In this document: piece by piece, positions 1-64,000 of the stretch
Layout: every line of letters starts with the position of its first letter
How positions within the stretch are numbered: the stretch's first letter is position 1
Assembly (NCBI GenBank): GCA_005884195.1
Contig: VBBP01000055.1
Coordinates: forward strand, 15,021 to 79,020
Source: Candidatus Bathyarchaeota archaeon
GTDB lineage: Archaea > Thermoproteota > Bathyarchaeia > 40CM-2-53-6
Direction of reading: 5' to 3'
DNA length: 64,000 nucleotides
Program-made: the position numbers and the translations under genes
The notes under the pieces: model-generated
Database searches by the model: none
Seen by the model: the letters and a program-made list of their open reading frames with translations, nothing else
What the model was told of the DNA's origin: nothing

Positions 1-1200
1 TCCGAGTATTCTGATCCCACTCACCTAGTCTTGAAGATGAAAAACGGCTACAACATAGGCATCTCTCTCGATAGAACCCAAAAGCTAGAGGTCATCGGTG
101 AGGGGGAGAAACCTCATTTCACCAAGCCTTCTCCACCGGCGAGTCATGCCGGGTTACCGAAGGTTTCAATTATCAGTACTGGCGGGACCATCGCCAGTAG
201 GGTTGACTATCGCACTGGTGCTGTGCAACCTGCACTCACAGCTGCCGACCTGGCAAGCGTCGTCCCAGAGCTCTCATCAATTGCAGAGATTGATACGCAC
301 ATCCTCTTCAGCGAGTACAGCGAGAGCATAGGCCCAACCCATTGGAAGGGCATGGCCGAAGAAGTCGCCAAAAAGATAGCCAACGGTGCAGAGGGAGTTG
401 TCATAAGCCATGGAACCGACACCCTACACTATACGGCGGCAGCTCTGAGTTTCGCCCTCGAAGGCATCCCTGTTCCAGTCCTACTCGTTGGAGCTCAGCG
501 ATCTTCTGACCGCCCCAGCTCAGACGCGGCCTCCAATCTCACGGGAGCAGTTGCGCTCGCCGCTCGTGCCGACATGGCCACTATTGGTGTTGCCATGCAC
601 CGAGACCTCTCTGACCACATTATCGTCGCTCATAGGGGCACTAGGGTCCGAAAGTGTCACACGAGTCGCCGAGACGCGTTCAAGTCGATAAACTCAGACC
701 ATCTGGCTAGCTACAATCTCAAGACCGGGCAGATCGAACTCGCCAATGAAGCTGCGAAGAGAGACAGGTCCCGGAAACTGGTTTTGAAGCCTCGTTTTGA
801 CCAACATGCGTACTTGATCAAGTTCTACCCGGGGATGAACCCGGGCATAATCGACTCCGCGGTTTCTACTGGAGCTCGAGGGATTGTCCTCGAAGGAACG
901 GGGCTAGGTCATGTTTCCGGACATTTATTCGATTCCGTGAAAAGAGCGTTGAAGCAAGAGGTTCCAGTCTTCATGGCTTCCCAGACGATTTGGGGACGCG
1001 TCGATATGAACGTCTACAACACTGGACGCGACCTGCTCAATCTAGGAGTCGCTCCTCTTGAAGACATGATTGCTGAAACGGCAATCGTCAAGCTGATGTG
1101 GGTCGCAGCCCAGACCAAGTCAGCAGGGAAGATTCGAGAGATGATGCTTCAGCCGATTGCAGGTGAAACAACTTCGAGGACACTGGCGGAGGCTTTCTAG
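1..1200 (+). CDS. gatD: Glu-tRNA(Gln) amidotransferase subunit D (GatD), 5'-partial at window edge
   Basis: Asparaginase-like motifs VSIISTGGTIAS and GTDT. The frame is open back to nt 1, and the N-terminal domain of GatD homologues is missing, so the gene starts upstream of the window. It ends at TAG 1198-1200. Confidence 0.88.
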   Translation, partial: SEYSDPTHLVLKMKNGYNIGISLDRTQKLEVIGEGEKPHFTKPSPPASHAGLPKVSIISTGGTIASRVDYRTGAVQPALTAADLASVVPELSSIAEIDTHILFSEYSESIGPTHWKGMAEEVAKKIANGAEGVVISHGTDTLHYTAAALSFALEGIPVPVLLVGAQRSSDRPSSDAASNLTGAVALAARADMATIGVAMHRDLSDHIIVAHRGTRVRKCHTSRRDAFKSINSDHLASYNLKTGQIELANEAAKRDRSRKLVLKPRFDQHAYLIKFYPGMNPGIIDSAVSTGARGIVLEGTGLGHVSGHLFDSVKRALKQEVPVFMASQTIWGRVDMNVYNTGRDLLNLGVAPLEDMIAETAIVKLMWVAAQTKSAGKIREMMLQPIAGETTSRTLAEAF

Positions 1201-3105
1201 TCGTCGGTAGACTATCGCGCGCTTGGTCTCAAGGTCGGTGTCGAGATACACAGACAGCTCGACACTGAGCACAAGCTCTTCTGCGATTGTCCAACCGTTC
1301 TATCCACAAGGCCCCCGACAGTCATCTTCGAGAGGCGACTTAGGCCCACACAGAGCGAGCTAGGCCAAATTGATCCCGCGGCTCTTTTTGAATTCCACAA
1401 GGGCAAGACCATCAGCTACGAGGCAGACCACGAAACCACGTGCCTGGTAGAGCTGGACGAGGAACCCCCCCACCGGTTGAACCCAGAAGGAGTGGATATC
1501 GCCCTAACCATGAGTATGCTTCTCCACGCGAAACCATTGGACGAGGTTCACGTCATGCGAAAGGTGGTCATCGACGGGTCAAACACAACCGGATTCCAGC
1601 GAACTGCGGTCATCGCACTCAACGGCTCCATAACCGTGGAAGGGGTTGAAGTTCCAATAGAACAAGTGACGCTTGAAGAGGACTCCGGGCGAAAAACAGG
1701 CGACACAAAGACCTCGGTAATCTTTCGTCTAGATCGGCTTGGAGTTCCGCTAATAGAAGTGTCGACTGGGCCAGTAATCCACGATCCAGAGCAGGCTGGA
1801 AGAGTTGCCTTTGCCATAGGCCGCATTCTCCGGGCAACCAAGAAAGTAAAACGAGGACTAGGAAGCATACGACAAGATCTCAACGTATCGATCAAGAACG
1901 GCGCCCTCATTGAGGTCAAGGGGGTTCAGGAACTCGAACTCGTTTCCAAGGCTGTAGGCTACGAGGTTCAAAGGCAGCTTGCGCTTCTCGAGATCAAAGA
2001 TGAGCTCCGACAGAGAAACGTGAACGCTTCGGATATCAAAGAGGAATTCGTTGACATCACCGACATTCTCTCGGGCTCAGAATCGAAGATCGTTCAATCC
2101 ACTCTCAAGCAGGGAGGAGTAGCATTGGCAGTCAAACTTCCCAGTTTCAAAGGCCTGCTCAAACGCGAACTAACCCCCAATGTCCGGCTCGGAACAGAAA
2201 TGGCCAAACGCGCGGTCTTCTGGGGTAGGGTTGGAGGAATATTCCATTCAGACGAGCTCCCTGCTTACGGAATTGATTCAAGCGGTGTCGAGGCGGTCGC
2301 TGAGAAGCTTGGATGTGGAGATCTTGATGGGTTTGTTGTCGTAGCAGATAGTCTCGAGAATTCGAAAGACGGTTTGAGGGCCGTCGTAGAGCGTGCCCGG
2401 GAGGCCGTGGAGAGGGTTCCGGAAGAAACACGGGCCGCAAACCCTGACGGGACCACTGTCTATCTGCGCCCAAGGCCTGGAGCTGCTAGAATGTATCCGG
2501 AGACCGATGTCCCACCGGTTCAGATCGGCGAGGACCGACTTGAACAGCTCTGGGAGAACCTTCCCCGAATGCCGGAAGAACTCGCCAAGGAACTAGAGAC
2601 CAAACATAGTCTCAGCTCCAAGCTAGCGACTCAGCTCGTGGATTCCGATTATCTTCCCCTTTTCGAAGAAATTGTCGCTCAAGCAAAAGGGGTCGCGCCC
2701 AGCTTCGTCGCAACGGTTCTCACAGAATCTCTGAGAAGTCTGCAAAGGGAACAAGTCCCTGTGGAAAATGTGCGGGAAGACCAGCTCAAACAAGCGTTCG
2801 ACCTGGTTTCAAAGGGCGCAACGGCAAAGGAGTCCGTTCTAGACGTTCTCAAATGGCTCGCATTCCACCCAGACGGAATCGCTGAAGAGGCGGTGGACAT
2901 GTTGAACCTCCGAATGCTGACCAAGTTGGATCTAGAGAATATCATCAGCAAAGTTGTTGAGTCTAATCAGACCTTCGTTCAAGAAAACGGATCGAAAGCC
3001 CTCGGACGAATGATGAACCTAGTAATGGGCGAGGTGCGGGGACGGGCTGACCCTCGACAAGTCACCGAACTATTGCGGTCTCGTTTGGAACAGGTCAGAA
3101 CATGA
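1201..3105 (+). CDS. gatE: Glu-tRNA(Gln) amidotransferase subunit E (GatE), start codon unresolved
   Basis: The conserved GatE N-terminus (VDYRALGLKVGVEIHRQLDTEHKLFCDCP) is encoded from nt 1207, in frame right after the gatD TAG. There is no ATG/GTG/TTG before the TTG at 1477. The rest is a GatB/YqeY-like C-terminal region. Confidence 0.82.
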   Translation, partial: SSVDYRALGLKVGVEIHRQLDTEHKLFCDCPTVLSTRPPTVIFERRLRPTQSELGQIDPAALFEFHKGKTISYEADHETTCLVELDEEPPHRLNPEGVDIALTMSMLLHAKPLDEVHVMRKVVIDGSNTTGFQRTAVIALNGSITVEGVEVPIEQVTLEEDSGRKTGDTKTSVIFRLDRLGVPLIEVSTGPVIHDPEQAGRVAFAIGRILRATKKVKRGLGSIRQDLNVSIKNGALIEVKGVQELELVSKAVGYEVQRQLALLEIKDELRQRNVNASDIKEEFVDITDILSGSESKIVQSTLKQGGVALAVKLPSFKGLLKRELTPNVRLGTEMAKRAVFWGRVGGIFHSDELPAYGIDSSGVEAVAEKLGCGDLDGFVVVADSLENSKDGLRAVVERAREAVERVPEETRAANPDGTTVYLRPRPGAARMYPETDVPPVQIGEDRLEQLWENLPRMPEELAKELETKHSLSSKLATQLVDSDYLPLFEEIVAQAKGVAPSFVATVLTESLRSLQREQVPVENVREDQLKQAFDLVSKGATAKESVLDVLKWLAFHPDGIAEEAVDMLNLRMLTKLDLENIISKVVESNQTFVQENGSKALGRMMNLVMGEVRGRADPRQVTELLRSRLEQVRT

Positions 3106-3581
3106 CAAGTAGCAAAGACGAGCCGAAGGCTGAGGAGATTGCCCTCGACGATCTTGACAGGAAGATATTGCACTGGTACCTCATCGATGCTCGTCTCTCG
3201 TACAGGGAATTAGCACACAAGCTAGGCGTCTCCACGACCACTGTTCAGTCTAGAACCGCGAAATTGGAGAAGGTGGGAATAATTCGAGGCTATTCAGCAC
3301 TGTTCGATCATGACAAGATTGGATTCCAGCTCACCGCGATCACAGAGGTCAGCGTCGCCAAAGGCAAGCTTCTCGAACTGGAAAAGGAGGTCGCCAAGAT
3401 GCCGCAAGTCCTCGCAGTCTATGACGTCACAGGACTCACGGATGCGATGGTCATTGCGAAGTTCAGGAGCCGAGACGATCTAAGCAAGTTCACCAAGGCA
3501 CTATTAGCGATGCCATTCGTTGAACGGACTAACACTCACATTGTCTTAACGACAGTAAAGGAAGATTTTCGTCTACTCTAG
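3102..3581 (+). CDS. Lrp/AsnC family transcriptional regulator
   Basis: HTH (RELAHKLGVSTTTVQSRTAKLEKVGII) followed by an AsnC/RAM domain. Its ATG overlaps the gatE TGA (ATGA). Confidence 0.85.
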   Translation: MTSSKDEPKAEEIALDDLDRKILHWYLIDARLSYRELAHKLGVSTTTVQSRTAKLEKVGIIRGYSALFDHDKIGFQLTAITEVSVAKGKLLELEKEVAKMPQVLAVYDVTGLTDAMVIAKFRSRDDLSKFTKALLAMPFVERTNTHIVLTTVKEDFRLL

Positions 3582-4418
3582 TTTGGAGCTTAGACGCGTG
3601 GCTTCCTTCAAAGATTGAACGGTTTTTTTCAGTTGAGTCTCAGCTTGACTCGGATCATCGAGGTGGTTTCCGACGATTCTGACCAAAGCGCTTCCAACGA
3701 TTGCCCCGTCAGCCCCAGATTGTATGACGGCGGAGACGTGTTCAGGTTGCGAGATCCCAAATCCAGCGGAAACCGGAATCTTTCCCCTCGCCAAGAACTT
3801 GACCGCCCTGACAGCCTCAAGCGCTTGTGGGCTGAGCGAGTCCCGAGGACCCGTAACACCGTAGATTGAGACGAGATAGAGGAAACCCTTCGACTTGTCG
3901 AGAACGGTTCGGAGTCTAGTCCGGGAAGTGTTTGGTGCTGCCAAGTAGATGTTATCGACGTTGTGTTTCAGAGATATGTTCCTGAACTCCTCGCTTTCTT
4001 CGACGGGCAAATCTGGAACGACGATCCCGTCAACACCACTCTCACGAGCTTTCTGCAGGAAGCGGTCCAAGCCCATCGCAAGAATCGGATTGTAATAACT
4101 CAGAACGACAAACGGAACCGGAAACTGCGTTGAGAGTTCTCTGATCATGTTAAGGACTACTAGAGGGGTGGTTCCGTTGGACAAGGCGCGCATGCTAGAC
4201 GCCTGGATCACTGGTCCGTCGGCGATTGGATCCGAGAATGGAATCCCGATCTCAACGATGTCCGCTCCGCCCTCTATCAATGCGGTAGAATTAGCCAAGA
4301 ATGTTTTCGGGTCGGGGTCGCCCCCTGTTAGGTAAGCAACCAGTGCTCCCTCTCTGAGGCCACGGAGTTCTCGAAACTTCGCTTCTATTCTATCATCATT
4401 GTGGGAGGTGTTTGGCAA
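3573..4418 (-). CDS. trpA: tryptophan synthase alpha subunit
   Basis: [12 protein letters not shown] ... [17 protein letters not shown] motifs. Confidence 0.9.
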
Positions 4419-5598
4419 CTATCTCCACATCCTTGTCGCCCCTGCCTGAAAGGTTGACGATGATCGAATCCCTTGTCCCGAGACTCTTCGCCAACTTCAT
4501 CGTGTAACTGATAGCGTGGGCTGATTCCAAAGCTGGCATGATTCCCTCCAGTTGTGAGAGGTTCTTGAACGCCTCCAGAGCCTCCTCATCGGACACTGTG
4601 ACGTATTTGGCTCGCCCCGCAGTCATCAGGAAGGCGTGTTCCGGCCCGACGCCGGGATAGTCTAGCCCGGCCGAAATACTCCGGGTAGTCTGCACTTGTC
4701 CCACCTCGTTCTGCAGAACATAAGTCATCATCCCGTGTAGGACTCCTTCGCGTCCAGCAACTAACGGCGCCGCGTTTTGTCCCGGCGACAAGCTTTCTCC
4801 ACCCGCTTCGACTCCGTAAAGGTCAACATCCGGATCGTGCAAGAACGAATGGAAGATTCCGATCGAGTTGCTCCCCCCGCCGACACATGCAACTAGAGCT
4901 TTCGGAAGTCCGCCCTCTTGTTGCATAATCTGCTTCCGCGCCTCCTTCCCTATCACACTCTGGAAGTCTCGGACCATCGTTGGGTAGGGGTGGGGACCTA
5001 CAACCGACCCGAGAAGATAGTAAGTGTCCTGAACGTTTGTGACCCAGTCTCTCAACGCTTCATTGATCGCATCCTTCAAAGTCTTGGACCCGGACTCGAC
5101 TGGGTGCACTTTGGCACCGAGCATCTTCATCCGGTATACGTTCAACTTCTGCCGGTCCATGTCCTCGCTTCCCATGTAGACCTCCGCACGTAATCCTAAA
5201 GCTGCGCACGCCATGGCTGTAGCAACCCCATGTTGTCCCGCCCCGGTTTCGGCAATGATCCTTCGCTTTCCCATCTTCTTTGCAAGGAGAGCTTGGCCAA
5301 GCGTATTGTTGATCTTGTGAGCGCCGCCGTGCAAGAGGTCCTCTCTCTTCAGGTAGATTCTTGCTCCTCCAACATGGCTGGTCAGATTAGTAGCAAGGTA
5401 TAGTGGCGTAGGTCTGCCTGCGAAATCGTCCAGCCAGCCCGCCAACTCCTTCTTGCATGAGGGGTCACGCGAGAACCTATTGTATGCCTCCTCAAGCGCT
5501 CTCAGCGGCTCCATCAGGGTCTCAGGGACATACTGTCCTCCGTATTTTCCGAACTTTCCCGGCTTGGAATGTGTCCTTGGTTCGGCGTGTTTTTTCAA
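4396..5598 (-). CDS. trpB: tryptophan synthase beta subunit
   Basis: [16 protein letters not shown] and a PLP-fold region (GGGSNSIG). Confidence 0.92.
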
Positions 5599-6380
5599 GC
5601 GTTGACTAGCTCCCTTACCTTCCCTTCGATGTCCGACGATTTCATTATCGAAGTACCCACAAGAAATGCTCTGGCGCCCGCAGCTTTTAGTCGTCGGACA
5701 TCGTTGGGAGACTCTATCCCACTTTCCGATACGATCGGTCTATCAAGGTCGGCGTTCTCTGCGAGGATTTTCTCCGTGGTGGAGAGGTCCAGTTGGAATG
5801 TGGATAGGTTTCGGTTGTTGATACCGTAGAGGTCTGGTCTGAATCTTCGCAGATTCTCAAACTCGCCAGTGCTGTTTGCCTCCAGTAAGACCTCCAGTCC
5901 AAGCCGATTAGCTTCGAGAACCATACTATCGAGCCCAACATTGGACAGTTTCCTAGTGAAGATTTCAGAAATCAATACCACCGCACTTGCTCCGGCTCTT
6001 TTTCCGGCTTGGAGTTGCTTCAGTGACACAACGATGTCTTTCATTATCGTCGGCGCCTCAATATCCTGGCTGATGGTAACCAGTGTTTCCAAATTGCCAT
6101 CAAAGTTTTCCGGGTCCGTAATAACCGAGATCGCACAAGCTCCGCCGCTCAGCATTGCCCTCGCAATCTGAAGAGGGTCCCCAGGTTCTCTGATCTTTCC
6201 AGCGGATGGAGAAGCGTATTTTATCTCCGTGATGACCGGCGTCATTCTGCTGTCCTTGATTGCTCTTACCAAGCTTCTCGGAGATGTGTCTGCCGCACCA
6301 CCGTTGTCGTAGTAGCCCCGTGTGACTCTAGCTCTGGCTTTAGCGGCTAGCTCGGGCAAATGGTCTACCATGAATGTCAA
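5595..6380 (-). CDS. trpC: indole-3-glycerol phosphate synthase
   Basis: [20 protein letters not shown] and RNL motifs. ATGA-type overlaps with both neighbours. Confidence 0.85.
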
Positions 6381-7426
6381 GCCAAATCTTTGAGACGCTG
6401 AGTATTTCCGCCCGAAAACTCTACGAGCTGATGAAGGACTCGGAACGGCTTTCCGTCACTCACAACATTGGAAGCTATCTCTACTCCCTCTCCGAAATTT
6501 TCAGCTTTATCGCACAGGACGAGTCCCGCAGCCGCGTTCGCCAACACCATTTGGACGCGGGGATCGTTATGTCCTAGATGTCCTGATAGGATCTTGGCCG
6601 TGGTGCGCGCGTTCTCCTCTGGGTCAGAGCCAGCAACTTCCTCGGTTGTGCTTCTCTTGAAGCCCAGATCTTCTGGCTCCACCTCATCCCGAAACACTCT
6701 TCCATTTTGACGTCTTACGATGATTGTTTTGCCCGTTATGGAGATCTCATCGACTCCATCGAGCCCGTAGACGGTCATCACAGATTTCGCTCCTATGTTG
6801 TGGGCTGCGAGGCACATCGGTTCTAGGAGCTCACTATCGTAGACTCCGATGAGTTGGGCGTTTGCTCCTGCAGGGTTTGTTAGGGGGCCAAGGATGTTGA
6901 ATACGGTGCGCACGCCTATCTCGCGTCTCACCGAGGCCACATTTTTCATGGCCGGGTGGAAGTTGGGTGCGAACATGAACCCGATTCCAATCTCTTCGAT
7001 CGCCCTCTCGACCAACTCTGCTTCCATGTTCAGATTCAGACCCAATTGCTCGAGAACGTCTGCGCTTCCGCAGTTGCTCGTGAACGAGCGATTGCCATGT
7101 TTTGCCACCGGAACGCCAGCGGCCGCTATTACGAAAGCAGCGGTGGTGCTGACATTGAACGTCTTCGTTCTGTCTCCGCCAGTCCCGCAAGTATCCAACA
7201 GGTAACCGTCTATTTTCGGGTGGATTCTCCGGCTGAACTCCCGCATTACCTGCGCCAGAGCAGTGACTTCGTCAGCTGTTTCCCGCTTCTTCTTCAGTCC
7301 TATCAGAAACGCTGCGACCTGCGATGACGTCGCTTTCCCAGACATGATCTCCCTCATCGTAGTCTTCGCCTGATCGGGCGTCAACTCGTGATTCTCAAGG
7401 AGTAGCGGGATGCAATCTTTGATCAT
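6377..7426 (-). CDS. trpD: anthranilate phosphoribosyltransferase
   Basis: DTCGTGGD, NVSTTAAFV and LGPLTNPAGA motifs. ATG start. Confidence 0.9.
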   Translation of the reverse strand: MIKDCIPLLLENHELTPDQAKTTMREIMSGKATSSQVAAFLIGLKKKRETADEVTALAQVMREFSRRIHPKIDGYLLDTCGTGGDRTKTFNVSTTAAFVIAAAGVPVAKHGNRSFTSNCGSADVLEQLGLNLNMEAELVERAIEEIGIGFMFAPNFHPAMKNVASVRREIGVRTVFNILGPLTNPAGANAQLIGVYDSELLEPMCLAAHNIGAKSVMTVYGLDGVDEISITGKTIIVRRQNGRVFRDEVEPEDLGFKRSTTEEVAGSDPEENARTTAKILSGHLGHNDPRVQMVLANAAAGLVLCDKAENFGEGVEIASNVVSDGKPFRVLHQLVEFSGGNTQRLKDLA

Positions 7427-7431
7427 GCGAG

Positions 7432-8010
7432 TTAGTCCTCCAGGAAGTTCTTGATGATCCGATGCCCTGGCACGGTAAGGATGGACTCTGGATGGAACTG
7501 AACGCCTTCGATCGGAAACTCTCTATGGCGGACGCCCATTATCTCGTTGTCATCTGTGGACTGGGCGGTCACTTCGAGGTTTTTCGGTAGGCTCTTTCCG
7601 TCGGCGACAAGAGAGTGATATCTCGTAGCCTTGAACGGGCTCTTGATTCCGCTGAGAACCCCTTTTCCATCGTGTCTGATCGGGCTGGTCTTGCCGTGGC
7701 GTGGTTTCCTTGCTCGAACTATTTTGCCGCCGAATGCATGAACAATCCCTTGGTGTCCCAGACAGACGCCCAGTGTCGGGGTCTGCCTGCTCAATTCTCG
7801 GAGGATAGCCGTGCACGTCCCGAAGTATCGCGTATTGCTGGGGGTGCCCGGACCGGGGGAGATTATGATCCTGTCAGGTGAGAGTTCCTTGACCCCTGCG
7901 ACATCTATCTCATCATTCCGTTTCACAACAACTTTGTCGGCAATCTCACCAACATACTGGGCTAGGTTGTAGACGAAGCTGTCGTAGTTGTCGATGATCA
8001 GAACCCTCAC
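7432..8010 (-). CDS. trpG: anthranilate synthase component II (glutamine amidotransferase)
   Basis: Class-I GATase triad context (GVCLGHQ ... HPES). GTG start overlaps the trpE TGA. Confidence 0.85.
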   Translation of the reverse strand: MRVLIIDNYDSFVYNLAQYVGEIADKVVVKRNDEIDVAGVKELSPDRIIISPGPGTPSNTRYFGTCTAILRELSRQTPTLGVCLGHQGIVHAFGGKIVRARKPRHGKTSPIRHDGKGVLSGIKSPFKATRYHSLVADGKSLPKNLEVTAQSTDDNEIMGVRHREFPIEGVQFHPESILTVPGHRIIKNFLED

Positions 8011-9368
8011 CGGTCTTCCTCCTGGGCCTGATCAATCGCAGTGAACAAAGCCGCTGTCTTTCTCTCGGACTCGATCCATTCCCGGTCAGGGACCGAATCA
8101 GCAACTATCCCTGCTCCGGCCTGGAGATAGCAGTACCCGTTTTGGGCGCAAAGAGTCCTGATTGTTATCGCGAAATCGCTGTTTCCGTTTGCAGAGAAGT
8201 AACCGACGGCTCCCGCGTAAGGACCCCTCGCAGTGGTTTCCAGCTCCTCGATAATCTCCATCGCACGAACTTTGGGGGCTCCCGAAACTGTGCCGGCAGG
8301 GAAGACAGCTCTTAGCAAATCGAAGCTAGTTGCACTCTTTCTCAGCTGTCCAGTGACCCTCGAAACGATGTGTTGGACATGGCTGTACCCCTGAACTCGC
8401 ATGAACTCGGGAACCTTGACAGTCCCATAATCGCAGACTCGACCGAGATCATTCCGGGATAGGTCCACGAGCATCACATGTTCCGCACGTTCTTTTTCGT
8501 CCTGAAGCAGTTCAGCCGCCAGTGCTTTGTTTCTGGCTGAATCCCCGGTGAAGGGCCGGGTTCCTGCGATGGGGAAGCTTTCCGCGTTGCGACCGATCTT
8601 CCGGGCCAGCATCTCTGGGCTGGACCCGACTATTTCCCTGTCGCCGAACTTGAGGTAGTACATGTATGGGGAGGGGTTGATTCTCTTCAGCGCCCGATAG
8701 AACCGGAGGAGCGAGCCCTTGAACGGAATCTTGTACCTCTTCGAGAGGACTACCTGAAAAATATCTCCGGATTCAATGTAGTCCTTGGCCTCGTCGACTC
8801 GCTCGCAGAAGTCTTCCTGGCTAACGTTCGATTTTGGCTTACCGAAACTAACTTGATCGCTATCAGTCGATTCCTTCAGTAGTTCCTTGGCTTTCTCTAT
8901 TCTGTTTTCTTCCCGATAGAAGTAGTACGTTCTGCTGCTGAGATGATCGAAAACAATGCCATCTTCGAAGAGTCCGAACTCCACATCAGGGAATCCGTTG
9001 CCTTTGTTTCCCAGTCTGGGAATCTTTTCAAAGGAACGTACAAGATCGTAGGACGCGTATCCGACAAGGCCGCCAGCGTATCTCTCGCCTGGACTTCGTT
9101 CTTTGACTGGGCTGTTGACACTTGCTAGAAGCGCTAGAGGGTCTTCGCACTTCTCGATCCGTCTTTCCGATCTCTGCCGATCTAAGATCTCAGCCTGTTC
9201 CTTGGAGGTACGAATCGTCTTCTGCGGGTCGAATCCTACGAAAGTGTACCTAGTTAGGCGGCGAAGTCCCTCGACTGACTCAAGAATGAAGCATGTGTCA
9301 TACTTGTCTCGGATAGTTGCGAAAATGTCTATCGGTTGTTTTCTAGTTTCTAGCGGAAGATAGTTCAG
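8007..9368 (-). CDS. trpE: anthranilate synthase component I, full length with a likely CTG start
   Basis: The ORF track truncates this to 8007..8984 (GTG). The same frame is open up to 9431 and encodes the conserved N-terminus (FILESVEGLRRLTRYTFVGFDP ... GGLVGYASYD). No ATG/GTG/TTG lies upstream of 8984. CTG at 9368-9366 gives an N-terminus of the same length as Sulfolobus TrpE. Confidence 0.82.
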   Translation of the reverse strand: MNYLPLETRKQPIDIFATIRDKYDTCFILESVEGLRRLTRYTFVGFDPQKTIRTSKEQAEILDRQRSERRIEKCEDPLALLASVNSPVKERSPGERYAGGLVGYASYDLVRSFEKIPRLGNKGNGFPDVEFGLFEDGIVFDHLSSRTYYFYREENRIEKAKELLKESTDSDQVSFGKPKSNVSQEDFCERVDEAKDYIESGDIFQVVLSKRYKIPFKGSLLRFYRALKRINPSPYMYYLKFGDREIVGSSPEMLARKIGRNAESFPIAGTRPFTGDSARNKALAAELLQDEKERAEHVMLVDLSRNDLGRVCDYGTVKVPEFMRVQGYSHVQHIVSRVTGQLRKSATSFDLLRAVFPAGTVSGAPKVRAMEIIEELETTARGPYAGAVGYFSANGNSDFAITIRTLCAQNGYCYLQAGAGIVADSVPDREWIESERKTAALFTAIDQAQEEDR

Positions 9369-9450
9369 ACTGGTGGGGCGCGTTGTGAGTTGCTGTCCAA
9401 AGACTATACCCCATGGATGTCGCCTTTGCCCTCATTCTCTCATGTCGCTT

Positions 9451-10536
9451 TTATAGCTTGCGTGTCCACTTCTGTACATTGGATGATAGTCTCTTCCTCA
9501 AGCTACTCGTTTGCTTGGATCGAGTCTGGGCAAGTGTCGTTGCAACATCGAGGAATTTCTGTCTGATAGCTGGGAGGAACGGGTTCAGCTGTTGGATTCC
9601 AACAATTGTGTCCCAATTGTCCAGCATGTTGGCAATCATGCCTTCAGTCTCTCTGAGAGACTGAGTCCTAGGCTCTCCCCCCATCCCGTCGAGGCCTATT
9701 CCGAGAGAAATCAGGGCAAAATGATGCAGCCCCTGTACATAGGCCATGGCCTTGTCATGTTGGGCAGCCGACATTGTTTGAACCCTTGCTCCGCCACCCT
9801 GCAGCGCACGGGCTAGCTTCGACCATTTCTGGCCAGCAGTGTAGGACACGGCGATGATGGTTTGATCATGAAGATGGTCTATGTTGGGTCCGAAGAGAGG
9901 GTGCAAGCTCACGTATTCCAGTCCTTTCGGGATTTTTTCCGCAATCCTATCCGATATTCCTGTCTTGACCGAGGATACATCGGTTAGAAGGCTACCTGCT
10001 GTCATAAGGGACGCGGTCTCGGTTGCGACCCTGACCGTTTCCTCCATTGGCACGGCTAGGATCACTACGTCGGACAATGCTGCGTCCAGGATTGTTCCCG
10101 GTTCGACCTCTATTTCTTTGGCCGATGTCCGGGTTTTGTTGATCTCTCTGCCCGCTAGCTTGACCTTCGCTCCTTGGAGGCTGGCGAATCTTGCGAAGAA
10201 CCGTCCCATTCCTCCGGTCCCGCCTACGATCAGGATTCTTGTCTGATCAAGTTTCTTGCTTGATTTTTCAGGGTGGTCTTGCTGCGCCTCAACGCTTAGG
10301 GCAAGAATCTGCTCGAATACTGGCCTGATGAATTTTGGGTTAATGTCGAGTGACGTGGCGGTTCGTTCTATCTTTCTGAGGATGACTTTCTCTCGCTCGG
10401 GATCGCGATAGTCGAGGCCTCTCTTCTGTTTGATTCTGCCCAGGAGCCTTGCGTTCTCGTATCTGTTCTTGAGGAGCCGAACAATCTCTTGGTCTAGCTC
10501 ATCGATCTTGTCACGAATTCTATTGACGTCGTCCAT
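9451..10536 (-). CDS. tyrA: bifunctional chorismate mutase / prephenate dehydrogenase
   Basis: N-terminal AroQ-type CM helix pattern (RIRDKIDELDQEIVRLLKNR), then a TyrA Rossmann domain (ILIVGGTGGMGRFFA). Confidence 0.75.
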   Translation of the reverse strand: MDDVNRIRDKIDELDQEIVRLLKNRYENARLLGRIKQKRGLDYRDPEREKVILRKIERTATSLDINPKFIRPVFEQILALSVEAQQDHPEKSSKKLDQTRILIVGGTGGMGRFFARFASLQGAKVKLAGREINKTRTSAKEIEVEPGTILDAALSDVVILAVPMEETVRVATETASLMTAGSLLTDVSSVKTGISDRIAEKIPKGLEYVSLHPLFGPNIDHLHDQTIIAVSYTAGQKWSKLARALQGGGARVQTMSAAQHDKAMAYVQGLHHFALISLGIGLDGMGGEPRTQSLRETEGMIANMLDNWDTIVGIQQLNPFLPAIRQKFLDVATTLAQTRSKQTSSLRKRLSSNVQKWTRKL

Positions 10537-10542
10537 GAGGGG

Positions 10543-11643
10543 TTAACTCTTTAGGACTCGTGGAATCATTCCGCCGCGGATCATCAAGTCTGCCAATCCT
10601 ATTGCGACCATTCCTTGGACTACCGGTACGGCTTTGGGGACTACGCACGGGTCGTGGCGTCCTTTGACCTCAAGTTTGGTCTCCTCCATCTGGGTCATGT
10701 TCACGGTCCTTTGCTCCTTCGCAATTGAGGAAGGCGGCTTGAAAGCGACTCTGAGCAGTAGAGGCATTCCGGTCGACATTCCCCCCAAGACCCCTCCCGA
10801 ATTATTGGTCAACGTGACAACCGTTCCCTCTTTGATCACGTATTGATCGTTGTTTTCAGATCCCTTGAGACGGGTTGCCTGGAACCCTGCTCCAAATTCG
10901 ACTCCCTTGACGGCAGGGATTCCGAAGAGTATCTTGGCGAGCTCGGAGTCGATAGCGTCGAAGAGTGGTTCGCCAACGCCCACCGGAAGGTTCAACGCGG
11001 TACACTCGACAATTCCCCCGACACTATCCCCATCATCTTTTGCGCTTAACACAACTTGGCGCATTTTCTCCGCTATGGCCTGGTTTGGGCATCTCATCGA
11101 GTTCTCATAGGTCATCTTCTTCACAGCTTCAAGGCTAGGAGCATTATCCAATTGAACTCCGTCGATGGCAAAGGTATACGCTAGGACCTCCACGCCAAAC
11201 GTAGAAAGGAGTTTTTGGGCGATCGCTCCCGCGGCTACGAATGCTGCAGTCATTCTTCCTGACAGTCTCCCTCCTCCTCGGTAGTCGCTGAACCCACCAT
11301 ACTTCACCTTCGCCGGATAATCCGAGTGTCCAGGCCGAACGAGGTCTTTGAGAGGCTCGTAATCCGATGATTTCACGTCTCTATTTTTGATATGCAACGT
11401 CATCGGCGCGCCTGTTGTATGGTCCTGGAATACTCCTGAGAATAATTCCACAACATCAGGCTCTCGTCGGGCAGAAACGACCTCTTTCTCTTGCGGAATT
11501 CTCAGGTCTAGGGACTGCTGAATGTCATAGACCCTTAGTGATAGTCCGGCGGGGCAGCCATCTACTGTGACACCTACTACCGGGCCGTGGCTTTCTCCGA
11601 AACAGGTAACCACGAACGCTTTACCGATAGAATTACTCCACAC
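10543..11643 (-). CDS. aroC: chorismate synthase
   Basis: FGESHG and RSSARET-like motifs. Confidence 0.9.
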   Translation of the reverse strand: MWSNSIGKAFVVTCFGESHGPVVGVTVDGCPAGLSLRVYDIQQSLDLRIPQEKEVVSARREPDVVELFSGVFQDHTTGAPMTLHIKNRDVKSSDYEPLKDLVRPGHSDYPAKVKYGGFSDYRGGGRLSGRMTAAFVAAGAIAQKLLSTFGVEVLAYTFAIDGVQLDNAPSLEAVKKMTYENSMRCPNQAIAEKMRQVVLSAKDDGDSVGGIVECTALNLPVGVGEPLFDAIDSELAKILFGIPAVKGVEFGAGFQATRLKGSENNDQYVIKEGTVVTLTNNSGGVLGGMSTGMPLLLRVAFKPPSSIAKEQRTVNMTQMEETKLEVKGRHDPCVVPKAVPVVQGMVAIGLADLMIRGGMIPRVLKS

Positions 11644-12907
11644 TGAGTTCTGCCCCCAATCTTGAGAGGTCCTGGAAGAATTCCGGGTAGGATTTCGAAA
11701 CAGCTTCCGAGTTCTGTACTATTGACTCTCCCTTGGCCCCAAGAGATGCGGCGGCGCACGCCATGGCGACACGATGGTCGCCGTGTGAATCGAACGCGCT
11801 TCCGACCAATTCTCTGTTTCCTTCAATCTTGATCATGTCGTTTTCAACACGAATCTTGGCGCCCATCTTCCCCAGCTCCGTTGGCAGAGTTTGTAATCGG
11901 TTCGACTCCTTGTAAACCAGCCTCTTCACCCCTCGGATCTCCGTTGACCCGTCCGCGAAACATCCTAAGATCTCCAGCGGGGGAACAAGATCCGGGTTAT
12001 TACTCGCGTCAAAATCGAACCCATCCAGCTCTCCCCTACCTATCGTCAGACTATCCCCATCCTGCTGAACCTCAAGACCGATTTCAGGAGCGACTTTCAT
12101 CATGGCAGAATCAGGCTCAAGCTCGTAGGAGCCAAGGCCAGATATGATGATCTCGGCTCCAGCAACTCCGGTCGCAGCAATGAGGAAGGCTGCTGACGAA
12201 AAGTCTCCTGGAACTTGATGAGAAGCAGGGACGAACTTTTGGGGGGCCGGAATCCTAAACGTTCCCTCAGATTCCTCGATAGAGATTCCGTGCTTCCTCA
12301 GCACGTCAATGGACACGTCAACGTACGGCCGCGATTCCAGTGAGCCCTCTACCTTTATCGTGACGTCTCTCATTGCCAGAGGGGCTGCGAAGAGGAGACC
12401 CGAGATGAACTGCGAGCTTATGTCGCCTCGAACCGTGACTTCTCCTCCTCTGAGAGGTCCCCTAATCAGTACCTCAAAGCCGTGTGTGTCGGAAAACGCC
12501 CGCGCGGAGGCACCTAGAACGTTGATTGCCTGCACAAGCGGATCCAACGGCCTGTTGGCAAGTCTCGGGCTGCACGTTAGCCTAACTGTTCTTAGAGAAG
12601 TAGACGCGATCGCGGTCAGGAACCTGAGGGTGGCTCCGGACTCACCGCAGTCAAAGGGTCTGTTAGTAGGTGTCGGTCTCGTGACCCCGTAGGAAATTGT
12701 CCGGGTTTTCTTGACAACCACGTTCGCTCCTAACCGTTGCATCCCTTGAAGTGTTCGCTGGGTATCATCACAGTGCAGTGCTCCATCGATAACCGATTTT
12801 CCCTCTGACAACAGAGAGGCGAGGAGTGCTCTGTGGGTGTACGCCTTGGATCCGGGAGCCTTTACTTTCCCGTGCAGCGCTTGGGGACCCTTGATCCTGG
12901 CTCTCAG
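11633..12907 (-). CDS. aroA: 3-phosphoshikimate 1-carboxyvinyltransferase (EPSP synthase), likely CTG start
   Basis: The track starts at TTG 12811, but the conserved KAPGSKAYTHRALLASL motif is encoded upstream in the same frame with no ATG/GTG/TTG. CTG at 12907-12905 overlaps the aroK stop (CTGA) and aligns with the MLLVIKP... start of homologues. Confidence 0.82.
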   Translation of the reverse strand: MRARIKGPQALHGKVKAPGSKAYTHRALLASLLSEGKSVIDGALHCDDTQRTLQGMQRLGANVVVKKTRTISYGVTRPTPTNRPFDCGESGATLRFLTAIASTSLRTVRLTCSPRLANRPLDPLVQAINVLGASARAFSDTHGFEVLIRGPLRGGEVTVRGDISSQFISGLLFAAPLAMRDVTIKVEGSLESRPYVDVSIDVLRKHGISIEESEGTFRIPAPQKFVPASHQVPGDFSSAAFLIAATGVAGAEIIISGLGSYELEPDSAMMKVAPEIGLEVQQDGDSLTIGRGELDGFDFDASNNPDLVPPLEILGCFADGSTEIRGVKRLVYKESNRLQTLPTELGKMGAKIRVENDMIKIEGNRELVGSAFDSHGDHRVAMACAAASLGAKGESIVQNSEAVSKSYPEFFQDLSRLGAELSVE

Positions 12908-13782
12908 GTCTCGATCAACGCCTTCGAAAAGTTCAGGTTAGCCTCGATAACTCGTCCATCGAATCTTGCGAAAGCCTGCCGCACAGGGTTCAAGGTTTTC
13001 TCGTCGATTATGGCGGCAACGGCAGGGCCCTTGCCAGACAGTCCTGCTCCGAGTGCGCCTGCTTCGATTGCTGAGAGTGCTGGGCGAGGGTCTTCTCCGA
13101 GGATGGATGCGACCGCGAGGCCGTTGAGCGTGAGCGCGTCCCAGATGTGGCCGTTGCTGGCTTCGCCGTACGCTAATTCGGATATCCGCCGAATAGGAGC
13201 AAATCTGGTCGGATCCAAGTGTCCTGTTCGAGTTTTTCGTGGTGGAACAAGTATGAGGACCCTGAGATCTCGGGGGATCTTGAGAATTTTTTCCGCCTTT
13301 CTACAATCATTATCTGTTAGGACACCGCCGCCGTGATAGGACGCGAATGAATCGTCGTACGCTCCTGTCAGGCTTACGCCGGATTCGATGGATGCCTCAA
13401 CTCCAATCCCGACTAGCCCATCATCATCTGTCTTTTCATCAATGGCAGAAGCAGTAGCTAGGGCCACTGCGTTGGCAGCGGCGCTGCTGCTCTTGAGACC
13501 AACAGCTATTGGAATGTTTGATGAGGTGACGACTTCTCCTTGCAGCTTCCGCTCATACCCATAGTGCTCTAGGGTTTTCTGGACCACTGTGATCGCGAGG
13601 CTGTTGGATTCTTTCGGGTCCGAGGATACGAATCCAGAGATCGGGCCAGGTCCCTCGCGTAGGCTGACTTTGGCTCGGGTCCAAAGGTCTACTCCAAGGG
13701 CGCCTCCTTTCCCCGTAGGAAACGCGTTTAGTATGCTGATGGCTCCGTGCGAGAGAGCCTGACCGGTCCTTTTCATTTCCAA
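12904..13782 (-). CDS. aroK: shikimate kinase, archaeal GHMP-kinase type
   Basis: GHMP glycine-rich loop (AVGLKSSSAAANA). It sits between aroE and aroA. Confidence 0.7.
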   Translation of the reverse strand: MEMKRTGQALSHGAISILNAFPTGKGGALGVDLWTRAKVSLREGPGPISGFVSSDPKESNSLAITVVQKTLEHYGYERKLQGEVVTSSNIPIAVGLKSSSAAANAVALATASAIDEKTDDDGLVGIGVEASIESGVSLTGAYDDSFASYHGGGVLTDNDCRKAEKILKIPRDLRVLILVPPRKTRTGHLDPTRFAPIRRISELAYGEASNGHIWDALTLNGLAVASILGEDPRPALSAIEAGALGAGLSGKGPAVAAIIDEKTLNPVRQAFARFDGRVIEANLNFSKALIET

Positions 13783-14612
13783 TCCTTTCCCAACCAGTCG
13801 ACGAGGGAGGATCGCATGAGGGCGAATGGAGCGGTCTCATTTAGCCAGATTTCGTAAGACAGGGCAGCCTGGTGCACGAGCATCTCTAGCGGGCTTATCA
13901 TGCCGCTTCCGGCAGGAATCGGTTCGCTATGCTTGTCGTATGCGAGGTCAAAGACCCAGCCCGTATCCTTCAATTTGTTGAGTGGAATCTTGAGTTGGGA
14001 TAGGAGTGCCGAGGTCCGTATCGGAGTCGAATTGACGAGAAGATCTGTATCGCGGAGAGAATTCTCCAAACTATTCTTGTCAAGTTCTCCATACGAAATT
14101 CTGCAGGGGCCAGATGCTCTATCCGCTAGTTGTCGGGCCTTGTCTAAGGTTCTGTTGAGAATTCGGATCTTGTTGTTTTCTCTAGAAAAACGATGGACTA
14201 GCGCTTTGGCAGCTCCTCCGGCCCCTAGAACTAGTATGCGCTTATTGTTGGGTTCGAAACCGTAGGATCTTAGTGCTCTGACAGCTCCTTCGCCGTCAGT
14301 GTTGTGCCCTACAAGTCCTCTATTGGTTCGGGAAACGGTGTTGACCGACCCGATCATCTCGGTTCCATCGTTCAGGTGGTCCAGCATTTCTATGATAGCG
14401 GTCTTGTGAGGCATTGTGACGTTGAAGCCATCAAACCCGAGTGTGCGGGCTGCTTCCACTGCATCTTCTAGCTTGTCTTTGGTGATCTCGAATGGCACAT
14501 AGGTTCTGTTGAGGCAGAGTTTCTCGAAGGTCCTGTTGAAGATTACCGGGCTGAGGCTGTGGGATACTGGTGATCCGTAGAGAGAGTGGACTCTCGTGTC
14601 GCCTTTGATCAT
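13773..14612 (-). CDS. aroE: shikimate dehydrogenase
   Basis: GSPVSHSLSP, NVTMPHK and GAGGAAKA motifs. Confidence 0.85.
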   Translation of the reverse strand: MIKGDTRVHSLYGSPVSHSLSPVIFNRTFEKLCLNRTYVPFEITKDKLEDAVEAARTLGFDGFNVTMPHKTAIIEMLDHLNDGTEMIGSVNTVSRTNRGLVGHNTDGEGAVRALRSYGFEPNNKRILVLGAGGAAKALVHRFSRENNKIRILNRTLDKARQLADRASGPCRISYGELDKNSLENSLRDTDLLVNSTPIRTSALLSQLKIPLNKLKDTGWVFDLAYDKHSEPIPAGSGMISPLEMLVHQAALSYEIWLNETAPFALMRSSLVDWLGKDWK

Positions 14613-14618
14613 GTGTTG

Positions 14619-15302
14619 TTACTCCACGCCTAGCATCTCGTAGATTCGTCGAAGTTCAGCGATAGTCGATTGTCCCGGGGCGGTTTCTAGCCCTCTCTCG
14701 AGAGAAGCGTAGGTGAAGTGGGCCCCGTAGAATGGTGCTAGTAGTCTAGACCAGACTCCTGCCTGTCCCATTGCAAAACTGACCAGCGGTGAATTCTGAT
14801 GGTTTGCTTTCAACAGACTGAGAACCGTCAGATTGTCTTCAGGAATCTGGGCTGTTGTGACGATCTTGCAGACATCTGGTTTGAACTTCTGTAATTGGGC
14901 TAGGGTCGAGGCAAGTTTCGCCGGATCGGGTGTTCTGAAGTGGTCATGGTGTGATAGTATGATCTTGGCACCTTTGTCTCGGAATGTCTTGATGACGCGG
15001 TCAAGCTTGCTTGTCGTGAGCTCCAGGTCCACGTACTGGAATCCCCCCTCTACTGCCTCCATCAGAATCTTCAACCGCTCAGCTTCGGATCTGTCGAAGG
15101 ATCCTTTCTCTGACAAGGGCCTGTTTGTTCCGATGATTGGTCGCTCCACTGCCCTTGCTATCTTTGTGAGTCCATGGTAGCTGCGGAGCCTGTCCAAACG
15201 AACTTCTACGAGGTCGGCAGAGAGTCTCTCAGCCCTCTGGGCTCTGCCCAGTAGTTCTGGGGTGTCGGTGGAGGAGATTGAGACGCAGACTTTTGGGTTC
15301 AT
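14619..15302 (-). CDS. aroD: 3-dehydroquinate dehydratase type I
   Basis: TIM-barrel type-I DHQase pattern (VEVRLD ... ILSHH). Confidence 0.8.
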   Translation of the reverse strand: MNPKVCVSISSTDTPELLGRAQRAERLSADLVEVRLDRLRSYHGLTKIARAVERPIIGTNRPLSEKGSFDRSEAERLKILMEAVEGGFQYVDLELTTSKLDRVIKTFRDKGAKIILSHHDHFRTPDPAKLASTLAQLQKFKPDVCKIVTTAQIPEDNLTVLSLLKANHQNSPLVSFAMGQAGVWSRLLAPFYGAHFTYASLERGLETAPGQSTIAELRRIYEMLGVE

Positions 15303-16354
15303 TTCTCGATAATCATCTCATCTGCAACTTTTGTTCCAAAGTGGCGCCCGCCCTCTTCGAATCGGACCAGTACTTCGTCGCCAGGCTTGATCTCGGAAAC
15401 CGACTTGGACCCGTCTCGCGTAACTAGCCGGACTGTTTCAGCGTTCTGAACTATCGTCGTTATCTTTCGGTTTCCAATGTTCGCTTCGACGAGAATCATC
15501 GGCCTGCGTTCGATCTTGATTCTCGCGACGTCAACGCTCCGTGTTCTTCCCGTCCTGTCGATCAGGAGTACGGTTTCTCCTGCTGATAGCTCGGAGAGGT
15601 ACCGTGTTTTTCCTTTCGCCATTAGAACGTATGACGAGACGGGGCCCGCGTTTACCCTGAAGGGGCGCGAGTTCACATGAGGATTCGGATGTACTTCGCC
15701 CTCGGCCAGGAAGAGTGCTTGCGACGAAGAGCCAGTCAATAGTCCCTCGCCGGGTTCAAGAATCTCAGTCGTGTCCACGCAGACCCTAGCTCCTGTCCCA
15801 ATGGGCTTGACGCTTGTCACAATAGCAGTTGAGAGCGAGATGTCCTCGGAATCCCCTAGTATCAAGTCTCGGGTCCTGAGAATCTCACTCATGTCGTGGG
15901 AGGCAAGCGCTATCCCGTCGGCTCCCAGTTCTAGAGTTGAGAGCGCTATCCTGCTTTCGTCAAAACTTGTGGTTCTAGCAAGAAGCTTTGAACGTCCTTT
16001 CGCCTCCGCGATCAGGTTTTCGAGCGGGATGATCTTCCAGTTGGGGCAATTGATCAGGAGATAATCGGGACTTAGCTCGAGTGCCTGAGATATCTTGTCA
16101 AGCTCCTTCTGATTGCCGATCATAACCTCCAGCGCTACTGGCGTCCTGCTCCTCTTGGCGCTGGACAGGTTGTCAAGGTTTGATGTGACAAGAATATCCG
16201 TCCCTTGTAGCCGCGAGGCGATTTTCGTTGAAACTCCAGCAAGGTCTTTGTCTGTGAGGACTGTGTGTGGCCTGGCTTCGACAACCATCTTGCGGATGGC
16301 TTCTGCAGATAGGTCAGGGTTAGGCTCTAGCCAGAATTCTCTCACTTCTTTCAC
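15299..16354 (-). CDS. 3-dehydroquinate synthase II (archaeal, MJ1249 type)
   Basis: Family-specific sequence, and its position between the ADH synthase gene and aroD in a DKFP-type pathway. Confidence 0.72.
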   Translation of the reverse strand: MKEVREFWLEPNPDLSAEAIRKMVVEARPHTVLTDKDLAGVSTKIASRLQGTDILVTSNLDNLSSAKRSRTPVALEVMIGNQKELDKISQALELSPDYLLINCPNWKIIPLENLIAEAKGRSKLLARTTSFDESRIALSTLELGADGIALASHDMSEILRTRDLILGDSEDISLSTAIVTSVKPIGTGARVCVDTTEILEPGEGLLTGSSSQALFLAEGEVHPNPHVNSRPFRVNAGPVSSYVLMAKGKTRYLSELSAGETVLLIDRTGRTRSVDVARIKIERRPMILVEANIGNRKITTIVQNAETVRLVTRDGSKSVSEIKPGDEVLVRFEEGGRHFGTKVADEMIIEK

Positions 16355-17133
16355 CCAGGATGGAGAGTGCTTGCGTAGGGCTGTTGCCGTTGTGGACTAT
16401 CTCGACGAGCGCTCTAGTCATCAAGGCGGGCTTGCTGTTCTGGAACACGTTTCGCCCAATCGATACTCCTGCGGCTCCTGCTTTGATCGAGTCCGACACG
16501 AGCTGGAGAGATTCGGATTCGCTGCCGGCTTTCGGCCCGCCAGCTACGACCAACGGTGCTTTGACGCTCTTAACGACGTTTCGGAAGCTTTCAACTTCTC
16601 CAGTATAGTTCGTCTTGACGATGTCTGCTCCTAGTTCGTAGCCGAGCCGAGCTGCGTGGCTGACGACCTCGTAAGCGTGTTCGTTCTGGATTCCGGGTCC
16701 TCTCGGATACATCATCGCGAGGACCGGCAGGCCTACATCGTCGCTCTCGTCTAGTATTCGCGAGAACTGGTCGAGCATGTGTTGCTCGTGTTCGGATCCG
16801 ACGTTGATATGAACAGATACAGCGTCAGCTCCTAGTCGGAGGGCTAGTTTGACACTGGAGAGTTGCGTTTTCCAGTTGGGTTCGCGGGTTAGTCGCGTGG
16901 CGCCTGAGAGGTGGACTATTAGGCCCATTCCCTGATTGTCAACCGTCTTCGCGGTGCCGGCGTGGACGAGTACGGCGTCGGCTCCTCCCTTGGCCACATT
17001 GTCGATGGTCTCGCTCATGTCGGTGAGTCCTTCGATTGGTCCGACGGATACTCCATGGTCCATGGGTATAATGACGGTCCTGCCGTCTTGGCGGAATATT
17101 CGTCGGAGTCTGCGGGTTTTTCCAGTTTCCATT
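16320..17133 (-). CDS. 2-amino-3,7-dideoxy-D-threo-hept-6-ulosonate (ADH) synthase, class-I aldolase fold
   Basis: DhnA/FbaB-like (VIIPMDHG ... GADAVLVH ... lysine region). The likely ATG start at 17133 (METGKT...) removes the low-complexity extension in the track ORF. Confidence 0.72.
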
Positions 17134-17142
17134 TGTATTTGA

Positions 17143-18192
17143 TCACTTGATGATCTTCTTTGCAATGAAGAGTTCCGCGTTGAGGATGGAGCACCCCGCT
17201 CCGCCGCGGACGAGGTTGTGGCCGAGGGCCATATACTTGACACCGTTCAACGCCGGGTCTCGGCGGACCCGTCCGACGGTGACCGCCATCCCATTTCCCG
17301 CATCGACATCGAGCCTTGTCTGCGGACGATCTTCCTCCTCCCGGACAACGATCGGATGCTCGGGTGCTGAGGGGAGCTTGAGTTGTTGAGGAGTTCCCCT
17401 GAACTCTCTCATCGCCTTGACGATTTGGTTAGGTGTTACGGCTGATCGTGTTTTGGCGAAGACTGCTTCCATGTGCCCGTGGAGCGTTGGGACCCTGTTG
17501 CAGCTTGCGGAGACAGTAATCCCGGCGGGTTTCGACGTTGTTCCGAGTATCTTGTTGGTTTCATGTTCGACTTTTTCCTCCTCGTTCCTGATGAACGGGA
17601 TGACGTTCTGCATGATGTCGAGGGACGCGACTCCGGGGTATCCTGCGCCGGAAACGGCTTGCATTGAGGATACGACGACGGTTTCCAGCCCGTACTTGTC
17701 GTGCAGGGGTTTGAGAGATAGGGTGAGGATCGCGGTTGTGCAGTTGGGGTTGGCAACAATGAAACCGTCAGTCTTCATCTTTCGTTTCTGTTCCTCTACC
17801 ATCACGGCATGTTCAGGGTTTGCTTCTGGATTCAGGAGTGGGACGTATTGATCCATTCTGTGCGATGATGCATTAGAGAAAACTGGTATCCCGGCTCTAG
17901 CAAACTCTTCCTCCACTGTTCCTGCGACTTCAGCAGGAAGGGCAGAGAAGGCAAGTTCCGGGTCGTCCAGGGCCCGCGGGTTAGGTTTTGTTAGTACGAG
18001 TCCTCCGAGCTCATCGGGGAGGTTTGCCTCTTTTCGGGATCCGATCGAGGACGCGTATGTTTTGCCCATGCTCTTGTCGGATGCCGCAACAGCAGTTACC
18101 TCGAACCATGGGTGGTGGCCTAGTAGCTGGACAAATTTCTGACCCATCATTCCGGTCGCTCCGAGGACGACTACCTTTCTCTTGTTCACCAT
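17143..18192 (-). CDS. asd: aspartate-semialdehyde dehydrogenase
   Basis: VVVLGATGMMGQ Rossmann domain and an active-site Cys region. Confidence 0.85.
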   Translation of the reverse strand: MVNKRKVVVLGATGMMGQKFVQLLGHHPWFEVTAVAASDKSMGKTYASSIGSRKEANLPDELGGLVLTKPNPRALDDPELAFSALPAEVAGTVEEEFARAGIPVFSNASSHRMDQYVPLLNPEANPEHAVMVEEQKRKMKTDGFIVANPNCTTAILTLSLKPLHDKYGLETVVVSSMQAVSGAGYPGVASLDIMQNVIPFIRNEEEKVEHETNKILGTTSKPAGITVSASCNRVPTLHGHMEAVFAKTRSAVTPNQIVKAMREFRGTPQQLKLPSAPEHPIVVREEEDRPQTRLDVDAGNGMAVTVGRVRRDPALNGVKYMALGHNLVRGGAGCSILNAELFIAKKIIK

Positions 18193-18193
18193 T

Positions 18194-19540
18194 CTAGCTG
18201 TTCTCCAGCGAGGTTCTGATCAGTCCTCCAGCTTGTTTCCTGAGCTTCCAGTCGACGAGGACAAGGACGGACGATGTTATTGTGAGGACGCCGAATATGT
18301 TGATGTTACTCGACCGCAAAACATCGGATATTCTCGCGACCACTCCCGGCGTCTCTTCCGAGCCCACTCCCTTGACCGTGATGAGCGACATGCCCATCCG
18401 AATGGCGAGGGCAAGACCGTGAGGATCCCTTGAAATTACGTCGTGAAGTCTGGAAATCTGTCGTGGCAGGCTCGGTGTCTGGCTAAGGTAGAGTATCGCG
18501 CTATCGCTGTCCTGAGAGATAGCAACCAGATTCGTTCTGATGATCCGGGTGACTTTCCGAATAAGTTCTGGGTTCTGGGGTAGGTCCCGTCCTACCAAGG
18601 TGATGGAGGCTACCGGATCTGGATTGTGGATTTTCACCTCCAGCTCAGGCAATGGTCCGCCAGTGATCTGAGTTCCCTTTGCGTCAAGTCTTCCTGCTGC
18701 GCTGGATATGACTCGAATGTTGATCGCTGGGTCCTTGTATCGTAGCGCTTTTCGATGAATGAATTTTGTTCCGCTATCAGCGATCCCGACCAACGCCTTC
18801 ATGTCGATCGATCTTAGAACATGCGCATTACCGATGAGGTTGGGATCTCCTGTTAGGATTCCTTGTGCACTGGTCACAAGGACAACCTCGTCTGCTTCGA
18901 GTGCCGTGGCGAGGAGGAGGGCAGTGGTATCACTTCCCCCACGACCTAGCGTGCTAATTCGTCCGTCTCTGGTTCGGCCTATGAAGCCGCCGACCACCGG
19001 GATAATTCCGTCCTCGACAACCGGCTTCACATGTTTCCGTATTCTTTGAATGCTCACCGATCTCATTGGGTTTGCGTTTGAAAAGTCATGGTCGGTGATG
19101 ATCGGCCAGTCTCGGTCTGACGGGTCGAAGTAGCGGGCTTGTATCCCGCGTGATTTCAGTGATGCCGCGAATATTCTGGCGCTTGTTCGTTCGCCCATCG
19201 CGAGAATATCGTCCCTATCAGTTTCGACTATTCTTGCGCCGTGGTCGGTGAGTTCGAGAAGCTCGTCAGTAGTCTTTCCAACTGCGCTGACCACTACGAC
19301 TAGTCTGTTTCCTTTGGAGTATTCTCTGGCGACTGATTCTGCTGCTAGATTGATCTTTTTCCCGTTGGATAGGCTGGACCCGCCAAACTTTGCGATGATC
19401 AGGCGGCGGCGTTGACCCGCTCGCAACGCCCTGTTCGGTCGGTGTTCTAGTTCGGTTGTTGTGCAGGCTGGAGTCTGATTCTGGTGCTTAGACCTGGATG
19501 AGGGTCTCGGGAGCGGGTCTATGCCAGTAAAGATGACCAC
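18194..19540 (-). CDS. aspartate kinase
   Basis: IIAKFGGSS motif and C-terminal ACT domains. The true start is probably the TTG giving MRAGQRRRLIIAKFGG, so the track ORF is over-extended at the N-terminus. Confidence 0.8.
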   Translation of the reverse strand: MVIFTGIDPLPRPSSRSKHQNQTPACTTTELEHRPNRALRAGQRRRLIIAKFGGSSLSNGKKINLAAESVAREYSKGNRLVVVVSAVGKTTDELLELTDHGARIVETDRDDILAMGERTSARIFAASLKSRGIQARYFDPSDRDWPIITDHDFSNANPMRSVSIQRIRKHVKPVVEDGIIPVVGGFIGRTRDGRISTLGRGGSDTTALLLATALEADEVVLVTSAQGILTGDPNLIGNAHVLRSIDMKALVGIADSGTKFIHRKALRYKDPAINIRVISSAAGRLDAKGTQITGGPLPELEVKIHNPDPVASITLVGRDLPQNPELIRKVTRIIRTNLVAISQDSDSAILYLSQTPSLPRQISRLHDVISRDPHGLALAIRMGMSLITVKGVGSEETPGVVARISDVLRSSNINIFGVLTITSSVLVLVDWKLRKQAGGLIRTSLENS

Positions 19541-19672
19541 CCATCCCCGTTACACCAGAGATAGGTTCCAACTACACTGCGCGCTTATTTAGCGTTATGG
19601 AAACCCTTTCGGCCTGTTCCTTTCTCGAGGGAAGAAGAGCGTGGGCGTTTTTACCGTTTGTTGTGAGGCTGG

Positions 19673-20263
19673 CTAGATGCTGGCTCCGATGATCATTAGG
19701 ATCAGCGCGATTCCGAGCAGGGTCACTCCTAATCGTCCAGCTAAGCCCATTCTTTTCTGGAGGCCTGCGATTTGGGCTGCCTTCTGATCTTGAGCGGATG
19801 GTTCCGCCGGAGGTTTCGGGGACTGCTTCGTCAGTGATATGAATTTTCGACCTGCTGGAACTAGGACTCCGAGTGCTATGATAAGAACAACTAAGCCTAG
19901 GGCAGCGCCTGCTTGGATGTAGACTAGTCCTGGGCCTGTCAGGGCGAACGAGCTTGTTGTCTGGGTTGTTGCATACCCGTAAAGGATGACTCCTGCTACT
20001 ATTGCTAGGATTGAGCTTCCAGTGATGAACCTGAGGTACCTTGGGAGGGCGGACTGGATGAATTCGGCTCTGGAGGCCGGAGACATTTTCGAGAGTGAGG
20101 GAATAATTACGGAGACGAATAGTGCAGCGCCTCCCATCCAGGCTACTATTGCGCCAATATGGAGGACCAATAGAACGAGGAATGTAGGGTCGGCAGCCAT
20201 ATGCTGGAACCGGTACGGTGTTGAGGAGTTCTGGTTATTATGGTATGCCACTCGAATATCCAT
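19673..20263 (-). CDS. hypothetical integral membrane protein (about 5 TM)
   Basis: Hydrophobic helices only. No family recognised. Confidence 0.45.
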   Translation of the reverse strand: MDIRVAYHNNQNSSTPYRFQHMAADPTFLVLLVLHIGAIVAWMGGAALFVSVIIPSLSKMSPASRAEFIQSALPRYLRFITGSSILAIVAGVILYGYATTQTTSSFALTGPGLVYIQAGAALGLVVLIIALGVLVPAGRKFISLTKQSPKPPAEPSAQDQKAAQIAGLQKRMGLAGRLGVTLLGIALILMIIGASI

Positions 20264-20329
20264 TGTACCTTTTTCCGTAGAAAACCTACAATGGCTGGAA
20301 ACGGCCTCCCGCGCTGGTCGAAGACAGGC

Positions 20330-20432
20330 ATTTTTTTGCTAGCTTTTCTTTTGGGTAACTTTTTTTCTGCTAACTAACGTGTGACCTCCGTAGGGTGGCT
20401 GTTTTTCCCGCGGCCCGGCCCTTGTGAATTGG
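20330..20432 (+). repeat. conserved intergenic element, copy A: T-rich TAACT repeats followed by a GC-rich hairpin-like segment
   Basis: About 75% identical over roughly 80 nt to 50650..50752 (gTAACTttttttctgcTAACTaa ... GC-rich ... cccttgtgaa). Lies 50-150 nt upstream of glmS. Confidence 0.45.
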
Positions 20433-20479
20433 GTTCAAGAACTCTTAATGCCAACCTGCCGCCCCTAGAGACAAAGTCC

Positions 20480-22306
20480 TTGTGCGGAATATTCGGCTGC
20501 GTCCTCTACGATGGTAAAGAAGCCGCCCCGCTCATACACGCCGCGCTGAAACGGCTCGAGTATCGAGGATACGACTCGGTCGGCGAAGCGACCATATCCG
20601 ACGGAACCCTTACGGTAAAGAAGGATAGCGGACGACTTGGCGAGGTCCACGCCAAGTACAATCTCGACCTTCTACCCGGACCAGTAGGCGTCGGACACAC
20701 CCGCTGGGCAACCCATGGACGGCCAGTCAAGGAAAATTCTCATCCCCTAGTCGATTGTAAATCCCGCATCGCCGTCGTCCACAATGGCATCATCGAAAAC
20801 TATCTCGATCTCAAACGCGAACTTGAAACGAAAGGGCATAGGTTCGCCTCAAGAACAGACACTGAAGTCGTCCCACATCTGGTTGAGGAGTATCTGAGCC
20901 AAGGGCTCAGCTTGGAAGAGTCATTTAGGAAAACTATCAATCGTCTGGAAGGAGCTTACTCCATCGTCCTGACAAGTGTGGAGAAACCGAAGACGATTCT
21001 TTGCGCTCGCCAAGAAAGCCCTCTCGTCCTCGGATTGGGTGATGGAGAGTTCTACTGCGCCAGCGACATAGCTGCCTTCTTGCCGCTCACCCGAAAAGCA
21101 TTGATTCTGGAGGAGGGAGAAATGGCCGTTCTAGACCCTAACGGGATTAGGATTCTCAAGGCGAAGAACGGAGTCGCGGTAAATAGAGACGCTATCACAG
21201 TAACCTGGGACCCGGAGTCCGCCAAGAAACAGGGCTTCCGACACTACATGCTCAAGGAAATCCATGAGCAAGTCCACACGATACGGGACGCGATGAGAAC
21301 CCACGAGATCTATTATGATCTTCTCGCCAGCAAGATAATGGATGCAGAGAAGGTGTTCATTGTCGCTTGCGGAACCTCCTACCACGCCGGGCTCGTGGGA
21401 GCTCAAGCCCTCATGAAACTAGCCGGAATGAACGTTAGGGTCGTTGTCGCATCCGAGTTCTCAGACGAAGCCCTCGACCTCATCGACTCTAAAACTGCAA
21501 TCCTCGCCGTAAGCCAGTCCGGCGAGACAATGGACACTCTCAACGCAGTTAGAGACGCGAAAGCCAAGGGAGCATCAATTGTAAGCGTAACAAACGTCTT
21601 GGGTTCCACATTGATGCGCTTGTCCGATGTCTACATCGGACAGAACTCCGGGCCGGAGATTGGCGTTGCAGCGACAAAGACCTTCACCTCACAAGTCACC
21701 GTTCTCCTAAGACTCGCAATCGCGATTGGCAGAAAAAAGGGCGAAGTCTCATCAAAAGAGATCAGCGAGCTAGAAGAAGCGCTTCACCGGACCCCCGCCC
21801 TGATCCAGAACCTGCTCAATACAAGGGTCGAGGACGTGAAGAAGATTGCTGAGAGCTGCAGTGGGGCGTCGAGCATTTGCTTCCTCGGGAGAGGAATCAA
21901 CGTGCCAACATCCCTCGAAGGACGATTGAAACTTCTAGAGCTGAGCTACATCCCCGCGATGGCGTATCCTGCAGGCGAGAGCAAGCATGGCTTCATCGCA
22001 CTCATCGAGGAAGGATTCCCAGTAGTGTTCGTGGCACCGAAGGACGATACTCACAAGAAGATAATCGGTAACATTATGGAGATGAAAGCTCGCGGAGCAA
22101 GAGTCATCTCGATCATAGAAGAAGGAGACGAAGAAATCAGAAACCTATCAGACGACGTGATCGAGATACCGGAAGCCCTCCCCTCACTCGCCACCCCAAT
22201 CGTCTACGTCGTTCCGCTGCAACTCCTAGCATACCACATGTCAATAATCTTAGGCCACGACCCAGACTATCCAAGAAACCTCGCAAAAAGCGTCACCGTA
22301 GAATAG
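20480..22306 (+). CDS. glmS: glutamine--fructose-6-phosphate aminotransferase
   Basis: Starts at the TTG giving MCGIFGC (Ntn Cys). Two SIS domains follow. Confidence 0.9.
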   Translation: MCGIFGCVLYDGKEAAPLIHAALKRLEYRGYDSVGEATISDGTLTVKKDSGRLGEVHAKYNLDLLPGPVGVGHTRWATHGRPVKENSHPLVDCKSRIAVVHNGIIENYLDLKRELETKGHRFASRTDTEVVPHLVEEYLSQGLSLEESFRKTINRLEGAYSIVLTSVEKPKTILCARQESPLVLGLGDGEFYCASDIAAFLPLTRKALILEEGEMAVLDPNGIRILKAKNGVAVNRDAITVTWDPESAKKQGFRHYMLKEIHEQVHTIRDAMRTHEIYYDLLASKIMDAEKVFIVACGTSYHAGLVGAQALMKLAGMNVRVVVASEFSDEALDLIDSKTAILAVSQSGETMDTLNAVRDAKAKGASIVSVTNVLGSTLMRLSDVYIGQNSGPEIGVAATKTFTSQVTVLLRLAIAIGRKKGEVSSKEISELEEALHRTPALIQNLLNTRVEDVKKIAESCSGASSICFLGRGINVPTSLEGRLKLLELSYIPAMAYPAGESKHGFIALIEEGFPVVFVAPKDDTHKKIIGNIMEMKARGARVISIIEEGDEEIRNLSDDVIEIPEALPSLATPIVYVVPLQLLAYHMSIILGHDPDYPRNLAKSVTVE

Positions 22307-22322
22307 TCAGGCCGCGATCTCC

Positions 22323-22718
22323 TTGACGGATCCCGCTGAGGAACAGCGAATGCTAGAAGAGAAAGTGGGCAAGGCCTTGGACGAGGCGAGAGCCAAGCTC
22401 GACACGGCGCTGGGCAGTCTCTCCAAGGGTGGGGCGGAATCGGAGAAGAAAGTCTGGTGGGCCGAGGAAGCAGCCGAATACAGCAGTCTGCTCTACTCCC
22501 TCACCTATGGTCTCGAGGACGAGGACCCTCCTGTTCCGGTGAGGAAAAGGAACGCCGAGCCCATCCCGCTGGTCAAGGAATCTTCGGAATCGCTACGTCA
22601 CGCGACAGAGCTTCGCGGCAAGTCTTCCTTGGAAGGATACCGTAATCTCCGGACTGCAGTCTACAAGCTGAGGCAAGCACACCACATTCTCGAAAAAGCT
22701 GGTTCGAAGAAGCGCTAG
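22323..22718 (+). CDS. hypothetical protein
   Basis: ORF only; helical, charged. Confidence 0.35.
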   Translation: MTDPAEEQRMLEEKVGKALDEARAKLDTALGSLSKGGAESEKKVWWAEEAAEYSSLLYSLTYGLEDEDPPVPVRKRNAEPIPLVKESSESLRHATELRGKSSLEGYRNLRTAVYKLRQAHHILEKAGSKKR

Positions 22719-22768
22719 TCTTTAACTAGAGGCTGGGCTGGCGCAAGCCCTCTCGCGGGCGCTTCAGC

Positions 22769-23707
22769 ATGTTCCGATCAGTAGTCTGCCTAGCAGGCGG
22801 GGTAGGCGCGGCACGTTTCTTGGATGGCCTTGCGCAAGTCTATCCGCCGGAAAGGGTGACGGCGATCGTCAACACTGGAGACGACCTTGACTATCTCGGT
22901 GTCCACATCAGCCCTGACATTGACATTGTTACGTACACCCTCGCTGGAATCGTTGACAAGGGAAAGGGCTACGGGATCGCTGGAGACACGTACAATTGCA
23001 TGGCGCAACTCGAGCGTTACTCTGCGGAAACATGGTTTCGCATAGGCGACAGGGATTTCGCGACGCACCTTCTCAGAACAGCCTTTCTCCAACAGGGCTT
23101 TAGCCAATCGGAGTTGACTGAGAAGATTCGACTGTTCTTGGGCGTGAAGATCAGGATCCTTCCTATGACGGACCAGATGGTTGCTACCAAGATCAAGACC
23201 GCTGTGGGACTCCTGGATTTCCAGGAGTATTTCGTCAAGAGAAGGTTCGAGGATAATGTGGAAGACGTGAGCTACGAGGGCGCAAGCGTGGCGATGCCCG
23301 CTCCAGGCGTTGTGGAATCGATTGAGAAATCAGAAGTTATCATCTTATGTCCAAGTAATCCTATTCTTAGCATCGGACCGATCCTCGCCATTCCTGGTAT
23401 TCGCAACGCTCTCGCAAGAACCAAAGGCCGGATTCTCGGTATCAGTCCTATCGTTGGGGGAAGATCGATAAAGGGTCCGTTAGATCGTATCATGCGCCAC
23501 TTGGGTTTAGAAGTCTCACCCCTCGGAGTTGCCCAGCTCTACAAGGGACTCTTGAGAGGCTTCGTTATCGACGATGTCGACAAGTCCGTAGCCCCCAAGA
23601 TTAACAGCCTTGGAATGAAGGTCGCATCAACCCAGACGATAATGGATTCATCGGCCGCGAGAGTCAGGTTGGCAGAAGATACCTTGAGGCTGGCTGAGAC
23701 CCTTTGA
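22769..23707 (+). CDS. cofD: 2-phospho-L-lactate transferase (F420 biosynthesis)
   Basis: VVCLAGGVGAARFL ... AIVNTGDD ... GVHISPD motifs of the CofD/UPF0052 family. Confidence 0.78.
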   Translation: MFRSVVCLAGGVGAARFLDGLAQVYPPERVTAIVNTGDDLDYLGVHISPDIDIVTYTLAGIVDKGKGYGIAGDTYNCMAQLERYSAETWFRIGDRDFATHLLRTAFLQQGFSQSELTEKIRLFLGVKIRILPMTDQMVATKIKTAVGLLDFQEYFVKRRFEDNVEDVSYEGASVAMPAPGVVESIEKSEVIILCPSNPILSIGPILAIPGIRNALARTKGRILGISPIVGGRSIKGPLDRIMRHLGLEVSPLGVAQLYKGLLRGFVIDDVDKSVAPKINSLGMKVASTQTIMDSSAARVRLAEDTLRLAETL

Positions 23708-24372
23708 CAAAAGACTTCGCAATCATCCCAGTCAAAGGAGTGGTCGAAAGCAAGAGCAGGCTCGTTCGCTCCCTAAGCCCACAGGACAAGAAAAAACTCG
23801 TCATTGCTTTATTGGAAGACGTGCTAGCTGCAGTCACAGAATCTCAACTTTTCAGCCGGGTCCTAGTTGTTTCCCCTGACCCCAATGTCGAGAAAGAGGC
23901 GAACTTGCCGAATGGGACATTTCTCCACCAAGAAGGACAGGGGCTCAACGCAGGCATCCGACAATCAACGCTTTTCGCTATGCGCGAGAAGGCATCGTCC
24001 GTGGCTGTCCTGTTGGCTGACATCCCGATGCTAGAACCGCGAGATTTGAAAGAGCTATACTCAGTGGGAAGCACCGCCCCGAAGGTTGTCGTGTCCCCTT
24101 CCCTAAAGGGAGGGACCAATGTAATGGTGCAAGAGCCTCCTAACCTTATCGCACCTGCGTATGGAAGATGGAGCTTTAGCACCCATCTTCGAGCAGCGCA
24201 GAAGGCAGGGCTTGCTGTCTATTCCATCTCAAACCCACGTCTGTCGTTCGACGTCGACACTCTTGAAGATCTGATCGCTGTCGCAAGAAAGGATCCTCAC
24301 GGAAAAACTCGCACTGCAAAATGTCTTCAAGAAATGACATTGCTTCACGTCCTTGCCCGAGGCTCGAAGTAG
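23704..24372 (+). CDS. cofC: 2-phospho-L-lactate guanylyltransferase
   Basis: IIPVKGVVESKSRL N-terminus of the MobA-like NTP-transferase family. ATGA overlap with cofD. Confidence 0.68.
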   Translation: MTKDFAIIPVKGVVESKSRLVRSLSPQDKKKLVIALLEDVLAAVTESQLFSRVLVVSPDPNVEKEANLPNGTFLHQEGQGLNAGIRQSTLFAMREKASSVAVLLADIPMLEPRDLKELYSVGSTAPKVVVSPSLKGGTNVMVQEPPNLIAPAYGRWSFSTHLRAAQKAGLAVYSISNPRLSFDVDTLEDLIAVARKDPHGKTRTAKCLQEMTLLHVLARGSK

Positions 24373-24449
24373 GTCCCTGTCAGCCCAAGCTTGCAACTCA
24401 TTCTTGAGTAGAAACTCTTTTATGAGTAGATTCTCGCCCGCCGGCTGAA

Positions 24450-25193
24450 ATGCGCTCGCCGAGTGTAAACATCAAGCCAACGGTTGTAATAGCTGGGGCT
24501 GCAACTTTCGGCGCGCTGGCGGCACTCATCTCTTTGCTTGCTCCGCCAGCGATTCAGCCGTCGTTTCCGATCTTGTTTTACTTGAAATTCGATGTCGCTG
24601 AGATAGTTGATGTTGCCGCGTTTCTCATATTTGGTCCAGTCGCTGGGCTAGTTACTGCAGCGGTTCATGGGACAATCCTCACAGCTGCACCTGGGGGGGC
24701 AGGACCATTCGGTGCAAGTCTGAAGTTCCTCTCAGTTCTCTCAACTTACGGCGGATTGATCTTGGCTTCGAAATTGGGAAGACACAAGCTCTTGACAACT
24801 GGTTCGATAATGACCGTTGCAGGTATACTGGTAAGAGTTGTTGTGATGACACTCGTGAACTATCTATACTTGATTGTCCTCGCGCAGGCTGTTTTTGGCA
24901 TTGACTATGCGAGTTTTGCCCAATTTACTCTGAGCCAGGTTGGAGTCAATCTGACAGGGACTGGATTCGTTGTCTACATTCTTGGGTTAACTGCTATCTT
25001 CAATGCGATTCATGCTGTGTTCTCTATCGTCGTTTCGCTTGTGCTAGTAAATGCGATTCTGACAAGGGCTCCTCAGTTGGTGGCAGGCCGGGAATGGATT
25101 CGAAGGACTCTGACAGTTCCAGGAACTGCGAAGGGTCTTTCAGTTTTGCCGAACGATCGGGGCAGTTCGAACTCTCGGACCTCGGGCAACTGA
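24450..25193 (+). CDS. integral membrane protein (possible ECF-type transporter S component)
   Basis: About 6 TM helices. Weak family resemblance only. Confidence 0.4.
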   Translation: MRSPSVNIKPTVVIAGAATFGALAALISLLAPPAIQPSFPILFYLKFDVAEIVDVAAFLIFGPVAGLVTAAVHGTILTAAPGGAGPFGASLKFLSVLSTYGGLILASKLGRHKLLTTGSIMTVAGILVRVVVMTLVNYLYLIVLAQAVFGIDYASFAQFTLSQVGVNLTGTGFVVYILGLTAIFNAIHAVFSIVVSLVLVNAILTRAPQLVAGREWIRRTLTVPGTAKGLSVLPNDRGSSNSRTSGN

Positions 25194-26192
25194 CCTTAGG
25201 TCTATCAAATTCTCCTCGTTTGGACCGGTACCGATAAGCGTGACCGGAACCCCTGTCTCTTTCTCGATCTTGGAGATGAATGCCCTAGCGCCATCGTCGA
25301 GATCTTCAAGATGGCGAGCACCCTTGGCACTGGGGAATAGCACATCGAGCTTGGTCACCGCGATCTGAGTCGCCCCGTTAAGTTGAACGGCTCTTCTTGC
25401 GAGCTTGAAATCGAAAGGTGCGGCTCTCCTCTCTCGTCCGGTAACAGTTCCAAACTCTGTCCAACCGCGGCGTGCGACTTCCTCGCGATCTAGTTGGCCT
25501 TCAAGCGGTCCTTCTCCTACTCGTGTCACGTATGCCTTGAAGATGACTATGACATCGTCAACTTGAGTGGGACCCACTCCGACATCGGCGCACGCAGCAG
25601 AGGCTGTTGTGTCTTTTGACGTGACGTAAGGATAGGTTCCATGATAGAGGCTCAGAAAAGTGCCCTGTGTTCCTTCGATAATGATCTTTTTGTTCTCTGC
25701 AAGAGCTCTCTGAATTTCTCCAACCGTATCGCCGACGTACGGTTTGAGACTTGGAATCGTCTGAGCCATTTTGGCCATTCTCAAGGCTCGTTCTGCATTA
25801 CAGGCTCCGACTCCGCTTTTAGTTGAGCCAACTTTGTTTGACAGGTGATCCGATCGTGATTCCTGCTCTTTGTGGCGTGGTTCAACAATGGCGCACTGAT
25901 TATCGACCTCGATTCTTCGTTCTGAGTCGGTTTTCCGGAGTTCGTCCAGCAATACAGTCGGGTCAACGGGGACTCCGGGTCCAATGAGAAGCCGTGTAGC
26001 GCGGTTCACAAAGCCGCTCGGGATGAGTCTAAGCGAGTACTGGACCCCGCCGTGAATTACAGTGTGGCCGGCGTTCGGTCCGTTCCCGCCCCTCACGCAT
26101 ATGTCGGGCTTGTCCTTCATTGCTAGATAAGCGGCTATCTTCCCCTTCCCCTCATCTCCAAAGAATCCGCCGACAATGACCGTGCAGGGCAA
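25140..26192 (-). CDS. purA: adenylosuccinate synthetase
   Basis: GGFFGDEGKGK P-loop and GHTV motifs. Confidence 0.9.
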   Translation of the reverse strand: MPCTVIVGGFFGDEGKGKIAAYLAMKDKPDICVRGGNGPNAGHTVIHGGVQYSLRLIPSGFVNRATRLLIGPGVPVDPTVLLDELRKTDSERRIEVDNQCAIVEPRHKEQESRSDHLSNKVGSTKSGVGACNAERALRMAKMAQTIPSLKPYVGDTVGEIQRALAENKKIIIEGTQGTFLSLYHGTYPYVTSKDTTASAACADVGVGPTQVDDVIVIFKAYVTRVGEGPLEGQLDREEVARRGWTEFGTVTGRERRAAPFDFKLARRAVQLNGATQIAVTKLDVLFPSAKGARHLEDLDDGARAFISKIEKETGVPVTLIGTGPNEENLIDLRSVARGPRVRTAPIVRQN

Positions 26193-26413
26193 CAGGTATC
26201 CACGCAGCGTAGAACTACAATAGAATAAGACTTTTGAAATGATTCTCTGAAAACTAATTCTGATCTAGCACAGATCTTCGATCTGCCGAATCCTAAGACG
26301 CGAGATGGGGAGCCTCTCGATTTAACCGGCATGAAGGGGGGTGCGGCAGGTTCTAAAATTGGCTGGAAAAAACGGTGGAGAGTGCGGCTGGAAAGGCCAC
26401 ACTTATGTCCGGC

Positions 26414-27844
26414 TTATGGGTCGTGGGAGTGTTCGTAGCCGGGGACTGGGTGCGGGAGATAGGGAAATACCGACAGGAACGACGCGGTATTTGGTGGCTG
26501 GACAGGGTTGCCTGCCGGGATGCCCTGGGTTACCAGACTTACCGCGCCGTCTGTGGTGAAATTCCTGTCTACCAGTGGTAAGGTCGCGCCAGCTATCGCT
26601 TTGATCTCGATGTCCACAACATCGTCTAGTACTCTTCGTCCGTTGGGGAATCCTGCCGGGTCTCCGCCTACGAGTCCCAGTCGGTTGGGGTTCGTGGTGT
26701 TTGGAGGAATTGCAAGGTTGAGACGAAGGTAGTCAGCCTGGAGAGGCCCTGTGAAGTTCTGGAACCCTGGAATTATGCCCGCCGGTATTCCCGTTAGGAG
26801 TATTGCGATGAGGTCTGCGCGCGCCTCGGTTACCGCTGCCAGGTTCGGGAAGACTCCGGGGTAGAGCACGGGGAGTAGTTTCTGAAGTTCTGGTGTCTGG
26901 TAATACTTGAGGAATTGAGAGTCGAACCTAGGAAGTGAAGTGTTCCAGAAGTCTTTCTTTCCCAACGGGATTATTACCTCATTGATCAGAGGCATTCCAA
27001 GCCGGGACACTTGTGTAAAAGGCCCAGTGACGACCTCGTCAGATCGGTTGTCGCCTGATTGGTTGTCGTCTCCGTCGGTGGGAAGGATGGCTGCCCTTTG
27101 TCTACTCGCGGATGCCCATATTCCGATCGTAGAGTTCTTTCCCAGTGGATCAGTGGGGTTTGATCCATCCGATGTCAGTTTGTTCCTTGGTACTTGTATT
27201 GCGATGCTATGAACGCTGAATCCTTTTGTGGCGTCAACGCCTGGAGCCGCGGGTGTAGGTATGAGGTGGAAATTCTGGACTGGTCTGAGAGCTCCCAGGT
27301 CGAATATTGATCCGAGATCTACGTAGAACGCTTCGTCTCTCTGGCCGGCGAAGACCGTCGAGCTATCGCTCAATGTGTTGATCGCGGTGTTTGCGAGGTT
27401 GGCATAGTTCGGCGTTGACCGAGGTCCGATGTTGACGGGTGGGGTTGGGAGGTTCCTGCCTAGATTCGTGGATGAACCTCTCCTTCTTGGTCCAACAACT
27501 TTTGTGACTGAGTAGGATTGTTTCACGTTCCATGAGGAATCGGTGAGGGATCCGATTGGGCCGGTGTTGTAGAGGAAGGTGTCTGGGTTTCCGATCATGG
27601 TCTTGAATCTGAACTGGTAGGTTATGTCTTCTATTCCGTCGCCGTTGTTGTCTATTACGATCTCATAGAGCACGTCGTCCCCAAAGGTGTTGAAGTTGGG
27701 GCCTCCCGCTGGTTCCTCTAACGGAATGTAGTTAGCTAGGATAGTTGCTGTGTCAGGCTTGTCAGGGCTAACAAAAGCATAGAGGTCGGTGTTGTCAGCG
27801 ACCGGGTCCTTGGAGATTTTGGGCGCTTCTCTGTGGGATGTCAT
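26414..27844 (-). CDS. DUF4331 family protein (bacterial-type), no signal peptide
   Basis: Hallmark N-terminus MTSHREAPKISKDPVADNTDLYAFVSPD of the DUF4331 family, with a long Gly/Asn/Pro/Thr-rich beta-type body. Confidence 0.78.
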   Translation of the reverse strand: MTSHREAPKISKDPVADNTDLYAFVSPDKPDTATILANYIPLEEPAGGPNFNTFGDDVLYEIVIDNNGDGIEDITYQFRFKTMIGNPDTFLYNTGPIGSLTDSSWNVKQSYSVTKVVGPRRRGSSTNLGRNLPTPPVNIGPRSTPNYANLANTAINTLSDSSTVFAGQRDEAFYVDLGSIFDLGALRPVQNFHLIPTPAAPGVDATKGFSVHSIAIQVPRNKLTSDGSNPTDPLGKNSTIGIWASASRQRAAILPTDGDDNQSGDNRSDEVVTGPFTQVSRLGMPLINEVIIPLGKKDFWNTSLPRFDSQFLKYYQTPELQKLLPVLYPGVFPNLAAVTEARADLIAILLTGIPAGIIPGFQNFTGPLQADYLRLNLAIPPNTTNPNRLGLVGGDPAGFPNGRRVLDDVVDIEIKAIAGATLPLVDRNFTTDGAVSLVTQGIPAGNPVQPPNTASFLSVFPYLPHPVPGYEHSHDP

Positions 27845-27847
27845 CGT

Positions 27848-28159
27848 CTAGTTTCCTGCTCGTAGCTTGTCCGCAATCCGGGCGGCCAATCCTGCATCTT
27901 TCACCTTCACGGATAGCTGGCCATTCATGACGGTTAGTTGATCACCGCTTACAGAGGCAACAATCGGCTCTGCGCTGTCGTTCGTCGCCGGGGTTTTCGG
28001 CTGCTCTGCTGGAATGGGAATCTTGCCCATGAGGGCCGTGGCGCCGGCCGCTACCGCAGCGGCTCCTACGCCGAATTTCAAGAAGTCTCTTCGGGATATC
28101 TTGTTTCTTGAGTCCTGTTCGGACTCGGCTTTCTCGTCAGTCTTCTTATTCTCTTTCAA
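27848..28159 (-). CDS. small secreted protein with a twin-arginine (Tat) signal peptide
   Basis: SRRDFLKFGVGAAAVAAGATALMG fits the Tat consensus plus a hydrophobic region. Likely TTG start at 28159 (the track extends to 28273). Ends at TAG, 3 nt before the DUF4331 ATG and in the same frame. Confidence 0.6.
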   Translation of the reverse strand: MKENKKTDEKAESEQDSRNKISRRDFLKFGVGAAAVAAGATALMGKIPIPAEQPKTPATNDSAEPIVASVSGDQLTVMNGQLSVKVKDAGLAARIADKLRAGN

Positions 28160-28402
28160 GGATTTCTGGCTGACATGGCTTGGATTGATTCTTAACGGTT
28201 TTTCCAAATTTCCCCGGAATCTGGCCCATATTCTACCTGGAGATAGCCGGAGAGGGCTACTCGCAATAGTCAATATCGCCGCAGATGTCTATCGCGAATC
28301 TAATCTCTAAGAACTCTCGCGAAAGGTCTGAGCTAGTGCGGAGTGAATTTCCGAGCGATTTGAGCTTGCGTTTGGAGAATGGGTGCGAGGAGTAGTTCTG
28401 CC

Positions 28403-28705
28403 CTATTTCCAGGTCACTCGGAGGAGGTTCGCTAGAGCAAGGGCCTCTCCGATATTTACAAGAAGCATGTAGGTGGACGCCTGATCCACGAAGGTGGCAG
28501 CGGAACTCACGTTTTGGAATAGAAACAGCCAGAATACTAGAATGGCTAGGTTCAGTACCACAAAGAAACTGCCAAAGAGAACGAGACCCAAGGTGAAGGA
28601 AGACTTGACCTTCCCGTACGTCCCGAGGTAGATTGCCAATAGTGCTAGGGTCATGGCTATGTTCGCGAAGGCAACTATTGCGCTAGCCCATAGTGCAAGA
28701 CCCAA
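28403..28705 (-). CDS. small membrane protein (3 TM)
   Basis: Hydrophobic helices. TTG start 11 nt after the arsR-like stop. Confidence 0.45.
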   Translation of the reverse strand: MGLALWASAIVAFANIAMTLALLAIYLGTYGKVKSSFTLGLVLFGSFFVVLNLAILVFWLFLFQNVSSAATFVDQASTYMLLVNIGEALALANLLRVTWK

Positions 28706-28716
28706 GCTTGGTCACT

Positions 28717-29142
28717 CTACTCCGGATTTGTTTTGTTTATCTTTCTTCTTCCAATTCTAGTCCAAATCTCGTCGAGGATCGGAAGCGCTTCTTCCATCTT
28801 AGAAGTAAGAAAGAGAACGGCACCATACGTTCCTTTTTCCGATGGAACGATTAGGCCATTCTCTTCTAGAACCCTAACGTGGTGTTGGATGGTTTTGTAG
28901 TCGACACCGAGAATTTGCGCAAGTTGATTAGCGTTGCAAGGACGGTTCTGGAGAGCCTTGATGATCTCAGCCCTGCTGGGTCCTCCACGTGTTCCAGCGA
29001 ACAGGTACCATAAGAGTCGTTTGAGATACTTCTCGCCATAGAGCGACGCCTTGGAGTCTTCCTTTGCCGTGGTGAGTAGAAATGGAATTCTGCGAATGAT
29101 TTGGCCAAGTTCAGGACGCAGTTGTGACTTTACAGTTATCAG
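28717..29142 (-). CDS. ArsR/SmtB-family winged-helix transcriptional regulator (missed by the ORF track)
   Basis: Hand translation of the minus strand gives ...PSRAEIIKALQNRPCNANQLAQILGVDYKTIQHHVRVLEENGLIV... No in-frame ATG/GTG/TTG near the N-terminus; CTG candidates at 29142 and 29121. The track's 28866..29108 ORF in another frame looks spurious. Confidence 0.6.
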   Translation of the reverse strand: MITVKSQLRPELGQIIRRIPFLLTTAKEDSKASLYGEKYLKRLLWYLFAGTRGGPSRAEIIKALQNRPCNANQLAQILGVDYKTIQHHVRVLEENGLIVPSEKGTYGAVLFLTSKMEEALPILDEIWTRIGRRKINKTNPE

Positions 29143-29303
29143 GCTGGATCATCTAGAGGATTGGTCGTCCGTTCGAATTATCTGGTTGGTCCCGTTATAA
29201 TATTTCTGCGACTCTGTCAAGACTTCGAGACTGGTCACGATAATTTCCTTTTTGGCTATCGGGAGGGTCAGGGTTGGTGTGAAATCTTAGAGGAATTGGG
29301 ATT

Positions 29304-29334
29304 CGGGCGGACAATGTTATTATCAGCCCGCCCG
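29304..29334. promoter_or_regulatory. GC-clamped inverted repeat (CGGGCGG-N16-CCGCCCG) upstream of the arsR-like gene
   Basis: Perfect 7-bp arms seen in the sequence, lying between the tatC stop and the arsR-like start. Confidence 0.3.
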
Positions 29335-29467
29335 ATGTCGTTCGTCATTGCGTCGGCTGAGAACGCTCCGTCCGCATGTATTGCGGAAATTCATCATCTA
29401 ATTCCGACTCTGGATCTGGGTCTTTTAACTCATCTGGAGCGCTCCGTTGCGTGAATGAACCATCAGG

Positions 29468-30358
29468 TCAGATTCTCGCCTTTCCGCAACGGCCGCAGAA
29501 CACGCCACCTGGGTCCATGTCTCCCCCGCAGAAGCTACAGGCTGTCTCCAGAGGCACGGGCTCCACTTCGTCTTCTACACGTTCCTTTTCGTATCTCTTT
29601 GCATACCAGATTGCTCCTTCAAGCAGTATGATGATTGGAACAAACAATGCAACGTCTGCCAAGGGTCCGCCGTCGGGGGAAGCTATGGCAGTCAGAACTA
29701 GGAGTGATGCCCAGACGTACTTCCGATTCTTGGTAAGCATCTTCGTCCCGAGAACGTGCAATTTGACGAGTAGAACGAAGAAGACGGGAATTGTGAAGGC
29801 AAAGCCTGAGAGTACGATGACGAAGAAAACGAGGTTGTAGAACTGGTCGGCGAAAATGAAGGTGGATATTCCTACTGCTTGGAAGAAGGGGATAGAGAAG
29901 TAGAATATGAATGGCAAGAGAACGAAAAAGGCAAACGAAGCGCCTCCCATGAACAGGATCGAAAACGCTGCGACGAACGGGTATACCGACTGTTTCTCGT
30001 TGGCCTTGATTGCTGGGTCCACAAATTTGTATATCTCATAAGCGAGCACGGGGATACTTGTAGCGAATCCGAACACTGCGGATCCTACGACGATGAGCTC
30101 TAGGGGTGTGGTGACGGTTCCTCCGATCAATATGTACTGTGACGGCAGCAGTCGCGTCCTTATCGTGCCGAGAATCGCTGTTATTAGTGGATGGTAGACT
30201 TGGAAGGGATTTTGCAAGAACGAAAGGTCAGACGGGACAACAAGATAGAACAGGGTCGCAATGGCGAAGGAATAGATCCAGATTTTTATTCGTCTTGAAA
30301 GCTCTGAAATGTGGTCCCAAAGAGGTAGAACTTTTTCCCGCGATTGTTCTTCTGACAG
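29468..30358 (-). CDS. tatC: twin-arginine translocase subunit TatC with a C-terminal zinc ribbon, likely CTG start
   Basis: TatC helices (TTPLELIVVGSAVFGF ... YKFVDPAIKANEK). The conserved N-terminal region (PLWDHISELSRRI...) is encoded upstream of the track start with no ATG/GTG/TTG. CTG at 30358-30356 gives MSEEQSREKVLPLWDHISELSRRI, which aligns with E. coli [20 protein letters not shown]. C-terminal CxxC...CxxC (CSFCGG...CGRCG). Confidence 0.8.
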   Translation of the reverse strand: MSEEQSREKVLPLWDHISELSRRIKIWIYSFAIATLFYLVVPSDLSFLQNPFQVYHPLITAILGTIRTRLLPSQYILIGGTVTTPLELIVVGSAVFGFATSIPVLAYEIYKFVDPAIKANEKQSVYPFVAAFSILFMGGASFAFFVLLPFIFYFSIPFFQAVGISTFIFADQFYNLVFFVIVLSGFAFTIPVFFVLLVKLHVLGTKMLTKNRKYVWASLLVLTAIASPDGGPLADVALFVPIIILLEGAIWYAKRYEKERVEDEVEPVPLETACSFCGGDMDPGGVFCGRCGKARI

Positions 30359-30474
30359 AGGATTCCACTATCCTTTGCGGGCCGGGCAGATAGTCAATAA
30401 AATCATTGAGCGGGTTCAACTGGCCTAACGACAAGTAGGTACAGGGCTGATCTCGGAGGCTGGAACTTGTCGGA

Positions 30475-30762
30475 CTACTTTGTCTGAGCTGCTCTTACGA
30501 TCTCGTCAGATATCTCTTGACGCGTCTTGCCTTGAGTGTTAATCCCCAATTTGTGCGCTGTATCAGTTAGAGGATCAGACGTGGACAGAGCTGGCTGAGA
30601 GGGTGAGAGTGGGTTTGTTAGTCCTTTTGAGGCGTCGTCGAATTCTTTGCGTGCCCTTCCTATTGATCTCGCTAGTTCCGGTATTTTTTGTGGTCCCCAG
30701 ATCAGTATGACGGCTAGTACGCCCAGTATCAGTAGGATCTGGAACGGGTCTCCTAGAGCCAT
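30475..30762 (-). CDS. tatA: twin-arginine translocase subunit TatA
   Basis: MALGDPFQILLILGVLAVILIWGPQKIPELARSIGRARKEF. The ATG at 30762 is taken over the track's longer TTG form. Confidence 0.8.
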   Translation of the reverse strand: MALGDPFQILLILGVLAVILIWGPQKIPELARSIGRARKEFDDASKGLTNPLSPSQPALSTSDPLTDTAHKLGINTQGKTRQEISDEIVRAAQTK

Positions 30763-30889
30763 ATTATTCTCATTCCAAAGCTCAACGGTTCCGAGCTTTA
30801 ACTGTTTACCGTAATTAATACAGGAACCCGCTGTGCCCAAGGAAACCTTATTCTTCGGCCCAATTTGGGTCCGGCTAGGCGGCTAACAA

Positions 30890-31639
30890 CTGAAAGTAGT
30901 CGTGTGCGTGCGGCGCGTTCCGGACACAGCAACGCGCATCAAGATTGCACTTGATGGGAAATCAATTGTCACAAGCGATGCAGAGTTTGTAATCAATCCT
31001 TACGAAGAGTACGCTCTAGAACAGGGTGTTCAGCTAAAGGAGAAACACGGTGGAGAGGTCACTGTTCTCACCCTCGGACCCGAGAAGTCAACTAGCGTAA
31101 TTCTCAAAGCGCTAGCCCTTGGTGCGGACAAGGCGATTCATCTCAAGAGCGAAAATTTTCCAGATGACTCAAGCGCCGTTGCCCGGGCCATCGCTGCGGA
31201 ATTGAAATCAGTCGAATTCGACGTTCTCTTGTTTGGCAAGAAGGGTGTTGACGACGACAGCCAGCAAGTCGGGCAAATGGTAGCCGAACTTCTCGGGATT
31301 CCCTGCTCCACTCAAATCGTCAAACTCGACATCTCCGGTGGCAAGGCGATCGCTCATCGAGAAGTTGAAGGAGGAGTAATCGTTGTCGAGACTACCCTTC
31401 CGTCCGCATTCACCGCGGAAAAAGACTTGACCGTTCCTCGGTACGCGTCGCTAAGAGAATTAGTCGCTGCAAGGAAGAAACCTATTCTCGTGAAGGAGCC
31501 TCAACTGTTTCCGGGCATTCTGGAAATTGTCTCAATTCAATATCCTCCACCTAGACCTCCAGGCAGGGTACTAGGGAAGGGCGTTGAAGCGGTTCCAATA
31601 CTGGTCAAGGTTCTGCACGAAGAGGCCAAGGTGATCTAG
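30890..31639 (+). CDS. etfB: electron transfer flavoprotein beta subunit (FixA-like), likely CTG start
   Basis: The track starts at GTG 30902 (MCVRRVPDT). The CTG four codons upstream, right after a TAA, gives MKVVVCVRRVPDT, which matches the canonical MKIVVCVKQVPDT. Confidence 0.82.
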   Translation: MKVVVCVRRVPDTATRIKIALDGKSIVTSDAEFVINPYEEYALEQGVQLKEKHGGEVTVLTLGPEKSTSVILKALALGADKAIHLKSENFPDDSSAVARAIAAELKSVEFDVLLFGKKGVDDDSQQVGQMVAELLGIPCSTQIVKLDISGGKAIAHREVEGGVIVVETTLPSAFTAEKDLTVPRYASLRELVAARKKPILVKEPQLFPGILEIVSIQYPPPRPPGRVLGKGVEAVPILVKVLHEEAKVI

Positions 31640-31643
31640 CCAC

Positions 31644-32627
31644 ATGCAAGGCCCGATACTTGTCTTCGCGGAATCCGCAGGGAACGAATTCCGAAAATCC
31701 GCTTTCGAAGCGGTAACGGAGGCCAGGCGACTGGCCGACCTCTCAAAAAGTGAGGTTCACGCATTATCTATTGGTCATAAAATACGGGACCAAGCAAGTT
31801 CTCTGGGTAGGTTCGGCGCGGACAAGGTTTCGATCGCCGACGACGAGTCACTGAAGCTCTACCATCCGGACTTCTACCGACAGATCGCTCTCGACTTGGT
31901 AAAGAAAATTGGTCCCAGCGTCATTCTTCTCCCAGCCACCTCGACCGGCAAGGATCTAGGGCCACGCCTAGCAATTCATCTTAACACGGCCGTCGCGACG
32001 GAGTGCACCGAGCTGGAAATCAGTGAGAATGAGTTAATCGCAACTCGCCCTGCCTATGCGGGCAAAGTGTTGCTGAAAGTCAAAATCAAAGGGAATCCCA
32101 GGGTTGCAACTCTTCGCCCGAATGTATTCACTGCCAAGGAGAGAGTTCCTGCAATCAGTCCGTCGATCGAATCTCTCTCATTCGAGAAGCCAACCACGAA
32201 AATAACGGTGAAAGAGTTCGTCACCCAAGGGGCGAAGAAACAAGATCTCACTGAGGCAGGAGTGATTGTGTCAGGTGGAAGGGGAATGGGGGGACCTGAG
32301 AATTACAAGATTCTGGAGGAGCTTGCCAATGTAATGGGTGGTGTCGTTGGTGCATCGAGAGCATCAGTTGATGCGGGTTGGAGGCCGCACTCCGACCAGG
32401 TGGGACAGACGGGACGAACTGTCTCCCCGACGCTCTACATTGCCTGCGGCATATCTGGAGCCATCCAACACCGAGTCGGCATGATAAACTCGAAGGTAAT
32501 AGTCGCTATCAACAAGGACCCTGAGGCCCCCATTTTCGGGTTCGCGGATTACGGGATCGTGGGGGATGTGTTCGAGGTTGTCCCGGCACTCACTCAAGAG
32601 ATGAGGAAGTATTACGGCAAGAACTAA
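31644..32627 (+). CDS. etfA: electron transfer flavoprotein alpha subunit (FixB-like)
   Basis: FAD-binding C-terminal domain ([11 protein letters not shown]). Confidence 0.85.
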
Positions 32628-32637
32628 TCTTAGTTTG

Positions 32638-33006
32638 TTAGGCGTCCTCAAGCTTAGTTTTTAGGAATCTTGCGAGTTCTTGGCTTAGTGGGCTTCTAGA
32701 CACGTCGATTACCGGCATCTCAATGTTTCCGGACTTGACATTGTGGACGAATTCTGCCATGGGCGCGTAACTGATGGACGCTATGTAGAGTTCCCCACGG
32801 GCATATTCCTCTGGCATGTCTGAGGGCGGGATCGGCTGTGATACAAACACCATGCTCTCTGCCCATGTCAGTAAGACGGGTTGTCCCATCTTCATGATGA
32901 AGGACAACGCGTTCACGAGTTGTTGTGGGTTATCGTATTTGACGAGTTCTCGGATGACGATCCGCTTAAGCGGTTCGTGGGCGATCTCGACCATTTGGCT
33001 GCTCAT
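32638..33006 (-). CDS. hypothetical protein (within the fix/etf cluster)
   Basis: ORF only. Confidence 0.35.
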   Translation of the reverse strand: MSSQMVEIAHEPLKRIVIRELVKYDNPQQLVNALSFIMKMGQPVLLTWAESMVFVSQPIPPSDMPEEYARGELYIASISYAPMAEFVHNVKSGNIEMPVIDVSRSPLSQELARFLKTKLEDA

Positions 33007-33061
33007 TCCCGGTTTCCTACAGGCGAAGACGATAAGTTGCTGGTTAAGAGGGTTTCCAGGC

Positions 33062-33358
33062 TCAGCCTAGCTTGAAGCTTACTCCCTTTCCGCCGGAGGG
33101 GTACTTCCAGCTTATAGCCTTGGCTCCAATCTTGTGACAAACGATCAGGCAAGCGCCTGTTTCCATGCAGCCCTCAGTATTGTAATTCAGCTGGTCTTGC
33201 CATGAGTATACCTGAGCCGGACAAATGTAGAGGCATGGTTTCTTTTCGCATTTCTGACAGAGCTTCGTATCTACTTCTATAAACGGCTCGGGGTCCTTGT
33301 TGAAGCTAACAAGCGCTAATCGTTTGTCGAGACTCATTTCCTCTTGTTTCTCAGACAT
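33062..33358 (-). CDS. fixX: ferredoxin-like protein FixX
   Basis: Cys pattern CQKCEKKPCLYICPAQ ... CMETGACLIVC. Lies adjacent to fixC. Confidence 0.72.
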   Translation of the reverse strand: MSEKQEEMSLDKRLALVSFNKDPEPFIEVDTKLCQKCEKKPCLYICPAQVYSWQDQLNYNTEGCMETGACLIVCHKIGAKAISWKYPSGGKGVSFKLG

Positions 33359-33360
33359 TT

Positions 33361-34641
33361 CTAGAATGTCCTCGCTCCGGCAAGAAGGTCGCGTATCAAA
33401 CTCATGGTTGAGACCTTACCTTTTGTCTGTGCCCTAAGCTCCTTGTAGATTTTTCGCTTTCCGTTTCCATCAACGTGATAGACTGCTTCAGCAGCGTTGC
33501 AAACCAAATCTGGGTAGACATTGTAGAGCCTGTTGTTGCGTAGGTATCTTGGGACCTTGCTGAAAGTGTACATGTCTTTGAGGGCTGGCTCCTCTCTCAG
33601 CTTTCGCTCGTAGGTTTGGAGTGATTGAGCTGAGTAGTCCTTCCTTTTGCGGGCCTCGAGAATTGTGTGGGCTGCAGCAATGCCGGAGACAATTGCCATA
33701 TCCACGCCTCTGAAGGTGTAACCATTATTGAGTAGGTGTCCAGCCGCGTCTCCTGCTACCAGCATGCCTCCAGTGTAGGGTCTTGTCAACATCTTAGGCC
33801 CTGCTTCCGGGATCATATGAGCATCGTACTCGATCGTTTTCCCGTCTCTTATCAGACGTTGAACTCTGCGGTGGTTTCTCAATCGATCCATGAATGTGTG
33901 GGATGGGACTGCTTTCGTTGACGTATCATCAGCCCCGACAACCATTCCTAGAGCCAAGCTGTCTTTGTTCGTGTAGAGGAAGCCTCCACCGCGAAGTCCG
34001 CCGGAGCAGTCACCAACGAAGACATGGGCAGCACCTTCTCCGGGCTCAAGCCCAAAGCGCTCCTCAATTCTTTCGGCTGAAAGTTCAACAACATCTTTCA
34101 TTCCCATCGATACTTCTTCAGGCTCTAGCATGGTCGCGAGTCCGGCCCTTCGGGCGAGGCTCGTAGTGGTTCCGTCGCAGGCGATCACAGCGTCGGTTGG
34201 AATCTTGTCCTGACCCGCGATTATTCCCTTTACGCGTCCACCCTCGATTACTAAGTCGTCTACTCTTGAATCGGTAATCAGTGAAGCTCCTGCTTTCTCT
34301 GCCTGCTCGGCCAGCCACTTGTCAAACTTGGCTCGGATAGAAGTGAAGCTTCCCGTCGGATCCTTCGATTCGTATTCGATGCTAAACGAGCTGTCCGCCG
34401 TCATGAAGGTGATTCCCTCTTTTCTTACGAATCGTTCTACTGGTGCGTCTTTCCATCGGTCTCCAAGGAGGCGTTTGAGGGCGTAACTGTAGATTCGTCC
34501 ACCAAAGACGTTCTTTGAACCGGGAAACGTTCCACGTTCGACCAGCAGGACTTGGACCCCTTCTCGAGCGAGCGTGAGGGCGGCTGCGCTTCCAGCGGGG
34601 CCTGCTCCGACGACTGCGACTTCGAATCCTTCTAGTGACAA
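33361..34641 (-). CDS. fixC: FAD-dependent oxidoreductase FixC (ETF-quinone oxidoreductase-like)
   Basis: VAVVGAGPAGSAAA FAD motif. Geranylgeranyl-reductase/FixC family. Confidence 0.8.
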   Translation of the reverse strand: MSLEGFEVAVVGAGPAGSAAALTLAREGVQVLLVERGTFPGSKNVFGGRIYSYALKRLLGDRWKDAPVERFVRKEGITFMTADSSFSIEYESKDPTGSFTSIRAKFDKWLAEQAEKAGASLITDSRVDDLVIEGGRVKGIIAGQDKIPTDAVIACDGTTTSLARRAGLATMLEPEEVSMGMKDVVELSAERIEERFGLEPGEGAAHVFVGDCSGGLRGGGFLYTNKDSLALGMVVGADDTSTKAVPSHTFMDRLRNHRRVQRLIRDGKTIEYDAHMIPEAGPKMLTRPYTGGMLVAGDAAGHLLNNGYTFRGVDMAIVSGIAAAHTILEARKRKDYSAQSLQTYERKLREEPALKDMYTFSKVPRYLRNNRLYNVYPDLVCNAAEAVYHVDGNGKRKIYKELRAQTKGKVSTMSLIRDLLAGARTF

Positions 34642-34780
34642 CTCTGTCTCTATTTGGGGCTGGTCGTGGGGTTTATCGGGTTTAGCATGGCGCCATGGCC
34701 ATGGTTAGCGTTGGTTGTTGTTTGGCGCAGCTTCGGTCATCTCTAACGATTATGTTCGTGGGACGACTGATTACGTGTAA

Positions 34781-35100
34781 GGCGGTTCGTCATATGAGCT
34801 TCTCGAGCTGGGATGACGGGAGCGACTCCGACCGCCTGAGAGGCGTGTACCGGGGTTAGATGGTTGGTTGGCCACTGTAAAATCCTTGCCTGGCAATGGG
34901 CCAAGCTACCATGCTACGGGCGTGAGGGGGCGGTTGAGGTTCGACCGTTCCCTGCCGAACGGAGGTCACGGGCCTCTGAGGCGCAAGGGCTCTCAGGTGA
35001 AGCAGTGAAGGAGAACCCGAGGACGACGGCAATCCTCAGAGTCGATGAGAGCAAGTCTGGTCTTCAAAACAAACCGAAGACTCGACAGAACCTCGGGTTT
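34781..35100. repeat. non-coding ~315-nt element, copy 1 of 2 (candidate structured RNA)
   Basis: About 80% identical to 37934..38246, including a shared core of roughly 150 nt with only 3 substitutions. Substitutions in the overlapping +ORFs are almost all nonsynonymous, so it is not protein-coding. Confidence 0.5.
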
Positions 35101-35147
35101 AGCTCTGGGTCCATCTCCGGCCGCTCGAAAGTCAGCTTTTCGTGCTG

Positions 35148-35642
35148 TCATTTCCCTTTTGATTTCTCGGTCTCCCATCGTTGTTTCAATATCTGCTCGA
35201 TCAAGTCGACAGCTCTTTTGACCTGCCTCTGCATTGCCATCGGGTCATAACCAGCCGGTGGCTTGCTGTCCAAGTATCGTCTGTACATGTCGAAATCTAG
35301 GAATTTCTTGCTTGTTTCGAAAATTGCCATGAGTGCTGAAGACTCCATTTTGTCCAAGTCGTCTCGTCTGCAATGATAGAACCCTTTGTCCCTCACGAAG
35401 GTTATCTTTTCATTGCCGACAGAGTCGTTGTAGACATCTTCCCAGAGGTTTCTATCGACTTCGTTCTCGACTGAGTCGCCAGAGGCTAGCCTTGATTCGA
35501 ATTGTTGACGAAGTCGCTTGGCTTCTTGTTCCGAAACGTCAAGCGCTTTTGATACTTGTTCGATAGTTAGGCCCTTCTTGAGCAGATAGTAACACGCTTC
35601 TTGCAGATACTGAGAAGCGTCGTCTTCTCTCTGAGTACTCAA
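35148..35642 (-). CDS. hypothetical protein (possible HTH)
   Basis: ORF only. LTIEQVSKALDVSEQEAKRL is HTH-like. Confidence 0.35.
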   Translation of the reverse strand: MSTQREDDASQYLQEACYYLLKKGLTIEQVSKALDVSEQEAKRLRQQFESRLASGDSVENEVDRNLWEDVYNDSVGNEKITFVRDKGFYHCRRDDLDKMESSALMAIFETSKKFLDFDMYRRYLDSKPPAGYDPMAMQRQVKRAVDLIEQILKQRWETEKSKGK

Positions 35643-35673
35643 GTGAACTGTCTCCTAGCTGACTTGGAATTGT

Positions 35674-36069
35674 TCAAGGGCGCGCCTGGCTGGCTATGAT
35701 CCTCTGGAGAGACTCATGCACGATTTTGGCTTGGACTTCTAGTCCGAGATCAACAGAGGGGATGCCCATCACTCTACATCTGCTGAGAAGCTTCTTGTCA
35801 AGGCTTACTACGATGTATTTGTTATCCTTCGCGAGACTGACGACTTCATCGTCAGTGACTCCGGGTGTTACCTTCGTTGTCACCCAACCTAGATCTCTCA
35901 GATATTCATCCAGGCCGAACAACTGTTCGTCAAGGAGAATTGTAGGTCGATGCATTTCTCGCGCGCGCTTCGTTTGCTCAGAGTTCGATGAACGCTTCCT
36001 TAGAAGCTTTCGCGGTCGGTGGCTTTGGGAAAAGATAGAGACTGTTATTTCTTGAAGTATCTGCGGCAT
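35674..36069 (-). CDS. PIN-like domain protein (DUF5615 / Mut7-C-like), probable toxin-type RNase
   Basis: ILLDEQLFG ... LRDLGWVTTKV ... DDEVVSLAKDNKYIVVSLDKKL pattern. Real start probably the internal ATG giving MHRPT. Confidence 0.5.
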   Translation of the reverse strand: MPQILQEITVSIFSQSHRPRKLLRKRSSNSEQTKRAREMHRPTILLDEQLFGLDEYLRDLGWVTTKVTPGVTDDEVVSLAKDNKYIVVSLDKKLLSRCRVMGIPSVDLGLEVQAKIVHESLQRIIASQARP

Positions 36070-36419
36070 TTCCTACATTGGAAACGGTTTTCCGAGATAT
36101 TCTTTAGCCGTACGCTACAGAACGGACACGAATCTGGGATAGCTAATTTCTCTTCCGATCCAGCAAACGCTTCTGTCTTGAGACTCGGCGATGTGTGCCC
36201 CACTGTTGTACGGTGTCTTCTTGAGTAAGCGGTGAAGGAGCCTCCTGCAATGACAGCAGATGCAAGTAGTCCAACCGGTAGGGCGAAGCTCACTGTCGAG
36301 AATGTGCTGGCGAGGTAATCTTGCATGAACCGGTTGTGAACGTATTCATTATAGAGCCACATGGCTAAGAAAATATTCAGAGCCGACTGAACTCCTATCA
36401 CCAATGCTTTTCTGGACAC
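36045..36419 (-). CDS. small membrane protein with a C-terminal zinc ribbon
   Basis: Two TM helices, then CPFC ... CRKC. Confidence 0.4.
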   Translation of the reverse strand: MSRKALVIGVQSALNIFLAMWLYNEYVHNRFMQDYLASTFSTVSFALPVGLLASAVIAGGSFTAYSRRHRTTVGHTSPSLKTEAFAGSEEKLAIPDSCPFCSVRLKNISENRFQCRKCRRYFKK

Positions 36420-36567
36420 TTGGATCGTGCTTGATCAACTCCTGAAGAAACGATGCTCTGTCGCGGTTCTAAGAGTAGGATCGGCGTGTCTCGGAAATAA
36501 GTCTGCCCAAAAGTGGGGTGTCCATATGGGACTAGCGTTGTGCCTGCTGCAGTCTCTCAGTGTGGGG

Positions 36568-37752
36568 CTAGTGGTATGCTTCGAAGTCTTGTCCGAGAAG
36601 GTTTACGGCGATCTTCTGGATCATGATCTCGTCTGTTCCTTCGTAGATTCGGCAGACTCTAGTGTCAACGAGGTGTCTGGGTGCTCGTGTTTCGAAGCTG
36701 TATCCACTTGAGCCGAATATCTGAACGGTTCGGTCCGCGGCGTCGAATGATGCGTTTGAGGCGAAGTATTTTGCCTGGGCAATGGTGATGTCGGCGTGTT
36801 CGCGAAGTTCTTTGTTTTCCGGTTGTTCGTCGCTATGTTGTTTGAGCAGTGCTGCCTTGTAAACGAGGTTCTTAGCCGCTTCCAGATTCGTTGACATGAT
36901 TCCAATGTGTCGTTGAACGAGCTGGTGTTTTCCGATTGGTTTGCCGTGTTGTATTCGTTGCTTCGAGTAGCTGATGGCTTCCGTAATGCAGTCATCAATT
37001 ACTCCCAAGCACCCTGCGGCGACGCTGAGTCTGCCACTCATTAGCCCAGAGTAGGCGACGCCGAGACCCTTTCCAAGAGGGCCAAGTAGATTCTCTTTAG
37101 GGACCCTGCAGTTATCTAGGAAGATCGAGCCGGTGTCTGATGTTGGCATTCCTAGCTTGTGTTTCTGTTGTTGTGATGAGTAGCCTTCGAATCCTTTCTC
37201 AACTATGAACGCGCACATTCCATCGTGCTTGCCCTTCGGGTATGCGAATATTACCGACGTGTCGGAAATGCTGCCGTTAGAAATCCAGGCTTTGCTTCCG
37301 TTCACGAGGTAGTGAGTTCCCTTATCTTCGAAGGAGGTTCGGAGCGAGGTGGGATCGCTCCCCGCGGTGGGCTCGGTCAGCCCAAAACACATTATCTTTT
37401 CCCCTCTGGTCGCTTGCGGAAGATAGCGCTGTTTCTGTTCCTCATTCCCCCACTTTTGCACCGTCAACTGGCCTAGAGAGACGTGCCCGGAGAGAAACGT
37501 TCGGACCCCAGTTCCTTCTCGGCCGATCCTCTCCAAAGCCAGGGCATAGGTGAGAATGTCAGCACCTTGCCCCTCACCGTAGCGTCTCGATATGGGAAGC
37601 CCTAGCAGCTGAGCCTTCTTGAAAATGGGGATAAGATGATCGTTGAACTTTCCCGCCAGGTAGGCCTGGTCCTCTAACGGGCGGAGTTCCCGGCAAGCCC
37701 GGTCAACCTCATCTAGGACAAGCTTCTGCTCGTCGGAAACGTCGAAATTCAT
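36568..37752 (-). CDS. acyl-CoA dehydrogenase
   Basis: ACAD family (GLTEPTAGSD ... YEGT). Start taken at the ATG giving MNFDVSDEQ. Confidence 0.85.
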   Translation of the reverse strand: MNFDVSDEQKLVLDEVDRACRELRPLEDQAYLAGKFNDHLIPIFKKAQLLGLPISRRYGEGQGADILTYALALERIGREGTGVRTFLSGHVSLGQLTVQKWGNEEQKQRYLPQATRGEKIMCFGLTEPTAGSDPTSLRTSFEDKGTHYLVNGSKAWISNGSISDTSVIFAYPKGKHDGMCAFIVEKGFEGYSSQQQKHKLGMPTSDTGSIFLDNCRVPKENLLGPLGKGLGVAYSGLMSGRLSVAAGCLGVIDDCITEAISYSKQRIQHGKPIGKHQLVQRHIGIMSTNLEAAKNLVYKAALLKQHSDEQPENKELREHADITIAQAKYFASNASFDAADRTVQIFGSSGYSFETRAPRHLVDTRVCRIYEGTDEIMIQKIAVNLLGQDFEAYH

Positions 37753-37933
37753 CTTAGAGAGATCTTCGCTACCCGAGTCTACAACTGTCTTCAATCGAAA
37801 CAATCTCTCGTTACCCCGGTCCTTAATGTGAGTTTTGTCTAAAAGAGGATCACTGTAAAATCTTCGGTTGACTCGTACCGATAGTTTTTGGAATCTCTAG
37901 TGAATATTAGTTAGGGACATAGTATGATTGCCA

Positions 37934-38246
37934 GGGCGGTCGTCGTACGAGCCTGTCACGCTGGGATGAGGGGAGTGACTCCGACCATGTGACGGGTATG
38001 AACTGGGATAGCCGGTTGGTTGGCCACTGTAAAATCCTTGCCTGGCAATGGGCCAAGCTACCATGCTACGGGCGTGAGGGGGCGGTTGAGGTTCGACCGT
38101 TCCCTGCCGAACGGAGGTCACGGGCCTCTGAGGCGCAAGGGCTCTCAGATGAAGCAATGAAGGGGAACCCGCCGACGACGGTAATCCCCGGAGTCGATGA
38201 GAGCAAGCCGAGTGCAAAAACAGACCGAACACTAGGTAGAACCTCA
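37934..38246. repeat. non-coding ~315-nt element, copy 2 of 2
   Basis: See copy 1. Its 3' end overlaps the start region of a small AbrB-like ORF. Confidence 0.5.
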
Positions 38247-38293
38247 AAACGTTATATCACCGGCCGAATGTTTTCGTCTGCGCGGCGGTCGCT

Positions 38294-38458
38294 TTGCCAA
38301 TTCAGGTGGATGAGGAGGACATTCCTTTCTTTGCGGAGGTCATAGCTGGGGGAAGGATAACGATACCTGAAGAGATTCGGAAAATCTTCGGAGTGAAAGA
38401 TGGTGACCATGTCATGTGTAGGGTGCGGCTCGTAAAGCGGGCCGAGGACGTCAAGTAA
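38294..38458 (+). CDS. small AbrB/MazE-family (SpoVT/AbrB-domain) protein, 54 aa, missed by the ORF track
   Basis: Hand translation gives GGRITIPEEIRKIFGVKDGDHVMCRVRLV, a swapped-hairpin antitoxin-like motif. TTG start; below the 60-aa track cutoff. Confidence 0.4.
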   Translation: MPIQVDEEDIPFFAEVIAGGRITIPEEIRKIFGVKDGDHVMCRVRLVKRAEDVK

Positions 38459-38552
38459 CGCATTACCTTAGCCCGCGTGGGCCCCTGTGTGGATGCCTAT
38501 TTCTGACAATCTTAAATAACATCGGTAGGCTCCGCTCCTCTTAGAGCTCTAG

Positions 38553-39578
38553 TTGACGCTGGCCGTCTCCGATCCGACAAGAATTATCGACGGCTTTCAG
38601 GATAAGACAATCCTGGTTATGGGCGACCTGATGGTCGACCGCTATGTTCGCTCTCAAGGGCGAAAACTTTCGAGAGAAGCGCCTGTCCCCGTTGCAGATT
38701 TCATTTCCGAGGAACTAGTGCTCGGAGGCGCGGCGAACCTCGCCAACAACCTGGTCGCGCTTGGAGCGAAGGTCCGCGTGTTGGGTGTCGTGGGAAATGA
38801 TGAGCCGGGAAAGTGGCTCCAAGAGGAGCTTGAGAAGAAGGGCGTAGACATCTCAGGTACCGTCGTGAACAGCCGCCCCACAAGCCTGAAAACCCGATTC
38901 ATCCTGAACCATCGCCAATACCTTAGAATTGACAAGGAATCACGGACTGACGTCGAGTCGCATGTCACAAAACAATTCCTCTACTCCTTGGATGACCTAC
39001 TGGAAGATGCTGACGGCGTGGTCTTCTCCGACTACGACAAGGGGGTCATCACGCCGGAACTCATAAGCAATGTCGTTGAAGGGTGCCGAGTCCAAGAGAA
39101 GAAAGTCGTCGCTCAACCCAAAGTCCGGCACTACCTCGACTACGTGGGAGTGTCAATGGTAAAGTCTAACGTCCGCGAGGCAACGATAGCGACAGGTGTT
39201 TCCATGGTCAACGATACCTCGCTAAGGAATATGGGCCACAACCTCATGACGCGTTTGGAATGTGAGGCTCTCCTTCTCACCCGAAGCGAACAGGGCATGA
39301 TCCTCTTTGAGAAGAAGAATATCACGAGTTTTCCGCCTTTCAAGGGTCCCAAGCCTGGGTTCAACGCCGTCGGTGTAAGGGACTGCATGACAGCAGTTCT
39401 AGCTATGTCCATTGTAGGCGAGGCACCGATAGGGGAGGCCGTCCTCCTCGCGGGACTTGCTGCGTCACAGCATGCGGACAATCTTGGCACTGTTGTTGTA
39501 GACCTGAACGATCTTCGATCTCAAGCCAACTCAACACTTGAGCTTGCAGAGCAGATAGTTCAGGTTCCGGTCCACTGA
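38553..39578 (+). CDS. PfkB-family sugar kinase, HldE/RfaE kinase-domain-like
   Basis: ILVMGDLMVDRYV ... REAPVPV ... GGAANLANNLVALGA resembles the heptose-7-P kinase domain. First gene of the tkt-rpe-tkt-tal operon. Confidence 0.68.
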   Translation: MTLAVSDPTRIIDGFQDKTILVMGDLMVDRYVRSQGRKLSREAPVPVADFISEELVLGGAANLANNLVALGAKVRVLGVVGNDEPGKWLQEELEKKGVDISGTVVNSRPTSLKTRFILNHRQYLRIDKESRTDVESHVTKQFLYSLDDLLEDADGVVFSDYDKGVITPELISNVVEGCRVQEKKVVAQPKVRHYLDYVGVSMVKSNVREATIATGVSMVNDTSLRNMGHNLMTRLECEALLLTRSEQGMILFEKKNITSFPPFKGPKPGFNAVGVRDCMTAVLAMSIVGEAPIGEAVLLAGLAASQHADNLGTVVVDLNDLRSQANSTLELAEQIVQVPVH

Positions 39579-39580
39579 TT

Positions 39581-40408
39581 ATGGAAGAGCAATCGATTCC
39601 CATCGGTATGCTTCTGCAGAAAGCTGCTAAGATTCGAGCCCATATTCTTGAGATGGTGGCGGAGGCAAAGTCGGGCCATCCCGGTGGCAGCCTTTCGGCC
39701 GTCGAGATCCTCGTCTCATTATTTTTCTACAAGATGCGACATGACCCTAAGCGCCCAGACTGGCCAGATCGTGACCGGTTCGTCCTGTCCAAGGGACACG
39801 CTGCACCGGTCCTTTTTTCGACCCTAGCAGAAGCTGGTTATCTCCCAACAAGCGAACTCAAAACTCTACGGAAGATCAACAGCCGTCTACAAGGCCACCC
39901 CGACCATAGGGTCCCAGGCGTAGAGTTTCCTGGAGGTTCATTGGGAATTGGTCTTTCGGCCGCAATAGGCATGGCCCTTGCTGGAAAGGTGGACAAGAAA
40001 GACTATCGGGTATACGCCCTTCTTGGTGACGGTGAACTCGATGAGGGAGAAACCTGGGAGGCGGCAATGGCTGCACCGAAATTCAAACTTGACAATCTAA
40101 CCGCAATCGTCGACAGAAACGGAATACAGCAAGACGGTCTGACGGAGCAAATCATGCCCATGGAACCCGTGGGCTACAAGTGGAAGGCGTTCAATTGGCA
40201 TGTCTTGGAAGTTGACGGTTTTGACTTTCGTCAAGTAATCGACGCGTTGGAAAAGGCGGAAAGCATGAGAAACAGACCAACTGTGATTATCGCCCATACC
40301 GTCAAAGGGAAAGGAGTCTCCTTCATGGAGTGGGATCCCGCCTACCACGGGAAAGCACCGGACAAAGACACTGTCCGTAAGCTCGTAAAGACGATGTTGG
40401 AAGAATGA
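39581..40408 (+). CDS. transketolase, N-terminal subunit
   Basis: SGHPGGSLS and GDGE motifs of the TPP-binding half. Confidence 0.9.
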   Translation: MEEQSIPIGMLLQKAAKIRAHILEMVAEAKSGHPGGSLSAVEILVSLFFYKMRHDPKRPDWPDRDRFVLSKGHAAPVLFSTLAEAGYLPTSELKTLRKINSRLQGHPDHRVPGVEFPGGSLGIGLSAAIGMALAGKVDKKDYRVYALLGDGELDEGETWEAAMAAPKFKLDNLTAIVDRNGIQQDGLTEQIMPMEPVGYKWKAFNWHVLEVDGFDFRQVIDALEKAESMRNRPTVIIAHTVKGKGVSFMEWDPAYHGKAPDKDTVRKLVKTMLEE

Positions 40409-41091
40409 AAGAAGTTAAGATCGCGCCTTCGATTCTGGCGGCTGATCATGCTGACTTGAAGGGTGAGATCAGTAGAGTTGAGGAGGCTGGTGCTGATATG
40501 ATTCATGTAGATGTTGCAGATGGACACTTTGCTCCCAACATAAGTCTGGGACCCGATACCGTTAGGGCAATTCGTAAGGTGACGAAACTCCCTCTTGATA
40601 TTCATCTGATGATAACGAACCCTGAGAAATTCTACGAGCCTTTTCTCTCCGCAGGCGGTGACATCATAACGGTTCATGCAGAGTCTACCAGCCGCTCGTT
40701 TCTCAACAAGCTGTCAAAGGAAGTTCACCAGAAAGGCAAGAAGGTGGGTCTTGCGCTGAAGCCGTCCACCTCACTTCCATATTGGCTAGGAAAAAAGACG
40801 AATCCTTTTGACGTCATTCTCGTCCTTTCAGTTAATCCAGGATTTCCAGGTCAAGCATTCATGCCGCGCGTTATTCCCAAGGTAAGGAAGGTCGCAAGAC
40901 TCGCTGACTCGGGAGAATTAGACGTGGAGGTTGACGGGGGAGTGGACCAGGAGAATGCGTCGGTAATAGTTGAAGCAGGAGCTAGTGTGTTGGTCGCGGG
41001 AGCTTCCATCTTTCGGAAAGGTGATGTTAAATCCGCTCTCCAGGATATGAGGGCCGTCATTCAGAGGACTATGAGAGAGGTTCCAGCATAA
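40405..41091 (+). CDS. rpe: ribulose-phosphate 3-epimerase
   Basis: IAPSILAAD ... HVDVADGHF motifs. Confidence 0.9.
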   Translation: MKEVKIAPSILAADHADLKGEISRVEEAGADMIHVDVADGHFAPNISLGPDTVRAIRKVTKLPLDIHLMITNPEKFYEPFLSAGGDIITVHAESTSRSFLNKLSKEVHQKGKKVGLALKPSTSLPYWLGKKTNPFDVILVLSVNPGFPGQAFMPRVIPKVRKVARLADSGELDVEVDGGVDQENASVIVEAGASVLVAGASIFRKGDVKSALQDMRAVIQRTMREVPA

Positions 41092-42032
41092 TGCTCGTCC
41101 AGCTAGCTTCAATGCGTGATGCGTATGCTGAGGTTCTGTTGGAGCTTGGTGAGGAAGATTCGAGGGTGGTTGTTGTAGGCGCAGACACGTCTGTATCCAT
41201 TAAGACTAGCTTGTTCGGGGATCGCTATCCTGAGCGGTTCTTCAATGTGGGAATCGCCGAGGCTAACATGATGGGCATAGCGGCAGGGCTCGCGCTCGCT
41301 GGGAAGATACCCTTTGTCACAACCTACGCAGCCTTCGTGCCTGGCAAATGCCTCGATCAGATTCGCAATGCAATCGCTTATCCCAATCTCAACGTGAAGA
41401 TCGTCTCTTCCCATGGCGGATTGACAGTCGGGCCAGATGGTGCTTCGCATCAAACGATAGAAGATGTGGCAGCGATGAGAGCTGTTCCCCGAATGCATGT
41501 TATCGTCCCTGCAGATGCTCCCTCCACCAGGTCTCTGGTTGCCCAGGCATGCAGGACCCTCGGCCCCTTCTACATCCGTCTCAGCAGGCCCAGTGTCCCC
41601 ACGATCTACTCCGCTTCCAAAGATGTGGAGGTTGGAAAGGCCAAGATTCTCAAGGAGGGCTCGGACATCGGGATCATTGCTTGTGGAATAATGGTCAATG
41701 AGGCAATGGAGGCCGCAGAAGCCCTATCGAAGATGGGAGTCTCCGCGGAGATTGTTGACTCTCACACCGTGAAGCCTCTGGATTCCGAGACAATTATTCG
41801 GGTTGCAAAGAAGACTGGAGCACTTGTGACCGCTGAAGAGCAGAACATAATCGGAGGGTTAGGAGGGGCGGTCGCCGAAGCTGTTACTGAATCATATCCA
41901 GTTCGAGTTTCGAGAATTGGAGTAAGGGATACGTTTGGAGAGTCAGGAGAGCACAAAGAGCTCATGGTCAAGTACGGTTTGACCCCAAAGGAAATAACAC
42001 GCGCCGCGAAACATCTCGTCGATTCCAGGTGA
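41091..42032 (+). CDS. transketolase, C-terminal subunit
   Basis: Pyrimidine-binding and C-terminal domains. Confidence 0.9.
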   Translation: MLVQLASMRDAYAEVLLELGEEDSRVVVVGADTSVSIKTSLFGDRYPERFFNVGIAEANMMGIAAGLALAGKIPFVTTYAAFVPGKCLDQIRNAIAYPNLNVKIVSSHGGLTVGPDGASHQTIEDVAAMRAVPRMHVIVPADAPSTRSLVAQACRTLGPFYIRLSRPSVPTIYSASKDVEVGKAKILKEGSDIGIIACGIMVNEAMEAAEALSKMGVSAEIVDSHTVKPLDSETIIRVAKKTGALVTAEEQNIIGGLGGAVAEAVTESYPVRVSRIGVRDTFGESGEHKELMVKYGLTPKEITRAAKHLVDSR

Positions 42033-42035
42033 CCC

Positions 42036-42740
42036 ATCTCGAAGATATTCCTTGATACTGCCAATGTGTCTTCGATCAAAACCTTCGCCGATATGGGAGT
42101 GCTTGACGGCATCACCACCAATCCAACGCTCATCGCGAAGGAGAACAGAGAATTTCTTGAGCTTGTATCTGAAATTCTTCAGATCGTACAGGGTCCAGTA
42201 AACCTTGAGGTCGTAAGCCAGAACACTGAGGGAATGTTACAAGAGGCTCACAACCTTGCATCGCTAAGCCCGAACGTTGTCGTCAAGTGTCCGATGACGA
42301 GTGCGGGCATGGTAGCAGTCAAGACGCTCAGCAAAGAAGGAATCAACACGAACGTCACCCTCGTCTTCTCGCCCAATCAAGCCCTACTAGCTGCAAAAGC
42401 AGGAGCTACCTACGTTAGCCCGTTCATAGGCCGCTTGGACGATGCGGGACATGAGGGAATGAAGGTGATTGAGGATACGTTGCGGATTTATCGAAATTAC
42501 GAGATCGAAACCCAGGTACTAGTGGCCAGTATCCGCCACCCTGTCCACGTGGTCGATGCCGCAAAGCTAGGAGCTCATGTGGCGACAATGCCACCTGATG
42601 TACTTGAAAAGATGGTTAAGCATCCATTAACTGACATTGGCCTCAAGCGGTTTCTTGACGATTGGCAGAAGGCAGGTTTGAAACTTCCTGAACGCGGAAC
42701 TCTTGCGGCCAAGGCAAGACCTCTGGTTCAACGCGCATAA
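42036..42740 (+). CDS. tal: transaldolase (MipB/FSA type), start unresolved (ATC?)
   Basis: The track starts at 42066 (GTG, VSSIKTF). The conserved N-terminus KIFLDTAN is encoded upstream in the same frame, directly after the tktC TGA, with no ATG/GTG/TTG. ATC at 42036 would give MSKIFLDTAN. Confidence 0.8.
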   Translation: MSKIFLDTANVSSIKTFADMGVLDGITTNPTLIAKENREFLELVSEILQIVQGPVNLEVVSQNTEGMLQEAHNLASLSPNVVVKCPMTSAGMVAVKTLSKEGINTNVTLVFSPNQALLAAKAGATYVSPFIGRLDDAGHEGMKVIEDTLRIYRNYEIETQVLVASIRHPVHVVDAAKLGAHVATMPPDVLEKMVKHPLTDIGLKRFLDDWQKAGLKLPERGTLAAKARPLVQRA

Positions 42741-42839
42741 TCGTCTCGCAGCTTTGCGTTGATTTTGCGGTCCGATTCCGTGAGTAAGTGGCGAGCGTTA
42801 GCCTTTTGAGGAACCTGCGATTGCTCTCGCTGTTACCCT

Positions 42840-44489
42840 TTGACTAAGTACGTCTTTGTCACGGGCGGCGTAATGTCCGGAATAGGCAAGGGTGTCATCG
42901 CCGCTTCTATCGGGAAATTAATCCAGGTCCGCGGCCTCAAAGTTACCGCTGTCAAAATTGATCCTTACCTCAACTACGACGCGGGAACTATGAATCCGTA
43001 CATTCACGGCGAGGTCTTCGTTACAGAAGACGGAGGAGAGACAGACATGGACGTGGGCACGTACGAGAGGTTCCTAGATATTAACGTCCCAAAGAATCAC
43101 AACATAACAACCGGGCAAGTGTATTTTTCCGTCATCGAGAGAGAGCGTAAAGGCGACTTTCTCGGCAAATGCGTCCAGATCATCCCCCACATAACGGATG
43201 AGATCAAGGATCGACTCCACAGAATTCCCAGAGAGGAGGGGATCGACTTCGTTTTGGTAGAAATAGGTGGAACGGTTGGCGACATTGAATCTCTTCCCTA
43301 TCTTGAGGCTGCGCGTCAACTCCGCTTGGAAGAGGGCAGCGAGAACGTTCTCAACGTCCATGTTACTCTTGTTCCTGTACTGGATGTAGTTGGAGAGCAG
43401 AAGACAAAACCCACTCAGCATAGCGTCCAAGAGCTCCGCCGAATCGGAGTGCAGCCTGACATCATTGTCGCGAGAAGCAAGGCGCCCCTCAAGCAGGAAC
43501 CGAGGAGAAAGATTGCCCTGTTCTGCAACGTAGAGGAGTCCGCTGTATTCACTTCCCAGGACATGGACAGCATCTATCAGTCCCCTCTCCTGTTAGACCA
43601 ACAAGGGCTCGGCACATTCATCACCCACCGTCTTAGGTTGCCGGAGAACCCGCCCCAGTGGAGTTCTTGGAAGAAAATGCTTGAAGAACATCTAACACAG
43701 GCCAAACAAGTTAACATCGCGATCTGCGGGAAGTACGCCGAACTCGCTGACTGTTATGTAAGCGTGAATGATGCCCTCAAGGACGCGGGAGCATCGGCAG
43801 GTGCCAAGGTCAATCTAGAATGGATCGAGACTGACGATTTTGAGAGACAGCCGGAAAATGTCCGGTTGCTGTCTCGGTTCGACGGGGTCTTGGTGCCAGG
43901 GGGATTCGGTGCGAGGGGAGCGGAGGGGAAGATTCTAGCGATCGAATATTCTCGATCGCACAACATTCCGTTCTTGGGAATATGCTACGGGTTCCAACTA
44001 GCCGTTGTAGAGTATGCAAGACACATCGGGATTAGAGACGCCGCAAGCTCTGAGCTCAACCCGGGATCAAAGAACCCTGTCATCGATCTTATGCCAGAGC
44101 AGAATGGTGTGTTAGAGAAAGGCGGCACGATGAGGCTGGGTGCGCATGAGGTCACCGTGGACGAAGGGACGACGGCCTATTCCCTATACGGTAAAGGGAA
44201 AATCTGGGAACGACACCGTCACAGGTATGAAGTGAATCCTAAGTATATTCCAGAGCTCACATCCAAAGGTTTGAAGTTCTCTGGAAGAAGCGATCTCAAT
44301 CGAAGGATGGAGATTCTTGAAGTTCCATCTAGCAGATTCCATTTTGCAACTCAGTTTCATGCAGAATTCAAGTCGCGACCAGCCAGGGCTTCACCCCCTT
44401 ACGTCGGGCTGATTCGAGCCGCGCTACAGACAGGAGGCCAGTTGGTTGAGTCTAAGCAAATCCTTTCCCAACCGGCCAAGGTCAGGTAG
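42840..44489 (+). CDS. pyrG: CTP synthase
   Basis: [18 protein letters not shown] synthetase domain and a C-terminal GATase domain. Confidence 0.92.
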
Positions 44490-44494
44490 GAACG

Positions 44495-45082
44495 ATGGGA
44501 TCGCCTAGCCTGTCTGATGGATCAAAGGCAAAAGGATCGAGGATTGTTTCGACAGTCTTCTTGGCGCTTGCTTCAGTTTCCGTAGCCCTGGTGTTCGTCG
44601 TCACTTATTTGACAGCAAACGTCACCATTCCAGCAACTAAAGGCTACTTCGACTTCGGAGACATAGTAATTTTCATCGTTGCGTTAACCTTCGGTCCAAC
44701 CATTGGTGGTCTCGCAGGTGGATTAGGGTCATCTCTATCTGATGCTCTGTCAGCGGGCTCTTCGATTTACGCGCCTTTTACCCTGATTATCAAGGGACTC
44801 GAAGGATACGTTGCCGGTTACCTTGCATTCCGCAGTTTTCGAGGAAAGCTTGGGATTGCTTGGGTCTTTGCCAGTGCAATAATGGTGGGCGGCTACTTTG
44901 TTGCAGAATCCCTTGTCATCGTCGGATATCCCGCCTCCTTGTTTGAGGTACCCTTCAATGTTCTACAGGTTGTCGCCGGAGGAGTAATTGGTATCCCAAT
45001 TTCCCAGTTCCTGAGAAGGACGCTTCCTTCTAACATGATTTACTCAAGAAAGCCTACGCAAGGCAACTGGCCAAAGAGCTAG
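44495..45082 (+). CDS. membrane protein, ECF-transporter S-component-like
   Basis: 5-6 TM helices with a Gly-rich helix-3 pattern. Confidence 0.45.
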   Translation: MGSPSLSDGSKAKGSRIVSTVFLALASVSVALVFVVTYLTANVTIPATKGYFDFGDIVIFIVALTFGPTIGGLAGGLGSSLSDALSAGSSIYAPFTLIIKGLEGYVAGYLAFRSFRGKLGIAWVFASAIMVGGYFVAESLVIVGYPASLFEVPFNVLQVVAGGVIGIPISQFLRRTLPSNMIYSRKPTQGNWPKS

Positions 45083-45153
45083 GTCGCGACAATCAATTGT
45101 CCCATCGATCCGACCGCGCGGGATCCGCGCTATAGGCCTATGGATGAAATCTT

Positions 45154-45393
45154 CTATGGTGCAGGTTCGCTGACGCATATGTAGAGGACGTTGCTTCCTC
45201 GGACGATTAGGCTGCCGAAATTCGTGGATGGGTCTCCTCCGCGGTATTCTCTTGCTCCGTCGAGGATGATGTTCATGTGGCTGTCGCAGTCGATCATTTT
45301 GCCTCTGTACTCTGCGTCATTCTTCAGTCGGACCGAGACGTCTGCTTGCAACTTTCGCACGAGAAGGTTCAGTGGTTTTCTGGAGGGTTCCAA
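45154..45393 (-). CDS. Sm-like archaeal protein (LSm)
   Basis: PLNLL ... VRLKND ... Sm1/Sm2 motifs (RGSNVLYI). Confidence 0.8.
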   Translation of the reverse strand: MEPSRKPLNLLVRKLQADVSVRLKNDAEYRGKMIDCDSHMNIILDGAREYRGGDPSTNFGSLIVRGSNVLYICVSEPAP

Positions 45394-45675
45394 TTCGCGC
45401 CTTGTGCGGACGACTCACTACAGGGCATAAAAACTCTTGGATAAGACGAACGGAAACGCGGAGGCCCGGTACCGAATATGAATAGTGTTAGAGTGATTGA
45501 TTTATTCTTCTGATTCGGAGTTCTCTCTAGCCATCATTTTTTGAGTGTGTTGCTCTTTCCTGAACTCAGACTTGAGTTTTCCGCATCTGATACAACGAGT
45601 CATCGGGCCTCTTCCCCGCCATTGGTGGGAACATCCTGCCATTATTGTCAACAGGAAATAGGGTGCGGGTTATTC

Positions 45676-46407
45676 TTAAACTAGAGCCGAGGATTCGGAA
45701 GATGCCCCGACTCGATTTTTAGCCTTATCGAGCAAGTAAAGTTGTTCTCTATCCGATAGCGCGGTAACGAGTTCGATTCCAGTTTCTTTCGGTTGTCTCC
45801 AAGAGGTTCGATCTTTGTCCCCGAAAATCGTTATGACTAGCAAGGCGTCCACAGTTGCGATCCTCGAAATTTCATTGAAGTGTTCCTCGAAGACGGGACC
45901 TGACTCTGTCATAGATACGGAGGTAACTCCGTCGACAATACGATCCTGCAATGGCAGGTGAGAAGCGTCTGCACGGATCCACTGTATACCAAGGCTTGTC
46001 TTTCCCTGCTTGCCTTTGCGCAGCATTTGAATCGATAGATCGATTCCTAAGGCAAGTTTGCTTCTTGGTGCGATGAATCCGAGAAGTTTGCCTGTTCCGC
46101 ATCCGACGTCGACGATCATGTTGAACTCTCTTTTTCCTATGACCTGCAATACCTCTGCATGTTTCTTGTTTTGCTCCTCGCCGTAGAGCTCGTCATAACT
46201 CCTGGATAGAGCATCGTACCATTCCGTAATAGTTTCAGTGTCCTTGGCGGGCAAAGGTGTGTCAATATATTGCTCCGTTAGTGCATTGAACCTTTCGGGG
46301 TTAACCAAGTTGCCGGTCCTAATCTCCCCAAGCCTTGAGGAGGCTCGCAGGGAATTGGTCATCGGTCTCGAGGCTCGGAGGCTGCTGGTCATGGTTGCTT
46401 CCTGCAC
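45676..46407 (-). CDS. class I SAM-dependent methyltransferase
   Basis: VDVGCGTGKL motif I. The N-terminus is probably over-extended in the track. Confidence 0.6.
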   Translation of the reverse strand: MQEATMTSSLRASRPMTNSLRASSRLGEIRTGNLVNPERFNALTEQYIDTPLPAKDTETITEWYDALSRSYDELYGEEQNKKHAEVLQVIGKREFNMIVDVGCGTGKLLGFIAPRSKLALGIDLSIQMLRKGKQGKTSLGIQWIRADASHLPLQDRIVDGVTSVSMTESGPVFEEHFNEISRIATVDALLVITIFGDKDRTSWRQPKETGIELVTALSDREQLYLLDKAKNRVGASSESSALV

Positions 46408-47077
46408 TGTAGAGTACTCGGGTCGGACCGGGAGTCATCTGGGGGAGGGTGAGCGGTTAGTAATTGTGAAAGGAGATGGTTGCATACTGGTCCACCGAGG
46501 GCGAGACTATCAGCCCGTCAACTGGCAGCCGTCAGGATGCATCATTCAAGCCCAGGCAAGCAATGGGACGCTAGTTCTGAAAGCGGTTCGGCCGAGTCCA
46601 CTTGAGAGTCTAACTCTCGTGGTGAAAGATGTGCAGTTTCTTGGAACATTTCTTCTGCAAGATGATGCGGAGTTTGTTCTCCACGCGAGCGAGGAGGAGA
46701 TGCAGCGAGCAATCATTCTTCAGCCTGATGTCATTGAGCAGGGTTTCAAGATCTTGGATTTTGAAAAGAAAGTACCTCCTGGATTCGTAGATGTCTATGG
46801 TGTCGACACTGAGGGGAACACGGTCGTTATCGAGATAAAGAAGGACCCGGCAGGTTTTCCGGTTATCAAGCAGCTATTGGAATATCTGAAGTATCTTCAG
46901 GCTCCCCCGGGCAAGAAGTTGCGTCCAATGATAGTCGCACCCAGCATTGCGAAGGGGGCCCAGCCTGCATTGGCAAAGTCGGGGATTGAGTTCAAACAGT
47001 TGACCCTGCAGAAGGCTGTTGCGATCTTGCAGAAATACGCGAGGTCTGATCAGCAGGCGTTGAAGAGTTGGCTTTAG
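46391..47077 (+). CDS. nucS: endonuclease NucS (EndoMS)
   Basis: C-terminal RecB-like nuclease (VDVYGVD ... VVIEIKK). Start taken at the ATG giving MVASCTVEYSGRTG, which matches the NucS N-terminal domain. Confidence 0.75.
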   Translation: MVASCTVEYSGRTGSHLGEGERLVIVKGDGCILVHRGRDYQPVNWQPSGCIIQAQASNGTLVLKAVRPSPLESLTLVVKDVQFLGTFLLQDDAEFVLHASEEEMQRAIILQPDVIEQGFKILDFEKKVPPGFVDVYGVDTEGNTVVIEIKKDPAGFPVIKQLLEYLKYLQAPPGKKLRPMIVAPSIAKGAQPALAKSGIEFKQLTLQKAVAILQKYARSDQQALKSWL

Positions 47078-47790
47078 AGTCCGAGTCTTATGATCAGCAT
47101 TGCGTAACCTATACCGCTTTTAACAAAGCTGAGCTTGCTTGTTCCGCGCGGTCGCGGGAGGAATGTGATCGGGACATCGGTGATTGGCATGCCTTTCTTT
47201 CTGGCGCGTATGAGTAGTTCTGGTTGGATCTCGAAGTTTTTCGCTACTATTTCTTCTCTTAGAGCGTCTACAGCTTTGCATGTGTAGATTCTGAATCCCG
47301 ATGTGACATCGTTTGAGGGTATGTGGAAGATCTTCCGCATTGTCCAATTGGTGCTGGCGCTGATCATTCTCTTGACCAAGGGTAGTTCTTCGACCATTCC
47401 TTTGTTCGTGTTCCGGCTTCCTACGACTATGTCTGCAGTCTTGGCCGCGGCCATAAGGTTCTGTATCTCCTCCGGTTGATGGTTCAGGTCAGCGTCCATC
47501 GTGACGACATATTCGGTGTCCTCGTCGATGAGTCGAAATCCTTTTTTCATCGCCTTTCCCAGACCCATTCTCTCCTGGCTGTAGTGGACTTTTATCCGGG
47601 GGTTTTCCTTTGAAAGGGCCGTGAGTTTCTCGAGAGTCGCGTCCGTTCCTTCGACGATGAATATTGCCTCATAATCAGGATCGATCTTTTCGAGCGCCAA
47701 TACCAGTCTGGAGGAAAACTCGTCAATGACCTCCTCCTCGTTGTAGACTGGTATTACCGCGCTTATTCGCAATTTTGCCCCTCGACACAA
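47074..47790 (-). CDS. family 2 glycosyltransferase (dolichol-phosphate mannosyl/glucosyl-transferase-like)
   Basis: ISAVIPVYNEEE ... DAD. Confidence 0.75.
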   Translation of the reverse strand: MCRGAKLRISAVIPVYNEEEVIDEFSSRLVLALEKIDPDYEAIFIVEGTDATLEKLTALSKENPRIKVHYSQERMGLGKAMKKGFRLIDEDTEYVVTMDADLNHQPEEIQNLMAAAKTADIVVGSRNTNKGMVEELPLVKRMISASTNWTMRKIFHIPSNDVTSGFRIYTCKAVDALREEIVAKNFEIQPELLIRARKKGMPITDVPITFLPRPRGTSKLSFVKSGIGYAMLIIRLGL

Positions 47791-47897
47791 GCCTAGACAG
47801 GTATATTCTGGTTTGTGGCCATCTTCCTAGCGCAGGAGATGAAAATTCCGCTGCGTGTCGCGAGCGGTCAAGCAGGCGTCCTGTATAGGGCGGGAGA

Positions 47898-49331
47898 CTA
47901 CGCCGCGACGAGTTCGTGAGAGTGCTGCTTCATGTGCTGGTAGTGTTCTGCGGGCACAAGGGACTGGAAGGCTCTATCCACAACCTCGCTAAGTGCTGGG
48001 TGAATATGGATTGAGTCGCTAATCGGCTCATACGATCCACTACCTGTATACATCAATGGTATGATCTCGTGAATGAGGATTGACGCGTACGGTCCAACAA
48101 TGTGCGCTCCAAGGATTTTCATTGTATCTGCCTCGACGATGACTTTGACGAAGAAGTCTTTCACGTTCATCGCCTCACCCTTGGCCGTGTCCTCGTACTT
48201 CTGGAACCCTATCAGCACCTTGTCCTCCCCCAGCTTCTCCATCGCCTCCTTCTCTCCTAGCCCGACGCTCGCAATTTCAGGGTAGGTGAAGACCGCGTGG
48301 GGAATTGCATGGTAGTCGACTTTGACCTTCTGTTTCAGGATCGCGTTGTAGTAAACTATCTTTGATTCATAGTTCGCAACGTGTTTGAACGGATATCTTC
48401 CATCCGCATCTCCGAGCGCCCATATGTTCGGCTGCGACGTCTCCAGATACTCGTTGACCTCTATCCAGCCTTCCTTGGTGAGCCTGATCCCTGCCTTCTC
48501 TACATGGAGAATGTCCGTGATCGGACCTCTTCCAGTCGCGACCATGATCTCTTTGGCGGATATTGTCGTGTTCTTTCCTGACTTCCGGTCGACAGTGACA
48601 AGCTCCTTCCTGTCGCCCATCTCCCTGACTTCTCTCACTTCCTGGTTTGTCAGAATCGTGATGTGCCGTTCCAGATCCTTTCTCGCCAGTGCCGAGACTT
48701 CCGGCTCTTCTTCTGGCAAGAATTGTGGATTTCTACCGACAATGGTTACTTTCGATCCCATGCTGGAGAAGAAGTGGCCGTATTCAGCGGCGATGTACCC
48801 GCCCCCGATTATCGCGATGCTCTCTGGCAGCTTTGTCAGCTTGAGGACCGTGTCGCTTGTATGGTAGTTGACCTTGTCAAGCCCTTTGATGTTAGGGATG
48901 ATGATCTTCGACCCTATACAGAGAAAAATCATCTTAGACGAAATCTCAGTCCCATCGACCTTCATCGTGTAGGGTGCAACGAATTCTGCTGGAGCATGAA
49001 AGTAGTCTATGTTCTTCGAGCTCGACAAGCCCTCTCTTATTTGATCGATATCCCGGTTGATGAGGGTCCGCATCCGCTCCATGACCATCTGAAAATCGAT
49101 ACTGGCGATCTTCGCATCGACCCCTAGCTCATGCGCTTTCTCAATCATTCTCACCAGTTCCGCAGGGTACAAGAGTATTTTCGAGGGAATGCAACCGCGG
49201 GTCAGGCATATTCCGCCCGGCTCGTCTTTGTCTATGACCGCGATCCGAATGTTCGGATTCTCCTGGATCATTGGGTCGACGATGTTCATTGCCGATCCTG
49301 TACCAATTATGATCAGATCATACTGTTTCAT
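47898..49331 (-). CDS. pyridine nucleotide-disulfide oxidoreductase (dihydrolipoyl dehydrogenase family)
   Basis: GGICLTRGCIPSK redox-active disulfide, two Rossmann folds, dimerisation domain. Confidence 0.75.
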   Translation of the reverse strand: MKQYDLIIIGTGSAMNIVDPMIQENPNIRIAVIDKDEPGGICLTRGCIPSKILLYPAELVRMIEKAHELGVDAKIASIDFQMVMERMRTLINRDIDQIREGLSSSKNIDYFHAPAEFVAPYTMKVDGTEISSKMIFLCIGSKIIIPNIKGLDKVNYHTSDTVLKLTKLPESIAIIGGGYIAAEYGHFFSSMGSKVTIVGRNPQFLPEEEPEVSALARKDLERHITILTNQEVREVREMGDRKELVTVDRKSGKNTTISAKEIMVATGRGPITDILHVEKAGIRLTKEGWIEVNEYLETSQPNIWALGDADGRYPFKHVANYESKIVYYNAILKQKVKVDYHAIPHAVFTYPEIASVGLGEKEAMEKLGEDKVLIGFQKYEDTAKGEAMNVKDFFVKVIVEADTMKILGAHIVGPYASILIHEIIPLMYTGSGSYEPISDSIHIHPALSEVVDRAFQSLVPAEHYQHMKQHSHELVAA

Positions 49332-49399
49332 TCTGAATGGTCCCGGAGTTCGGGGCGGAGATAAGGATATTGACCGAGAATCGATGGTGCTTTGAGAAA

Positions 49400-49693
49400 T
49401 TATGGTTTCTTGGTGCCCTCGATTCTTTCCTTGCCCACGACGAGGATGAAGATGAGTATTCCGAGGGCGAAGGATGTGAGGCTAATCGACATGGAGACTG
49501 TGATGTCGAGGTTGAGTCGGTGGAACAGCTCGTAGTTCAGATACGCCGGAAGGATCATGAGTGCGCCCGCGATTACGACGATTACGCCTCTTAGAATGTC
49601 GTGTATTTCCGTGCCCGCTATCGTTGTCTTTGTGCCCGTTGGTAACTCACCCGCTACTGATGTATTCCAGAAATGGCCCCGTATATAGATGAT
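49400..49693 (-). CDS. possible small 2-TM membrane protein with no canonical start (low confidence)
   Basis: Open frame directly after, and in frame with, the trmI TGA. Encodes two hydrophobic helices. The only ATG/GTG/TTG is deep inside the ORF; ATC ATC follow the stop. Confidence 0.3.
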   Translation of the reverse strand: MIYIRGHFWNTSVAGELPTGTKTTIAGTEIHDILRGVIVVIAGALMILPAYLNYELFHRLNLDITVSMSISLTSFALGILIFILVVGKERIEGTKKP

Positions 49694-50476
49694 TCACACG
49701 TCAGATGCTGGAAGAAGCTTCCGCGCGATCGTCACGTACGCAGTGTGTCCTATCATCCTAGTCTCCGGTCTAACCTTGCCAGCCTCTGTTTTGAACTCCC
49801 TAATGAGAAGTTCGACAGCCTCTAAGATCATGAATCCTCCTTCGCGGAGCGCTACTGCAAGCTTCTCCAGCTGGTTTATTGTCGGAGTAAACCCTGCCAG
49901 CAGTCCCCCTCCAAGCAGCGCTCTCCATGCAGCTCCAACCATCCTCCAAGGATCGCCAAGATCAACAACAACCGCGTCAACACTCGTCTCCTCAAATCCC
50001 TCTGTTGGGTCCTTGTTGTGAAAAGTCACCAGGGAGCCAAACCCTGCTTTCTCCACGTTCGCCTTCGCCGCTCGTAAGAACTCCTGCCTCATCTCATACG
50101 TGAACACTTGGCCGTCCGGAGCGATCCCCCTGGCTAGGGCGGAGGTTAGAGCTCCGCTTCCGGTTCCAACCTCTACCACTCTATCCCCGTTCCCGATTCC
50201 TAGCTGGAAGAGTGCGTATCCGATATCCTTCGGATAGAGAATCTGGGTGGGACGATCAAACGATTCGACAATGTCGAGCGCTCGTGGCTTGAACACTGCA
50301 AGGTTCTGGCCCATGCTCGTACGGATGGACCCGCCGTACTCCTTCCCTACCAATTCTGCGAGCTCGAAGTAGCCTCGGTGAGTGTGAAATCTTCCCGGCT
50401 CCACCTTTGCAATCCACTTGCGCCGGACGTCTTGGTACAACAAGACCCGGTCTCCCAGCTTAATCTCTCGGCTCAA
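49694..50476 (-). CDS. trmI: tRNA (adenine-N1)-methyltransferase TrmI
   Basis: VVEVGTGSGALT SAM motif and a Gcd14-like N-terminal domain. Confidence 0.8.
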   Translation of the reverse strand: MSREIKLGDRVLLYQDVRRKWIAKVEPGRFHTHRGYFELAELVGKEYGGSIRTSMGQNLAVFKPRALDIVESFDRPTQILYPKDIGYALFQLGIGNGDRVVEVGTGSGALTSALARGIAPDGQVFTYEMRQEFLRAAKANVEKAGFGSLVTFHNKDPTEGFEETSVDAVVVDLGDPWRMVGAAWRALLGGGLLAGFTPTINQLEKLAVALREGGFMILEAVELLIREFKTEAGKVRPETRMIGHTAYVTIARKLLPASDV

Positions 50477-50649
50477 GGCAACGGACGGTTCCGAAACCGA
50501 GAGCCATTAAGCATTCTATTTCAATCACGACCTGACACAGATAGAGTCTCTTCCACAAAGGGGCGGCTCCTTCTGTAACTTTCTCCTACCGTGATCTTCC
50601 TTTTCCCTAACTTTTCCAAGAACAAAACATTCCATCTTCCAACCTTTCT

Positions 50650-50752
50650 TTTCGTTGTAACTTTTCTTTTTTCGCGTAACTATTTTTTCTGCTAACTAAA
50701 ATGCGACCCCCGGATGGTCTTTTTCACGCGCCGCGCCCTTCGTGAAAATGGC
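50650..50752 (+). repeat. conserved intergenic element, copy B
   Basis: Paralogue of 20330..20432. Here it lies between the trmI start and the stop of the upstream minus-strand gene, so it is not upstream of any + strand gene. Confidence 0.45.
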
Positions 50753-50756
50753 CAAT

Positions 50757-51272
50757 CTAGCCTTTCAGAGCCTTGAACACGCTCTCAGCCTTCGAGGCAG
50801 GAACAAGCTTCACGGTGATAGGCTCCTTGGTCCCCGAGATTCCTATCCTCAGCACTGCTACCCTCCTCCTCCACCAAGTGGCAAGGACAGCAGCCAAGAA
50901 CACAGCGAACGTGCCGATTAGTAACAGGTCGAAGGGCGCTTGAGGCAGGCTAAGCTTCGCCTGGCCCGGAAACCACCATACAAGAAAGACGGCTATCGCG
51001 CCTAGGACAGCATAGGTCAAAGGCGGGATCAGGCTCTTGGTTATCAGCTCCAGCATACTTACCTCGGCATGTGGAACGTTCACGTATTTTTCCCCAATAG
51101 CAAACCTCTTCCCAACCAGCAATCTCGAGTCCGTCACGTAGACCGTATAGTTCACGCCTGCGCACTCAGCTAGAATATTCTCTGCCCCGACCAGGTTCCT
51201 GAGGTTGCTCAAATCCTGCTGTTGAGACACGAAAATCTCTCTTACCCGTATTGTAACCAGTCCCCGGGGCAA
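50757..51272 (-). CDS. hypothetical membrane protein
   Basis: Soluble N-terminal domain plus 2 TM helices. Confidence 0.45.
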   Translation of the reverse strand: MPRGLVTIRVREIFVSQQQDLSNLRNLVGAENILAECAGVNYTVYVTDSRLLVGKRFAIGEKYVNVPHAEVSMLELITKSLIPPLTYAVLGAIAVFLVWWFPGQAKLSLPQAPFDLLLIGTFAVFLAAVLATWWRRRVAVLRIGISGTKEPITVKLVPASKAESVFKALKG

Positions 51273-51289
51273 AAGGATTACGAACAGCC

Positions 51290-52477
51290 CTACTTGGCCG
51301 CTACCAGCTGGGAAACAGCCTCGACTACCGCTCGAATCCCATTCTCCGAACCCAGCGTTCCGCTGAGTCTTCGTGCATTCTCTCGCATATTCTCTAGAGA
51401 TGTCGAGATGGCTCCACCCAGCTCTTTCGAGTCCAGTCTAGATTGATCTAGAACGACAGCTACTCCTAGTTCCTCCGCCCGCTTCGCATTATTCGCCTGT
51501 TCCGTATGGTTCGGTGGGGGAATCAGCACAAGTGGCTTCCCTTCAGAGATCGCCTTCATAATCGTCTCATGTCCCGCCCTGGAGACAATTACGTCTGCGC
51601 GCTCGAAGGTCTTCCGATAGGACTGCTCGGTCATCCACTCGTGAACCATGAGATTCCCGATCCTCTTTTCACCAAACGATCCATTCGGATCGCCGCAACT
51701 GAGAATCAGTTCGTAGTCTCCGGGAAACTCCTTGAGGATATCGGTCAACTTGTTCACAAGATACCTCCGGTCTGTCGCAGGACCACTAACACACGCAAAG
51801 ACTAGAGGCCTAACAGTGCCAGCATGTTGGATACCGTTTGGAATATTGAGCCTTGACGGCGTTAATGGCCCCACTAGCCGGACCTTCCTCCTGATCCCAG
51901 GGGGAATCGCGAGATTGTATCTCGAAATCGTGTAAGGGGCCTTGAGGTCTGGAACAATGATAAGATCGCTTATGCCCCAAGCCAGCTCTAACATTGCGGA
52001 AATATATCTCCAGATGATCTTCGCGGCGAAAAGCATTGGCCTATCAGCCAACCTGTGTTTGGTGTCGTCCTTGGGCATCTGGACAGAATACTGGTTGAGG
52101 ATCAGGATCCTCGGTTTTCTCAGAATGAACGCGGCAACTAGAGTAGAGATTCTGGTGTCCGATATTACGACATCAGGTTCGAACGCGGAGATCTGCCGCA
52201 CCTCGCCGATCAGCTGGCGTATGAAACCCCACAATCCCACAGTCACACCGTTCTGGCTCATTGTCATCTTCGGGTCAATCGTCCCATCCTCCCTGGTTCG
52301 GAATGACAAGGGAATCGCGCTGAAGTAGGTGAAACCAGAACGCTTCAAATAATCCAAAGCGTCAAGATAGGACGAGAACAAAACATCCACGCCCTCGCTC
52401 GAGAACTCTCGGGCGATCGCATCGCACCGGCTAATGTGCCCAAGGCCTAGCCCGCAAGGCGCAATATACAGTCTCAA
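51290..52477 (-). CDS. glycosyltransferase, GT1/GT28 (MGT/UDP-glycosyltransferase-like)
   Basis: GLGHISRC N-terminus and a C-terminal nucleotide-sugar-binding region (SRAGHETIMKAI ... GKPLVLIP). Confidence 0.7.
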   Translation of the reverse strand: MRLYIAPCGLGLGHISRCDAIAREFSSEGVDVLFSSYLDALDYLKRSGFTYFSAIPLSFRTREDGTIDPKMTMSQNGVTVGLWGFIRQLIGEVRQISAFEPDVVISDTRISTLVAAFILRKPRILILNQYSVQMPKDDTKHRLADRPMLFAAKIIWRYISAMLELAWGISDLIIVPDLKAPYTISRYNLAIPPGIRRKVRLVGPLTPSRLNIPNGIQHAGTVRPLVFACVSGPATDRRYLVNKLTDILKEFPGDYELILSCGDPNGSFGEKRIGNLMVHEWMTEQSYRKTFERADVIVSRAGHETIMKAISEGKPLVLIPPPNHTEQANNAKRAEELGVAVVLDQSRLDSKELGGAISTSLENMRENARRLSGTLGSENGIRAVVEAVSQLVAAK

Positions 52478-52487
52478 CCCTTAGGTC

Positions 52488-53108
52488 CTAGCCCCTCAAC
52501 TTCCTCTCGAACACTCTTCCTCCTGGAGCTTCCTCTGAAAAGATCTGCCCTTGGAATCGAGCAACCTTCACACTACCAGTCACCCAGGCATCGGGCATCA
52601 ACCCAGCCTTCAAACAACACTCGTTGAGAAACTCCTCCTCATCAAAGCCCTCGTCTACTGCAACCTGTGGCAGCAGAAGCCCTTGGGTTCCAAACCCGTC
52701 TACAAATAACCCGTCCCGCCCAACTTTAATGTTCAAGGGCAGATCCAGCGGGCTCTTGAGCAAGATATGCTCGAGCGGGGAGAGCACCGTCACCTCCACG
52801 ATAATGCTCCCTAGGAACTCATCCTTTCGCACCGGTGCAAATCTCGGATCCACTGCAGCGGCGTCAACCGCACAACGCACCGTCTCGTTGAGCAGCGACA
52901 TCCTAGGGAACGGGTTGCCAATACAACCTCGCAGCCTTCGACTCCTTGCTATGTCAAATAGTGTGACGAACACTCCCAGCGTAGCGCGTAATTCCGAACC
53001 TACGTTTGCCACTGGGTCGAGGTTTTCTCCATCCAAATGGTGGACTATTGCTTGCCGTGCGGTACCGACGAGTTTTGTCCCGTTTTCCGTTGATACCAAG
53101 CTAGTCAC
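52488..53108 (-). CDS. AMMECR1-domain protein (AmmeMemoRadiSam system protein A family)
   Basis: LRGCIG motif. GTG start overlapping the upstream TGA (GTGA); the longer track ORF overlaps the Mut7-C gene. Confidence 0.72.
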   Translation of the reverse strand: MTSLVSTENGTKLVGTARQAIVHHLDGENLDPVANVGSELRATLGVFVTLFDIARSRRLRGCIGNPFPRMSLLNETVRCAVDAAAVDPRFAPVRKDEFLGSIIVEVTVLSPLEHILLKSPLDLPLNIKVGRDGLFVDGFGTQGLLLPQVAVDEGFDEEEFLNECCLKAGLMPDAWVTGSVKVARFQGQIFSEEAPGGRVFERKLRG

Positions 53109-53590
53109 TCTTCCAAGCTCGCGCGCTTCTTTGCCTCTTCTAGAGTCTGACGAATGCGGTTCCAGTGGCTTCCGAGCCAATACATTTTTCCGCAATTCTG
53201 ATTGGTGCATTTCCAGAATTGGTCGTACAGTTTTAGGCTTGCTTTGGGGACCTCATGTGCAACTTCACTCTTTGGCGTTTCCTGTAGGCCGGACCCACAT
53301 TCTGGACACTTTGTCTCGGCCATGTTGACGTTCAAGGATACGCCGAACGTGGTAGCAAGCTGAGCTAATCTCTCCTCCTCGGTTTCGCCGAGCACGAGAG
53401 CAGACAGTATCTTCCTAGCTATCGCTCTTTGGTATAATTCTTCATCTCTTGTTAGTAAGACCATATTATCTTCGTGGGCGATTCTTAGGAGCTCGTTGTC
53501 CCTCGTACTTGCGTCATATCTTACATCTTGGCCTAGAATCCGTAACCACCTTGCCAGTCTGCCCAGCATTCCGTCGACGAGAAACCTCAT
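53105..53590 (-). CDS. Mut7-C RNase-domain (PIN-like) protein with a C-terminal zinc ribbon
   Basis: MRFLVDGMLGRLARWLRILG N-terminus and CPECG ... CTNQNCG. Confidence 0.75.
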   Translation of the reverse strand: MRFLVDGMLGRLARWLRILGQDVRYDASTRDNELLRIAHEDNMVLLTRDEELYQRAIARKILSALVLGETEEERLAQLATTFGVSLNVNMAETKCPECGSGLQETPKSEVAHEVPKASLKLYDQFWKCTNQNCGKMYWLGSHWNRIRQTLEEAKKRASLEE

Positions 53591-54891
53591 CCGCGGCTTC
53601 CATTTCTCAGCACCTTGCCGCCGCCTGGTTTTCCAGTGATCTCACCGTTGCTGTAGACAACTGACCCGTTTACGATTGTGGTATGGACGGCACCTTGTGT
53701 CTTCCATCCCTCGAACGGAGAGTAATGCGCTTTGGAGAAGAACTTGTCAGGGTCAATCTTTCCTTTCTCTTTCAGATCCACTAGAATCATATCGCCATTG
53801 GCTCCTTCCCGTAGTTTTCCCTTCGAGCTGAGACCGAAGATCTTCGCGGGGTTGGTTGAGAGGAGAGCGACTAGTCGGCCGAGCGATAATTTTCTCTTGT
53901 TGACCATGGTCAGCATCAATGGCGTAGCCGTTTCTAGGCCAGGTATTCCAGGTGGGCTCTTTTGAGGTGGTCGCCGCTTCTCTTTGATAGTGTGCGGTGC
54001 GTGATCCGTGGCAATGATCGTTGCTTTGCCAGTTGACATTTCCCGAAACAAGCGGTTCCTTACTTGCCGAGGTCTGAGCGGAGGCACCATCCAAGCCTTC
54101 CAACCGAGCTTTTCAACGGAATCGTCGGAGAGTAGGATGTGATGTGGGGTCACTTCCGAAGATAATTCGCTCGAATGCCAATTCCCAATTGAAGAGATGC
54201 TAGATGGGAGGGTAACATGGCAGAAGTGAACGCGACAACCAATCTGCTTCTGAAGTCTAAGGATCCTGCTGACGGCGCTTGTCTCGGCCTTTCCGAGTCG
54301 TGATCCGACAAGTTCATTGAAGGTCCGAATCTCTCTGGTGGGTTCAATCTGGGCTGCGTCTTCTGCATGAACTGTGACTGGAAGCGAGGCTTCCTTCGCG
54401 GCCTTCAAGACTTCGACAATTGTGAGGTCATCGCCTAAGTCTAAGGGGGCGATAGGCTTAGGGAGGTAGAGTTTTATCGAGAAAGCTCCGGCCATTTTCA
54501 TCGTTTCCACCGCGGCTCGATTTGCAACTGCGGCCGCGTGAAAGCCTGTGTTCACGAGGATATTTCCGGAGGCTCTCCTGGCCTTCTCCCGAAGACGCTG
54601 AGCTGAGTCAGTAGGTGGCAGGGTATTCGGCATGTCTAAAACAGTGGTAAACCCTCCGGCTGCTGCGGCAGAGGTTCCACTTGTGAAATCCTCTTTGTAC
54701 GCTAGCCTCAGGTCGCGTAAGTGGACATGCGCATCAACTAGCCCAGGTAATGCCACTAATCGTTCGGCTAGAATCTCCTCGTCGGCTTGTGCGGCTATCC
54801 TTCGAGCTATTCTCTGAATCCTTCCATCCTCGATGAGGATTGAACCTCTGATGGCACGATTCTCAGTCCAGATATGAGCGTCTCGAATCAG
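53587..54891 (-). CDS. pyrC: dihydroorotase (cyclic amidohydrolase), likely CTG start
   Basis: DAHVHLRD metal-binding motif. The track ORF runs to 55020 and would overlap the CBS gene by about 100 nt. There is no ATG/GTG/TTG near the expected N-terminus; CTG at 54891 gives MIRDAHIWTENRAIRGSILIEDGRI. Confidence 0.7.
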   Translation of the reverse strand: MIRDAHIWTENRAIRGSILIEDGRIQRIARRIAAQADEEILAERLVALPGLVDAHVHLRDLRLAYKEDFTSGTSAAAAGGFTTVLDMPNTLPPTDSAQRLREKARRASGNILVNTGFHAAAVANRAAVETMKMAGAFSIKLYLPKPIAPLDLGDDLTIVEVLKAAKEASLPVTVHAEDAAQIEPTREIRTFNELVGSRLGKAETSAVSRILRLQKQIGCRVHFCHVTLPSSISSIGNWHSSELSSEVTPHHILLSDDSVEKLGWKAWMVPPLRPRQVRNRLFREMSTGKATIIATDHAPHTIKEKRRPPQKSPPGIPGLETATPLMLTMVNKRKLSLGRLVALLSTNPAKIFGLSSKGKLREGANGDMILVDLKEKGKIDPDKFFSKAHYSPFEGWKTQGAVHTTIVNGSVVYSNGEITGKPGGGKVLRNGSRG

Positions 54892-54919
54892 TAGGCTGGG
54901 GAGATCTGATATCTCGTTC

Positions 54920-55495
54920 TCAGGACTCTTCAGGTTGTCCAAGGTCCCTTGAGCAATCTGGACATAGGAAGGTGCCGTCCTTCTGGACGAGGTTGTCCGA
55001 CCATGCTTCGCATTCATCACAGTATCCTCCTAGGGTGGGTTTGGTCCTCGGGCTTTCCAGTCCAGCACGGCTTTTTTCGGAGGCTAGGTCGATTATGGCC
55101 GGCGTCACTTGTAGAATATCTTTCATTGTTACTATTCCTACGAGCTTTCCGTCATCAATTACGGCAAGTCGCCGAATCTTGCGATGGTTCATGAATTTGG
55201 CAGCGTCGTTGACGGTAGCACCTGGGCTGATACTCGCCACTGGTTTCGACATTGTCTGCACTACGTTCAGTTCAGACGGGAGAACGTTTCTTGCGGCCAC
55301 TCTTTGCACAATATCTCTTTCGGTGATTATTCCCGCTGGGTTTCCTGCCTTGTCTACGATAATCACACAGCCTATATCGTGTTTGCCCATGAGCTTCGAC
55401 ACTCCAGCGACCGTCTCGTTCTCTTTGGCCGTAATCGGTGGCCGTGACATTATGTCCCGCACGAGAATGTCTGGCTCTGCCTCATGCACCGACAA
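54920..55495 (-). CDS. CBS-domain pair protein with a C-terminal zinc ribbon
   Basis: Two CBS motifs, then CDECEAW ... CPDC. Confidence 0.7.
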   Translation of the reverse strand: MSVHEAEPDILVRDIMSRPPITAKENETVAGVSKLMGKHDIGCVIIVDKAGNPAGIITERDIVQRVAARNVLPSELNVVQTMSKPVASISPGATVNDAAKFMNHRKIRRLAVIDDGKLVGIVTMKDILQVTPAIIDLASEKSRAGLESPRTKPTLGGYCDECEAWSDNLVQKDGTFLCPDCSRDLGQPEES

Positions 55496-55571
55496 TGCAA
55501 GATGGTCATCCTTTGCCTTCTATAAAATCTTCATGCAGTGATGAGCCTAGCAAACGTTATCTGCGGCGCGC

Positions 55572-55955
55572 TTGTCTTGTCATCGATCGTTATTGGTTGC
55601 GGGTTCGGGATCAAACCTGAGTCTTGAGCCGTCTGAGCCTCCGAGAATTCGCTCTATCTCTCCACCAACGCTGGTGTACTGGACCCGTCTCGGGTTTGCC
55701 GTTTTGGCAGGAGTGTTGTATAACGCGTTGGGTCTTGGTGGACAGGGCGTTCTTTTCGGAACCTCCTGGGCTATCAGTATGGGAATCGGAATCTATGCGA
55801 TCTCTGTCTTCCTTGTCAAGTACGTCTTGCGTTATGGCCCAACAGAGTTGAAGGGTCCAAACAAGCACATAACATTGGGAGTCGGTAGCTACATCATCTG
55901 GTTCCTGTTCACGACAATCCTGCTTAACACAATCATTTACCCTGGTCCGTACTAG
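55572..55955 (+). CDS. small membrane protein (3 TM)
   Basis: Hydrophobic helices. N-terminus uncertain. Confidence 0.4.
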   Translation: MSCHRSLLVAGSGSNLSLEPSEPPRIRSISPPTLVYWTRLGFAVLAGVLYNALGLGGQGVLFGTSWAISMGIGIYAISVFLVKYVLRYGPTELKGPNKHITLGVGSYIIWFLFTTILLNTIIYPGPY

Positions 55956-56355
55956 TCGTCGGTTTGTCAAGAGTCGCCTGCTGAGGTGGACGCGTTTCTG
56001 CTGGGGTTTGCTGGTTCTTAACGCTACCCAACAAGGTGAAGTAGTCGTCTAGAGCTTTGAAATATCCTCGATCGTACTCGCCATGCAATTCGTTTAAGGC
56101 GAATTCAGAGAATTCTTTCTTGAGATTGCTAATCGTGTCTTCTGTCCTGGTGGCTAGGACTCTTGGTAGGAAAATGTACTTGTCATCGTTGGTCCGGTAA
56201 GTCAACATCAATCCCTCAAGCGCTTTGACGTATCCTCTGGACCACTGAGAGTTATCGGACTTTTGTCGGATGATATCGAGTTCTTTCTCTGCATCAGTCC
56301 ATGCTCTTGCTTCTACATGCTCGAGGAACTTGTTCACTGGGATTTGGGGGATCAT
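55933..56355 (-). CDS. hypothetical protein
   Basis: ORF only, helical. Confidence 0.4.
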   Translation of the reverse strand: MIPQIPVNKFLEHVEARAWTDAEKELDIIRQKSDNSQWSRGYVKALEGLMLTYRTNDDKYIFLPRVLATRTEDTISNLKKEFSEFALNELHGEYDRGYFKALDDYFTLLGSVKNQQTPAETRPPQQATLDKPTTSTDQGK

Positions 56356-56369
56356 TTTTCAGCCCTCCG

Positions 56370-57359
56370 CTAGCGACGCCGCTTGACCTCGTCTTCTTCC
56401 GAGACATCAACTATTCCTCCCTCGGTAACCTTGAAGATTCTCTCGCCCTCAGGCAAGTATGGGCTTGAGACAAGTCGGGCTATCCGTATGGGGCCGTTGG
56501 CAGCTCGGCGGAGGAACACTCTTGTGTGGCTTGTATGAGCTACTATGTGCCCGCCCACCGCGTCGACGGAGTTGGCGAAGAACTGGTCGGGTTTCGCCAT
56601 GACTTGGTTGGTGACTATGGCGACAGCGTTGAACCCTCGTGCGAGGCGGATTAGACGGTGCATGTGGTTGTTGAGACGTTGTTGTCTCTCTGCGAGCATC
56701 TCTCTGCCGATGTACTCGCTTCTGAAGTGGGATGTCAGCGAGTCGATGATGATCAGGCGGATATTGTTGTCTTTGATGATCTGGTCCGCCTTCTCCAAGA
56801 GAAGTACCTGGTGGTCGGAATTGTAGGCTTCCGAATAGATGATCCTTTGCGCTACATCAGTAGGCTCAAGCCCTGCTGTTTTGGCCATTCGCACGATCCA
56901 CTCTGGACGGAAGGTTTGTTCGGTGTCAAGATACAAAGCGCCTCCATCCAAGCCACCTTTATCGACCGGCAGTTGGACGTTGATCGCTAGCTGGTGGCAG
57001 AGGATTGACTTGCCCACGCCATATTCTCCATAGAACTCTGTGATGGTCTGTGTCTCGAGACCGCCTCCGATCAATCCGTCGAAAGCCTTGCTTCCAGTTG
57101 TAAGGCGGCGTACGTTCGCCTTCATCTTCATGAGCTCGTCTGCTCTTATGAAGGAAAGCGAAATGCTGTCCCTGGCTTCCGCGATGATTTTTGCGGCTTG
57201 CTTCTCTCCTATTCCAGCAGGAACAAGTTCCCTCACAGTGGCCGTCGCGAGACTCTCGACGGTGTGAAAACCAAGTTCCTTCAGCTTCTCAGATGTCGAA
57301 GGTCCAACGCCTGGTAGGTCTTCTACAACCTCATACTTCCGGACGGCTTCCTGAGTCAC
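56370..57359 (-). CDS. radA: DNA repair and recombination protein RadA
   Basis: HhH N-terminal domain (LPGVGPSTSEKL) and a RecA core with Walker A GEYGVGKS. Confidence 0.92.
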   Translation of the reverse strand: MTQEAVRKYEVVEDLPGVGPSTSEKLKELGFHTVESLATATVRELVPAGIGEKQAAKIIAEARDSISLSFIRADELMKMKANVRRLTTGSKAFDGLIGGGLETQTITEFYGEYGVGKSILCHQLAINVQLPVDKGGLDGGALYLDTEQTFRPEWIVRMAKTAGLEPTDVAQRIIYSEAYNSDHQVLLLEKADQIIKDNNIRLIIIDSLTSHFRSEYIGREMLAERQQRLNNHMHRLIRLARGFNAVAIVTNQVMAKPDQFFANSVDAVGGHIVAHTSHTRVFLRRAANGPIRIARLVSSPYLPEGERIFKVTEGGIVDVSEEDEVKRRR

Positions 57360-57405
57360 TGTCCTCTCACCTAACTAGTACGATCTTGAAATCTGTTTCG
57401 AGCTT

Positions 57406-57413
57406 ATTTAAAC
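57406..57413 (-). promoter_or_regulatory. candidate archaeal TATA box (TTTAAATA) upstream of radA
   Basis: AT-rich octamer about 50 nt upstream of the radA start codon. Confidence 0.35.
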
Positions 57414-57560
57414 TGCAAATGGAACGGCTCTGATTTAGAGCTGAGACGGTCCCGAAGCTAATCAGAAACAAGCGTGTTCAATGTACTAGGTTTCTGGTTT
57501 CGCAGGTTACAACACCCTTAATGTGAGTCCTGTTCGACTGTGCTGATGCGTTGAGGATTA

Positions 57561-57908
57561 TTGGGGGTTGAGGGAGAGGAGGCCCAACCCAGGAAGAGCA
57601 ATAGCAGGAGGTACATAGAAAATTTGTTGGGCTGGCCTAGTGAAGAGTCTACAGGGATCGGGGTTTACCGGACCACTCTCTTCACCTCTCTATTCGAGTA
57701 CTTCATCGTGCTCTTCTTCGGCACATGGTTAATCGTGGAGTATTTCTACAATGTCTATGAGCAGCAGTACTTTGGATCGTTCAATCCAGTCTTCCTGGTC
57801 GCTGTGTTGATGGCGGCTTCAGGCTACGGCTTCATGAGAATAGTTTCCACCGTCAGGACGGGCCTGCGGCCAACAAGGATGATAAAAAAGAACGAGGATG
57901 ATTATTGA
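57561..57908 (+). CDS. small membrane protein (2 TM)
   Basis: Hydrophobic helices. Its stop overlaps the next gene's start (ATGA). Confidence 0.45.
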   Translation: MGVEGEEAQPRKSNSRRYIENLLGWPSEESTGIGVYRTTLFTSLFEYFIVLFFGTWLIVEYFYNVYEQQYFGSFNPVFLVAVLMAASGYGFMRIVSTVRTGLRPTRMIKKNEDDY

Positions 57909-59332
57909 TGAGAAAACTAGGAATTACCACGATCGCGTCATTTGCGGTGAACGTAATCTTGAGCCTCTGGCTGGTAAACCAGTACTACTACGATGCATAT
58001 TTCCACTCCTACGTCGACGCCACTCTTGGACCCGTCTATCCGTTCATAGTCCTAACAGCAGGGCTAGGCGGGGGCTCAAGCCTCGGATACCTTCTCTTGA
58101 AAAGAAGACATACTGGAGACGGGACAGGAAAACTAGACAAGGCTAAACTGTTCAAGTCAAGCGGACCTGTCCAATCCCCTGGAAGCCTCTCCTCCTCTTC
58201 CCAAGGCAAGATCATGCCTACAGGACCTCCCCCAGGCCAAGTTTCTCGTCACACAGCATACGCAGTTCCGCCTCTGCCAAAGAGCTCAACTCCTTCAAGT
58301 GGCGGAGCACGTGGGACCGGTCCCTCCTCGCTATCCGTTACTTCGAAGACCCTTACTCCTTCCCCTTCAACCTCTCAGAGGCTAGAGCAGCTGACTCAAC
58401 CTTCAACCTCGATCTTGAACTCAACGCTCAGAGACCAATTTAGACCGGAGCAAGCCTCTAGGCCATCGCCCCCGCTTCCTCCGTCACCAATGTTGGGTCG
58501 CGGCGATAACACGCAGTCAATAAACAGAATTCCACCCGAACCTTCACGGATGAGTATTCCATCACAGTGGAAGCCGGAACCCGGGCAGTCAGGTCAGCGC
58601 GGTCCTGACTCGACCGTTTTTCCGAGGCCAGGTCAAATAGACGTGAAACAGGCGCCGGAATCTCCCGGCTTCGGTGGTCCGGTTGGCCAGGTTCCAAAAC
58701 CCCCTCAGGCATCTCAGACCCCGTTCCCGGTTTCGAAGTGGGTGTCTCCTGAGCAGAGAGCAGGCGGGCAGTGGACTGATCCGGTTCCAAAGCCCGGGCT
58801 CGCGACCCCTCAGAAGTGGGGTCCTCCACCAGGTCAGGGCGTCGGGCCTCGTCCTCCTCAAGGGGTCCCGCCACGACCGGGTCCCGGTCAAGTTCCAGGA
58901 CCTGCTGGTCAGCGCCCGCCTTTTCCACCGGCGCAAGGTGGTCCGCGCCCTCTTGGTTATCCAAACCCGGGCCGACCTGGACAGCCAGGGCCTGTCGGAG
59001 TCTCTCCGCCTTTCAGGCCTGATCAAACTCGTCCCATAGGGCCACCTCCGCCGGGGAGACCAGTCCAGTCTCCTGGCGGGCCATTCTCTCAACCTTGGAG
59101 TCCGCCGAAGGCTGCTGAGAAGGGAGAATCAGGAGGTGCTTCTCAGGGCAAGGATGTCACAACCTCTCCACCTCTTCGACCATCTCAGTTCGGAGCGTCA
59201 GAAAGCTCGCGGCCAACGGACGAAAAGACTGTTGAGCCGAGCTCTCCCGGTGGGGAGATGGATTGGGACACCGCGCTCGATACGATATTGAAGACGCTGA
59301 AGAAAGATCGGGGAGTAGGAGAGAGGACCTAG
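57905..59332 (+). CDS. membrane-anchored protein with a ~400-aa Pro/Gly/Gln/Ser-rich low-complexity region
   Basis: Two N-terminal TM helices, then PPG/PGQ/PRP repeats (GPRPPQGVPPRPGPGQVPGPAGQRPPFPP...). Confidence 0.6.
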   Translation: MMRKLGITTIASFAVNVILSLWLVNQYYYDAYFHSYVDATLGPVYPFIVLTAGLGGGSSLGYLLLKRRHTGDGTGKLDKAKLFKSSGPVQSPGSLSSSSQGKIMPTGPPPGQVSRHTAYAVPPLPKSSTPSSGGARGTGPSSLSVTSKTLTPSPSTSQRLEQLTQPSTSILNSTLRDQFRPEQASRPSPPLPPSPMLGRGDNTQSINRIPPEPSRMSIPSQWKPEPGQSGQRGPDSTVFPRPGQIDVKQAPESPGFGGPVGQVPKPPQASQTPFPVSKWVSPEQRAGGQWTDPVPKPGLATPQKWGPPPGQGVGPRPPQGVPPRPGPGQVPGPAGQRPPFPPAQGGPRPLGYPNPGRPGQPGPVGVSPPFRPDQTRPIGPPPPGRPVQSPGGPFSQPWSPPKAAEKGESGGASQGKDVTTSPPLRPSQFGASESSRPTDEKTVEPSSPGGEMDWDTALDTILKTLKKDRGVGERT

Positions 59333-59408
59333 AGACGTTGAGGAGAGTCTGGAAGTTACAACAAGGCTTTGTCTATTCGAACGTAGGAGTATTCGACTCT
59401 CCGCGAGC

Positions 59409-60569
59409 GTGGGAAGTGTCTATTTGAGACGACTACTGATCAAGCTCGTAGCCATCGAAACAGCACTAGTTGGGTGGCTCTCCTATTGGATCTTTCTGGT
59501 CTACGCGAACAATCCTTCCGTAAGCGCGGGGCTAAGCGACCAACTCACAAGATTTCCCCAGCTCGCCTTCACCACCGTCGACATCGCGGTCATGGTAATT
59601 ATCGCAGCATTCGCGATTACCCTCGCCTTCAAGTTCCACCGCGGCCTTCGACCGGGTATCCGATTGGAGAGAGCTTTGCAGATGCTAGAGAACTTGATGA
59701 AGAGGAACCTCGTTCTCGAGGCGCAAGTAGCAGAGCTGAGGGTGGAGAAGGTGGAGAAAATCCGTCCAAGTCCATCACCATTGTCGTCGAGCATCTCGGT
59801 TCCAGGTCTTCCAGGGCCAAGCTTCTCAGCTGCTATGGCTTCATCGCCTAGTGAGCCGCGTCCGGGGTCATGGGAGAAGGCTTTCAGAACTCCGCTCGAG
59901 GCAGGTCCGCCTATGCCGAAGATTCGGAAATCAGGTGTCTCCGATGCTCCCTTTCAGAACGAAACGGGTCTTCCGCCGCCTAGAATAGAAGCGAAGCCTC
60001 TGCCGTCTGTTTCAGCAAACCCGCCTTTGATCATTTCCGAGAAATCGCCGGTGGCAGTTTCGGATGTTGACGATAAGTTCTCGGAGAGACCAATGGTTGT
60101 TTCCTCCGCTTCCGCCTGGGAGGACAGTCCCAAGTACGTTGGAGAGTCTACCGGTGTTCTTACACCTTCACCTATTCCGAAGAAGGTGGCTCGCTTTACT
60201 TCTGACTCTGGTGGGCTTAAGCAGCCCTACATTCCGGTTCCTGCTCCACGAATGCCTCCTCCAAGCGTGATTGTTGGTCCGATGAATCAGAAGCCCTCTT
60301 CTACAGGCAGGCAGGCGCCTCGTCCGATTGTTCATCCAACGTTTCCGAGCAAGCCATCGATCAAAGAACCACCTCCGGCTTTTAGTGTTCCAGAGTCGAA
60401 GCCGGCTACTGCGCCGATCATCATCGACAAGCCTGAGTCTCGCGCTATTGACCTGAAATCCTCCGAAAACACTACCGCTCTTGTCTCGCTAAGCGAGGGG
60501 ACCCAGGAGAAACCGCCTGACAAGCCAGCTGAAGGCTACAAGAAAAAACCCGCTCGCGAAGAAGACTAA
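59409..60569 (+). CDS. membrane-anchored coiled-coil protein with a Pro/Ser-rich disordered tail
   Basis: Two TM helices, a heptad region (LQMLENLMKRNLVLEAQVAELRVEKVEK), then a P/S-rich low-complexity region. Confidence 0.6.
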   Translation: MGSVYLRRLLIKLVAIETALVGWLSYWIFLVYANNPSVSAGLSDQLTRFPQLAFTTVDIAVMVIIAAFAITLAFKFHRGLRPGIRLERALQMLENLMKRNLVLEAQVAELRVEKVEKIRPSPSPLSSSISVPGLPGPSFSAAMASSPSEPRPGSWEKAFRTPLEAGPPMPKIRKSGVSDAPFQNETGLPPPRIEAKPLPSVSANPPLIISEKSPVAVSDVDDKFSERPMVVSSASAWEDSPKYVGESTGVLTPSPIPKKVARFTSDSGGLKQPYIPVPAPRMPPPSVIVGPMNQKPSSTGRQAPRPIVHPTFPSKPSIKEPPPAFSVPESKPATAPIIIDKPESRAIDLKSSENTTALVSLSEGTQEKPPDKPAEGYKKKPAREED

Positions 60570-61191
60570 ACGAATTCTCTAAACGCTTTCTGTACGGAAC
60601 CATCTGAGGCCTATCTTTCGCAGGGGAGCGGAAGGACCTCACTCATGCGACGCGAGGTCGAGTCGCTAAGACCCCCTTATTTCTAAAACACTCACCGTCA
60701 GGCACTGATAATAGCCGAGTTCGGCTGATCAGGGCGCAATCCTGGCTGGAATGGCTCGGCGAAAAACGCGATTAGCCCGGCGAATCTAGCGGTGATCTTG
60801 CACTAACCTCCCTGATTCAAGATCAGGGCTGATTATGGGCGATTTCTCGACCGAGAGGTCTCCCTTCAACCACTCTTGCATCGCGAGATGCTCTGCGCGA
60901 TACCCCCCTCCTTTTCTAGAGAAAAATTTCCTGTCTGGCGATGATAACGGGCGAGTCCCGTTATTCAGGGCACGGTCCAGGCTTGGACGGCACTGCAAAA
61001 AGACAGGAAATCTAGAAAGATTCCCGAACGATTCCAGGGCAGTGTAGAGAAGGAGTCCCAGAATCGAGATCAGGGTTCAAAATGTTCGATTTATCGACTT
61101 CGCTAAAGACTCGTGGGACGCAATCTTTCGTCTTGCACTAAGGGTTATTTTCTGATCTGCTCTTGCCACCGTACCTAGTGGGGAATTCCTC

Positions 61192-61392
61192 GTGATTCGT
61201 TGCCCAACGTGCGGAAATGATGTTGTGTATTCTCCAATTCCTTCTCTGTACTTCTGTCTGGAACAAATGCTAGGCGAGAATATTACTATCCGCGTGGAGT
61301 GCAAGCCTTGGATACCAGAGGACGCACCGGCCGCAGACTTGCTCAAAATGACTGAAAGAATCGAGAAATTAGCACTAGAACTTAGACTCTAA
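61192..61392 (+). CDS. possible small CxxC protein (low confidence)
   Basis: GTG-start ORF beginning MIRCPTCGNDV, inside an otherwise ORF-poor 1-kb region. Confidence 0.2.
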   Translation: MIRCPTCGNDVVYSPIPSLYFCLEQMLGENITIRVECKPWIPEDAPAADLLKMTERIEKLALELRL

Positions 61393-61590
61393 ATGGGCTT
61401 CGCATTTGAGCGAGCTCGCCGCCGTTCTACACACAAATATTCTCACTCCAACATTTCGACCGCAAAGGTAAGAATCAGCCAGAACTGGCCAGGCGATCGA
61501 GAGAATTGATCTCTGAGTGGATGAATTACTAACCTTAATCTCGGGAAAGGAACGAACCGGTTCCCCAACACAACGGGATAGAATGACAGT

Positions 61591-63054
61591 ATGACTACGA
61601 TGGGACTGCAACGACCGACTGGCAACCGCCGAGTAGCCGTTCTCCCGTTGGCCAACATGAGTTCAGATGCCAGAGACGAGATCTTCTCCGACGGCATGAC
61701 CGAGGAGCTGATCTCTGCGCTCTCGAAGATTGCGGGTCTGAGAGTCATAGCACGAACTTCTGTGATGAGGTACAAGAACTCCAAGAAATCCATCGGTGAG
61801 ATCAGCAAAGAACTCAACGTCTCAGCCATACTCGAGGGAAGCGTAAGAAGAGCCGGAAACAAGATCAGAATCACAGTTCAGCTAGCGGACCCGAAAACAG
61901 AAGAACAACTATGGACTGAGAAATACGATAGGGATCTGGAAGATATTTTCGCTGTCCAGAGCGAGATCGCTCAGAAGGTAGCAGGCGAGCTAGAGATCCA
62001 GATCAACAAGAGCGAGAAACTCAACCTCGACAAGAAAGCAACAGATAGCAAAGAGGCGTATACCCTCTACCTCGAAGGCCGCCACTTCCTAAACATAAGA
62101 ACAGAGGATGGGCTGAAGAGGGCCATTGAACTCTTTGAAAGAGCGCTAGCAAAGGATCCCCAATACGCATTAGCCTACACGGGTGTCGCCGATTCCTACG
62201 CCGTGCTTGCCCTGCTAGAATTTCTACCGCCGAAAGAGGCTTTTCCAAAGGCAAGGACCGCTGCCGAGAAAGCGCTCGAAATCGACAACAGACTCGCCGA
62301 AGCACACACATCACTGGGAGCCGTAAGGTTCCAATATGACTGGGACTGGGAGAATGCCGAGAAAGAGTTCAAGCGAGCCATCGAGCTCAGCCCCAACTAT
62401 GCACCCGCCCACCAGTTCTACGCCGACTTCTTGAAATCTCAAGGACGATTCGACGAGGCTTTAGCAGAAATGAGCTATGCGGAGGCACTTGACCCTCTTT
62501 CTCTCGCAATCAATACCGGGGTCGGGCATGTTCTGTACTTGAGTAGGCAATACGACCGAGCAATTGATCAATACCAGAAGGCGATAAAGCTGAATCCTGA
62601 ATTCGTCCAGGCACGCCTTTGGTTCGGCAGACCCTACTTGCAGAAACGAATGTACAAGGAAGCAATTGCTGAACTGAACCACGCCGTGGCCCTATCAGGC
62701 GGTAGCACGATCTCACTTGCAATGCTGGGTCATGCGTACGCGGCCGCAGGAAACAAGAAGGAGGCTGAGAAGATCAGCGAAAAACTCATGGAGAGGTCCA
62801 AGCACCAGTACGTCCCATCTTATTGGATCGCAATGTTGCGGATCGGCTTTGGAGACAAAGATGAGTCATTCACTTGGCTTGAAAGAGCCTTCCAAGAACG
62901 ATCTAGCTGGTTGGCATGGGCTGGAGTTGAACCGAGATTCGACGCCTTACGATCTGATCCGAGATTCGCATCGTTAATGGCCAAGATGAAGCTCAAACCA
63001 CCGAAGGATACGGCACTAGGCATTCGCGGATGGCTTAAAGGCCCGAGCAAATAG
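61591..63054 (+). CDS. TPR-repeat protein with an N-terminal TolB-N-like (bacterial type) domain
   Basis: VAVLPLANMSSDARDEIFSDGMTEELISALSKIAGLRVIARTS ... LEGSVRRAGNKIRITVQLAD, followed by several TPR repeats. Confidence 0.72.
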   Translation: MTTMGLQRPTGNRRVAVLPLANMSSDARDEIFSDGMTEELISALSKIAGLRVIARTSVMRYKNSKKSIGEISKELNVSAILEGSVRRAGNKIRITVQLADPKTEEQLWTEKYDRDLEDIFAVQSEIAQKVAGELEIQINKSEKLNLDKKATDSKEAYTLYLEGRHFLNIRTEDGLKRAIELFERALAKDPQYALAYTGVADSYAVLALLEFLPPKEAFPKARTAAEKALEIDNRLAEAHTSLGAVRFQYDWDWENAEKEFKRAIELSPNYAPAHQFYADFLKSQGRFDEALAEMSYAEALDPLSLAINTGVGHVLYLSRQYDRAIDQYQKAIKLNPEFVQARLWFGRPYLQKRMYKEAIAELNHAVALSGGSTISLAMLGHAYAAAGNKKEAEKISEKLMERSKHQYVPSYWIAMLRIGFGDKDESFTWLERAFQERSSWLAWAGVEPRFDALRSDPRFASLMAKMKLKPPKDTALGIRGWLKGPSK

Positions 63055-63183
63055 TCCTCACTCGTGGAAAGCACACTTCAGATCCTTTGCTTTCATCCCT
63101 CGATTCGGACTATCAGAGGTAGATCGAGAAGATTGTCGGGGAACGTTTAGATACGCTCTCCCGCCTTCTAGACTTGTCTCTGA

Positions 63184-63822
63184 ATGCCTGAGCTTGATGA
63201 CGTAGATGCCAGAATACTAGGGATTCTTGTTGAGGACGGGCGTAGGTCTTTTCGTGAAGTCGCGCGTCGCGCGGGCATAACAACCCCGACGGTTCAAGCC
63301 AGAGTCAAACGAATGATGGACGAGGGTCTCATCCGAAAAATATCTCCTGTCTTCGATGTCTCCAAATTCAAGCAAGGATTAGTCTTCCATCTCTACCTTC
63401 GAGTAAACCCTGCCGAGATCGAGAACATCGCTGACAAGCTTGAGAAAAACCCTGAGGTGCGCGGAATCTATCTTACCACGGGAGAAAACAACCTGACCCT
63501 CCGAGTCGCGGTAGAGAGTCTAGAGCAATTACAGCGGTTTACCGAAACGCTGAGTAACGATTTCGGAGTCAGGCAGAACTCAAGCCAGATGATCGTGAAG
63601 ATCTTCAAAGACGATCAACCCGTTCTGATTCGGCCAGGGACGGGGGTTGAACTCAAGTGCGAAACCTGCAACGGACCGATCTCGGGAAAACCTTTCGTGT
63701 TGAAAGTCGCGGGACGCGAGAGATTCTTCTGCTGCCAAACGTGTCTGGGAAAGTTTCGGGAGACCTACGAGCCCAAGCTAAAGGGGCTCGCGATAGCCAT
63801 CGAGTCTCCTAGCCCTCGTTAG
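63184..63822 (+). CDS. Lrp/AsnC-family regulator fused to a C-terminal TRASH metal-binding domain (CopR-like)
   Basis: HTH, a RAM domain, then CETCNGPI ... FFCCQTC, a TRASH-type cysteine pattern. Confidence 0.72.
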   Translation: MPELDDVDARILGILVEDGRRSFREVARRAGITTPTVQARVKRMMDEGLIRKISPVFDVSKFKQGLVFHLYLRVNPAEIENIADKLEKNPEVRGIYLTTGENNLTLRVAVESLEQLQRFTETLSNDFGVRQNSSQMIVKIFKDDQPVLIRPGTGVELKCETCNGPISGKPFVLKVAGRERFFCCQTCLGKFRETYEPKLKGLAIAIESPSPR

Positions 63823-63900
63823 CATAACGCGAGCTCGAACCACCTAGCTTTACATTTGTAAAGCCCAGCAGTTTAGAGCCGCTTCACGGCTTAGCAGGGT

Positions 63901-64000
63901 ATGGCGAAAGACCCCATCTGTGGCATGTATGTGGAGGAGGGCGAACACGCGCTCCAGACCACACGCTACGGGACGACATACTATTTCTGTAGCGAGACCT
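63901..64000 (+). CDS. TRASH/YHS-domain protein N-terminus (copper chaperone or P-type ATPase N-terminal domain), 3'-truncated by the window
   Basis: MAKDPICGMYVEEGEHALQTTRYGTTYYFCSE. Confidence 0.55.
   Translation, partial: MAKDPICGMYVEEGEHALQTTRYGTTYYFCSET

Follow-up and report, generated by a model that had tools for sequence, protein, structure and literature searches.

Initiation away from AUG, GUG and UUG is known from the CUG and ACG starts of eukaryotes, the rare CTG, ATT, ATC and ATA starts of translation table 11 and the AUU of bacterial infC, and in plant organelles ACG start codons are edited to AUG. The window analyzed here, a 64,000-nt stretch of a soil Bathyarchaeia genome, likewise has CUG and ACG at orthologous start positions, accompanied by a Shine-Dalgarno (SD) sequence or by coupling to the upstream gene, but at a far higher frequency (CUG starts in about 4 of some 43 genes checked); further differences are that the CUG of etfB has long been fixed, that UCG and GCG, which are not near-cognates of AUG, occur in the window and its relatives, and that third-position variants are absent. 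As in plant organelles, a genomic C in the start codon would give a canonical codon if read as U; C-to-U editing of mRNA is, however, not known in archaea.

A different set of precedents bears on trpE. In E. coli prfB (AGGGGG UAU CUU UGA C), as in the trpE locus of the window, a short ORF in frame 0 has its own start and is followed by a main ORF in the +1 frame that has none, a P-site CUU is able to re-pair as UUU, the decoding speed of the A-site codon reports (in trpE, would report) the level of the pathway product, and a G-rich block stops 3 nt short of the shift codon (GGGGnAU-nnn-CUU in trpE, GGUGAU-nnn-GUU in a sister clade). However, the A-site codon of prfB is a stop and the sensor is the release factor, whereas in trpE it is the sense codon UGG and the sensor would be Trp-tRNA; furthermore, the trpE system is archaeal, its shift would fall on codon 6, some lineages have an in-frame start as well, and the evidence for it comes from sequence. 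Bacterial trpL attenuation and TnaC resemble the trpE leader as short Trp-codon uORFs located before trp genes and translated to sense tryptophan, but the trpE leader has a single Trp codon, no terminator/antiterminator hairpins and no excess structure, and it overlaps, in a fixed frame relation, a trpE that lacks its own start codon. In the CUU AGG C site of yeast Ty1, tRNA-Leu slips from CUU to UUx with a slow codon in the A site, as proposed here for trpE, and the +1 shifts at the rare UGG_A of glass-sponge mitochondria (PMC5009743) share the U_GGA tetranucleotide with it; the Ty1 and sponge sites, however, depend on tRNAs that are rare constitutively and do not act as regulatory sensors of an amino-acid pathway. 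According to the review of Atkins (2016; PMC5009743), no natural hungry-codon (i.e. starvation-specific) frameshift of the trpE kind is known.

We compared the window with dozens of related genomes. The stop-to-stop ORF of trpE covers positions 8007..9431 on the minus strand, Pfam Anth_synt_I_N matches from ORF residue 32, and the first ATG/GTG/TTG is GTG 8984, located 128 codons past CTG 9368, which the first-pass annotation had taken for the start codon. This CTG (9366..9368, minus strand) is an ordinary internal Leu codon: in an alignment of 31 sequences (the window and 30 related loci) its column contains CTA (12), CTG (10), CTC (6), TTA (1) and TTG (1), with ATA in one locus. The column thus varies synonymously and the frame is read from farther upstream, so CTG 9368 was rejected as a start; the chain of Sulfolobus TrpE (1QDL) begins at about the same column.

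Upstream of it we found a leader ORF (9343..9414, minus strand; ATG GGG TAT AGT CTT TGG ... TAG, translated as MGYSLWTATHNAPHQSELSSARN) in the -1 frame relative to trpE. Its consensus, ATG GGG nAT nnn nTT TGG, includes a Trp codon and overlaps the 5' end of trpE. The sequence ATG[G/A]GG is present in 31/31 related Bathyarchaeia loci with a readable upstream region, whose leader ATG and trpE are without exception offset by 1 mod 3, over nine different linker lengths; leader and trpE share a frame in one contig, L165. In 25 of 32 sequences (the window and 31 Bathyarchaeia loci) the first in-frame ATG/GTG/TTG occurs only 25-235 codons inside trpE. The 19-nt core of the leader has no variable sites in 11 species, compared with 14/27 in the linker, most of them third positions of the trpE frame (2, 4, 8). 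An SD-like AAGG/GGAG precedes the leader ATG by 8-10 nt, and it is only in the sister clade (GGUGAU) that the G-rich block 5' of the proposed shift site is a good match to the anti-SD. Neither a terminator-like hairpin nor an excess of structure was detected in the leader region (z = +1.4). The same leader is found in Nitrososphaeria-like and DPANN loci. We do not count trpE among the genes with a substituted start codon.

The arrangement most likely represents a +1 frameshift of the prfB type, set off at CUU_UGG when Trp-tRNA is scarce. The sole SD-served start of trpE is the AUG of the leader AUG GGG UAU AGU CUU UGG, one base out of frame; a ribosome on the leader would pause with UGG in the A site, the peptidyl-tRNA-Leu would slip from CUU to UUU, and decoding would resume at GGA in the trpE frame. 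Low Trp-tRNA would thus turn on Trp synthesis. The proposed site CTT_TGG_A (9396..9402, minus strand) comprises the Leu and Trp codons of the leader and the first base of the next codon, and the trpE reading frame would span 8007..9398 (minus strand): its first +1-frame codon would be GGA (9398-9396), followed by a T/Q/P-rich linker and then by the enzyme up to the stop. All of 41 distinct sequences have TTTGG, and the TTT of the shift site is never TTC, while 11 of the 12 conserved Phe columns of TrpE mix TTT and TTC. In the sister clade (L032, L169, L171 and L172) a TAG in the trpE frame abuts the 5' side of TTT-GGN, and L032, L171 and L172 have no canonical start ahead of the conserved N-terminal helix of TrpE.

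Substitutions in the core are mainly synonymous in the trpE frame (G-I-[VA]-F-G), and in many other Bathyarchaeia TrpE begins in frame within the motif (MFG.., VFG.., MxxWGIAFG..). The motif may therefore be read in the trpE frame, which would favor two alternatives. The first dispenses with the frameshift: trpE would be initiated at the near-cognate AUA 7 nt past the leader AUG (9407-9405; AUU/AUC in relatives), and the leader would be a competing or regulatory uORF. This column is ATG in L163, L037 and L047, PGAP calls an ATT start here in GCA_038733455.1, other near-cognate starts are used in the clade, and the substitution pattern is consistent with translation of G-I-[VA]-F-G. We nevertheless consider such a start unlikely, as the next in-frame codon is TAG in L032, L169, L171 and L172, the codon is ATG neither in the window nor in any of the 31 Bathyarchaeia loci, and the SD, being 8-10 nt from the leader AUG, is hence 15-17 nt from AUH. 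Moreover, it leaves the absence of TTC at the TTT and the retention of the leader Trp codon unexplained, and a ribosome halted at UGG would sit over AUH, giving the wrong regulatory sign. The second alternative places the +1 shift at the very start, with Gly-tRNA pairing to GGU/GGA (bases 5-7) in place of GGG (bases 4-6) to yield M-G-I-V-F-G. Codon 2 is indeed Gly in both frames, AUGGGG is conserved, the AUGAGG of L030 reads as a rare Arg codon in frame 0 and as Gly in +1, and the trpE-frame motif G-I-x-F-G appears constrained; yet the TAG 5' of TTT rules this shift out in the sister clade, the DPANN leaders begin with AUG GAA or AUG ACU and have no G run while retaining the nAT-nnn-nTT-TGG block at a fixed distance, and no link to tryptophan would follow. 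We regard it as improbable, and the slip at CUU_UGG remains our preferred reading.

The other genes tell a different story. A census of 41 start columns in the window and its distinct relatives yielded 239 ATG, 199 TTG, 56 GTG, 37 CTG, 10 TCG, 8 ACG and 1 GCG; in the same columns the third-position variants ATA, TTA and GTA were not found, and ATT was found once. The non-canonical codons are nearly all U-to-C variants (CTG, TCG, ACG, GCG), an excess based on about 12 independent events, and every odd codon, UCG and GCG included, is a single C-to-U change away from a canonical start. The start codons of this soil clade appear labile, with TTG nearly as frequent as ATG, and a minority of intact conserved genes have a U-to-C variant in the orthologous start column. 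All codons cited in the first-pass annotation are present where it placed them, and its claim that trpE, aroA, tatC, an ArsR-like gene and the transaldolase gene lack a canonical start holds, the profile or domain N-terminus preceding the first ATG/GTG/TTG in each. The proposal that CTG occupies the homologous start in six genes is confirmed at the orthologous column for aroA, tatC, the ArsR-like gene and etfB, not for trpE and pyrC; the accompanying estimate of about 8 in 70 genes is close to our 7 clear cases among about 43 checkable genes, although not all of these are CUG. The small ORF after trmI, also on its list, lies at about 49400-49690 (minus strand).

The CTG of etfB (30890..30892; gene 30890..31639, plus strand) is conserved clade-wide, being found in 47/47 loci (41 distinct CDS), and distant relatives have ATG or GTG in this column after GGAGG. 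Among 15 fully conserved Leu columns of etfB only that of the start CTG uses a single codon, the other 14 using 2-6 each. Most loci have an in-frame stop 1-2 codons 5' of the CTG, and nine distinct sequences contain no ATG/GTG/TTG for 25-104 codons 3' of it. The window itself has GTG 4 and 6 codons past the CTG and so does not by itself force a CTG start; in 22 of 31 sequences a GTG 4-6 codons downstream is a possible alternative. The pattern across relatives points to an ancient, fixed CUG start.

The CUG starts of tatC, the ArsR-like gene and aroA appear, by the same comparison, to be recent. In tatC (29468..30358, minus strand) the TatC profile begins at ORF residue 18, and no canonical codon appears before ORF codon 50 (counted from 0, as are all ORF codons below); the start column (30356..30358) contains TTG in 13 distinct relatives, ATG in two (L103, L108) and CTG in one, and TTG seems to have changed to CTG in the window lineage, the CTG being common only to the window, L083 and L084, both of which also have that of etfB. 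The ArsR-like regulator (gene 28717..29142 within ORF 28717..29148, minus strand) has its HTH_5 domain at residues 55-98 and its first ATG/GTG/TTG at ORF codon 117; opposite its CTG (29140..29142) relatives have TTG (16), GTG (1) and CTG (1), the CTG recurring in L084. In aroA (11633..12907, minus strand) the EPSP profile begins at residue 16 and the first canonical codon, TTG 12811, is ORF codon 42; its CTG (12905..12907) overlaps as CTGA the stop of the GHMP-type shikimate kinase gene, the corresponding sequence being TTGA in 9/11 relatives and CTGA in the window and L005.

By contrast, the CTG proposed for pyrC (54889-54891, minus strand) was rejected: it encodes the internal, conserved Leu of "SLLIRD", and relatives with 61-93% identity, most of them called at 452 aa, begin opposite TTG 54942, where their N-termini share the sequence (L/M)DNLKSP. 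The gene thus covers 53587..54942 (minus strand; start TTG 54940..54942), and even from the window alone the codons 5' of the CTG (GTG 55020, ATG 55017, TTG 54942) make a CTG start unforced. ACG occupies the start column of a few genes, each of which also has a canonical codon nearby: at 22326..22328 (plus strand) 9-12 relatives have ATG and the adjoining TTG 22323 may be the start, and at 36426..36428 (minus strand) relatives have ATG (8), ACG (5) or TTG (2), with GTG 36419 three codons downstream.

The start region of the transaldolase gene (gene end 42740, plus strand) reads ATC TCG (42036..42041). The profile begins at residue 5 and the first canonical codon, GTG 42066, is ORF codon 11. 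That the gene lacks a canonical start was correctly noted, but the ATC suggested at 42036 is not the ancestral start, which is the next codon (42039-42041): TTG in L129, L089, L160, L120, L127 and L136, ATG in L131 and L145, and TCG in the window, L097, L128 and L115. The question is therefore one of UCG, AUC, AUA or re-initiation, and not simply of AUC. Two codons 5' of this region lies the transketolase stop, overlapped by an SD (AGGTGA). We also observed a TCG, outside the range of the first-pass annotation and absent from its list, as the first codon (1201..1203, plus strand) of gatE (1201..3105). It directly follows, in frame, the gatD stop TAG, and a GGAGG ends 5 nt before the latter. 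GatB_N profile position 2 falls on residue 11, family N-termini read M-x-I-D-Y, and the first canonical codon, TTG 1477, is ORF codon 92; the start column is TCG in the window and six GTDB species representatives and TTG in L167 and L168. UCG departs from AUG in two of three positions, and no initiator tRNA known to us reads it.

For these variant codons (CUG, UCG, ACG) we consider initiation by the ordinary initiator tRNA most likely. The ribosome would be placed by the SD or by termination of the upstream gene (CTGA in aroA, TAG-TCG in gatE, TGA-n6-TCG in tal), and decoding would accept mismatched pyrimidines in the first two codon positions (NYG) but no mismatch in the third. For gatE and tal one might instead envisage read-through of the gatD TAG and tkt TGA into GatD-GatE and Tkt-Tal fusions, as both genes continue the frame of the preceding gene, beginning 0 and 2 codons past its stop, in all members of the TCG subclades. 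But relatives with TTG share this layout (TAG TTG in L167, TGA CCG ATT TTG in L127), which must therefore be older than the loss of TTG; TAG and TGA are ordinary stops for other genes of the window, GatD and GatE are required 1:1, and no signal for read-through was found, an Rfam search giving no match, so that fusions seem doubtful.

More improbable still is C-to-U editing of mRNA that restores canonical starts (CUG to UUG, UCG to UUG, ACG to AUG, GCG to GUG), under which genomic C at these positions would be cost-free. It would account for every odd codon lying one C-to-U change from a canonical start, even UCG and GCG, which are not AUG near-cognates, for the third-position variants not seen in the census and for UCG retained in the essential gatE of seven species; yet it has no known archaeal precedent, the site contexts share no motif, the etfB CTG is never TTG in 41 sequences, an unexpected constancy if C and T were interchangeable, and T-to-C transitions are in any case a common kind of mutation. 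Errors in sequencing or assembly, or pseudogenes, conceivable given the metagenomic source and probable indels in one trpE contig (L165) and some long-read MAGs, are scarcely credible, as the odd codons recur in independent assemblies and in different species (aroA in L005; tal in L097, L115 and L128; gatE in six species), the N-terminal regions are conserved as protein with synonymous variation, and gatE, aroA, tatC and trpE are full-length and intact.

The initial observation was thus real in part and its interpretation is supported in part: it mixes two phenomena, labile start codons and the leader/frameshift arrangement of trpE. Taken jointly, labile U-to-C starts and a trpE leader with a +1 slip form what we consider the best explanation, and a reasonably probable one. 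If this is true, the trpE leader looks like a tryptophan sensor based on ribosome slippage.

The window has a G+C content of about 52%, and a TrpE protein scan against one genome per GTDB species groups it with metagenome-assembled genomes of soil "Candidatus Bathyarchaeota/Bathyarchaeia", its relatives exhibiting 74-94% TrpE identity. A tRNA scan detected no tRNA genes within the window, and an Rfam scan returned no matches. Each proposed start codon was evaluated in the same way: orthologous loci were collected from numerous relatives, both genomes and metagenome contigs (designated here by L-numbers), their 5' ends were aligned, and the codon aligned with the proposed start was recorded. 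In addition, stop-to-stop ORFs and the coordinates of Pfam domains were compared with the first in-frame ATG, GTG or TTG. Our literature searches revealed nothing relevant on CUG starts in archaea or Bathyarchaeota, nor on recoding or frameshifting of archaeal trpE.

Comparison of ORF limits with Pfam coordinates reveals five genes in which the conserved domain begins upstream of the first canonical codon, namely trpE (frame 8007..9398, minus strand), aroA (11633..12907, minus), tatC (29468..30358, minus), transaldolase, and an ArsR-like regulator (28717..29142, minus), whose HTH spans residues 55-98, ahead of any canonical codon, the earliest being ORF codon 117 (counted from 0). An extra case, outside the range covered by the first-pass annotation, is gatE (1201..3105, plus): a canonical codon first appears at ORF codon 92 (counted from 0), but the GatB_N profile already begins at ORF residue 11. 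The report of missing canonical starts in the first-pass annotation is therefore largely confirmed and extends to gatE, with the exception of etfB and pyrC, for which the absence is not forced by the window sequence alone.

Among the genes for which CUG initiation had been proposed, the most strongly supported is etfB (30890..31639, plus), because of its invariant CTG at the orthologous start column. Codon 1 is CTG in 47 of 47 related loci (41 distinct coding sequences, with amino acid identity down to 71%), most of which possess an in-frame stop 1-2 codons upstream; in distant relatives the start column has ATG or GTG following GGAGG. EtfB has 15 fully conserved Leu columns, and only the one at the CTG start uses a single codon, whereas the other 14 use 2-6 synonymous codons. 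A nearby canonical start is absent from 9 of 31 distinct sequences, where 25-104 codons separate the CTG from the next canonical codon, and the remainder have a GTG 4-6 codons downstream. The single codon, set against 14 varying Leu columns, together with the nine sequences devoid of a near canonical codon, argues that the CTG is under selection as CTG, as predicted for a start codon.

In aroA, tatC and the ArsR-like gene the CTG likewise occupies the orthologous start column and no usable canonical start is available. In the tatC column most relatives have TTG and two have ATG, CTG being confined to the window, L083 and L084; in aroA, TTGA overlaps the shikimate-kinase stop in 9 of 11 relatives and CTGA does so in the window and L005; in the ArsR-like column, 16 distinct relatives have TTG and one has GTG, the window and L084 having CTG. 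The ribosome-binding context is clear in gatE (GGAGG), transaldolase (AGGTGA) and aroA (the CTGA overlap), limited to weak AGG-type matches in etfB and tatC, and not obvious in the ArsR-like gene. As judged from these alignments, CUG initiation appears to hold for four genes: etfB, tatC, aroA and the ArsR-like regulator. TatA was considered as a further case and discarded, as it has a conserved ATG at 30762, and an out-of-frame start or mini-uORF 5' of etfB, checked by eye in related sequences, is found in a few lineages only and was dismissed as a general feature.

Two other proposed CUG starts are contradicted by the relatives. The CTG at 54891 in pyrC encodes the Leu of a conserved "SLLIRD" motif, and the start column corresponds to TTG 54942: relatives of 61-93% identity are mostly called at 452 aa with the N-terminus (L/M)DNLKSP at this column, and the N-terminal extension is conserved among them. 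The column of CTG 9368 in trpE, from which the first canonical codon is 128 codons away, contains CTA in 12, CTG in 10, CTC in 6, TTA in 1 and TTG in 1 within an alignment of 31 sequences (the window and 30 related loci), a synonymous drift that identifies it as an internal Leu codon and rules it out as the start.

For transaldolase, the ancestral start is one codon after the proposed ATC, with TTG in six relatives, ATG in two, and TCG in the window, L097, L115 and L128; the SD sequence AGGTGA, which overlaps the transketolase stop, lies just upstream. In gatE the first codon follows the gatD stop directly and in the same frame (GGAGG-n5-TAG TCG TCG GTA GAC, window 1141-1215, plus); it is TCG in the window and six other species and TTG in L167 and L168, and the GatE family N-terminus is M-x-I-D-Y. 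The TCG is kept in 7 of 7 cases, a small sample, while the following Ser codon varies. Interpretation in terms of CUG initiation is too narrow for both of these genes.

A census of 41 start columns in the window and its distinct relatives yielded ATG 239 times, TTG 199, GTG 56, CTG 37, TCG 10, ACG 8, and GCG and ATT once each, with no ATA, TTA or GTA; AAT (8), TAG (2), CTA (2) and CTT (1) were taken as likely misalignments. These counts, a sample of about a dozen independent events, suggest, but only suggest, that the tolerated changes are U-to-C at positions 1 and 2. The trpG start (window 8010, minus) illustrates the free change of the first base in this clade, with all four NTG codons among the relatives (TTG 9, GTG 7, CTG 2, ATG 1). 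ACG is found in the window at 22326, 36428 and 37947, where most relatives have ATG; a canonical codon lies 1-3 codons away from the first two (TTG 22323 and GTG 36419, respectively), and the third is on a putative coding strand with no Pfam match. The ORF 27848..28288 (minus), with ATA in a column of ATG, was left uncounted, since its 5' reading frame is ambiguous among relatives: of two candidate frames in 28190-28290 (minus), one reads (A/G)TG GGy CAG/TAG ATT CCG GGG (MG[Q/*]IPGRFGKTVK) and is interrupted by TAG in L086, L104 and L109, and the other has ATA in the window at a position that is ATG in some relatives. At 49400-49690 (minus), downstream of trmI, lies an open frame for a putative hydrophobic, membrane-like peptide (..GVIVVIAGALMILPAYLNYELF..SFALGILIFILVVGKER..); it lacks ATG, GTG or TTG ahead of an internal Met and faces an 85-aa ORF that public assemblies annotate on the complementary strand.

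We favor the explanation that the odd start codons are read by relaxed (NYG) pairing of the initiator tRNA on ribosomes that would be positioned by an SD sequence or through termination at the preceding gene. Stop-codon read-through is an alternative for gatE and transaldolase, the two TCG genes in frame with the gene before them. If the start codons of archaeal mRNAs underwent C-to-U editing, the codon pattern would be matched exactly, but such editing has no known precedent in archaea and we regard it as very improbable. The fixation of CUG as a start, and the presence of UCG in the start position of an essential gene, seen in seven species, bear on start selection by the eukaryote-like initiation factors of archaea.

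The most interesting element is a leader that overlaps the 5' end of trpE, a short ORF (9343..9414, minus; ATG GGG TAT AGT CTT TGG) one base out of frame with it. ATG[G/A]GG precedes the Leu column of trpE in the window, as it does in each of the 31 related Bathyarchaeia loci with a readable region, and in all of them trpE is in the +1 frame, the distance from the leader ATG being 1 mod 3 across nine linker lengths. The leader reads M-G-[Y/N]-x-[L/I]-W-... and terminates 10-27 codons on, inside trpE; the consensus of 41 distinct sequences, including Nitrososphaeria-like and DPANN genomes, is ATGGGGnATnGnCTTTGG. Its ATG (TTG in L034 and L170) is present at every trpE locus with a readable upstream region and a located motif; in L047 the leader was missed by the motif scan and found on reading the locus sequence. 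An SD sequence (GGAG/AAGG) is located 8-10 nt 5' of the leader ATG, and not of the downstream AUH. In the window only, the leader would be longer if it began at a further in-frame ATG (9436).

The nTT TGG is invariant in the 41 distinct sequences. The core Phe codon, the third T of which is the first base of the leader TGG, is always TTT, and TTT and TTC are mixed at 11 of 12 conserved Phe columns inside TrpE. A conserved block GGGGnAU, which may be an SD-like stimulator, ends 3 nt 5' of nUU, perfect GGUGAU occurring only in a sister clade. The 19-nt core has no variable sites in 11 species of the window's clade, and the linker after it has 14 of 27, distributed 2, 4 and 8 by codon position of the trpE frame, much like the first 20 trpE codons (6, 7 and 13), which argues that this frame is in use immediately behind TTTGG. 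In S. solfataricus the TrpE structure starts at about the Leu column, so the motif and linker are an add-on outside the enzyme fold. In 25 of 32 sequences (the window and 31 loci) the first in-frame ATG, GTG or TTG is 25-235 codons inside trpE, and L032, L171 and L172 likewise lack a nearby canonical start. The trpE frame is closed at the leader ATG by TAA TGG in L011, L024 and L164, by ATGA in L030 and L047, and by a stop (TAA or TGA) in L170; in the window it opens 7 codons 5' of the codon overlapping the leader ATG.

The sister clade (L032, L169, L171 and L172; three species, four assemblies) shows where the frame is entered. Its leader is ATG (AAA) GGT GAT TTA GTT TGG and its trpE frame GTG ATT TAG TTT GGn, with a stop directly 5' of TTT, and in L032, L171 and L172 no canonical start precedes the conserved N-terminal helix. 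The trpE frame can therefore be entered only at or after GUU_UGG, which in this clade excludes both initiation at AUH and a shift immediately behind the AUG. On sequence grounds this layout agrees with slippage of the P-site tRNA (nUU to UUU) while UGG occupies the A site.

We propose, as a possibility that we consider evenly balanced, that the trp operon of Bathyarchaeia and related archaea is switched on by a Trp-sensing +1 frameshift. When charged Trp-tRNA is scarce, a ribosome on the six-codon leader would halt at nUU_UGG and slip into the trpE frame, itself devoid of a start codon, thereby turning the operon on. The element resembles E. coli prfB (AGGGGG UAU CUU UGA C) in its G-rich block, three variable bases, and CUU followed by a slowly decoded codon, but has a Trp codon in place of the stop, ahead of the first gene of the Trp pathway. 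As in prfB-type systems, the frame-0 ORF has its own start and SD, the P-site codon nUU_U is slippery, and the main ORF is in +1, without its own start and, in the sister clade, closed just 5' of the proposed shift site.

The absence of an own start does not extend to all lineages: in many other Bathyarchaeia TrpE has an in-frame start within the motif or ahead of it (MFG.., VFG.., MNKWGIAFG..), with the leader kept (e.g. MGYDVWL* in L163), and core substitutions are mostly synonymous in the trpE frame. For these reasons a start at AUA (9407) or a shift at AUG_G is possible in the window's own clade, and a near-cognate start was picked by PGAP in one relative (ATT in L164, GCA_038733455.1). 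Classical attenuation of the trpL type, with tandem codons and alternative hairpins, is without support, since the leader has a single Trp codon, no terminator-like site was found at it, and it folds no better than shuffled sequences (z = +1.38). A shift at the stop codon of the leader was rejected, as substitutions in the linker and at the beginning of trpE already follow the trpE frame, and so was read-through from the chorismate mutase/prephenate dehydrogenase gene, which ends with TAA (9453-9451) in the leader frame and in relatives is followed by various or double stops ahead of the motif.

Only in L165 (ERZ25039519 contig_26900) is the leader ATG in the trpE frame (called protein MGNRLWHTNNNRNQQPANPLKIKK..), either because the A/C-rich linker contains an indel error or because the fusion is natural and makes the shift unnecessary. 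A TATAAAAG motif at 9446-9457 (minus), 41 nt 5' of the leader ATG, overlaps the chorismate mutase/prephenate dehydrogenase stop codon and is a candidate internal promoter of the trp genes. In L036, L037, L040, L043, L047, L163-L166, L169 and L171, TGTACA-like half-palindromes (GTATAC, GTGCA, GTACA) 60-110 nt 5' of the leader flank BRE/TATA elements (AAAGGTTTAAATA, AAGCTTAAATA); they are similar to the Methanothermobacter TRP boxes to which TrpY binds, and if they are such boxes, transcriptional control would act on top of the leader.

Gene callers restricted to ATG, GTG and TTG truncate or miss essential genes (gatE, trpE, aroA, tatC, etfB, the ArsR regulator and transaldolase) in abundant soil archaea, and such errors distort metabolic reconstructions. 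Public annotations bear this out, the TrpE of the window being called 128 codons short. Public trpE calls differ among relatives: besides the ATT start in L164, TrpE is elsewhere cut to "MAEFGDYCYLLES" (the public protein annotation P0122, locus L171), and this truncated form ("MAEFGDY.." in P0122) lacks the N-terminal helix.

No example is known of hungry-codon frameshifting that gives a starvation-specific product (Atkins et al. 2016, PMC5009743). If the proposal is true, the trpE leader would be the first natural "hungry-codon" frameshift to regulate an amino-acid pathway; it makes starvation-induced frameshifting as a regulatory device directly testable, and it is a short, portable candidate sensor sequence.

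Follow-up and report, generated by a model that had tools for sequence, protein, structure and literature searches.

In Streptomyces, the tyrosinase MelC2 has no signal of its own and is secreted by hitchhiking on the Tat-signal protein MelC1, which also loads copper (PMC2758597). In E. coli HybO/HybC (hydrogenase-2) and in PaoABC, the RR signal likewise belongs to a partner, and the signal-less passenger is exported while bound to it (PMC4273604). A third point of reference is the ATCUN motif, NH2-X-X-His, which binds Cu(II) and Ni(II) (PMC7701195). Here we examine a Bathyarchaeial locus, found in a 64-kb stretch of DNA (the window), in which a small Tat-signal protein and a signal-less DUF4331 protein form a two-gene module. 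The explanation that we favor, and consider reasonably probable, is Tat hitchhiker export of the MelC1/MelC2 kind with a possible role in metal handling.

Gene content and organization of the locus

A sequence-only reading had described six co-oriented genes on the minus strand, the strand of every feature given below. All six were found at their positions and their identities were upheld by Pfam and NCBIfam: tatA, tatC, an ArsR-fold HTH regulator, DUF8036, a gene for a small Tat-signal protein, and DUF4331. Thus the observation itself was confirmed, and its interpretation is partly supported. The genes are not all tightly packed as had been stated; spacing is uneven, with intergenic gaps of 116 nt (tatA to tatC), 325 nt (tatC to the HTH gene), 11 nt (the HTH gene to DUF8036), 243 nt (DUF8036 to the small ORF, taking TTG 28159 as its start) and 3 nt (the small ORF to DUF4331). 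The gaps of 325 and 243 nt, together with a conserved 16-nt block just 5' of the small gene, make the single six-gene operon of that reading doubtful, and tatAC is probably transcribed on its own. Horizontal acquisition from bacteria had also been proposed for part of the locus; recent transfer was not borne out by composition, TatC type or the DUF4331 tree: in the compositional comparison that had been suggested as a check, GC, GC3 and codon use fell inside the range of the window, the archaeal model scores best for TatC, and archaeal DUF4331 sequences branch close to the base of the signal-less clade in a neighbour-joining tree.

The tatA gene (30475..30762, 95 aa) is read from ATG 30762, with an upstream TTG at 30840 as the alternative start; positions 30478-30762 match Pfam TatA_B_E (E = 5.6e-11; 42 bits, cut-off 21), and NCBIfam TatA models score its product below their cut-offs. 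Pfam TatC is matched by 29471-30367 over profile positions 1-208 (E = 1.3e-34), and the best NCBIfam model for this protein is the archaeal TatC TIGR01912 (125.9 bits, under the cut-off of 192.6). At the C-terminus of TatC, for which a zinc ribbon had been claimed, a zinc-ribbon-like CxxC-N10-CxxC tail is present (29486..29539; CSFCGGDMDPGGVFCGRC, that is CSFC-N10-CGRC) but gives no Pfam zinc-ribbon match. This tail is also carried by the TatC of L010, an 83%-identical Bathyarchaeial relative, and is absent from the bacterial TatC proteins adjoining DUF4331.

Neither tatC (29468..30358, 296 aa, counted from the CTG at 30358-30356) nor the HTH gene has an ATG, GTG or TTG ahead of its conserved N-terminus, and L010 has TTG where each of them has CTG. 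Two independent assemblies agree with this sequence at 100% and 99.9% identity, so the CTG codons are not assembly errors. The missing canonical starts explain why the ORF listing cuts tatC to 249 aa and omits the HTH gene, and with CTG in their place expression of tatC and the regulator is uncertain, a point against the favored explanation. A 12-codon mini-ORF (MILLTICPARKG-TAG, 30368..30406) lies immediately 5' of tatC in the same frame and is kept in L010 as MILLSVCWIREG-TAG; there a TTG start follows the TAG, indicating that this codon is a stop and is not read through.

The winged-HTH regulator (28717..29142, 141 aa from CTG 29142-29140; TTG in L009 and L010) matches Pfam HTH_5 over 28720-29148 (E = 2.7e-10). 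Its supposed response to metals or metalloids found no support, as the ArsR/SmtB metalloregulator model NF033788 scores 34 bits (cut-off 55) and its single Cys is not kept in aligned relatives. The neighboring mini membrane protein (28403..28705, 100 aa), correctly read as having three predicted TM segments, is PF26119 (DUF8036) in the existing annotation of an identical gene. DUF8036 and the HTH gene occur together 5' of the small gene-DUF4331 pair in L007, L009, L010 and L014, and they probably regulate the export module. The 16-nt block (TTGGAAAAACCGTTAA, 28192..28207), about 35 nt 5' of the small ORF start, shows no differences across all Bathyarchaeial loci, where the encoded proteins are 72-92% identical to those of the window, and it matches once within the window against 0.02 matches expected by chance. 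It has a weak consensus fold and no Rfam match, and is likely a promoter or operator element.

The small Tat-signal protein and DUF4331

The small ORF (27848..28159) most likely starts at TTG 28159 and encodes 103 aa, a length shared by most database relatives; the longest ORF begins at 28273. It carries the twin-arginine motif S-R-R-D-F-L-K (28076..28096) and a hydrophobic region, and is the only ORF in the window with a Tat motif. The signal scores 22.0 bits against Pfam TAT_signal (cut-off 22.7) and 26.6 bits against TIGR01409 (cut-off 16.7), and Pfam gives no match for the rest of the protein. The signal is nevertheless not its sole feature, as had been thought: the last ~35 residues (~65-101; 27857..27967) make up a conserved beta-beta-beta-alpha domain, delineated by the alignment of relatives and AF2. 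This mature domain is nearly invariant among close relatives, is more conserved than signal or linker, can be aligned from archaea to Actinomycetota, and is the only part of the AF2 model with a pLDDT of 73-79. No conserved Cys or His ligands were found in it.

The DUF4331 protein (26414..27844, 476 aa) matches Pfam PF14224 over the full length of the profile (26417-27844; E = 5e-137). The family has more than 8000 homologues in databases and no relative among solved structures; the AF2 model has a pLDDT of 73 and a pTM of 0.81. As had been read, the protein lacks a signal peptide and has the SHREAP N-terminus (MTSHREAP), its ATG lying 3 nt past the TAG that closes the small ORF. Removal of Met from the N-terminal M-T-S-H (27833..27844) leaves a predicted N-terminus of T-S-His. 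Among 71 sequences of the two classes defined below, S3 and H4 are kept in at least 97%, H4 is the sole His conserved to that level, and many Asp, Asn and Arg residues are invariant. The distance from start codon to His is always exactly three codons, and a C-terminal GYEHxH motif is not universal. No metal site is visible in the AF2 model because the N-terminal 17 residues are of low confidence.

Our survey of 83 non-redundant DUF4331 loci comprised 59 assessable loci with a signal-less protein beginning M-[S/T]-S-H (class A) and 22 whose protein has its own Sec-like signal, ending in x[A/G] directly before S-S-H (class B). The classes form separate clades in a neighbour-joining tree and share one predicted mature N-terminus, [S/T]-S-His, a Cu/Ni pattern of the ATCUN type. 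By family HMM, the small Tat-signal gene is next to DUF4331 in 58 of the 59 class A loci, in archaea and bacteria alike, and directly 5' on the same strand in 57, whereas none of the 22 class B loci has it; the mutual exclusivity of cis signal and small Tat partner is near-perfect. The gap between the two genes has a median of 10 nt and is at most 20 nt in 35/58 loci, overlaps of 1 and 4 nt included. Two class A exceptions, one locus without the small gene (L054) and one with it downstream (L037), count against an escort function. The arrangement is not peculiar to this archaeon, since a signal-less, paired DUF4331 is likewise the state of most of the nearest bacterial homologues (Actinomycetota, Chloroflexota, Dormibacterota, Aminicenantes). 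Class B proteins (Acidobacteriota, Chloroflexia, Gaiellaceae and others) are 49-54% identical to the window protein and share with it the Pfam family, the predicted mature S-S-His and the conserved core residues, but their loci differ in the Sec-looking cis signal and in having neither small partner nor tat linkage. A TPR gene lies directly downstream in 19 of the 22 class B loci, and an ECF sigma/anti-sigma pair is also present.

Proposed co-export and competing explanations

The pairing in 58 of 59 loci suggests that the small protein carries DUF4331 outward via the neighboring Tat translocase. The 103-aa protein would provide the twin-arginine signal in trans, its C-terminal domain would bind folded, signal-less DUF4331 in the cytoplasm, and the complex would then cross the membrane through TatA/TatC, which in this lineage are encoded just upstream. 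The advantage of a signal in trans may be a free N-terminus during cytoplasmic folding, and possibly metal uptake, since a cleavable cis signal would keep the [S/T]-S-His N-terminus blocked until export was done. Against co-export counts that the best 120 matches of each search included no natural protein in which the small domain is fused to DUF4331.

The neighborhood comparison also upheld the earlier claim that the small protein, signal-less DUF4331 and tatAC belong together. A tatA and/or tatC gene within 3 kb of DUF4331 was found in class A only (0/22 in class B), in at least four unrelated lineages: Bathyarchaeia (L001, L009, L010), Chloroflexia (L020), Dormibacterota (L036, L042, L054) and Solirubrobacterales (L048, L056). 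These tat genes are upstream of DUF4331 in some loci and downstream in others, and the linked TatC proteins are only distantly related to one another (E = 1e-9 to 1e-17), indicating that the linkage arose repeatedly. Most class A loci nevertheless have no tat genes nearby, so the tatAC of the window may be the general translocase of the organism. That general Tat genes adjoin one substrate here by coincidence, with no dedicated system, is a serious possibility to which we give somewhat less than even weight. It fits the Bathyarchaeial loci L004 and L007, which keep the pair without tatAC nearby, the 325-nt gap that separates tatC from the remaining genes, the core housekeeping genes flanking the locus (ETF, purA, cofCD, glmS) and the archaeal type of TatC. 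However, coincidence does not readily account for a linkage repeated across those lineages in the partnered class only, when, assuming that a genome of a few Mb carries a single tatC, we estimate that chance would place it within 3 kb in fewer than 0.1 of 59 loci; a translocase may, moreover, be both general and co-localized.

It is unlikely that the two genes are functionally linked without co-export, class A DUF4331 remaining cytoplasmic and the small protein being exported alone as a signal, anchor or regulator. The shortness of the ordered stretch in the small protein (~35 residues) and the lack of tat genes near most class A loci favor this reading, but it leaves unexplained why the small gene is missing exactly where DUF4331 has its own signal and why tat genes cluster with the signal-less class only. 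In addition, the core residues conserved across both classes suggest that the two share function and compartment.

A Ni/Co (or Cu) role for DUF4331 is plausible, given the NH2-X-X-His N-terminus common to both classes and the nickel/cobalt permease genes that recur downstream. In 8 class A loci a NiCoT permease (TIGR00802; 347 bits, cut-off 333) is encoded immediately downstream in the same orientation, and an RcnA-like/DsbD_2 permease occurs in 10 of the 22 class B loci. Points against a metal role are that no NiCoT gene was found in the 64-kb window, that GYEHxH is not universal, and that an ATCUN site would not need so narrow a choice of residue at position 1 (S/T) and position 2 (S). This last constraint, along with the invariance of many Asp, Asn and Arg residues, would suit a catalytic N-terminus, with Ser/Thr as nucleophile and His as base, that made DUF4331 a secreted hydrolase, an alternative that we regard as improbable.

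Finally, it is scarcely credible that readthrough (by pyrrolysine or suppression) of the TAG separating the small ORF from DUF4331 yields a single Tat precursor, or that the TAG 5' of tatC is read in this way, and we reject one gene as the general mechanism: although the two ORFs share a frame with TAG-ACG alone between them, and an in-frame TAG also separates an upstream ATG from the conserved TatC N-terminus, the small genes of the 58 loci occupy all three frames relative to DUF4331 (15, 21 and 22) with varied stops (TGA 43, TAG 12, TAA 3) and sometimes overlap it, so that the in-frame TAG here reflects chance, in the close relatives L009 and L010 the two ORFs lie in different frames and the small one ends in TGA, L010 has its TTG past the tatC TAG, and in the window TAG closes many ordinary long ORFs and GatD and GatE are in-frame TAG-ATG neighbours as well.

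Comparison with described Tat hitchhiker systems

Like MelC1/MelC2, the window pair is bicistronic, with an upstream small Tat-signal gene and a downstream gene for a signal-less protein, a metalloprotein in the case of MelC2. The two systems have no sequence relationship: the Tat signal is the only Pfam match of our small protein, whose ordered part spans just ~35 residues, and the passenger is DUF4331 and not a type-3 copper protein. The likeness in binding, metal loading and export is a prediction, and the window-type module, unlike MelC1/MelC2, occurs in both archaea and bacteria. The predicted mature N-terminus of DUF4331 resembles ATCUN in its His at position 3 and free amine across the 71 sequences compared, but known ATCUN sites leave positions 1 and 2 far freer. 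HybO/HybC and PaoABC differ in that their signal partners are cofactor-containing catalytic subunits, whereas our small partner is a tiny domain without conserved Cys or His ligands. In the hydrogenase case, Tat export is also coupled to the insertion of nickel in the cytoplasm, which parallels the NiCoT linkage of class A loci.

The Tat-signal protein and its DUF4331 neighbour

The description that best fits the locus is that of a conserved escort/passenger pair serving Tat export of DUF4331: a small Tat-signal protein and a DUF4331 protein without a signal, encoded beside tatAC and a HTH/DUF8036 gene pair. The putative escort is a 103-aa protein (27848..28159, minus strand), in which SRRDFLK, fitting the S/T-R-R-x-F-L-K consensus, is followed by the hydrophobic stretch FGVGAAAVAAGATALMG and which TIGR01409 scores at 26.6 against a cut-off of 16.7, bearing out the sequence-only reading's Tat signal in a protein of about 100 aa; the score with Pfam TAT_signal (22.0) is slightly below the cut-off of 22.7. 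No other ORF within the window carries a Tat motif. Across loci, a variable linker joins the Tat signal of the small proteins to a C-terminal domain of ~35 residues, which can be aligned from Bathyarchaeia to Actinomycetota, is nearly invariant in close relatives and is better conserved than the signal and linker. The earlier description of the signal as the protein's sole recognisable feature holds insofar as its Pfam matches are two Tat-signal models and nothing else, but not with regard to this conserved domain, the only part to which AF2 assigned order (beta-beta-beta-alpha, pLDDT 73-79). Among the matches listed, the relatives are stand-alone proteins of 80-143 aa without another Pfam domain, named 'twin-arginine translocation signal domain-containing protein' and nothing more, and none is a natural fusion of the small domain to DUF4331. 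In a mixed alignment, MAFFT placed homologues of the small protein incorrectly.

We compared 83 non-redundant loci, drawn from 80 loci in a scan of species-representative genomes (DUF4331 49-92% identical to that of the window) together with metagenomic loci and referred to here by L numbers. DUF4331 proteins that lack a signal (class A) and those with their own signal peptide (class B) formed separate clades in a neighbour-joining tree. Using an HMM of the small protein, we found it adjoining DUF4331 in 58 of 59 assessable class A loci and in none of the 22 class B loci. In 57 class A loci the small gene immediately precedes DUF4331 on the same strand; in L037 it is downstream, and L054 has no such gene. 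The pair occurs in both archaea and bacteria. A passenger gene without a signal thus stands beside a partner gene with an RR signal, as in hitchhiker systems, and this strict alternative between a signal in cis and a partner in trans is the main evidence for Tat hitchhiking of DUF4331 on the small protein, which the sequence comparison makes a somewhat favored explanation.

The small ORF and DUF4331 are separate genes that are coupled in most cases, the median gap being 10 nt; in the window the DUF4331 ATG stands 3 nt past the TAG stop, the spacing originally noted, and the two are in the same frame with TAG-ACG between them. Production of a single polypeptide by TAG readthrough or as a pyrrolysine fusion was rejected in view of the frames and stops in 58 loci, since the relative frames are divided 15/21/22 and the small ORF has TGA as its stop in 43 loci, TAG in 12 and TAA in three, overlapping DUF4331 in some. 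In addition, TAG is a common stop of ordinary long ORFs in the window, which also argues against readthrough. An in-frame TAG junction at 1200/1201 is an ordinary junction of the same type, where GatD (cut at the window start) is followed by GatE (1-3105, plus strand), adjacent and in frame with TAG-ATG and no gap.

The classes also differ in their neighbors. A TPR gene lies directly downstream in 19 of 22 class B loci and an RcnA-like/DsbD_2 permease gene is found in 10 of 22, and pairs of ECF sigma and anti-sigma genes, common in class B, also occur in some class A loci. For example, L065, L071, L072, L076, L077, L086 and other class B loci contain a cassette of ECF sigma, anti-sigma (RskA_C/zf-HC2), DUF4331, TPR and RcnA-like/DsbD_2 permease genes. 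Precomputed annotations place respiratory complex I-like genes containing intein or homing-endonuclease domains (Hint_2, Intein_splicing, LAGLIDADG_3) beside the DUF4331 pair at L004 11873-13471 and L008 12793-14550.

Tat genes, regulator and organization of the locus

The six genes at 26414-30840 share the minus strand and have the identities first assigned to them; five were confirmed by Pfam, and the sixth, whose 100-aa product has three predicted TM segments, is listed as DUF8036 (PF26119) in precomputed annotation for an identical contig. TatA (30478-30762, minus strand; E 5.6e-11) has the N-terminal TM helix, hinge and amphipathic helix of Pfam TatA_B_E (42 bits against a cut-off of 21) and falls below the cut-offs of the NCBIfam TatA models. 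The HMM check envisaged for TatC and DUF4331 returned significant matches for both. TatC (29471-30367, minus strand; E 1.3e-34) covers the whole Pfam profile, positions 1-208 of 208, and so the six-TM core (120 bits against 25.1); its failure to reach the NCBIfam equivalog cut-offs (TIGR01912, 125.9 against 192.6) indicates that it is divergent. DUF4331 (26417-27844, minus strand; E 5e-137) is full-length, with residues 3-466 aligned to positions 2-421 of 421 of PF14224 (458 bits against 27). The TatC tail (29486-29539, minus strand) contains CSFC-N10-CGRC, so that the CxxC-N10-CxxC pattern behind the proposed C-terminal zinc ribbon is present, but no Pfam zinc-ribbon model matched it; the pattern is shared with L010 and absent from bacterial TatCs adjoining DUF4331.

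Neither tatC nor the HTH gene has an ATG, GTG or TTG ahead of its conserved N-terminus, which explains why tatC is shortened to 249 aa in the ORF listing, from which the HTH gene is absent. The window has CTG (30356-30358 for tatC and 29140-29142 for HTH, minus strand) where TTG stands in the 83%-identical L010, and L009 also has TTG at the HTH start. Since two independent assemblies match the window at 100% and 99.9% identity, the CTG codons are not an assembly error; either both genes are translated from CTG or the starts of both have been weakened. Immediately ahead of tatC, in its reading frame, lies a 12-codon mini-ORF, MILLTICPARKG, followed by TAG (30368-30406, minus strand), whose counterpart in L010 is MILLSVCWIREG. 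Readthrough of this TAG into tatC was rejected, tatC in L010 having a TTG start. The mini-ORF could encode a leader peptide, or its conservation may simply reflect the close kinship of the sequences.

As the sequence-only reading had proposed to check by neighborhood comparison, tat genes are linked to DUF4331 genes without a signal in several lineages. We found tatA and/or tatC within 3 kb of DUF4331 upstream in Bathyarchaeia (L001, L009, L010) and Solirubrobacterales (L048, L056), and directly downstream in Chloroflexia (L020) and Dormibacterota (L036, L042, L054); L014 and L041 have tatA only. Neither gene was found within 3 kb in any of the 22 class B loci, and by chance fewer than 0.1 of 59 loci would be expected to have tatC within this distance, as estimated from about one tatC per few-Mb genome. 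The TatCs of DUF4331 loci show only distant kinship to each other, and that of the window scores best with the archaeal TatC model, indicating that linkage arose repeatedly rather than as one travelling block. Furthermore, L004 and L007, from two other Bathyarchaeial lineages, have the pair without tatAC, which identifies the pair as the core module; the tatAC of the window may be either dedicated to it or a general translocase.

The HTH protein (28720-29148, minus strand; HTH_5, E 2.7e-10) has the winged-HTH ArsR fold (40.4 bits against 22), in agreement with the family first named. The metal responsiveness attributed to it is unsupported, because it scores 34 bits against a cut-off of 55 with the metalloregulator model NF033788 and L007, L009, L010 and L014 have Ser or Thr in place of its single Cys (in NRPCNAN). 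In the same four loci HTH and DUF8036 genes precede the pair, and this recurrence makes it plausible that they encode a dedicated regulator/sensor pair.

The packing is less tight than first described, with gaps of 116, 325, 11, 243 and 3 nt, and the single six-gene operon originally proposed is doubtful: the 325-nt and 243-nt gaps, together with a conserved 16-nt block, suggest up to three transcription units. The block, TTGGAAAAACCGTTAA (28192-28207, minus strand), lies ~35 nt upstream of the escort start and is identical in every Bathyarchaeial locus (L004 7635-7650, L007 7629-7644, L009 1424-1439, L010 9637-9652), where the encoded proteins are 72-92% identical to those of the window. It has no Rfam match and a weak consensus fold (-5 kcal/mol), a promoter or operator being its likeliest role. 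That the 243-nt gap holds a riboswitch or another known RNA was rejected, as 26000-31200 had no Rfam match at E up to 1, nor did the whole window at the gathering threshold; operator-like repeats shared by the three intergenic regions were also discarded, matching at chance level only.

Acquisition of part of the locus from bacteria had also been suggested. The six genes fall inside the window range in GC, GC3 and codon use, giving no compositional sign of horizontal transfer, and TatC is of archaeal type, so that neither recent transfer nor its direction is supported. The tree places archaeal DUF4331 near the class A base with one Aminicenantes and one Limnocylindria sequence, and exchange between the domains of life has occurred at some point. 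The window itself is placed in Bathyarchaeia by database names, and the flanks are archaeal housekeeping genes (ETF, FixCX, purA, cofCD, glmS, gatDE and CTP synthase). No tRNAs were found in it. Elsewhere, a 476-aa ORF at 57902-59329 (plus strand) has no Pfam match, lies in the highest-GC kilobase of the window (0.594) and has atypical codon use (distance 0.55, the mean being 0.37); neither rRNA nor any other Rfam family was found there.

The DUF4331 N-terminus

DUF4331 begins with MTSHREAPKISKDPVADNTDLY, in which S-H-R-E-A-P is followed by D-x-[TSA]-D-x-[YFW]; the start reads MTSHREAP, the family hallmark that had been recognized from the sequence. In 71 sequences, S3, H4, E6, A7 and P8 are each at least 97% conserved, and His4 is the sole His at this level. 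The AF2 model (pLDDT 73, pTM 0.81) shows a beta-sandwich followed by a helical region, with both termini disordered. A PDB sequence search yielded no solved relative, and the best Foldseek match to the model had an E of 0.019. The family has more than 8000 matches, and no paper found in our literature search mentions DUF4331, PF14224 or DUF8036.

In class A the start codon lies exactly three codons ahead of the invariant His (M-[S/T]-S-H), and in class B an N-terminal, mostly Sec-like signal peptide ends at x[A/G]|S-S-H, with Ala or Gly (-1) ahead of S-S-H, position -3 being small or aliphatic. In class A the Ser or Thr that follows Met favors its excision, and in class B these residues suit cleavage by signal peptidase I. 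Both routes thus lead to the same predicted mature N-terminus, [S/T]-S-His, with His at position 3 of the chain as in an ATCUN motif. ATCUN (NH2-X-X-His) binds Cu(II) or Ni(II) via the amine, two amide nitrogens and the imidazole (PMC7701195). A Ni/Cu site at the DUF4331 N-terminus is accordingly conceivable from the motif, if only tentatively so. A NiCoT nickel/cobalt permease gene (TIGR00802; 347 bits, cut-off 333) immediately follows DUF4331 on the same strand in eight class A loci, which span several lineages and include two Nitrososphaerota; no NiCoT, RcnA-like or class-B-type TPR homologue was found in the window. From these recurrent neighbors, a Ni/Co role of DUF4331 is put forward as a hypothesis only.

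Proposed export and relation to known systems

In the hitchhiking model, the escort would provide the Tat signal in trans, bind DUF4331 and carry it folded across the membrane. A signal in cis would mask the N-terminus until after export, and a signal in trans would leave it free during cytoplasmic folding. In a broader proposal, which we consider unlikely as a whole, DUF4331 proteins would be extracytoplasmic Ni/Co (or Cu) metalloproteins with a site on the invariant free [S/T]-S-His N-terminus, made by two interchangeable routes. In the trans route, that of the window, NiCoT would import the metal, DUF4331 would fold and be loaded in the cytoplasm, and the ~35-residue escort domain with its Tat signal would then take the loaded protein out; in the cis route, Sec export would be followed by loading outside the membrane with the RcnA-like exporter and the TPR protein.

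The pairing turns an orphan family, with members in the thousands among soil bacteria and archaea, into a testable system, a predicted Tat escort/passenger pair in both domains of life, and makes one family a natural 'experiment' in cis versus trans signals. The invariant X-S-His N-terminus offers a specific biochemical test, Ni/Cu binding, and annotation should not assume a cytoplasmic location for DUF4331 proteins without a signal. If the model is true, the ~35-residue domain would be among the smallest Tat escorts known and would be useful for engineering the Tat pathway to export proteins whose N-terminus must be free.

Hitchhiking carries the signal-less tyrosinase MelC2 on MelC1 (PMC2758597), and HybO and PaoA carry their partners in this way (PMC4273604). 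The DUF4331 pair resembles MelC1/MelC2 in having a signal-less passenger on a Tat-signal partner, and differs in that a Pfam scan of the small protein found no homology to the tyrosinase cofactor MelC1. The mechanism is thus of a known kind, but the escort, the family of its passenger and the split between cis and trans signals appear not to have been described before.

Follow-up and report, generated by a model that had tools for sequence, protein, structure and literature searches.

What are the two related, directly repeated elements that flank four genes in this 64-kb stretch of DNA (the window), and do they form a unit with the genes between them? A first-pass annotation described divergent copies of a non-coding element of about 315 nt and offered a new small-RNA family or a MITE-like repeat as possible identities. 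Both copies are non-autonomous miniature transposons (MITEs) of about 395 bp that inserted separately (Table 1). Taken as a whole, the element is very probably a TnpB-less MITE of soil Bathyarchaeia with an omega-RNA-like scaffold and IS6/IS26-like ends. It is a new family of an already described kind of element: the structured, MITE-like repeat stands, whereas a wholly new RNA does not, and the element is not SRP-like either.

Table 1. Features of the two copies and their surroundings, in window positions.
Feature	Position	Strand	Basis or remark
TTA, TAM-like motif 5' of copy A left duplication	34673..34675	+	T-purine in 25/26 insertions
Copy A left target-site duplication, TCGGGTTT	34676..34683	+	8/8; match extends to 11 bp, TCGGGTTTAGC
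Copy A, omega-MITE	34684..35092	+	insertion relative to L026; inverted-repeat scan
Copy A, omega-RNA-like scaffold	34780..35092	+	tnpB 3'-end homology; alignment A6; covariation; fold
Gene-conversion tract	34862..34996	+	135/135 vs 38014-38148
Copy A right duplication, TCGGGTTT	35093..35100	+	also start of predicted guide segment
Four host genes (HTH, 164 aa; Mut7-C/PIN-like, 131 aa; 124 aa; acyl-CoA dehydrogenase, 411 aa)	35148..37803	-	Pfam; outside element
TTG, TAM-like motif 5' of copy B decayed left duplication	37835..37837	+	
Copy B left duplication, decayed, TCTAAAAGA	37838..37846	+	6/8 match to right side, TCAAAACG
Copy B, omega-MITE	37847..38243	+	inverted-repeat scan; orthologous copies in L015 and L026
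Copy B, omega-RNA-like scaffold	37933..38243	+	alignment, covariation
Copy B right duplication remnant, TCAAAACG	38244..38251	+	also start of predicted guide segment

The nhmmer matches in the window (34778-35094 for copy A, 37932-38245 for copy B) lie in direct orientation 3.15 kb apart, and sequence comparison bears out the arrangement first described. The full unit is longer than the ~315 nt of that description, extending about 90 nt further at the 5' side to reach the left terminal repeat. Over 34781-35092, copies A and B are identical at 267 of 312 positions (85.6%); they are diverged, as annotated, if slightly less so than the earlier figure of about 80% implied. By segment, identity is 70% in the 5' part, complete in the core (135/135) and 79% in the 3' part. 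The core is indeed conserved, but the three substitutions once placed near its 3' end are absent from the quoted core, and the first mismatch 3' of it is at position 34997. A 35-nt core probe has two matches in the window, both in the repeats (0 expected by chance). Because A and B are 99.3% identical in this tract, while orthologues reach 88-93% and the A/B flanks 70-79%, the identical core reflects gene conversion between the two copies, besides constraint; gene conversion among paralogues, rather than selection, could be the source of part of the conservation.

All MITE copies of the family have both ends in common and a uniform length of 388-400 bp. They are bounded by 22-bp terminal inverted repeats (GGCACTGTCAAC... 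/ ...GTTGACAGAACC), which in the family consensus are identical to each other at 19 of 22 positions. Target-site duplications of 8 bp mark at least 26 independent insertions: a match at 7 or more of the 8 positions is seen in 26 elements that bear omega and in 10 others. Copy A has a degenerate left inverted repeat (34684-~34722) and an intact right one (35071-35092, GGTTCTGTCGAGTCTTCGGTTT on the - strand), the latter with two mismatches to the 22-nt right-end consensus and one in a 19-nt scan. Both repeats of copy B, GGATCACTGTAAAATCTTCGGTTG on the left and 38222-38243 on the right, carry four mismatches each. The inverted-repeat scan found no further intact inverted repeat of the family elsewhere in the 64-kb window. 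With the left end of A and both ends of B degenerate, the two copies may be immobile fossils. The homologous locus L026 provides the empty site for copy A, a single TCGGGTTT (TTA-TCGGGTTTGGGTCTAGG) in synteny of 85% identity; in the same locus the left duplication of copy B reads TCAAAAGA. Retroposition of a LINE/SINE-like kind, prompted by the odd 5' end of copy A and its duplication, is excluded by the uniform 5' ends and the inverted repeats. The pairing CUGUCAA/UUGACAG, which could be taken for an RNA helix closing the 5' and 3' ends, is more readily understood as the inverted repeat at the DNA level.

The conserved ~315 nt share homology with the 3' end of TnpB genes reaching the identical right end. 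Related copies sit at the 3' end of ORFs with PF07282 and an intact CxxC..CxxC..DRDxNA, and the element overlaps the tnpB 3' end, ending at the right end, in L006, L011, L013, L018, L032-L034, L084 and L102. The full-length TnpBs (377-427 aa) match NF040570/TIGR01766 and the PDB TnpB entries 8BF8/8H1J, with NF040570 scores of 89-92 bits that fall under NCBI's 100-bit cut-off. Elements with identical inverted repeats and 8-bp duplications also exist as TnpB-only units, and one 1.28-Mb contig carries both an intact TnpB (L032) and MITE copies (L001). Within the 64-kb window there is neither a TnpB of the family nor an IS6 transposase, and the tnpB part of the window copies is a frame-broken relic only. 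Positions 34963-35091 of copy A match the C-terminus of the L011 TnpB (tblastn); the window type as a whole matches TnpB in two frames, and an inserted hairpin breaks the reading frame. The earlier argument from the copy-to-copy differences, that this is an RNA or DNA element and not a protein, holds in that the window type lacks protein-gene conservation, but its core is homologous to the TnpB C-terminal coding region of related elements. This goes part of the way to the match with a known protein-coding family that the annotation named as counter-evidence, although the window type is frame-broken.

Structure was tested with nhmmer, RNAalifold and pair counting, a type of check already proposed for the two copies and their homologues, and the covariation goes beyond shuffles. 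Copy A folds as RNA with z = -3.7. Pairs with double changes number 43 (26.2 +/- 3.1 in shuffles), and the covariation score is 0.179 versus 0.108, a value reached by 0 of 500 shuffles, with slid controls at or below 0.073. Compensatory changes, for example from helix CUCUCA/UGAGAG to GAGGCA/UGCCUC, keep the helices, the MITE-specific inserted hairpin included, and invariant G-U pairs are found on the + strand only. Relative to L026 the core of copy B is 90.6% conserved, with third codon positions there at 62-70% and adjoining intergenic DNA at 80-88%. Neither an archaeal promoter nor a terminator could be recognised. Because the hairpin breaks the frame, yet compensatory changes keep the pairing, the window element reads, on sequence evidence, as an omega-RNA-like scaffold without a nuclease gene, its TnpB frame destroyed and its helices maintained.

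The element is multicopy in soil Bathyarchaeia MAGs: it was located at 28 genome loci, and one MAG can contain as many as 8 copies. The genes downstream, and their orientations, vary from locus to locus, which excludes a riboswitch or leader. As for a recurrent neighbouring gene or a nearby transposase, all-vs-all blastp of the ORFs of L001-L034 found nothing beyond TnpB, a methyltransferase in five loci and spurious ORFs that cover the element.

The ends point to the IS6 family, whose description (PMC7986276) includes 8-bp repeats and ends with a GG tip and a cTGT motif. Compared with the IS26 inverted repeat GGCACTGTTGCAAA, a string that occurs in IS26 papers (e.g. PMC8477213), the MITE end GGCACTGTCAAC has the GG tip, CTGT and only part of the caaa block. 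Elements with the MITE's inverted repeats encode DDE_Tnp_IS240 transposases with SWIM in L094, L072, L119 and L078; the 8-bp duplications are perfect in the first three, and only 2/8 positions match in L078. The PF13610 matches (E = 5e-16 and 1e-19) fall in related-locus elements bounded by these same repeats. The autonomous relatives are 3.2-4.4 kb long and carry a transposase of 375-408 aa with an N-terminal SWIM finger, together with extra ORFs; for the IS6 family a single member with a passenger gene has been reported (PMC7986276).

Other readings of the locus were weighed against the MITE. The 668 database ORFs ('proteins') called over the element at 64-97% identity, and one frame open throughout the core, would suit a small coding gene (for the 'hypothetical proteins' of 95-180 aa), but ORF lengths, starts and ends are inconsistent, there is no Pfam domain, and the homology to TnpB changes frame. 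The two + ORFs (34864-35250 and 37989-38345) do share a frame and differ in the amino acids listed originally; those A-to-B changes are non-synonymous. Codon-phase diversity is 0.25/0.43/0.25 in TnpB-coding copies, while the phases of the window type differ little, with values of 0.16-0.25 in the 5' half and 0.11-0.15 in the 3' domain; we regard a protein as very improbable. A small RNA gene family with no link to transposons, be it housekeeping or new and trans-acting (SRP-like, RNase P-like or novel), would equally be structured, conserved and without coding signal. The annotation saw a loose likeness to the SRP Alu domain, and CUGUAAAAUCC, GAUGAGAGCAAG and ACAGAACC loosely resemble CR-I/IV/V of RNase P. 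No Rfam family, SRP and RNase P included, matches in the window at the gathering score or at E <= 10, nor in the homologous loci, and the SRP likeness is not upheld. In an RNase P reading with P4 pairing, the 3' strand CGGGUUUA is copy A-specific flank and is not conserved; conservation stops at ...CAGAACC and does not include the RNase P-like extension 3' of it. A literature search found no published structured RNA of Bathyarchaeia. Such a gene is contradicted by the presence of as many as 8 copies in one genome, by their inverted repeats and duplications, and by the empty site; we consider its probability negligible.

The arrangement of the copies and the presence of a TnpB-derived module raise two further possibilities. 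Compound structures of the IS6 family always have directly repeated copies (PMC7986276), as in the window, so that A and B could together be an IS6/IS26-style pseudo-compound transposon carrying the 3-kb gene set. However, L026 has the four inner genes and copy B without copy A, copy A is flanked on both sides by its own duplication, and no match exists between the outer flanks of the two copies; this makes the compound reading highly unlikely. The gene set is not cargo, and its flanking by repeats is a coincidence of two independent insertions, a point that the annotation missed. The intervening HTH, Mut7-C/PIN-like, 124-aa and acyl-CoA dehydrogenase genes include no integrase, as annotated, and we agree that the copies are not att sites. 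A PATE of the IS200/IS605 type, mobilised by a Y1 TnpA via the single-strand 'peel and paste' route, would account for the TnpB omega-like module, since omega-RNA-encoding PATEs are known (10.1101/2023.03.14.532601). The anatomy contradicts it: true terminal inverted repeats and 8-bp duplications are absent from IS200/IS605, and elements with the same ends encode DDE_Tnp_IS240, not Y1. A PATE therefore has very little probability.

Within the MITE reading, the flanks carry a further signal. In 25 of the 26 insertions that bear omega and have an intact duplication, the omega-sense side has T-purine (mostly TTG/TTA) directly 5' of that duplication (p = 6e-22), against 4 of 26 on the opposite side. 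Non-omega elements have TR at 5 of 20 ends (2.5 expected by chance), a sample of 10 elements some of which may be undetected TnpB types. By its position and asymmetry the motif fits a candidate TAM (TTR) adjoining a guide target, and by analogy with TnpB/omega-RNA architecture the predicted guide segment of copy A would span ~35093-35112. An IS6-family DDE transposase encoded elsewhere would presumably move the MITE in trans. The interior of the MITE derives from the last ~400 nt of tnpB, which in TnpB elements doubles as omega scaffold up to the right end. Transcription of the MITE would yield an omega-RNA whose 3' guide is the adjoining flank (the duplication and downstream DNA). TnpB from elsewhere in the genome, binding the MITE RNA, would then cut empty alleles (TTR plus target) and so favour retention of the insertion or homing.

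Tentatively, and at somewhat less than even probability, we propose a so far undescribed alliance in which IS6-type DDE transposons of soil archaea captured a TnpB/omega module and spawned protein-less guide-RNA MITEs, whose omega-RNAs parasitise TnpB in trans. The DDE transposase would apparently have no TAM preference, because non-omega elements mostly lack the motif; if it does insert without such preference, the near-universal TTR would be the trace that TnpB-driven homing or retention leaves in nature, in which only insertions landing 3' of a TAM are kept or spread. Another history would have inert fossils, decayed TnpB 3' fragments with no present RNA function that resemble each other through recent common descent and gene conversion. 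The degenerate inverted repeats of both window copies, the clear gene-conversion tract and the lack of TnpB in the window agree with this. We nevertheless think it unlikely: both ends and a uniform 390-400 bp in all MITE copies indicate a propagated unit and not random truncations, core conservation is 90.6%, against ~65% at synonymous sites, compensatory changes preserve the helices with the MITE-specific hairpin among them, and the TAM-like motif is kept in all but one of the 26 insertions.

The family provides a compact, abundant archaeal TnpB/omega-RNA group of use for mining small RNA-guided nucleases: it comes with aligned copies, a fold that covariation supports, known ends and TTR as candidate TAM. 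It also explains hundreds of 'hypothetical proteins' called over the element in Bathyarchaeia and soil metagenomes. It separates the target choice of the transposase from the TAM of TnpB, two features that IS605 biology joins in one. If the DDE transposase inserts regardless of TTR, TAM enrichment would be population-level evidence for TnpB homing or retention outside IS200/IS605, and guide RNAs would be spreading as MITEs without their nuclease.

The window element shares with the TnpB omega-RNA (reRNA) of OMEGA systems, known from ISDra2 and relatives (Karvelis 2021; Altae-Tran 2021; both cited by PMC10691335), a scaffold that overlaps the tnpB 3' end and stops at the right transposon end, a variable flank as presumed guide, conserved structure and a short pre-target motif. 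It differs in having inverted repeats and duplications instead of IS200/IS605/IS607 ends, in a TnpB ORF that runs to the very end of the element, in the length of the conserved RNA (~315 nt), in matching no Rfam model and, in the window type, in the lack of a nuclease gene. DDE-associated TnpB branches with inverted terminal repeats (Altae-Tran et al. 2023, PMC10691335) have, as far as the main text of that paper describes them, similarly symmetrical ends and solo TnpBs mobilised in trans; this main text names IS630 alone, for branch DDE-6, and contains no IS6/IS240 partner, archaeal soil lineage or MITE derivative. With the IS6/IS26 family and its MITEs (Varani et al. 2021, PMC7986276) the element has in common GG-tipped repeats with cTGT (GGCACTGT as in IS26), 8-bp duplications, DDE_Tnp_IS240 in autonomous relatives and the existence of MITE derivatives. 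IS6/IS26 members are ~700-890 bp (about 800 bp) with a single transposase of 220-250 aa, whereas the relatives here reach 3.2-4.4 kb with 375-408 aa and cargo, and the MITE interior is a TnpB-derived RNA module. PATE-like IS605 elements (Meers et al., 10.1101/2023.03.14.532601) are likewise protein-less, keep their ends and omega-RNA and are served in trans by TnpB and a transposase. Their ends are asymmetric subterminal hairpins, they lack duplications, and the target site of their Y1 TnpA is itself the TAM, whereas the MITE described here has IS6-like inverted repeats, an 8-bp duplication and a TAM-like motif 8 bp, one duplication length, from its left end.

The feature is real and classifiable: a MITE that derives from TnpB, bears an omega-RNA and has IS6-like ends, here called the omega-MITE, has inserted twice independently. 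Comparison of the window with itself confirms the two copies of the first-pass annotation; a 35-nt core probe matches copies A and B only (chance expectation 0). The copies align in blocks of 203 nt (95% identity) and, on the 5' side, 75 nt (73%); 34781-35092 is 85.6% identical to copy B and the cores agree at 135/135 positions. The two + ORFs called across the copies and the amino-acid differences listed between them are also correct. When orthologues are included, the cores of A and B are 99.3% identical to each other and 88-93% to their own orthologues, and in the sister lineage L015 the two cores share 89.8%. Beyond the core the trend is reversed (paralogues 70-79%, orthologues 84-97%). 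Because paralogues are closer than orthologues in the core and orthologues closer than paralogues outside it, the comparison indicates a gene-conversion tract of ~135 nt between A and B in the window's lineage.

Copy A has no counterpart in the related locus L026: the 409 bp of 34684-35092 are missing there, and TCGGGTTT, single in L026, occurs twice in the window, L015 and L020, once on each side of the copy. Across loci the unit measures 388-400 bp, has 22-bp inverted repeats [left, GGCACTGTCAACTCTTCGGTTG; right (reverse complement), GGTTCTGTCAAGTCTTCGGTTG] and is adjoined at its ends by 8-base direct repeats. The left end of copy A is rearranged. Copy B is common to the window, L015 and L026, its ends are decayed and its duplication agrees at 6/8 positions; it is the older insertion and copy A the younger. 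The inverted repeats, 8-bp duplications and empty site establish the MITE anatomy, one of the possibilities raised at first pass. A compound transposon formed by A and B was considered and rejected: L026 has the inner genes but no copy A, and A and B are bordered by different sequences on their outer sides.

Termini vary among loci. L010 and L012 have a doubled right terminus (CAGAATCACAGAACC), the 8-bp duplication coming after the second copy, and the left end of L016 has CTGTCAAA three times over. L005, L021 and L002 (two in one genome) have at least 60 nt of common 3' flank past the right end (GGAGTGTCCACTGTCCAGATATGAACCATTTATCG...), with a matching duplication in L005 only; the common flank suggests that copies have recombined or that they inserted into a different repeat. 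An intergenic solo inverted-repeat-like sequence in the window, GACTCTGTCAAGACTTCGA (3 mismatches), may be the relic of an end or a chance match; pairing suggests a similar sequence in syntenic L020.

The element is widespread and multicopy in Bathyarchaeia of soil. A protein search with the translated + ORF returned 668 'hypothetical proteins' (80-184 aa), some in Bathyarchaeota MAGs and none with a Pfam domain, a hallmark of ORFs called in error over conserved non-coding DNA; three traced to contigs lie in unrelated gene neighbourhoods. Scanning one genome per species with a sequence pattern yielded 28 loci (by MAG: BA_24 8, BA_23 6, MNGN 4, TA_14 3), to which nhmmer added a second L015 copy and, in L001, a divergent one. 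Synteny with the window extends to L015 (BA_23) and L020 (BA_22), at about 91-92% identity, and to L026, at 85%. Both copies are present in L015; L020, covering the copy-A side alone, has copy A.

The omega-MITE sequence originates from the 3' end of tnpB. Its homologue in L006, L011, L013 and L018 codes for the C-terminal part of an ORF with Pfam PF07282 (Cas12f1-like TNB), in which CxxC...CxxC...DRDxNA is intact and the frame is open through to ...CAGAA(C/T)C. Full-length relatives (L032, L033, L034, L102; 377-427 aa) match NF040570/TIGR01766 and the solved TnpB structures 8BF8/8EXA/8H1J. The window type gives two short matching pieces only against a TnpB-family protein, in differing frames, and has an additional hairpin (GAGAC...GUCUC) that the coding copies lack. 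Upstream in the coding copies, diversity varies strongly with codon phase (0.25/0.43/0.25); differences between phases are weak in the window type [0.19/0.25/0.16 (5' half), 0.15/0.11/0.13 (3' domain)]. Given the frame-split matches, the additional hairpin and the weak codon-phase signal, the window copies encode no TnpB; their conserved part is the omega (guide) RNA scaffold portion of TnpB elements.

The first-pass annotation had also considered SRP RNA and a new small-RNA family. At gathering score Rfam 15 had no match anywhere in the window, and at E<=10 the element had none either, also when 371 nt alone served as search space, which disposes of the SRP resemblance; homologous loci gave nothing but tRNAs. 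A degenerate RNase P RNA, suggested by similar motifs, was rejected: its putative P4 3' strand is copy-A-specific, unconserved flank. The + strand folds more stably than its shuffles, with z = -3.7 (copy A) and -2.2 (copy B), and invariant G-U pairs occur on the + strand only. Pairs were counted in a 37-sequence alignment (A6) on the RNAalifold structure of its 28 MITE-type rows, a structure thus derived from the very sequences tested; pair-forming cells are 88.4% versus 82.5% in the shuffled control, pairs with both sides changed 43 versus 26.2 +/- 3.1, and the covariation score 0.179 versus 0.108, reached by 0/500 shuffles (slid controls, <= 0.073). Helix 13 is the clearest case: MITE copies have CUCUCA/UGAGAG and coding copies GAGGCA/UGCCUC, a joint change of five pairs in 8 sequences. 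The core of copy B is 90.6% identical to L026, where third codon positions of neighbour genes are at 62-70% and other intergenic DNA at 80-88%. This conservation and the compensatory changes argue for purifying selection on the element; paralogue gene conversion may also contribute to core conservation. The element is a structured, conserved scaffold, presumably transcribed, which belongs to a TnpB-derived MITE and not to a new RNA class.

Of 26 independent omega- or TnpB-bearing insertions with intact duplication, 25 have a T-purine dinucleotide, mostly as TTG or TTA, directly 5' of the duplication on the left, omega-sense side (binomial p = 6e-22 against 12.5%), compared with 4/26 at the mirror position on the other side; both window copies conform (A, TTA; B, TTG). 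Where the allele is empty, the motif is followed at once by the duplication and downstream flank, exactly what stands after ...CAGAACC when the site is occupied and forms the presumed guide; the occupied left junction matches this guide over 8 nt only. Motif and adjoining sequence fit the expected TnpB TAM and target, and suggest that selection favours those insertions which TnpB is able to defend or drive. T-purine may instead be a target preference of the transposase; non-omega elements have it at 5/20 ends, a comparison set that is small (10 elements, 20 ends). The omega-MITE RNA would be used by TnpB in trans and could have a role in homing.

The ends are similar to those of the IS6/IS26 family in their GG tip, cTGT motif and 8-bp repeats (PMC7986276); the IS26 inverted-repeat string is GGCACTGTTGCAAA (IS26 papers such as PMC8477213). 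Metagenomes scanned for the inverted-repeat pattern contain at least 120 loci, and among the matches listed are three element classes with common inverted repeats and 8-bp duplications (Table). Class (i) transposases match PF13610 at E = 5e-16 and 1e-19. The IS6-type transposase of the autonomous relatives is unusually long (375-408 aa, SWIM zinc finger N-terminal) and is accompanied by 3-4 further ORFs without Pfam match (e.g. L094: 224, 179, 194 aa), both atypical of IS6 elements, in which passenger genes are reportedly rare (PMC7986276). About 15 further metagenome loci (e.g. L046, L067, L075, L076, L092) have 79-bp units like that of L103, little beyond two inverted copies of the family inverted repeat and without a matching 8-bp duplication; these may represent minimal derivatives, or else a repeat of the omega-MITE family that forms hairpins.

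Features of the window and of related loci
Feature	Position	Strand	Description
Copy A	34684-35092	+	core 34862-34996
Copy B	37847-38243	+	core 38014-38148
Solo inverted-repeat-like sequence	29210-29228	+	intergenic
Conserved block	30902-34641 and 36568-37803		FixX-like ferredoxin, FixC/ETF-QO-like oxidoreductase, acyl-CoA dehydrogenase, two adjacent + ORFs; both MITE copies inserted at intergenic positions
Two adjacent ORFs	30902-32627	+	probably ETF subunits
Genes between copies			HTH protein, Mut7-C/PIN-like protein, 124-aa protein, acyl-CoA dehydrogenase
Three small genes	35148-36419	-	weak HTH_23 match; Mut7-C/DUF5615 PIN-like protein; 124-aa protein
Class (i)			3.2-4.4 kb; SWIM + DDE_Tnp_IS240 transposase, cargo of unknown kind
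Class (i) example, autonomous	L094:6432-10399		perfect 25-bp inverted repeats, duplication TCTAGCCC
Other autonomous relatives	L119:360-4780; L072:8008-11213; L078:126-4029
Class (ii)	L084, L102, L033		TnpB-only units, 1.3-2.0 kb
Class (iii)			omega-MITEs, 0.39 kb
79-bp unit	L103:1970-2048
Second TnpB	L034:5561-6637	-	OrfB_IS605 + TNB domains
tRNA genes	L003:5223-5334 and 3754-3876		flank an element copy

None of the three small genes between the copies has an NCBIfam match, and the 124-aa protein has, by eye, a hydrophobic N-terminus and a Cys-rich C-terminus. They evolve faster than their neighbours (first + second codon positions 82-88% versus L026) and may form an islet of toxin-antitoxin-like or defence type. 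In L001, L002, L005, L025 and L034 the element or TnpB has a UbiE/Methyltransf_11-type methyltransferase gene a few kb or less away, which may be a real association or may reflect orthologous loci. The second TnpB of L034, a locus in a MAG labelled Methanomethylicota/Verstraetearchaeota, is unrelated (28% identity to the L032 TnpB) and lies 0.4 kb from the omega-MITE-family TnpB. Long insertions interrupt the tRNA genes in L003 (D-arm region, about 35 nt; also one in the anticodon region); they are probably archaeal tRNA introns.

No published IS6/IS240 partner of TnpB and no published omega-MITE was found, the main text of PMC10691335 being covered. That text already describes DDE-type elements which have inverted terminal repeats and carry TnpB, as well as the mobilisation of solo TnpBs in trans; protein-less PATEs bearing omega-RNA have been described for IS605 (10.1101/2023.03.14.532601). 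The omega-MITE falls among these known kinds: omega-RNA, PATE-like guide-only elements and DDE-linked TnpB.
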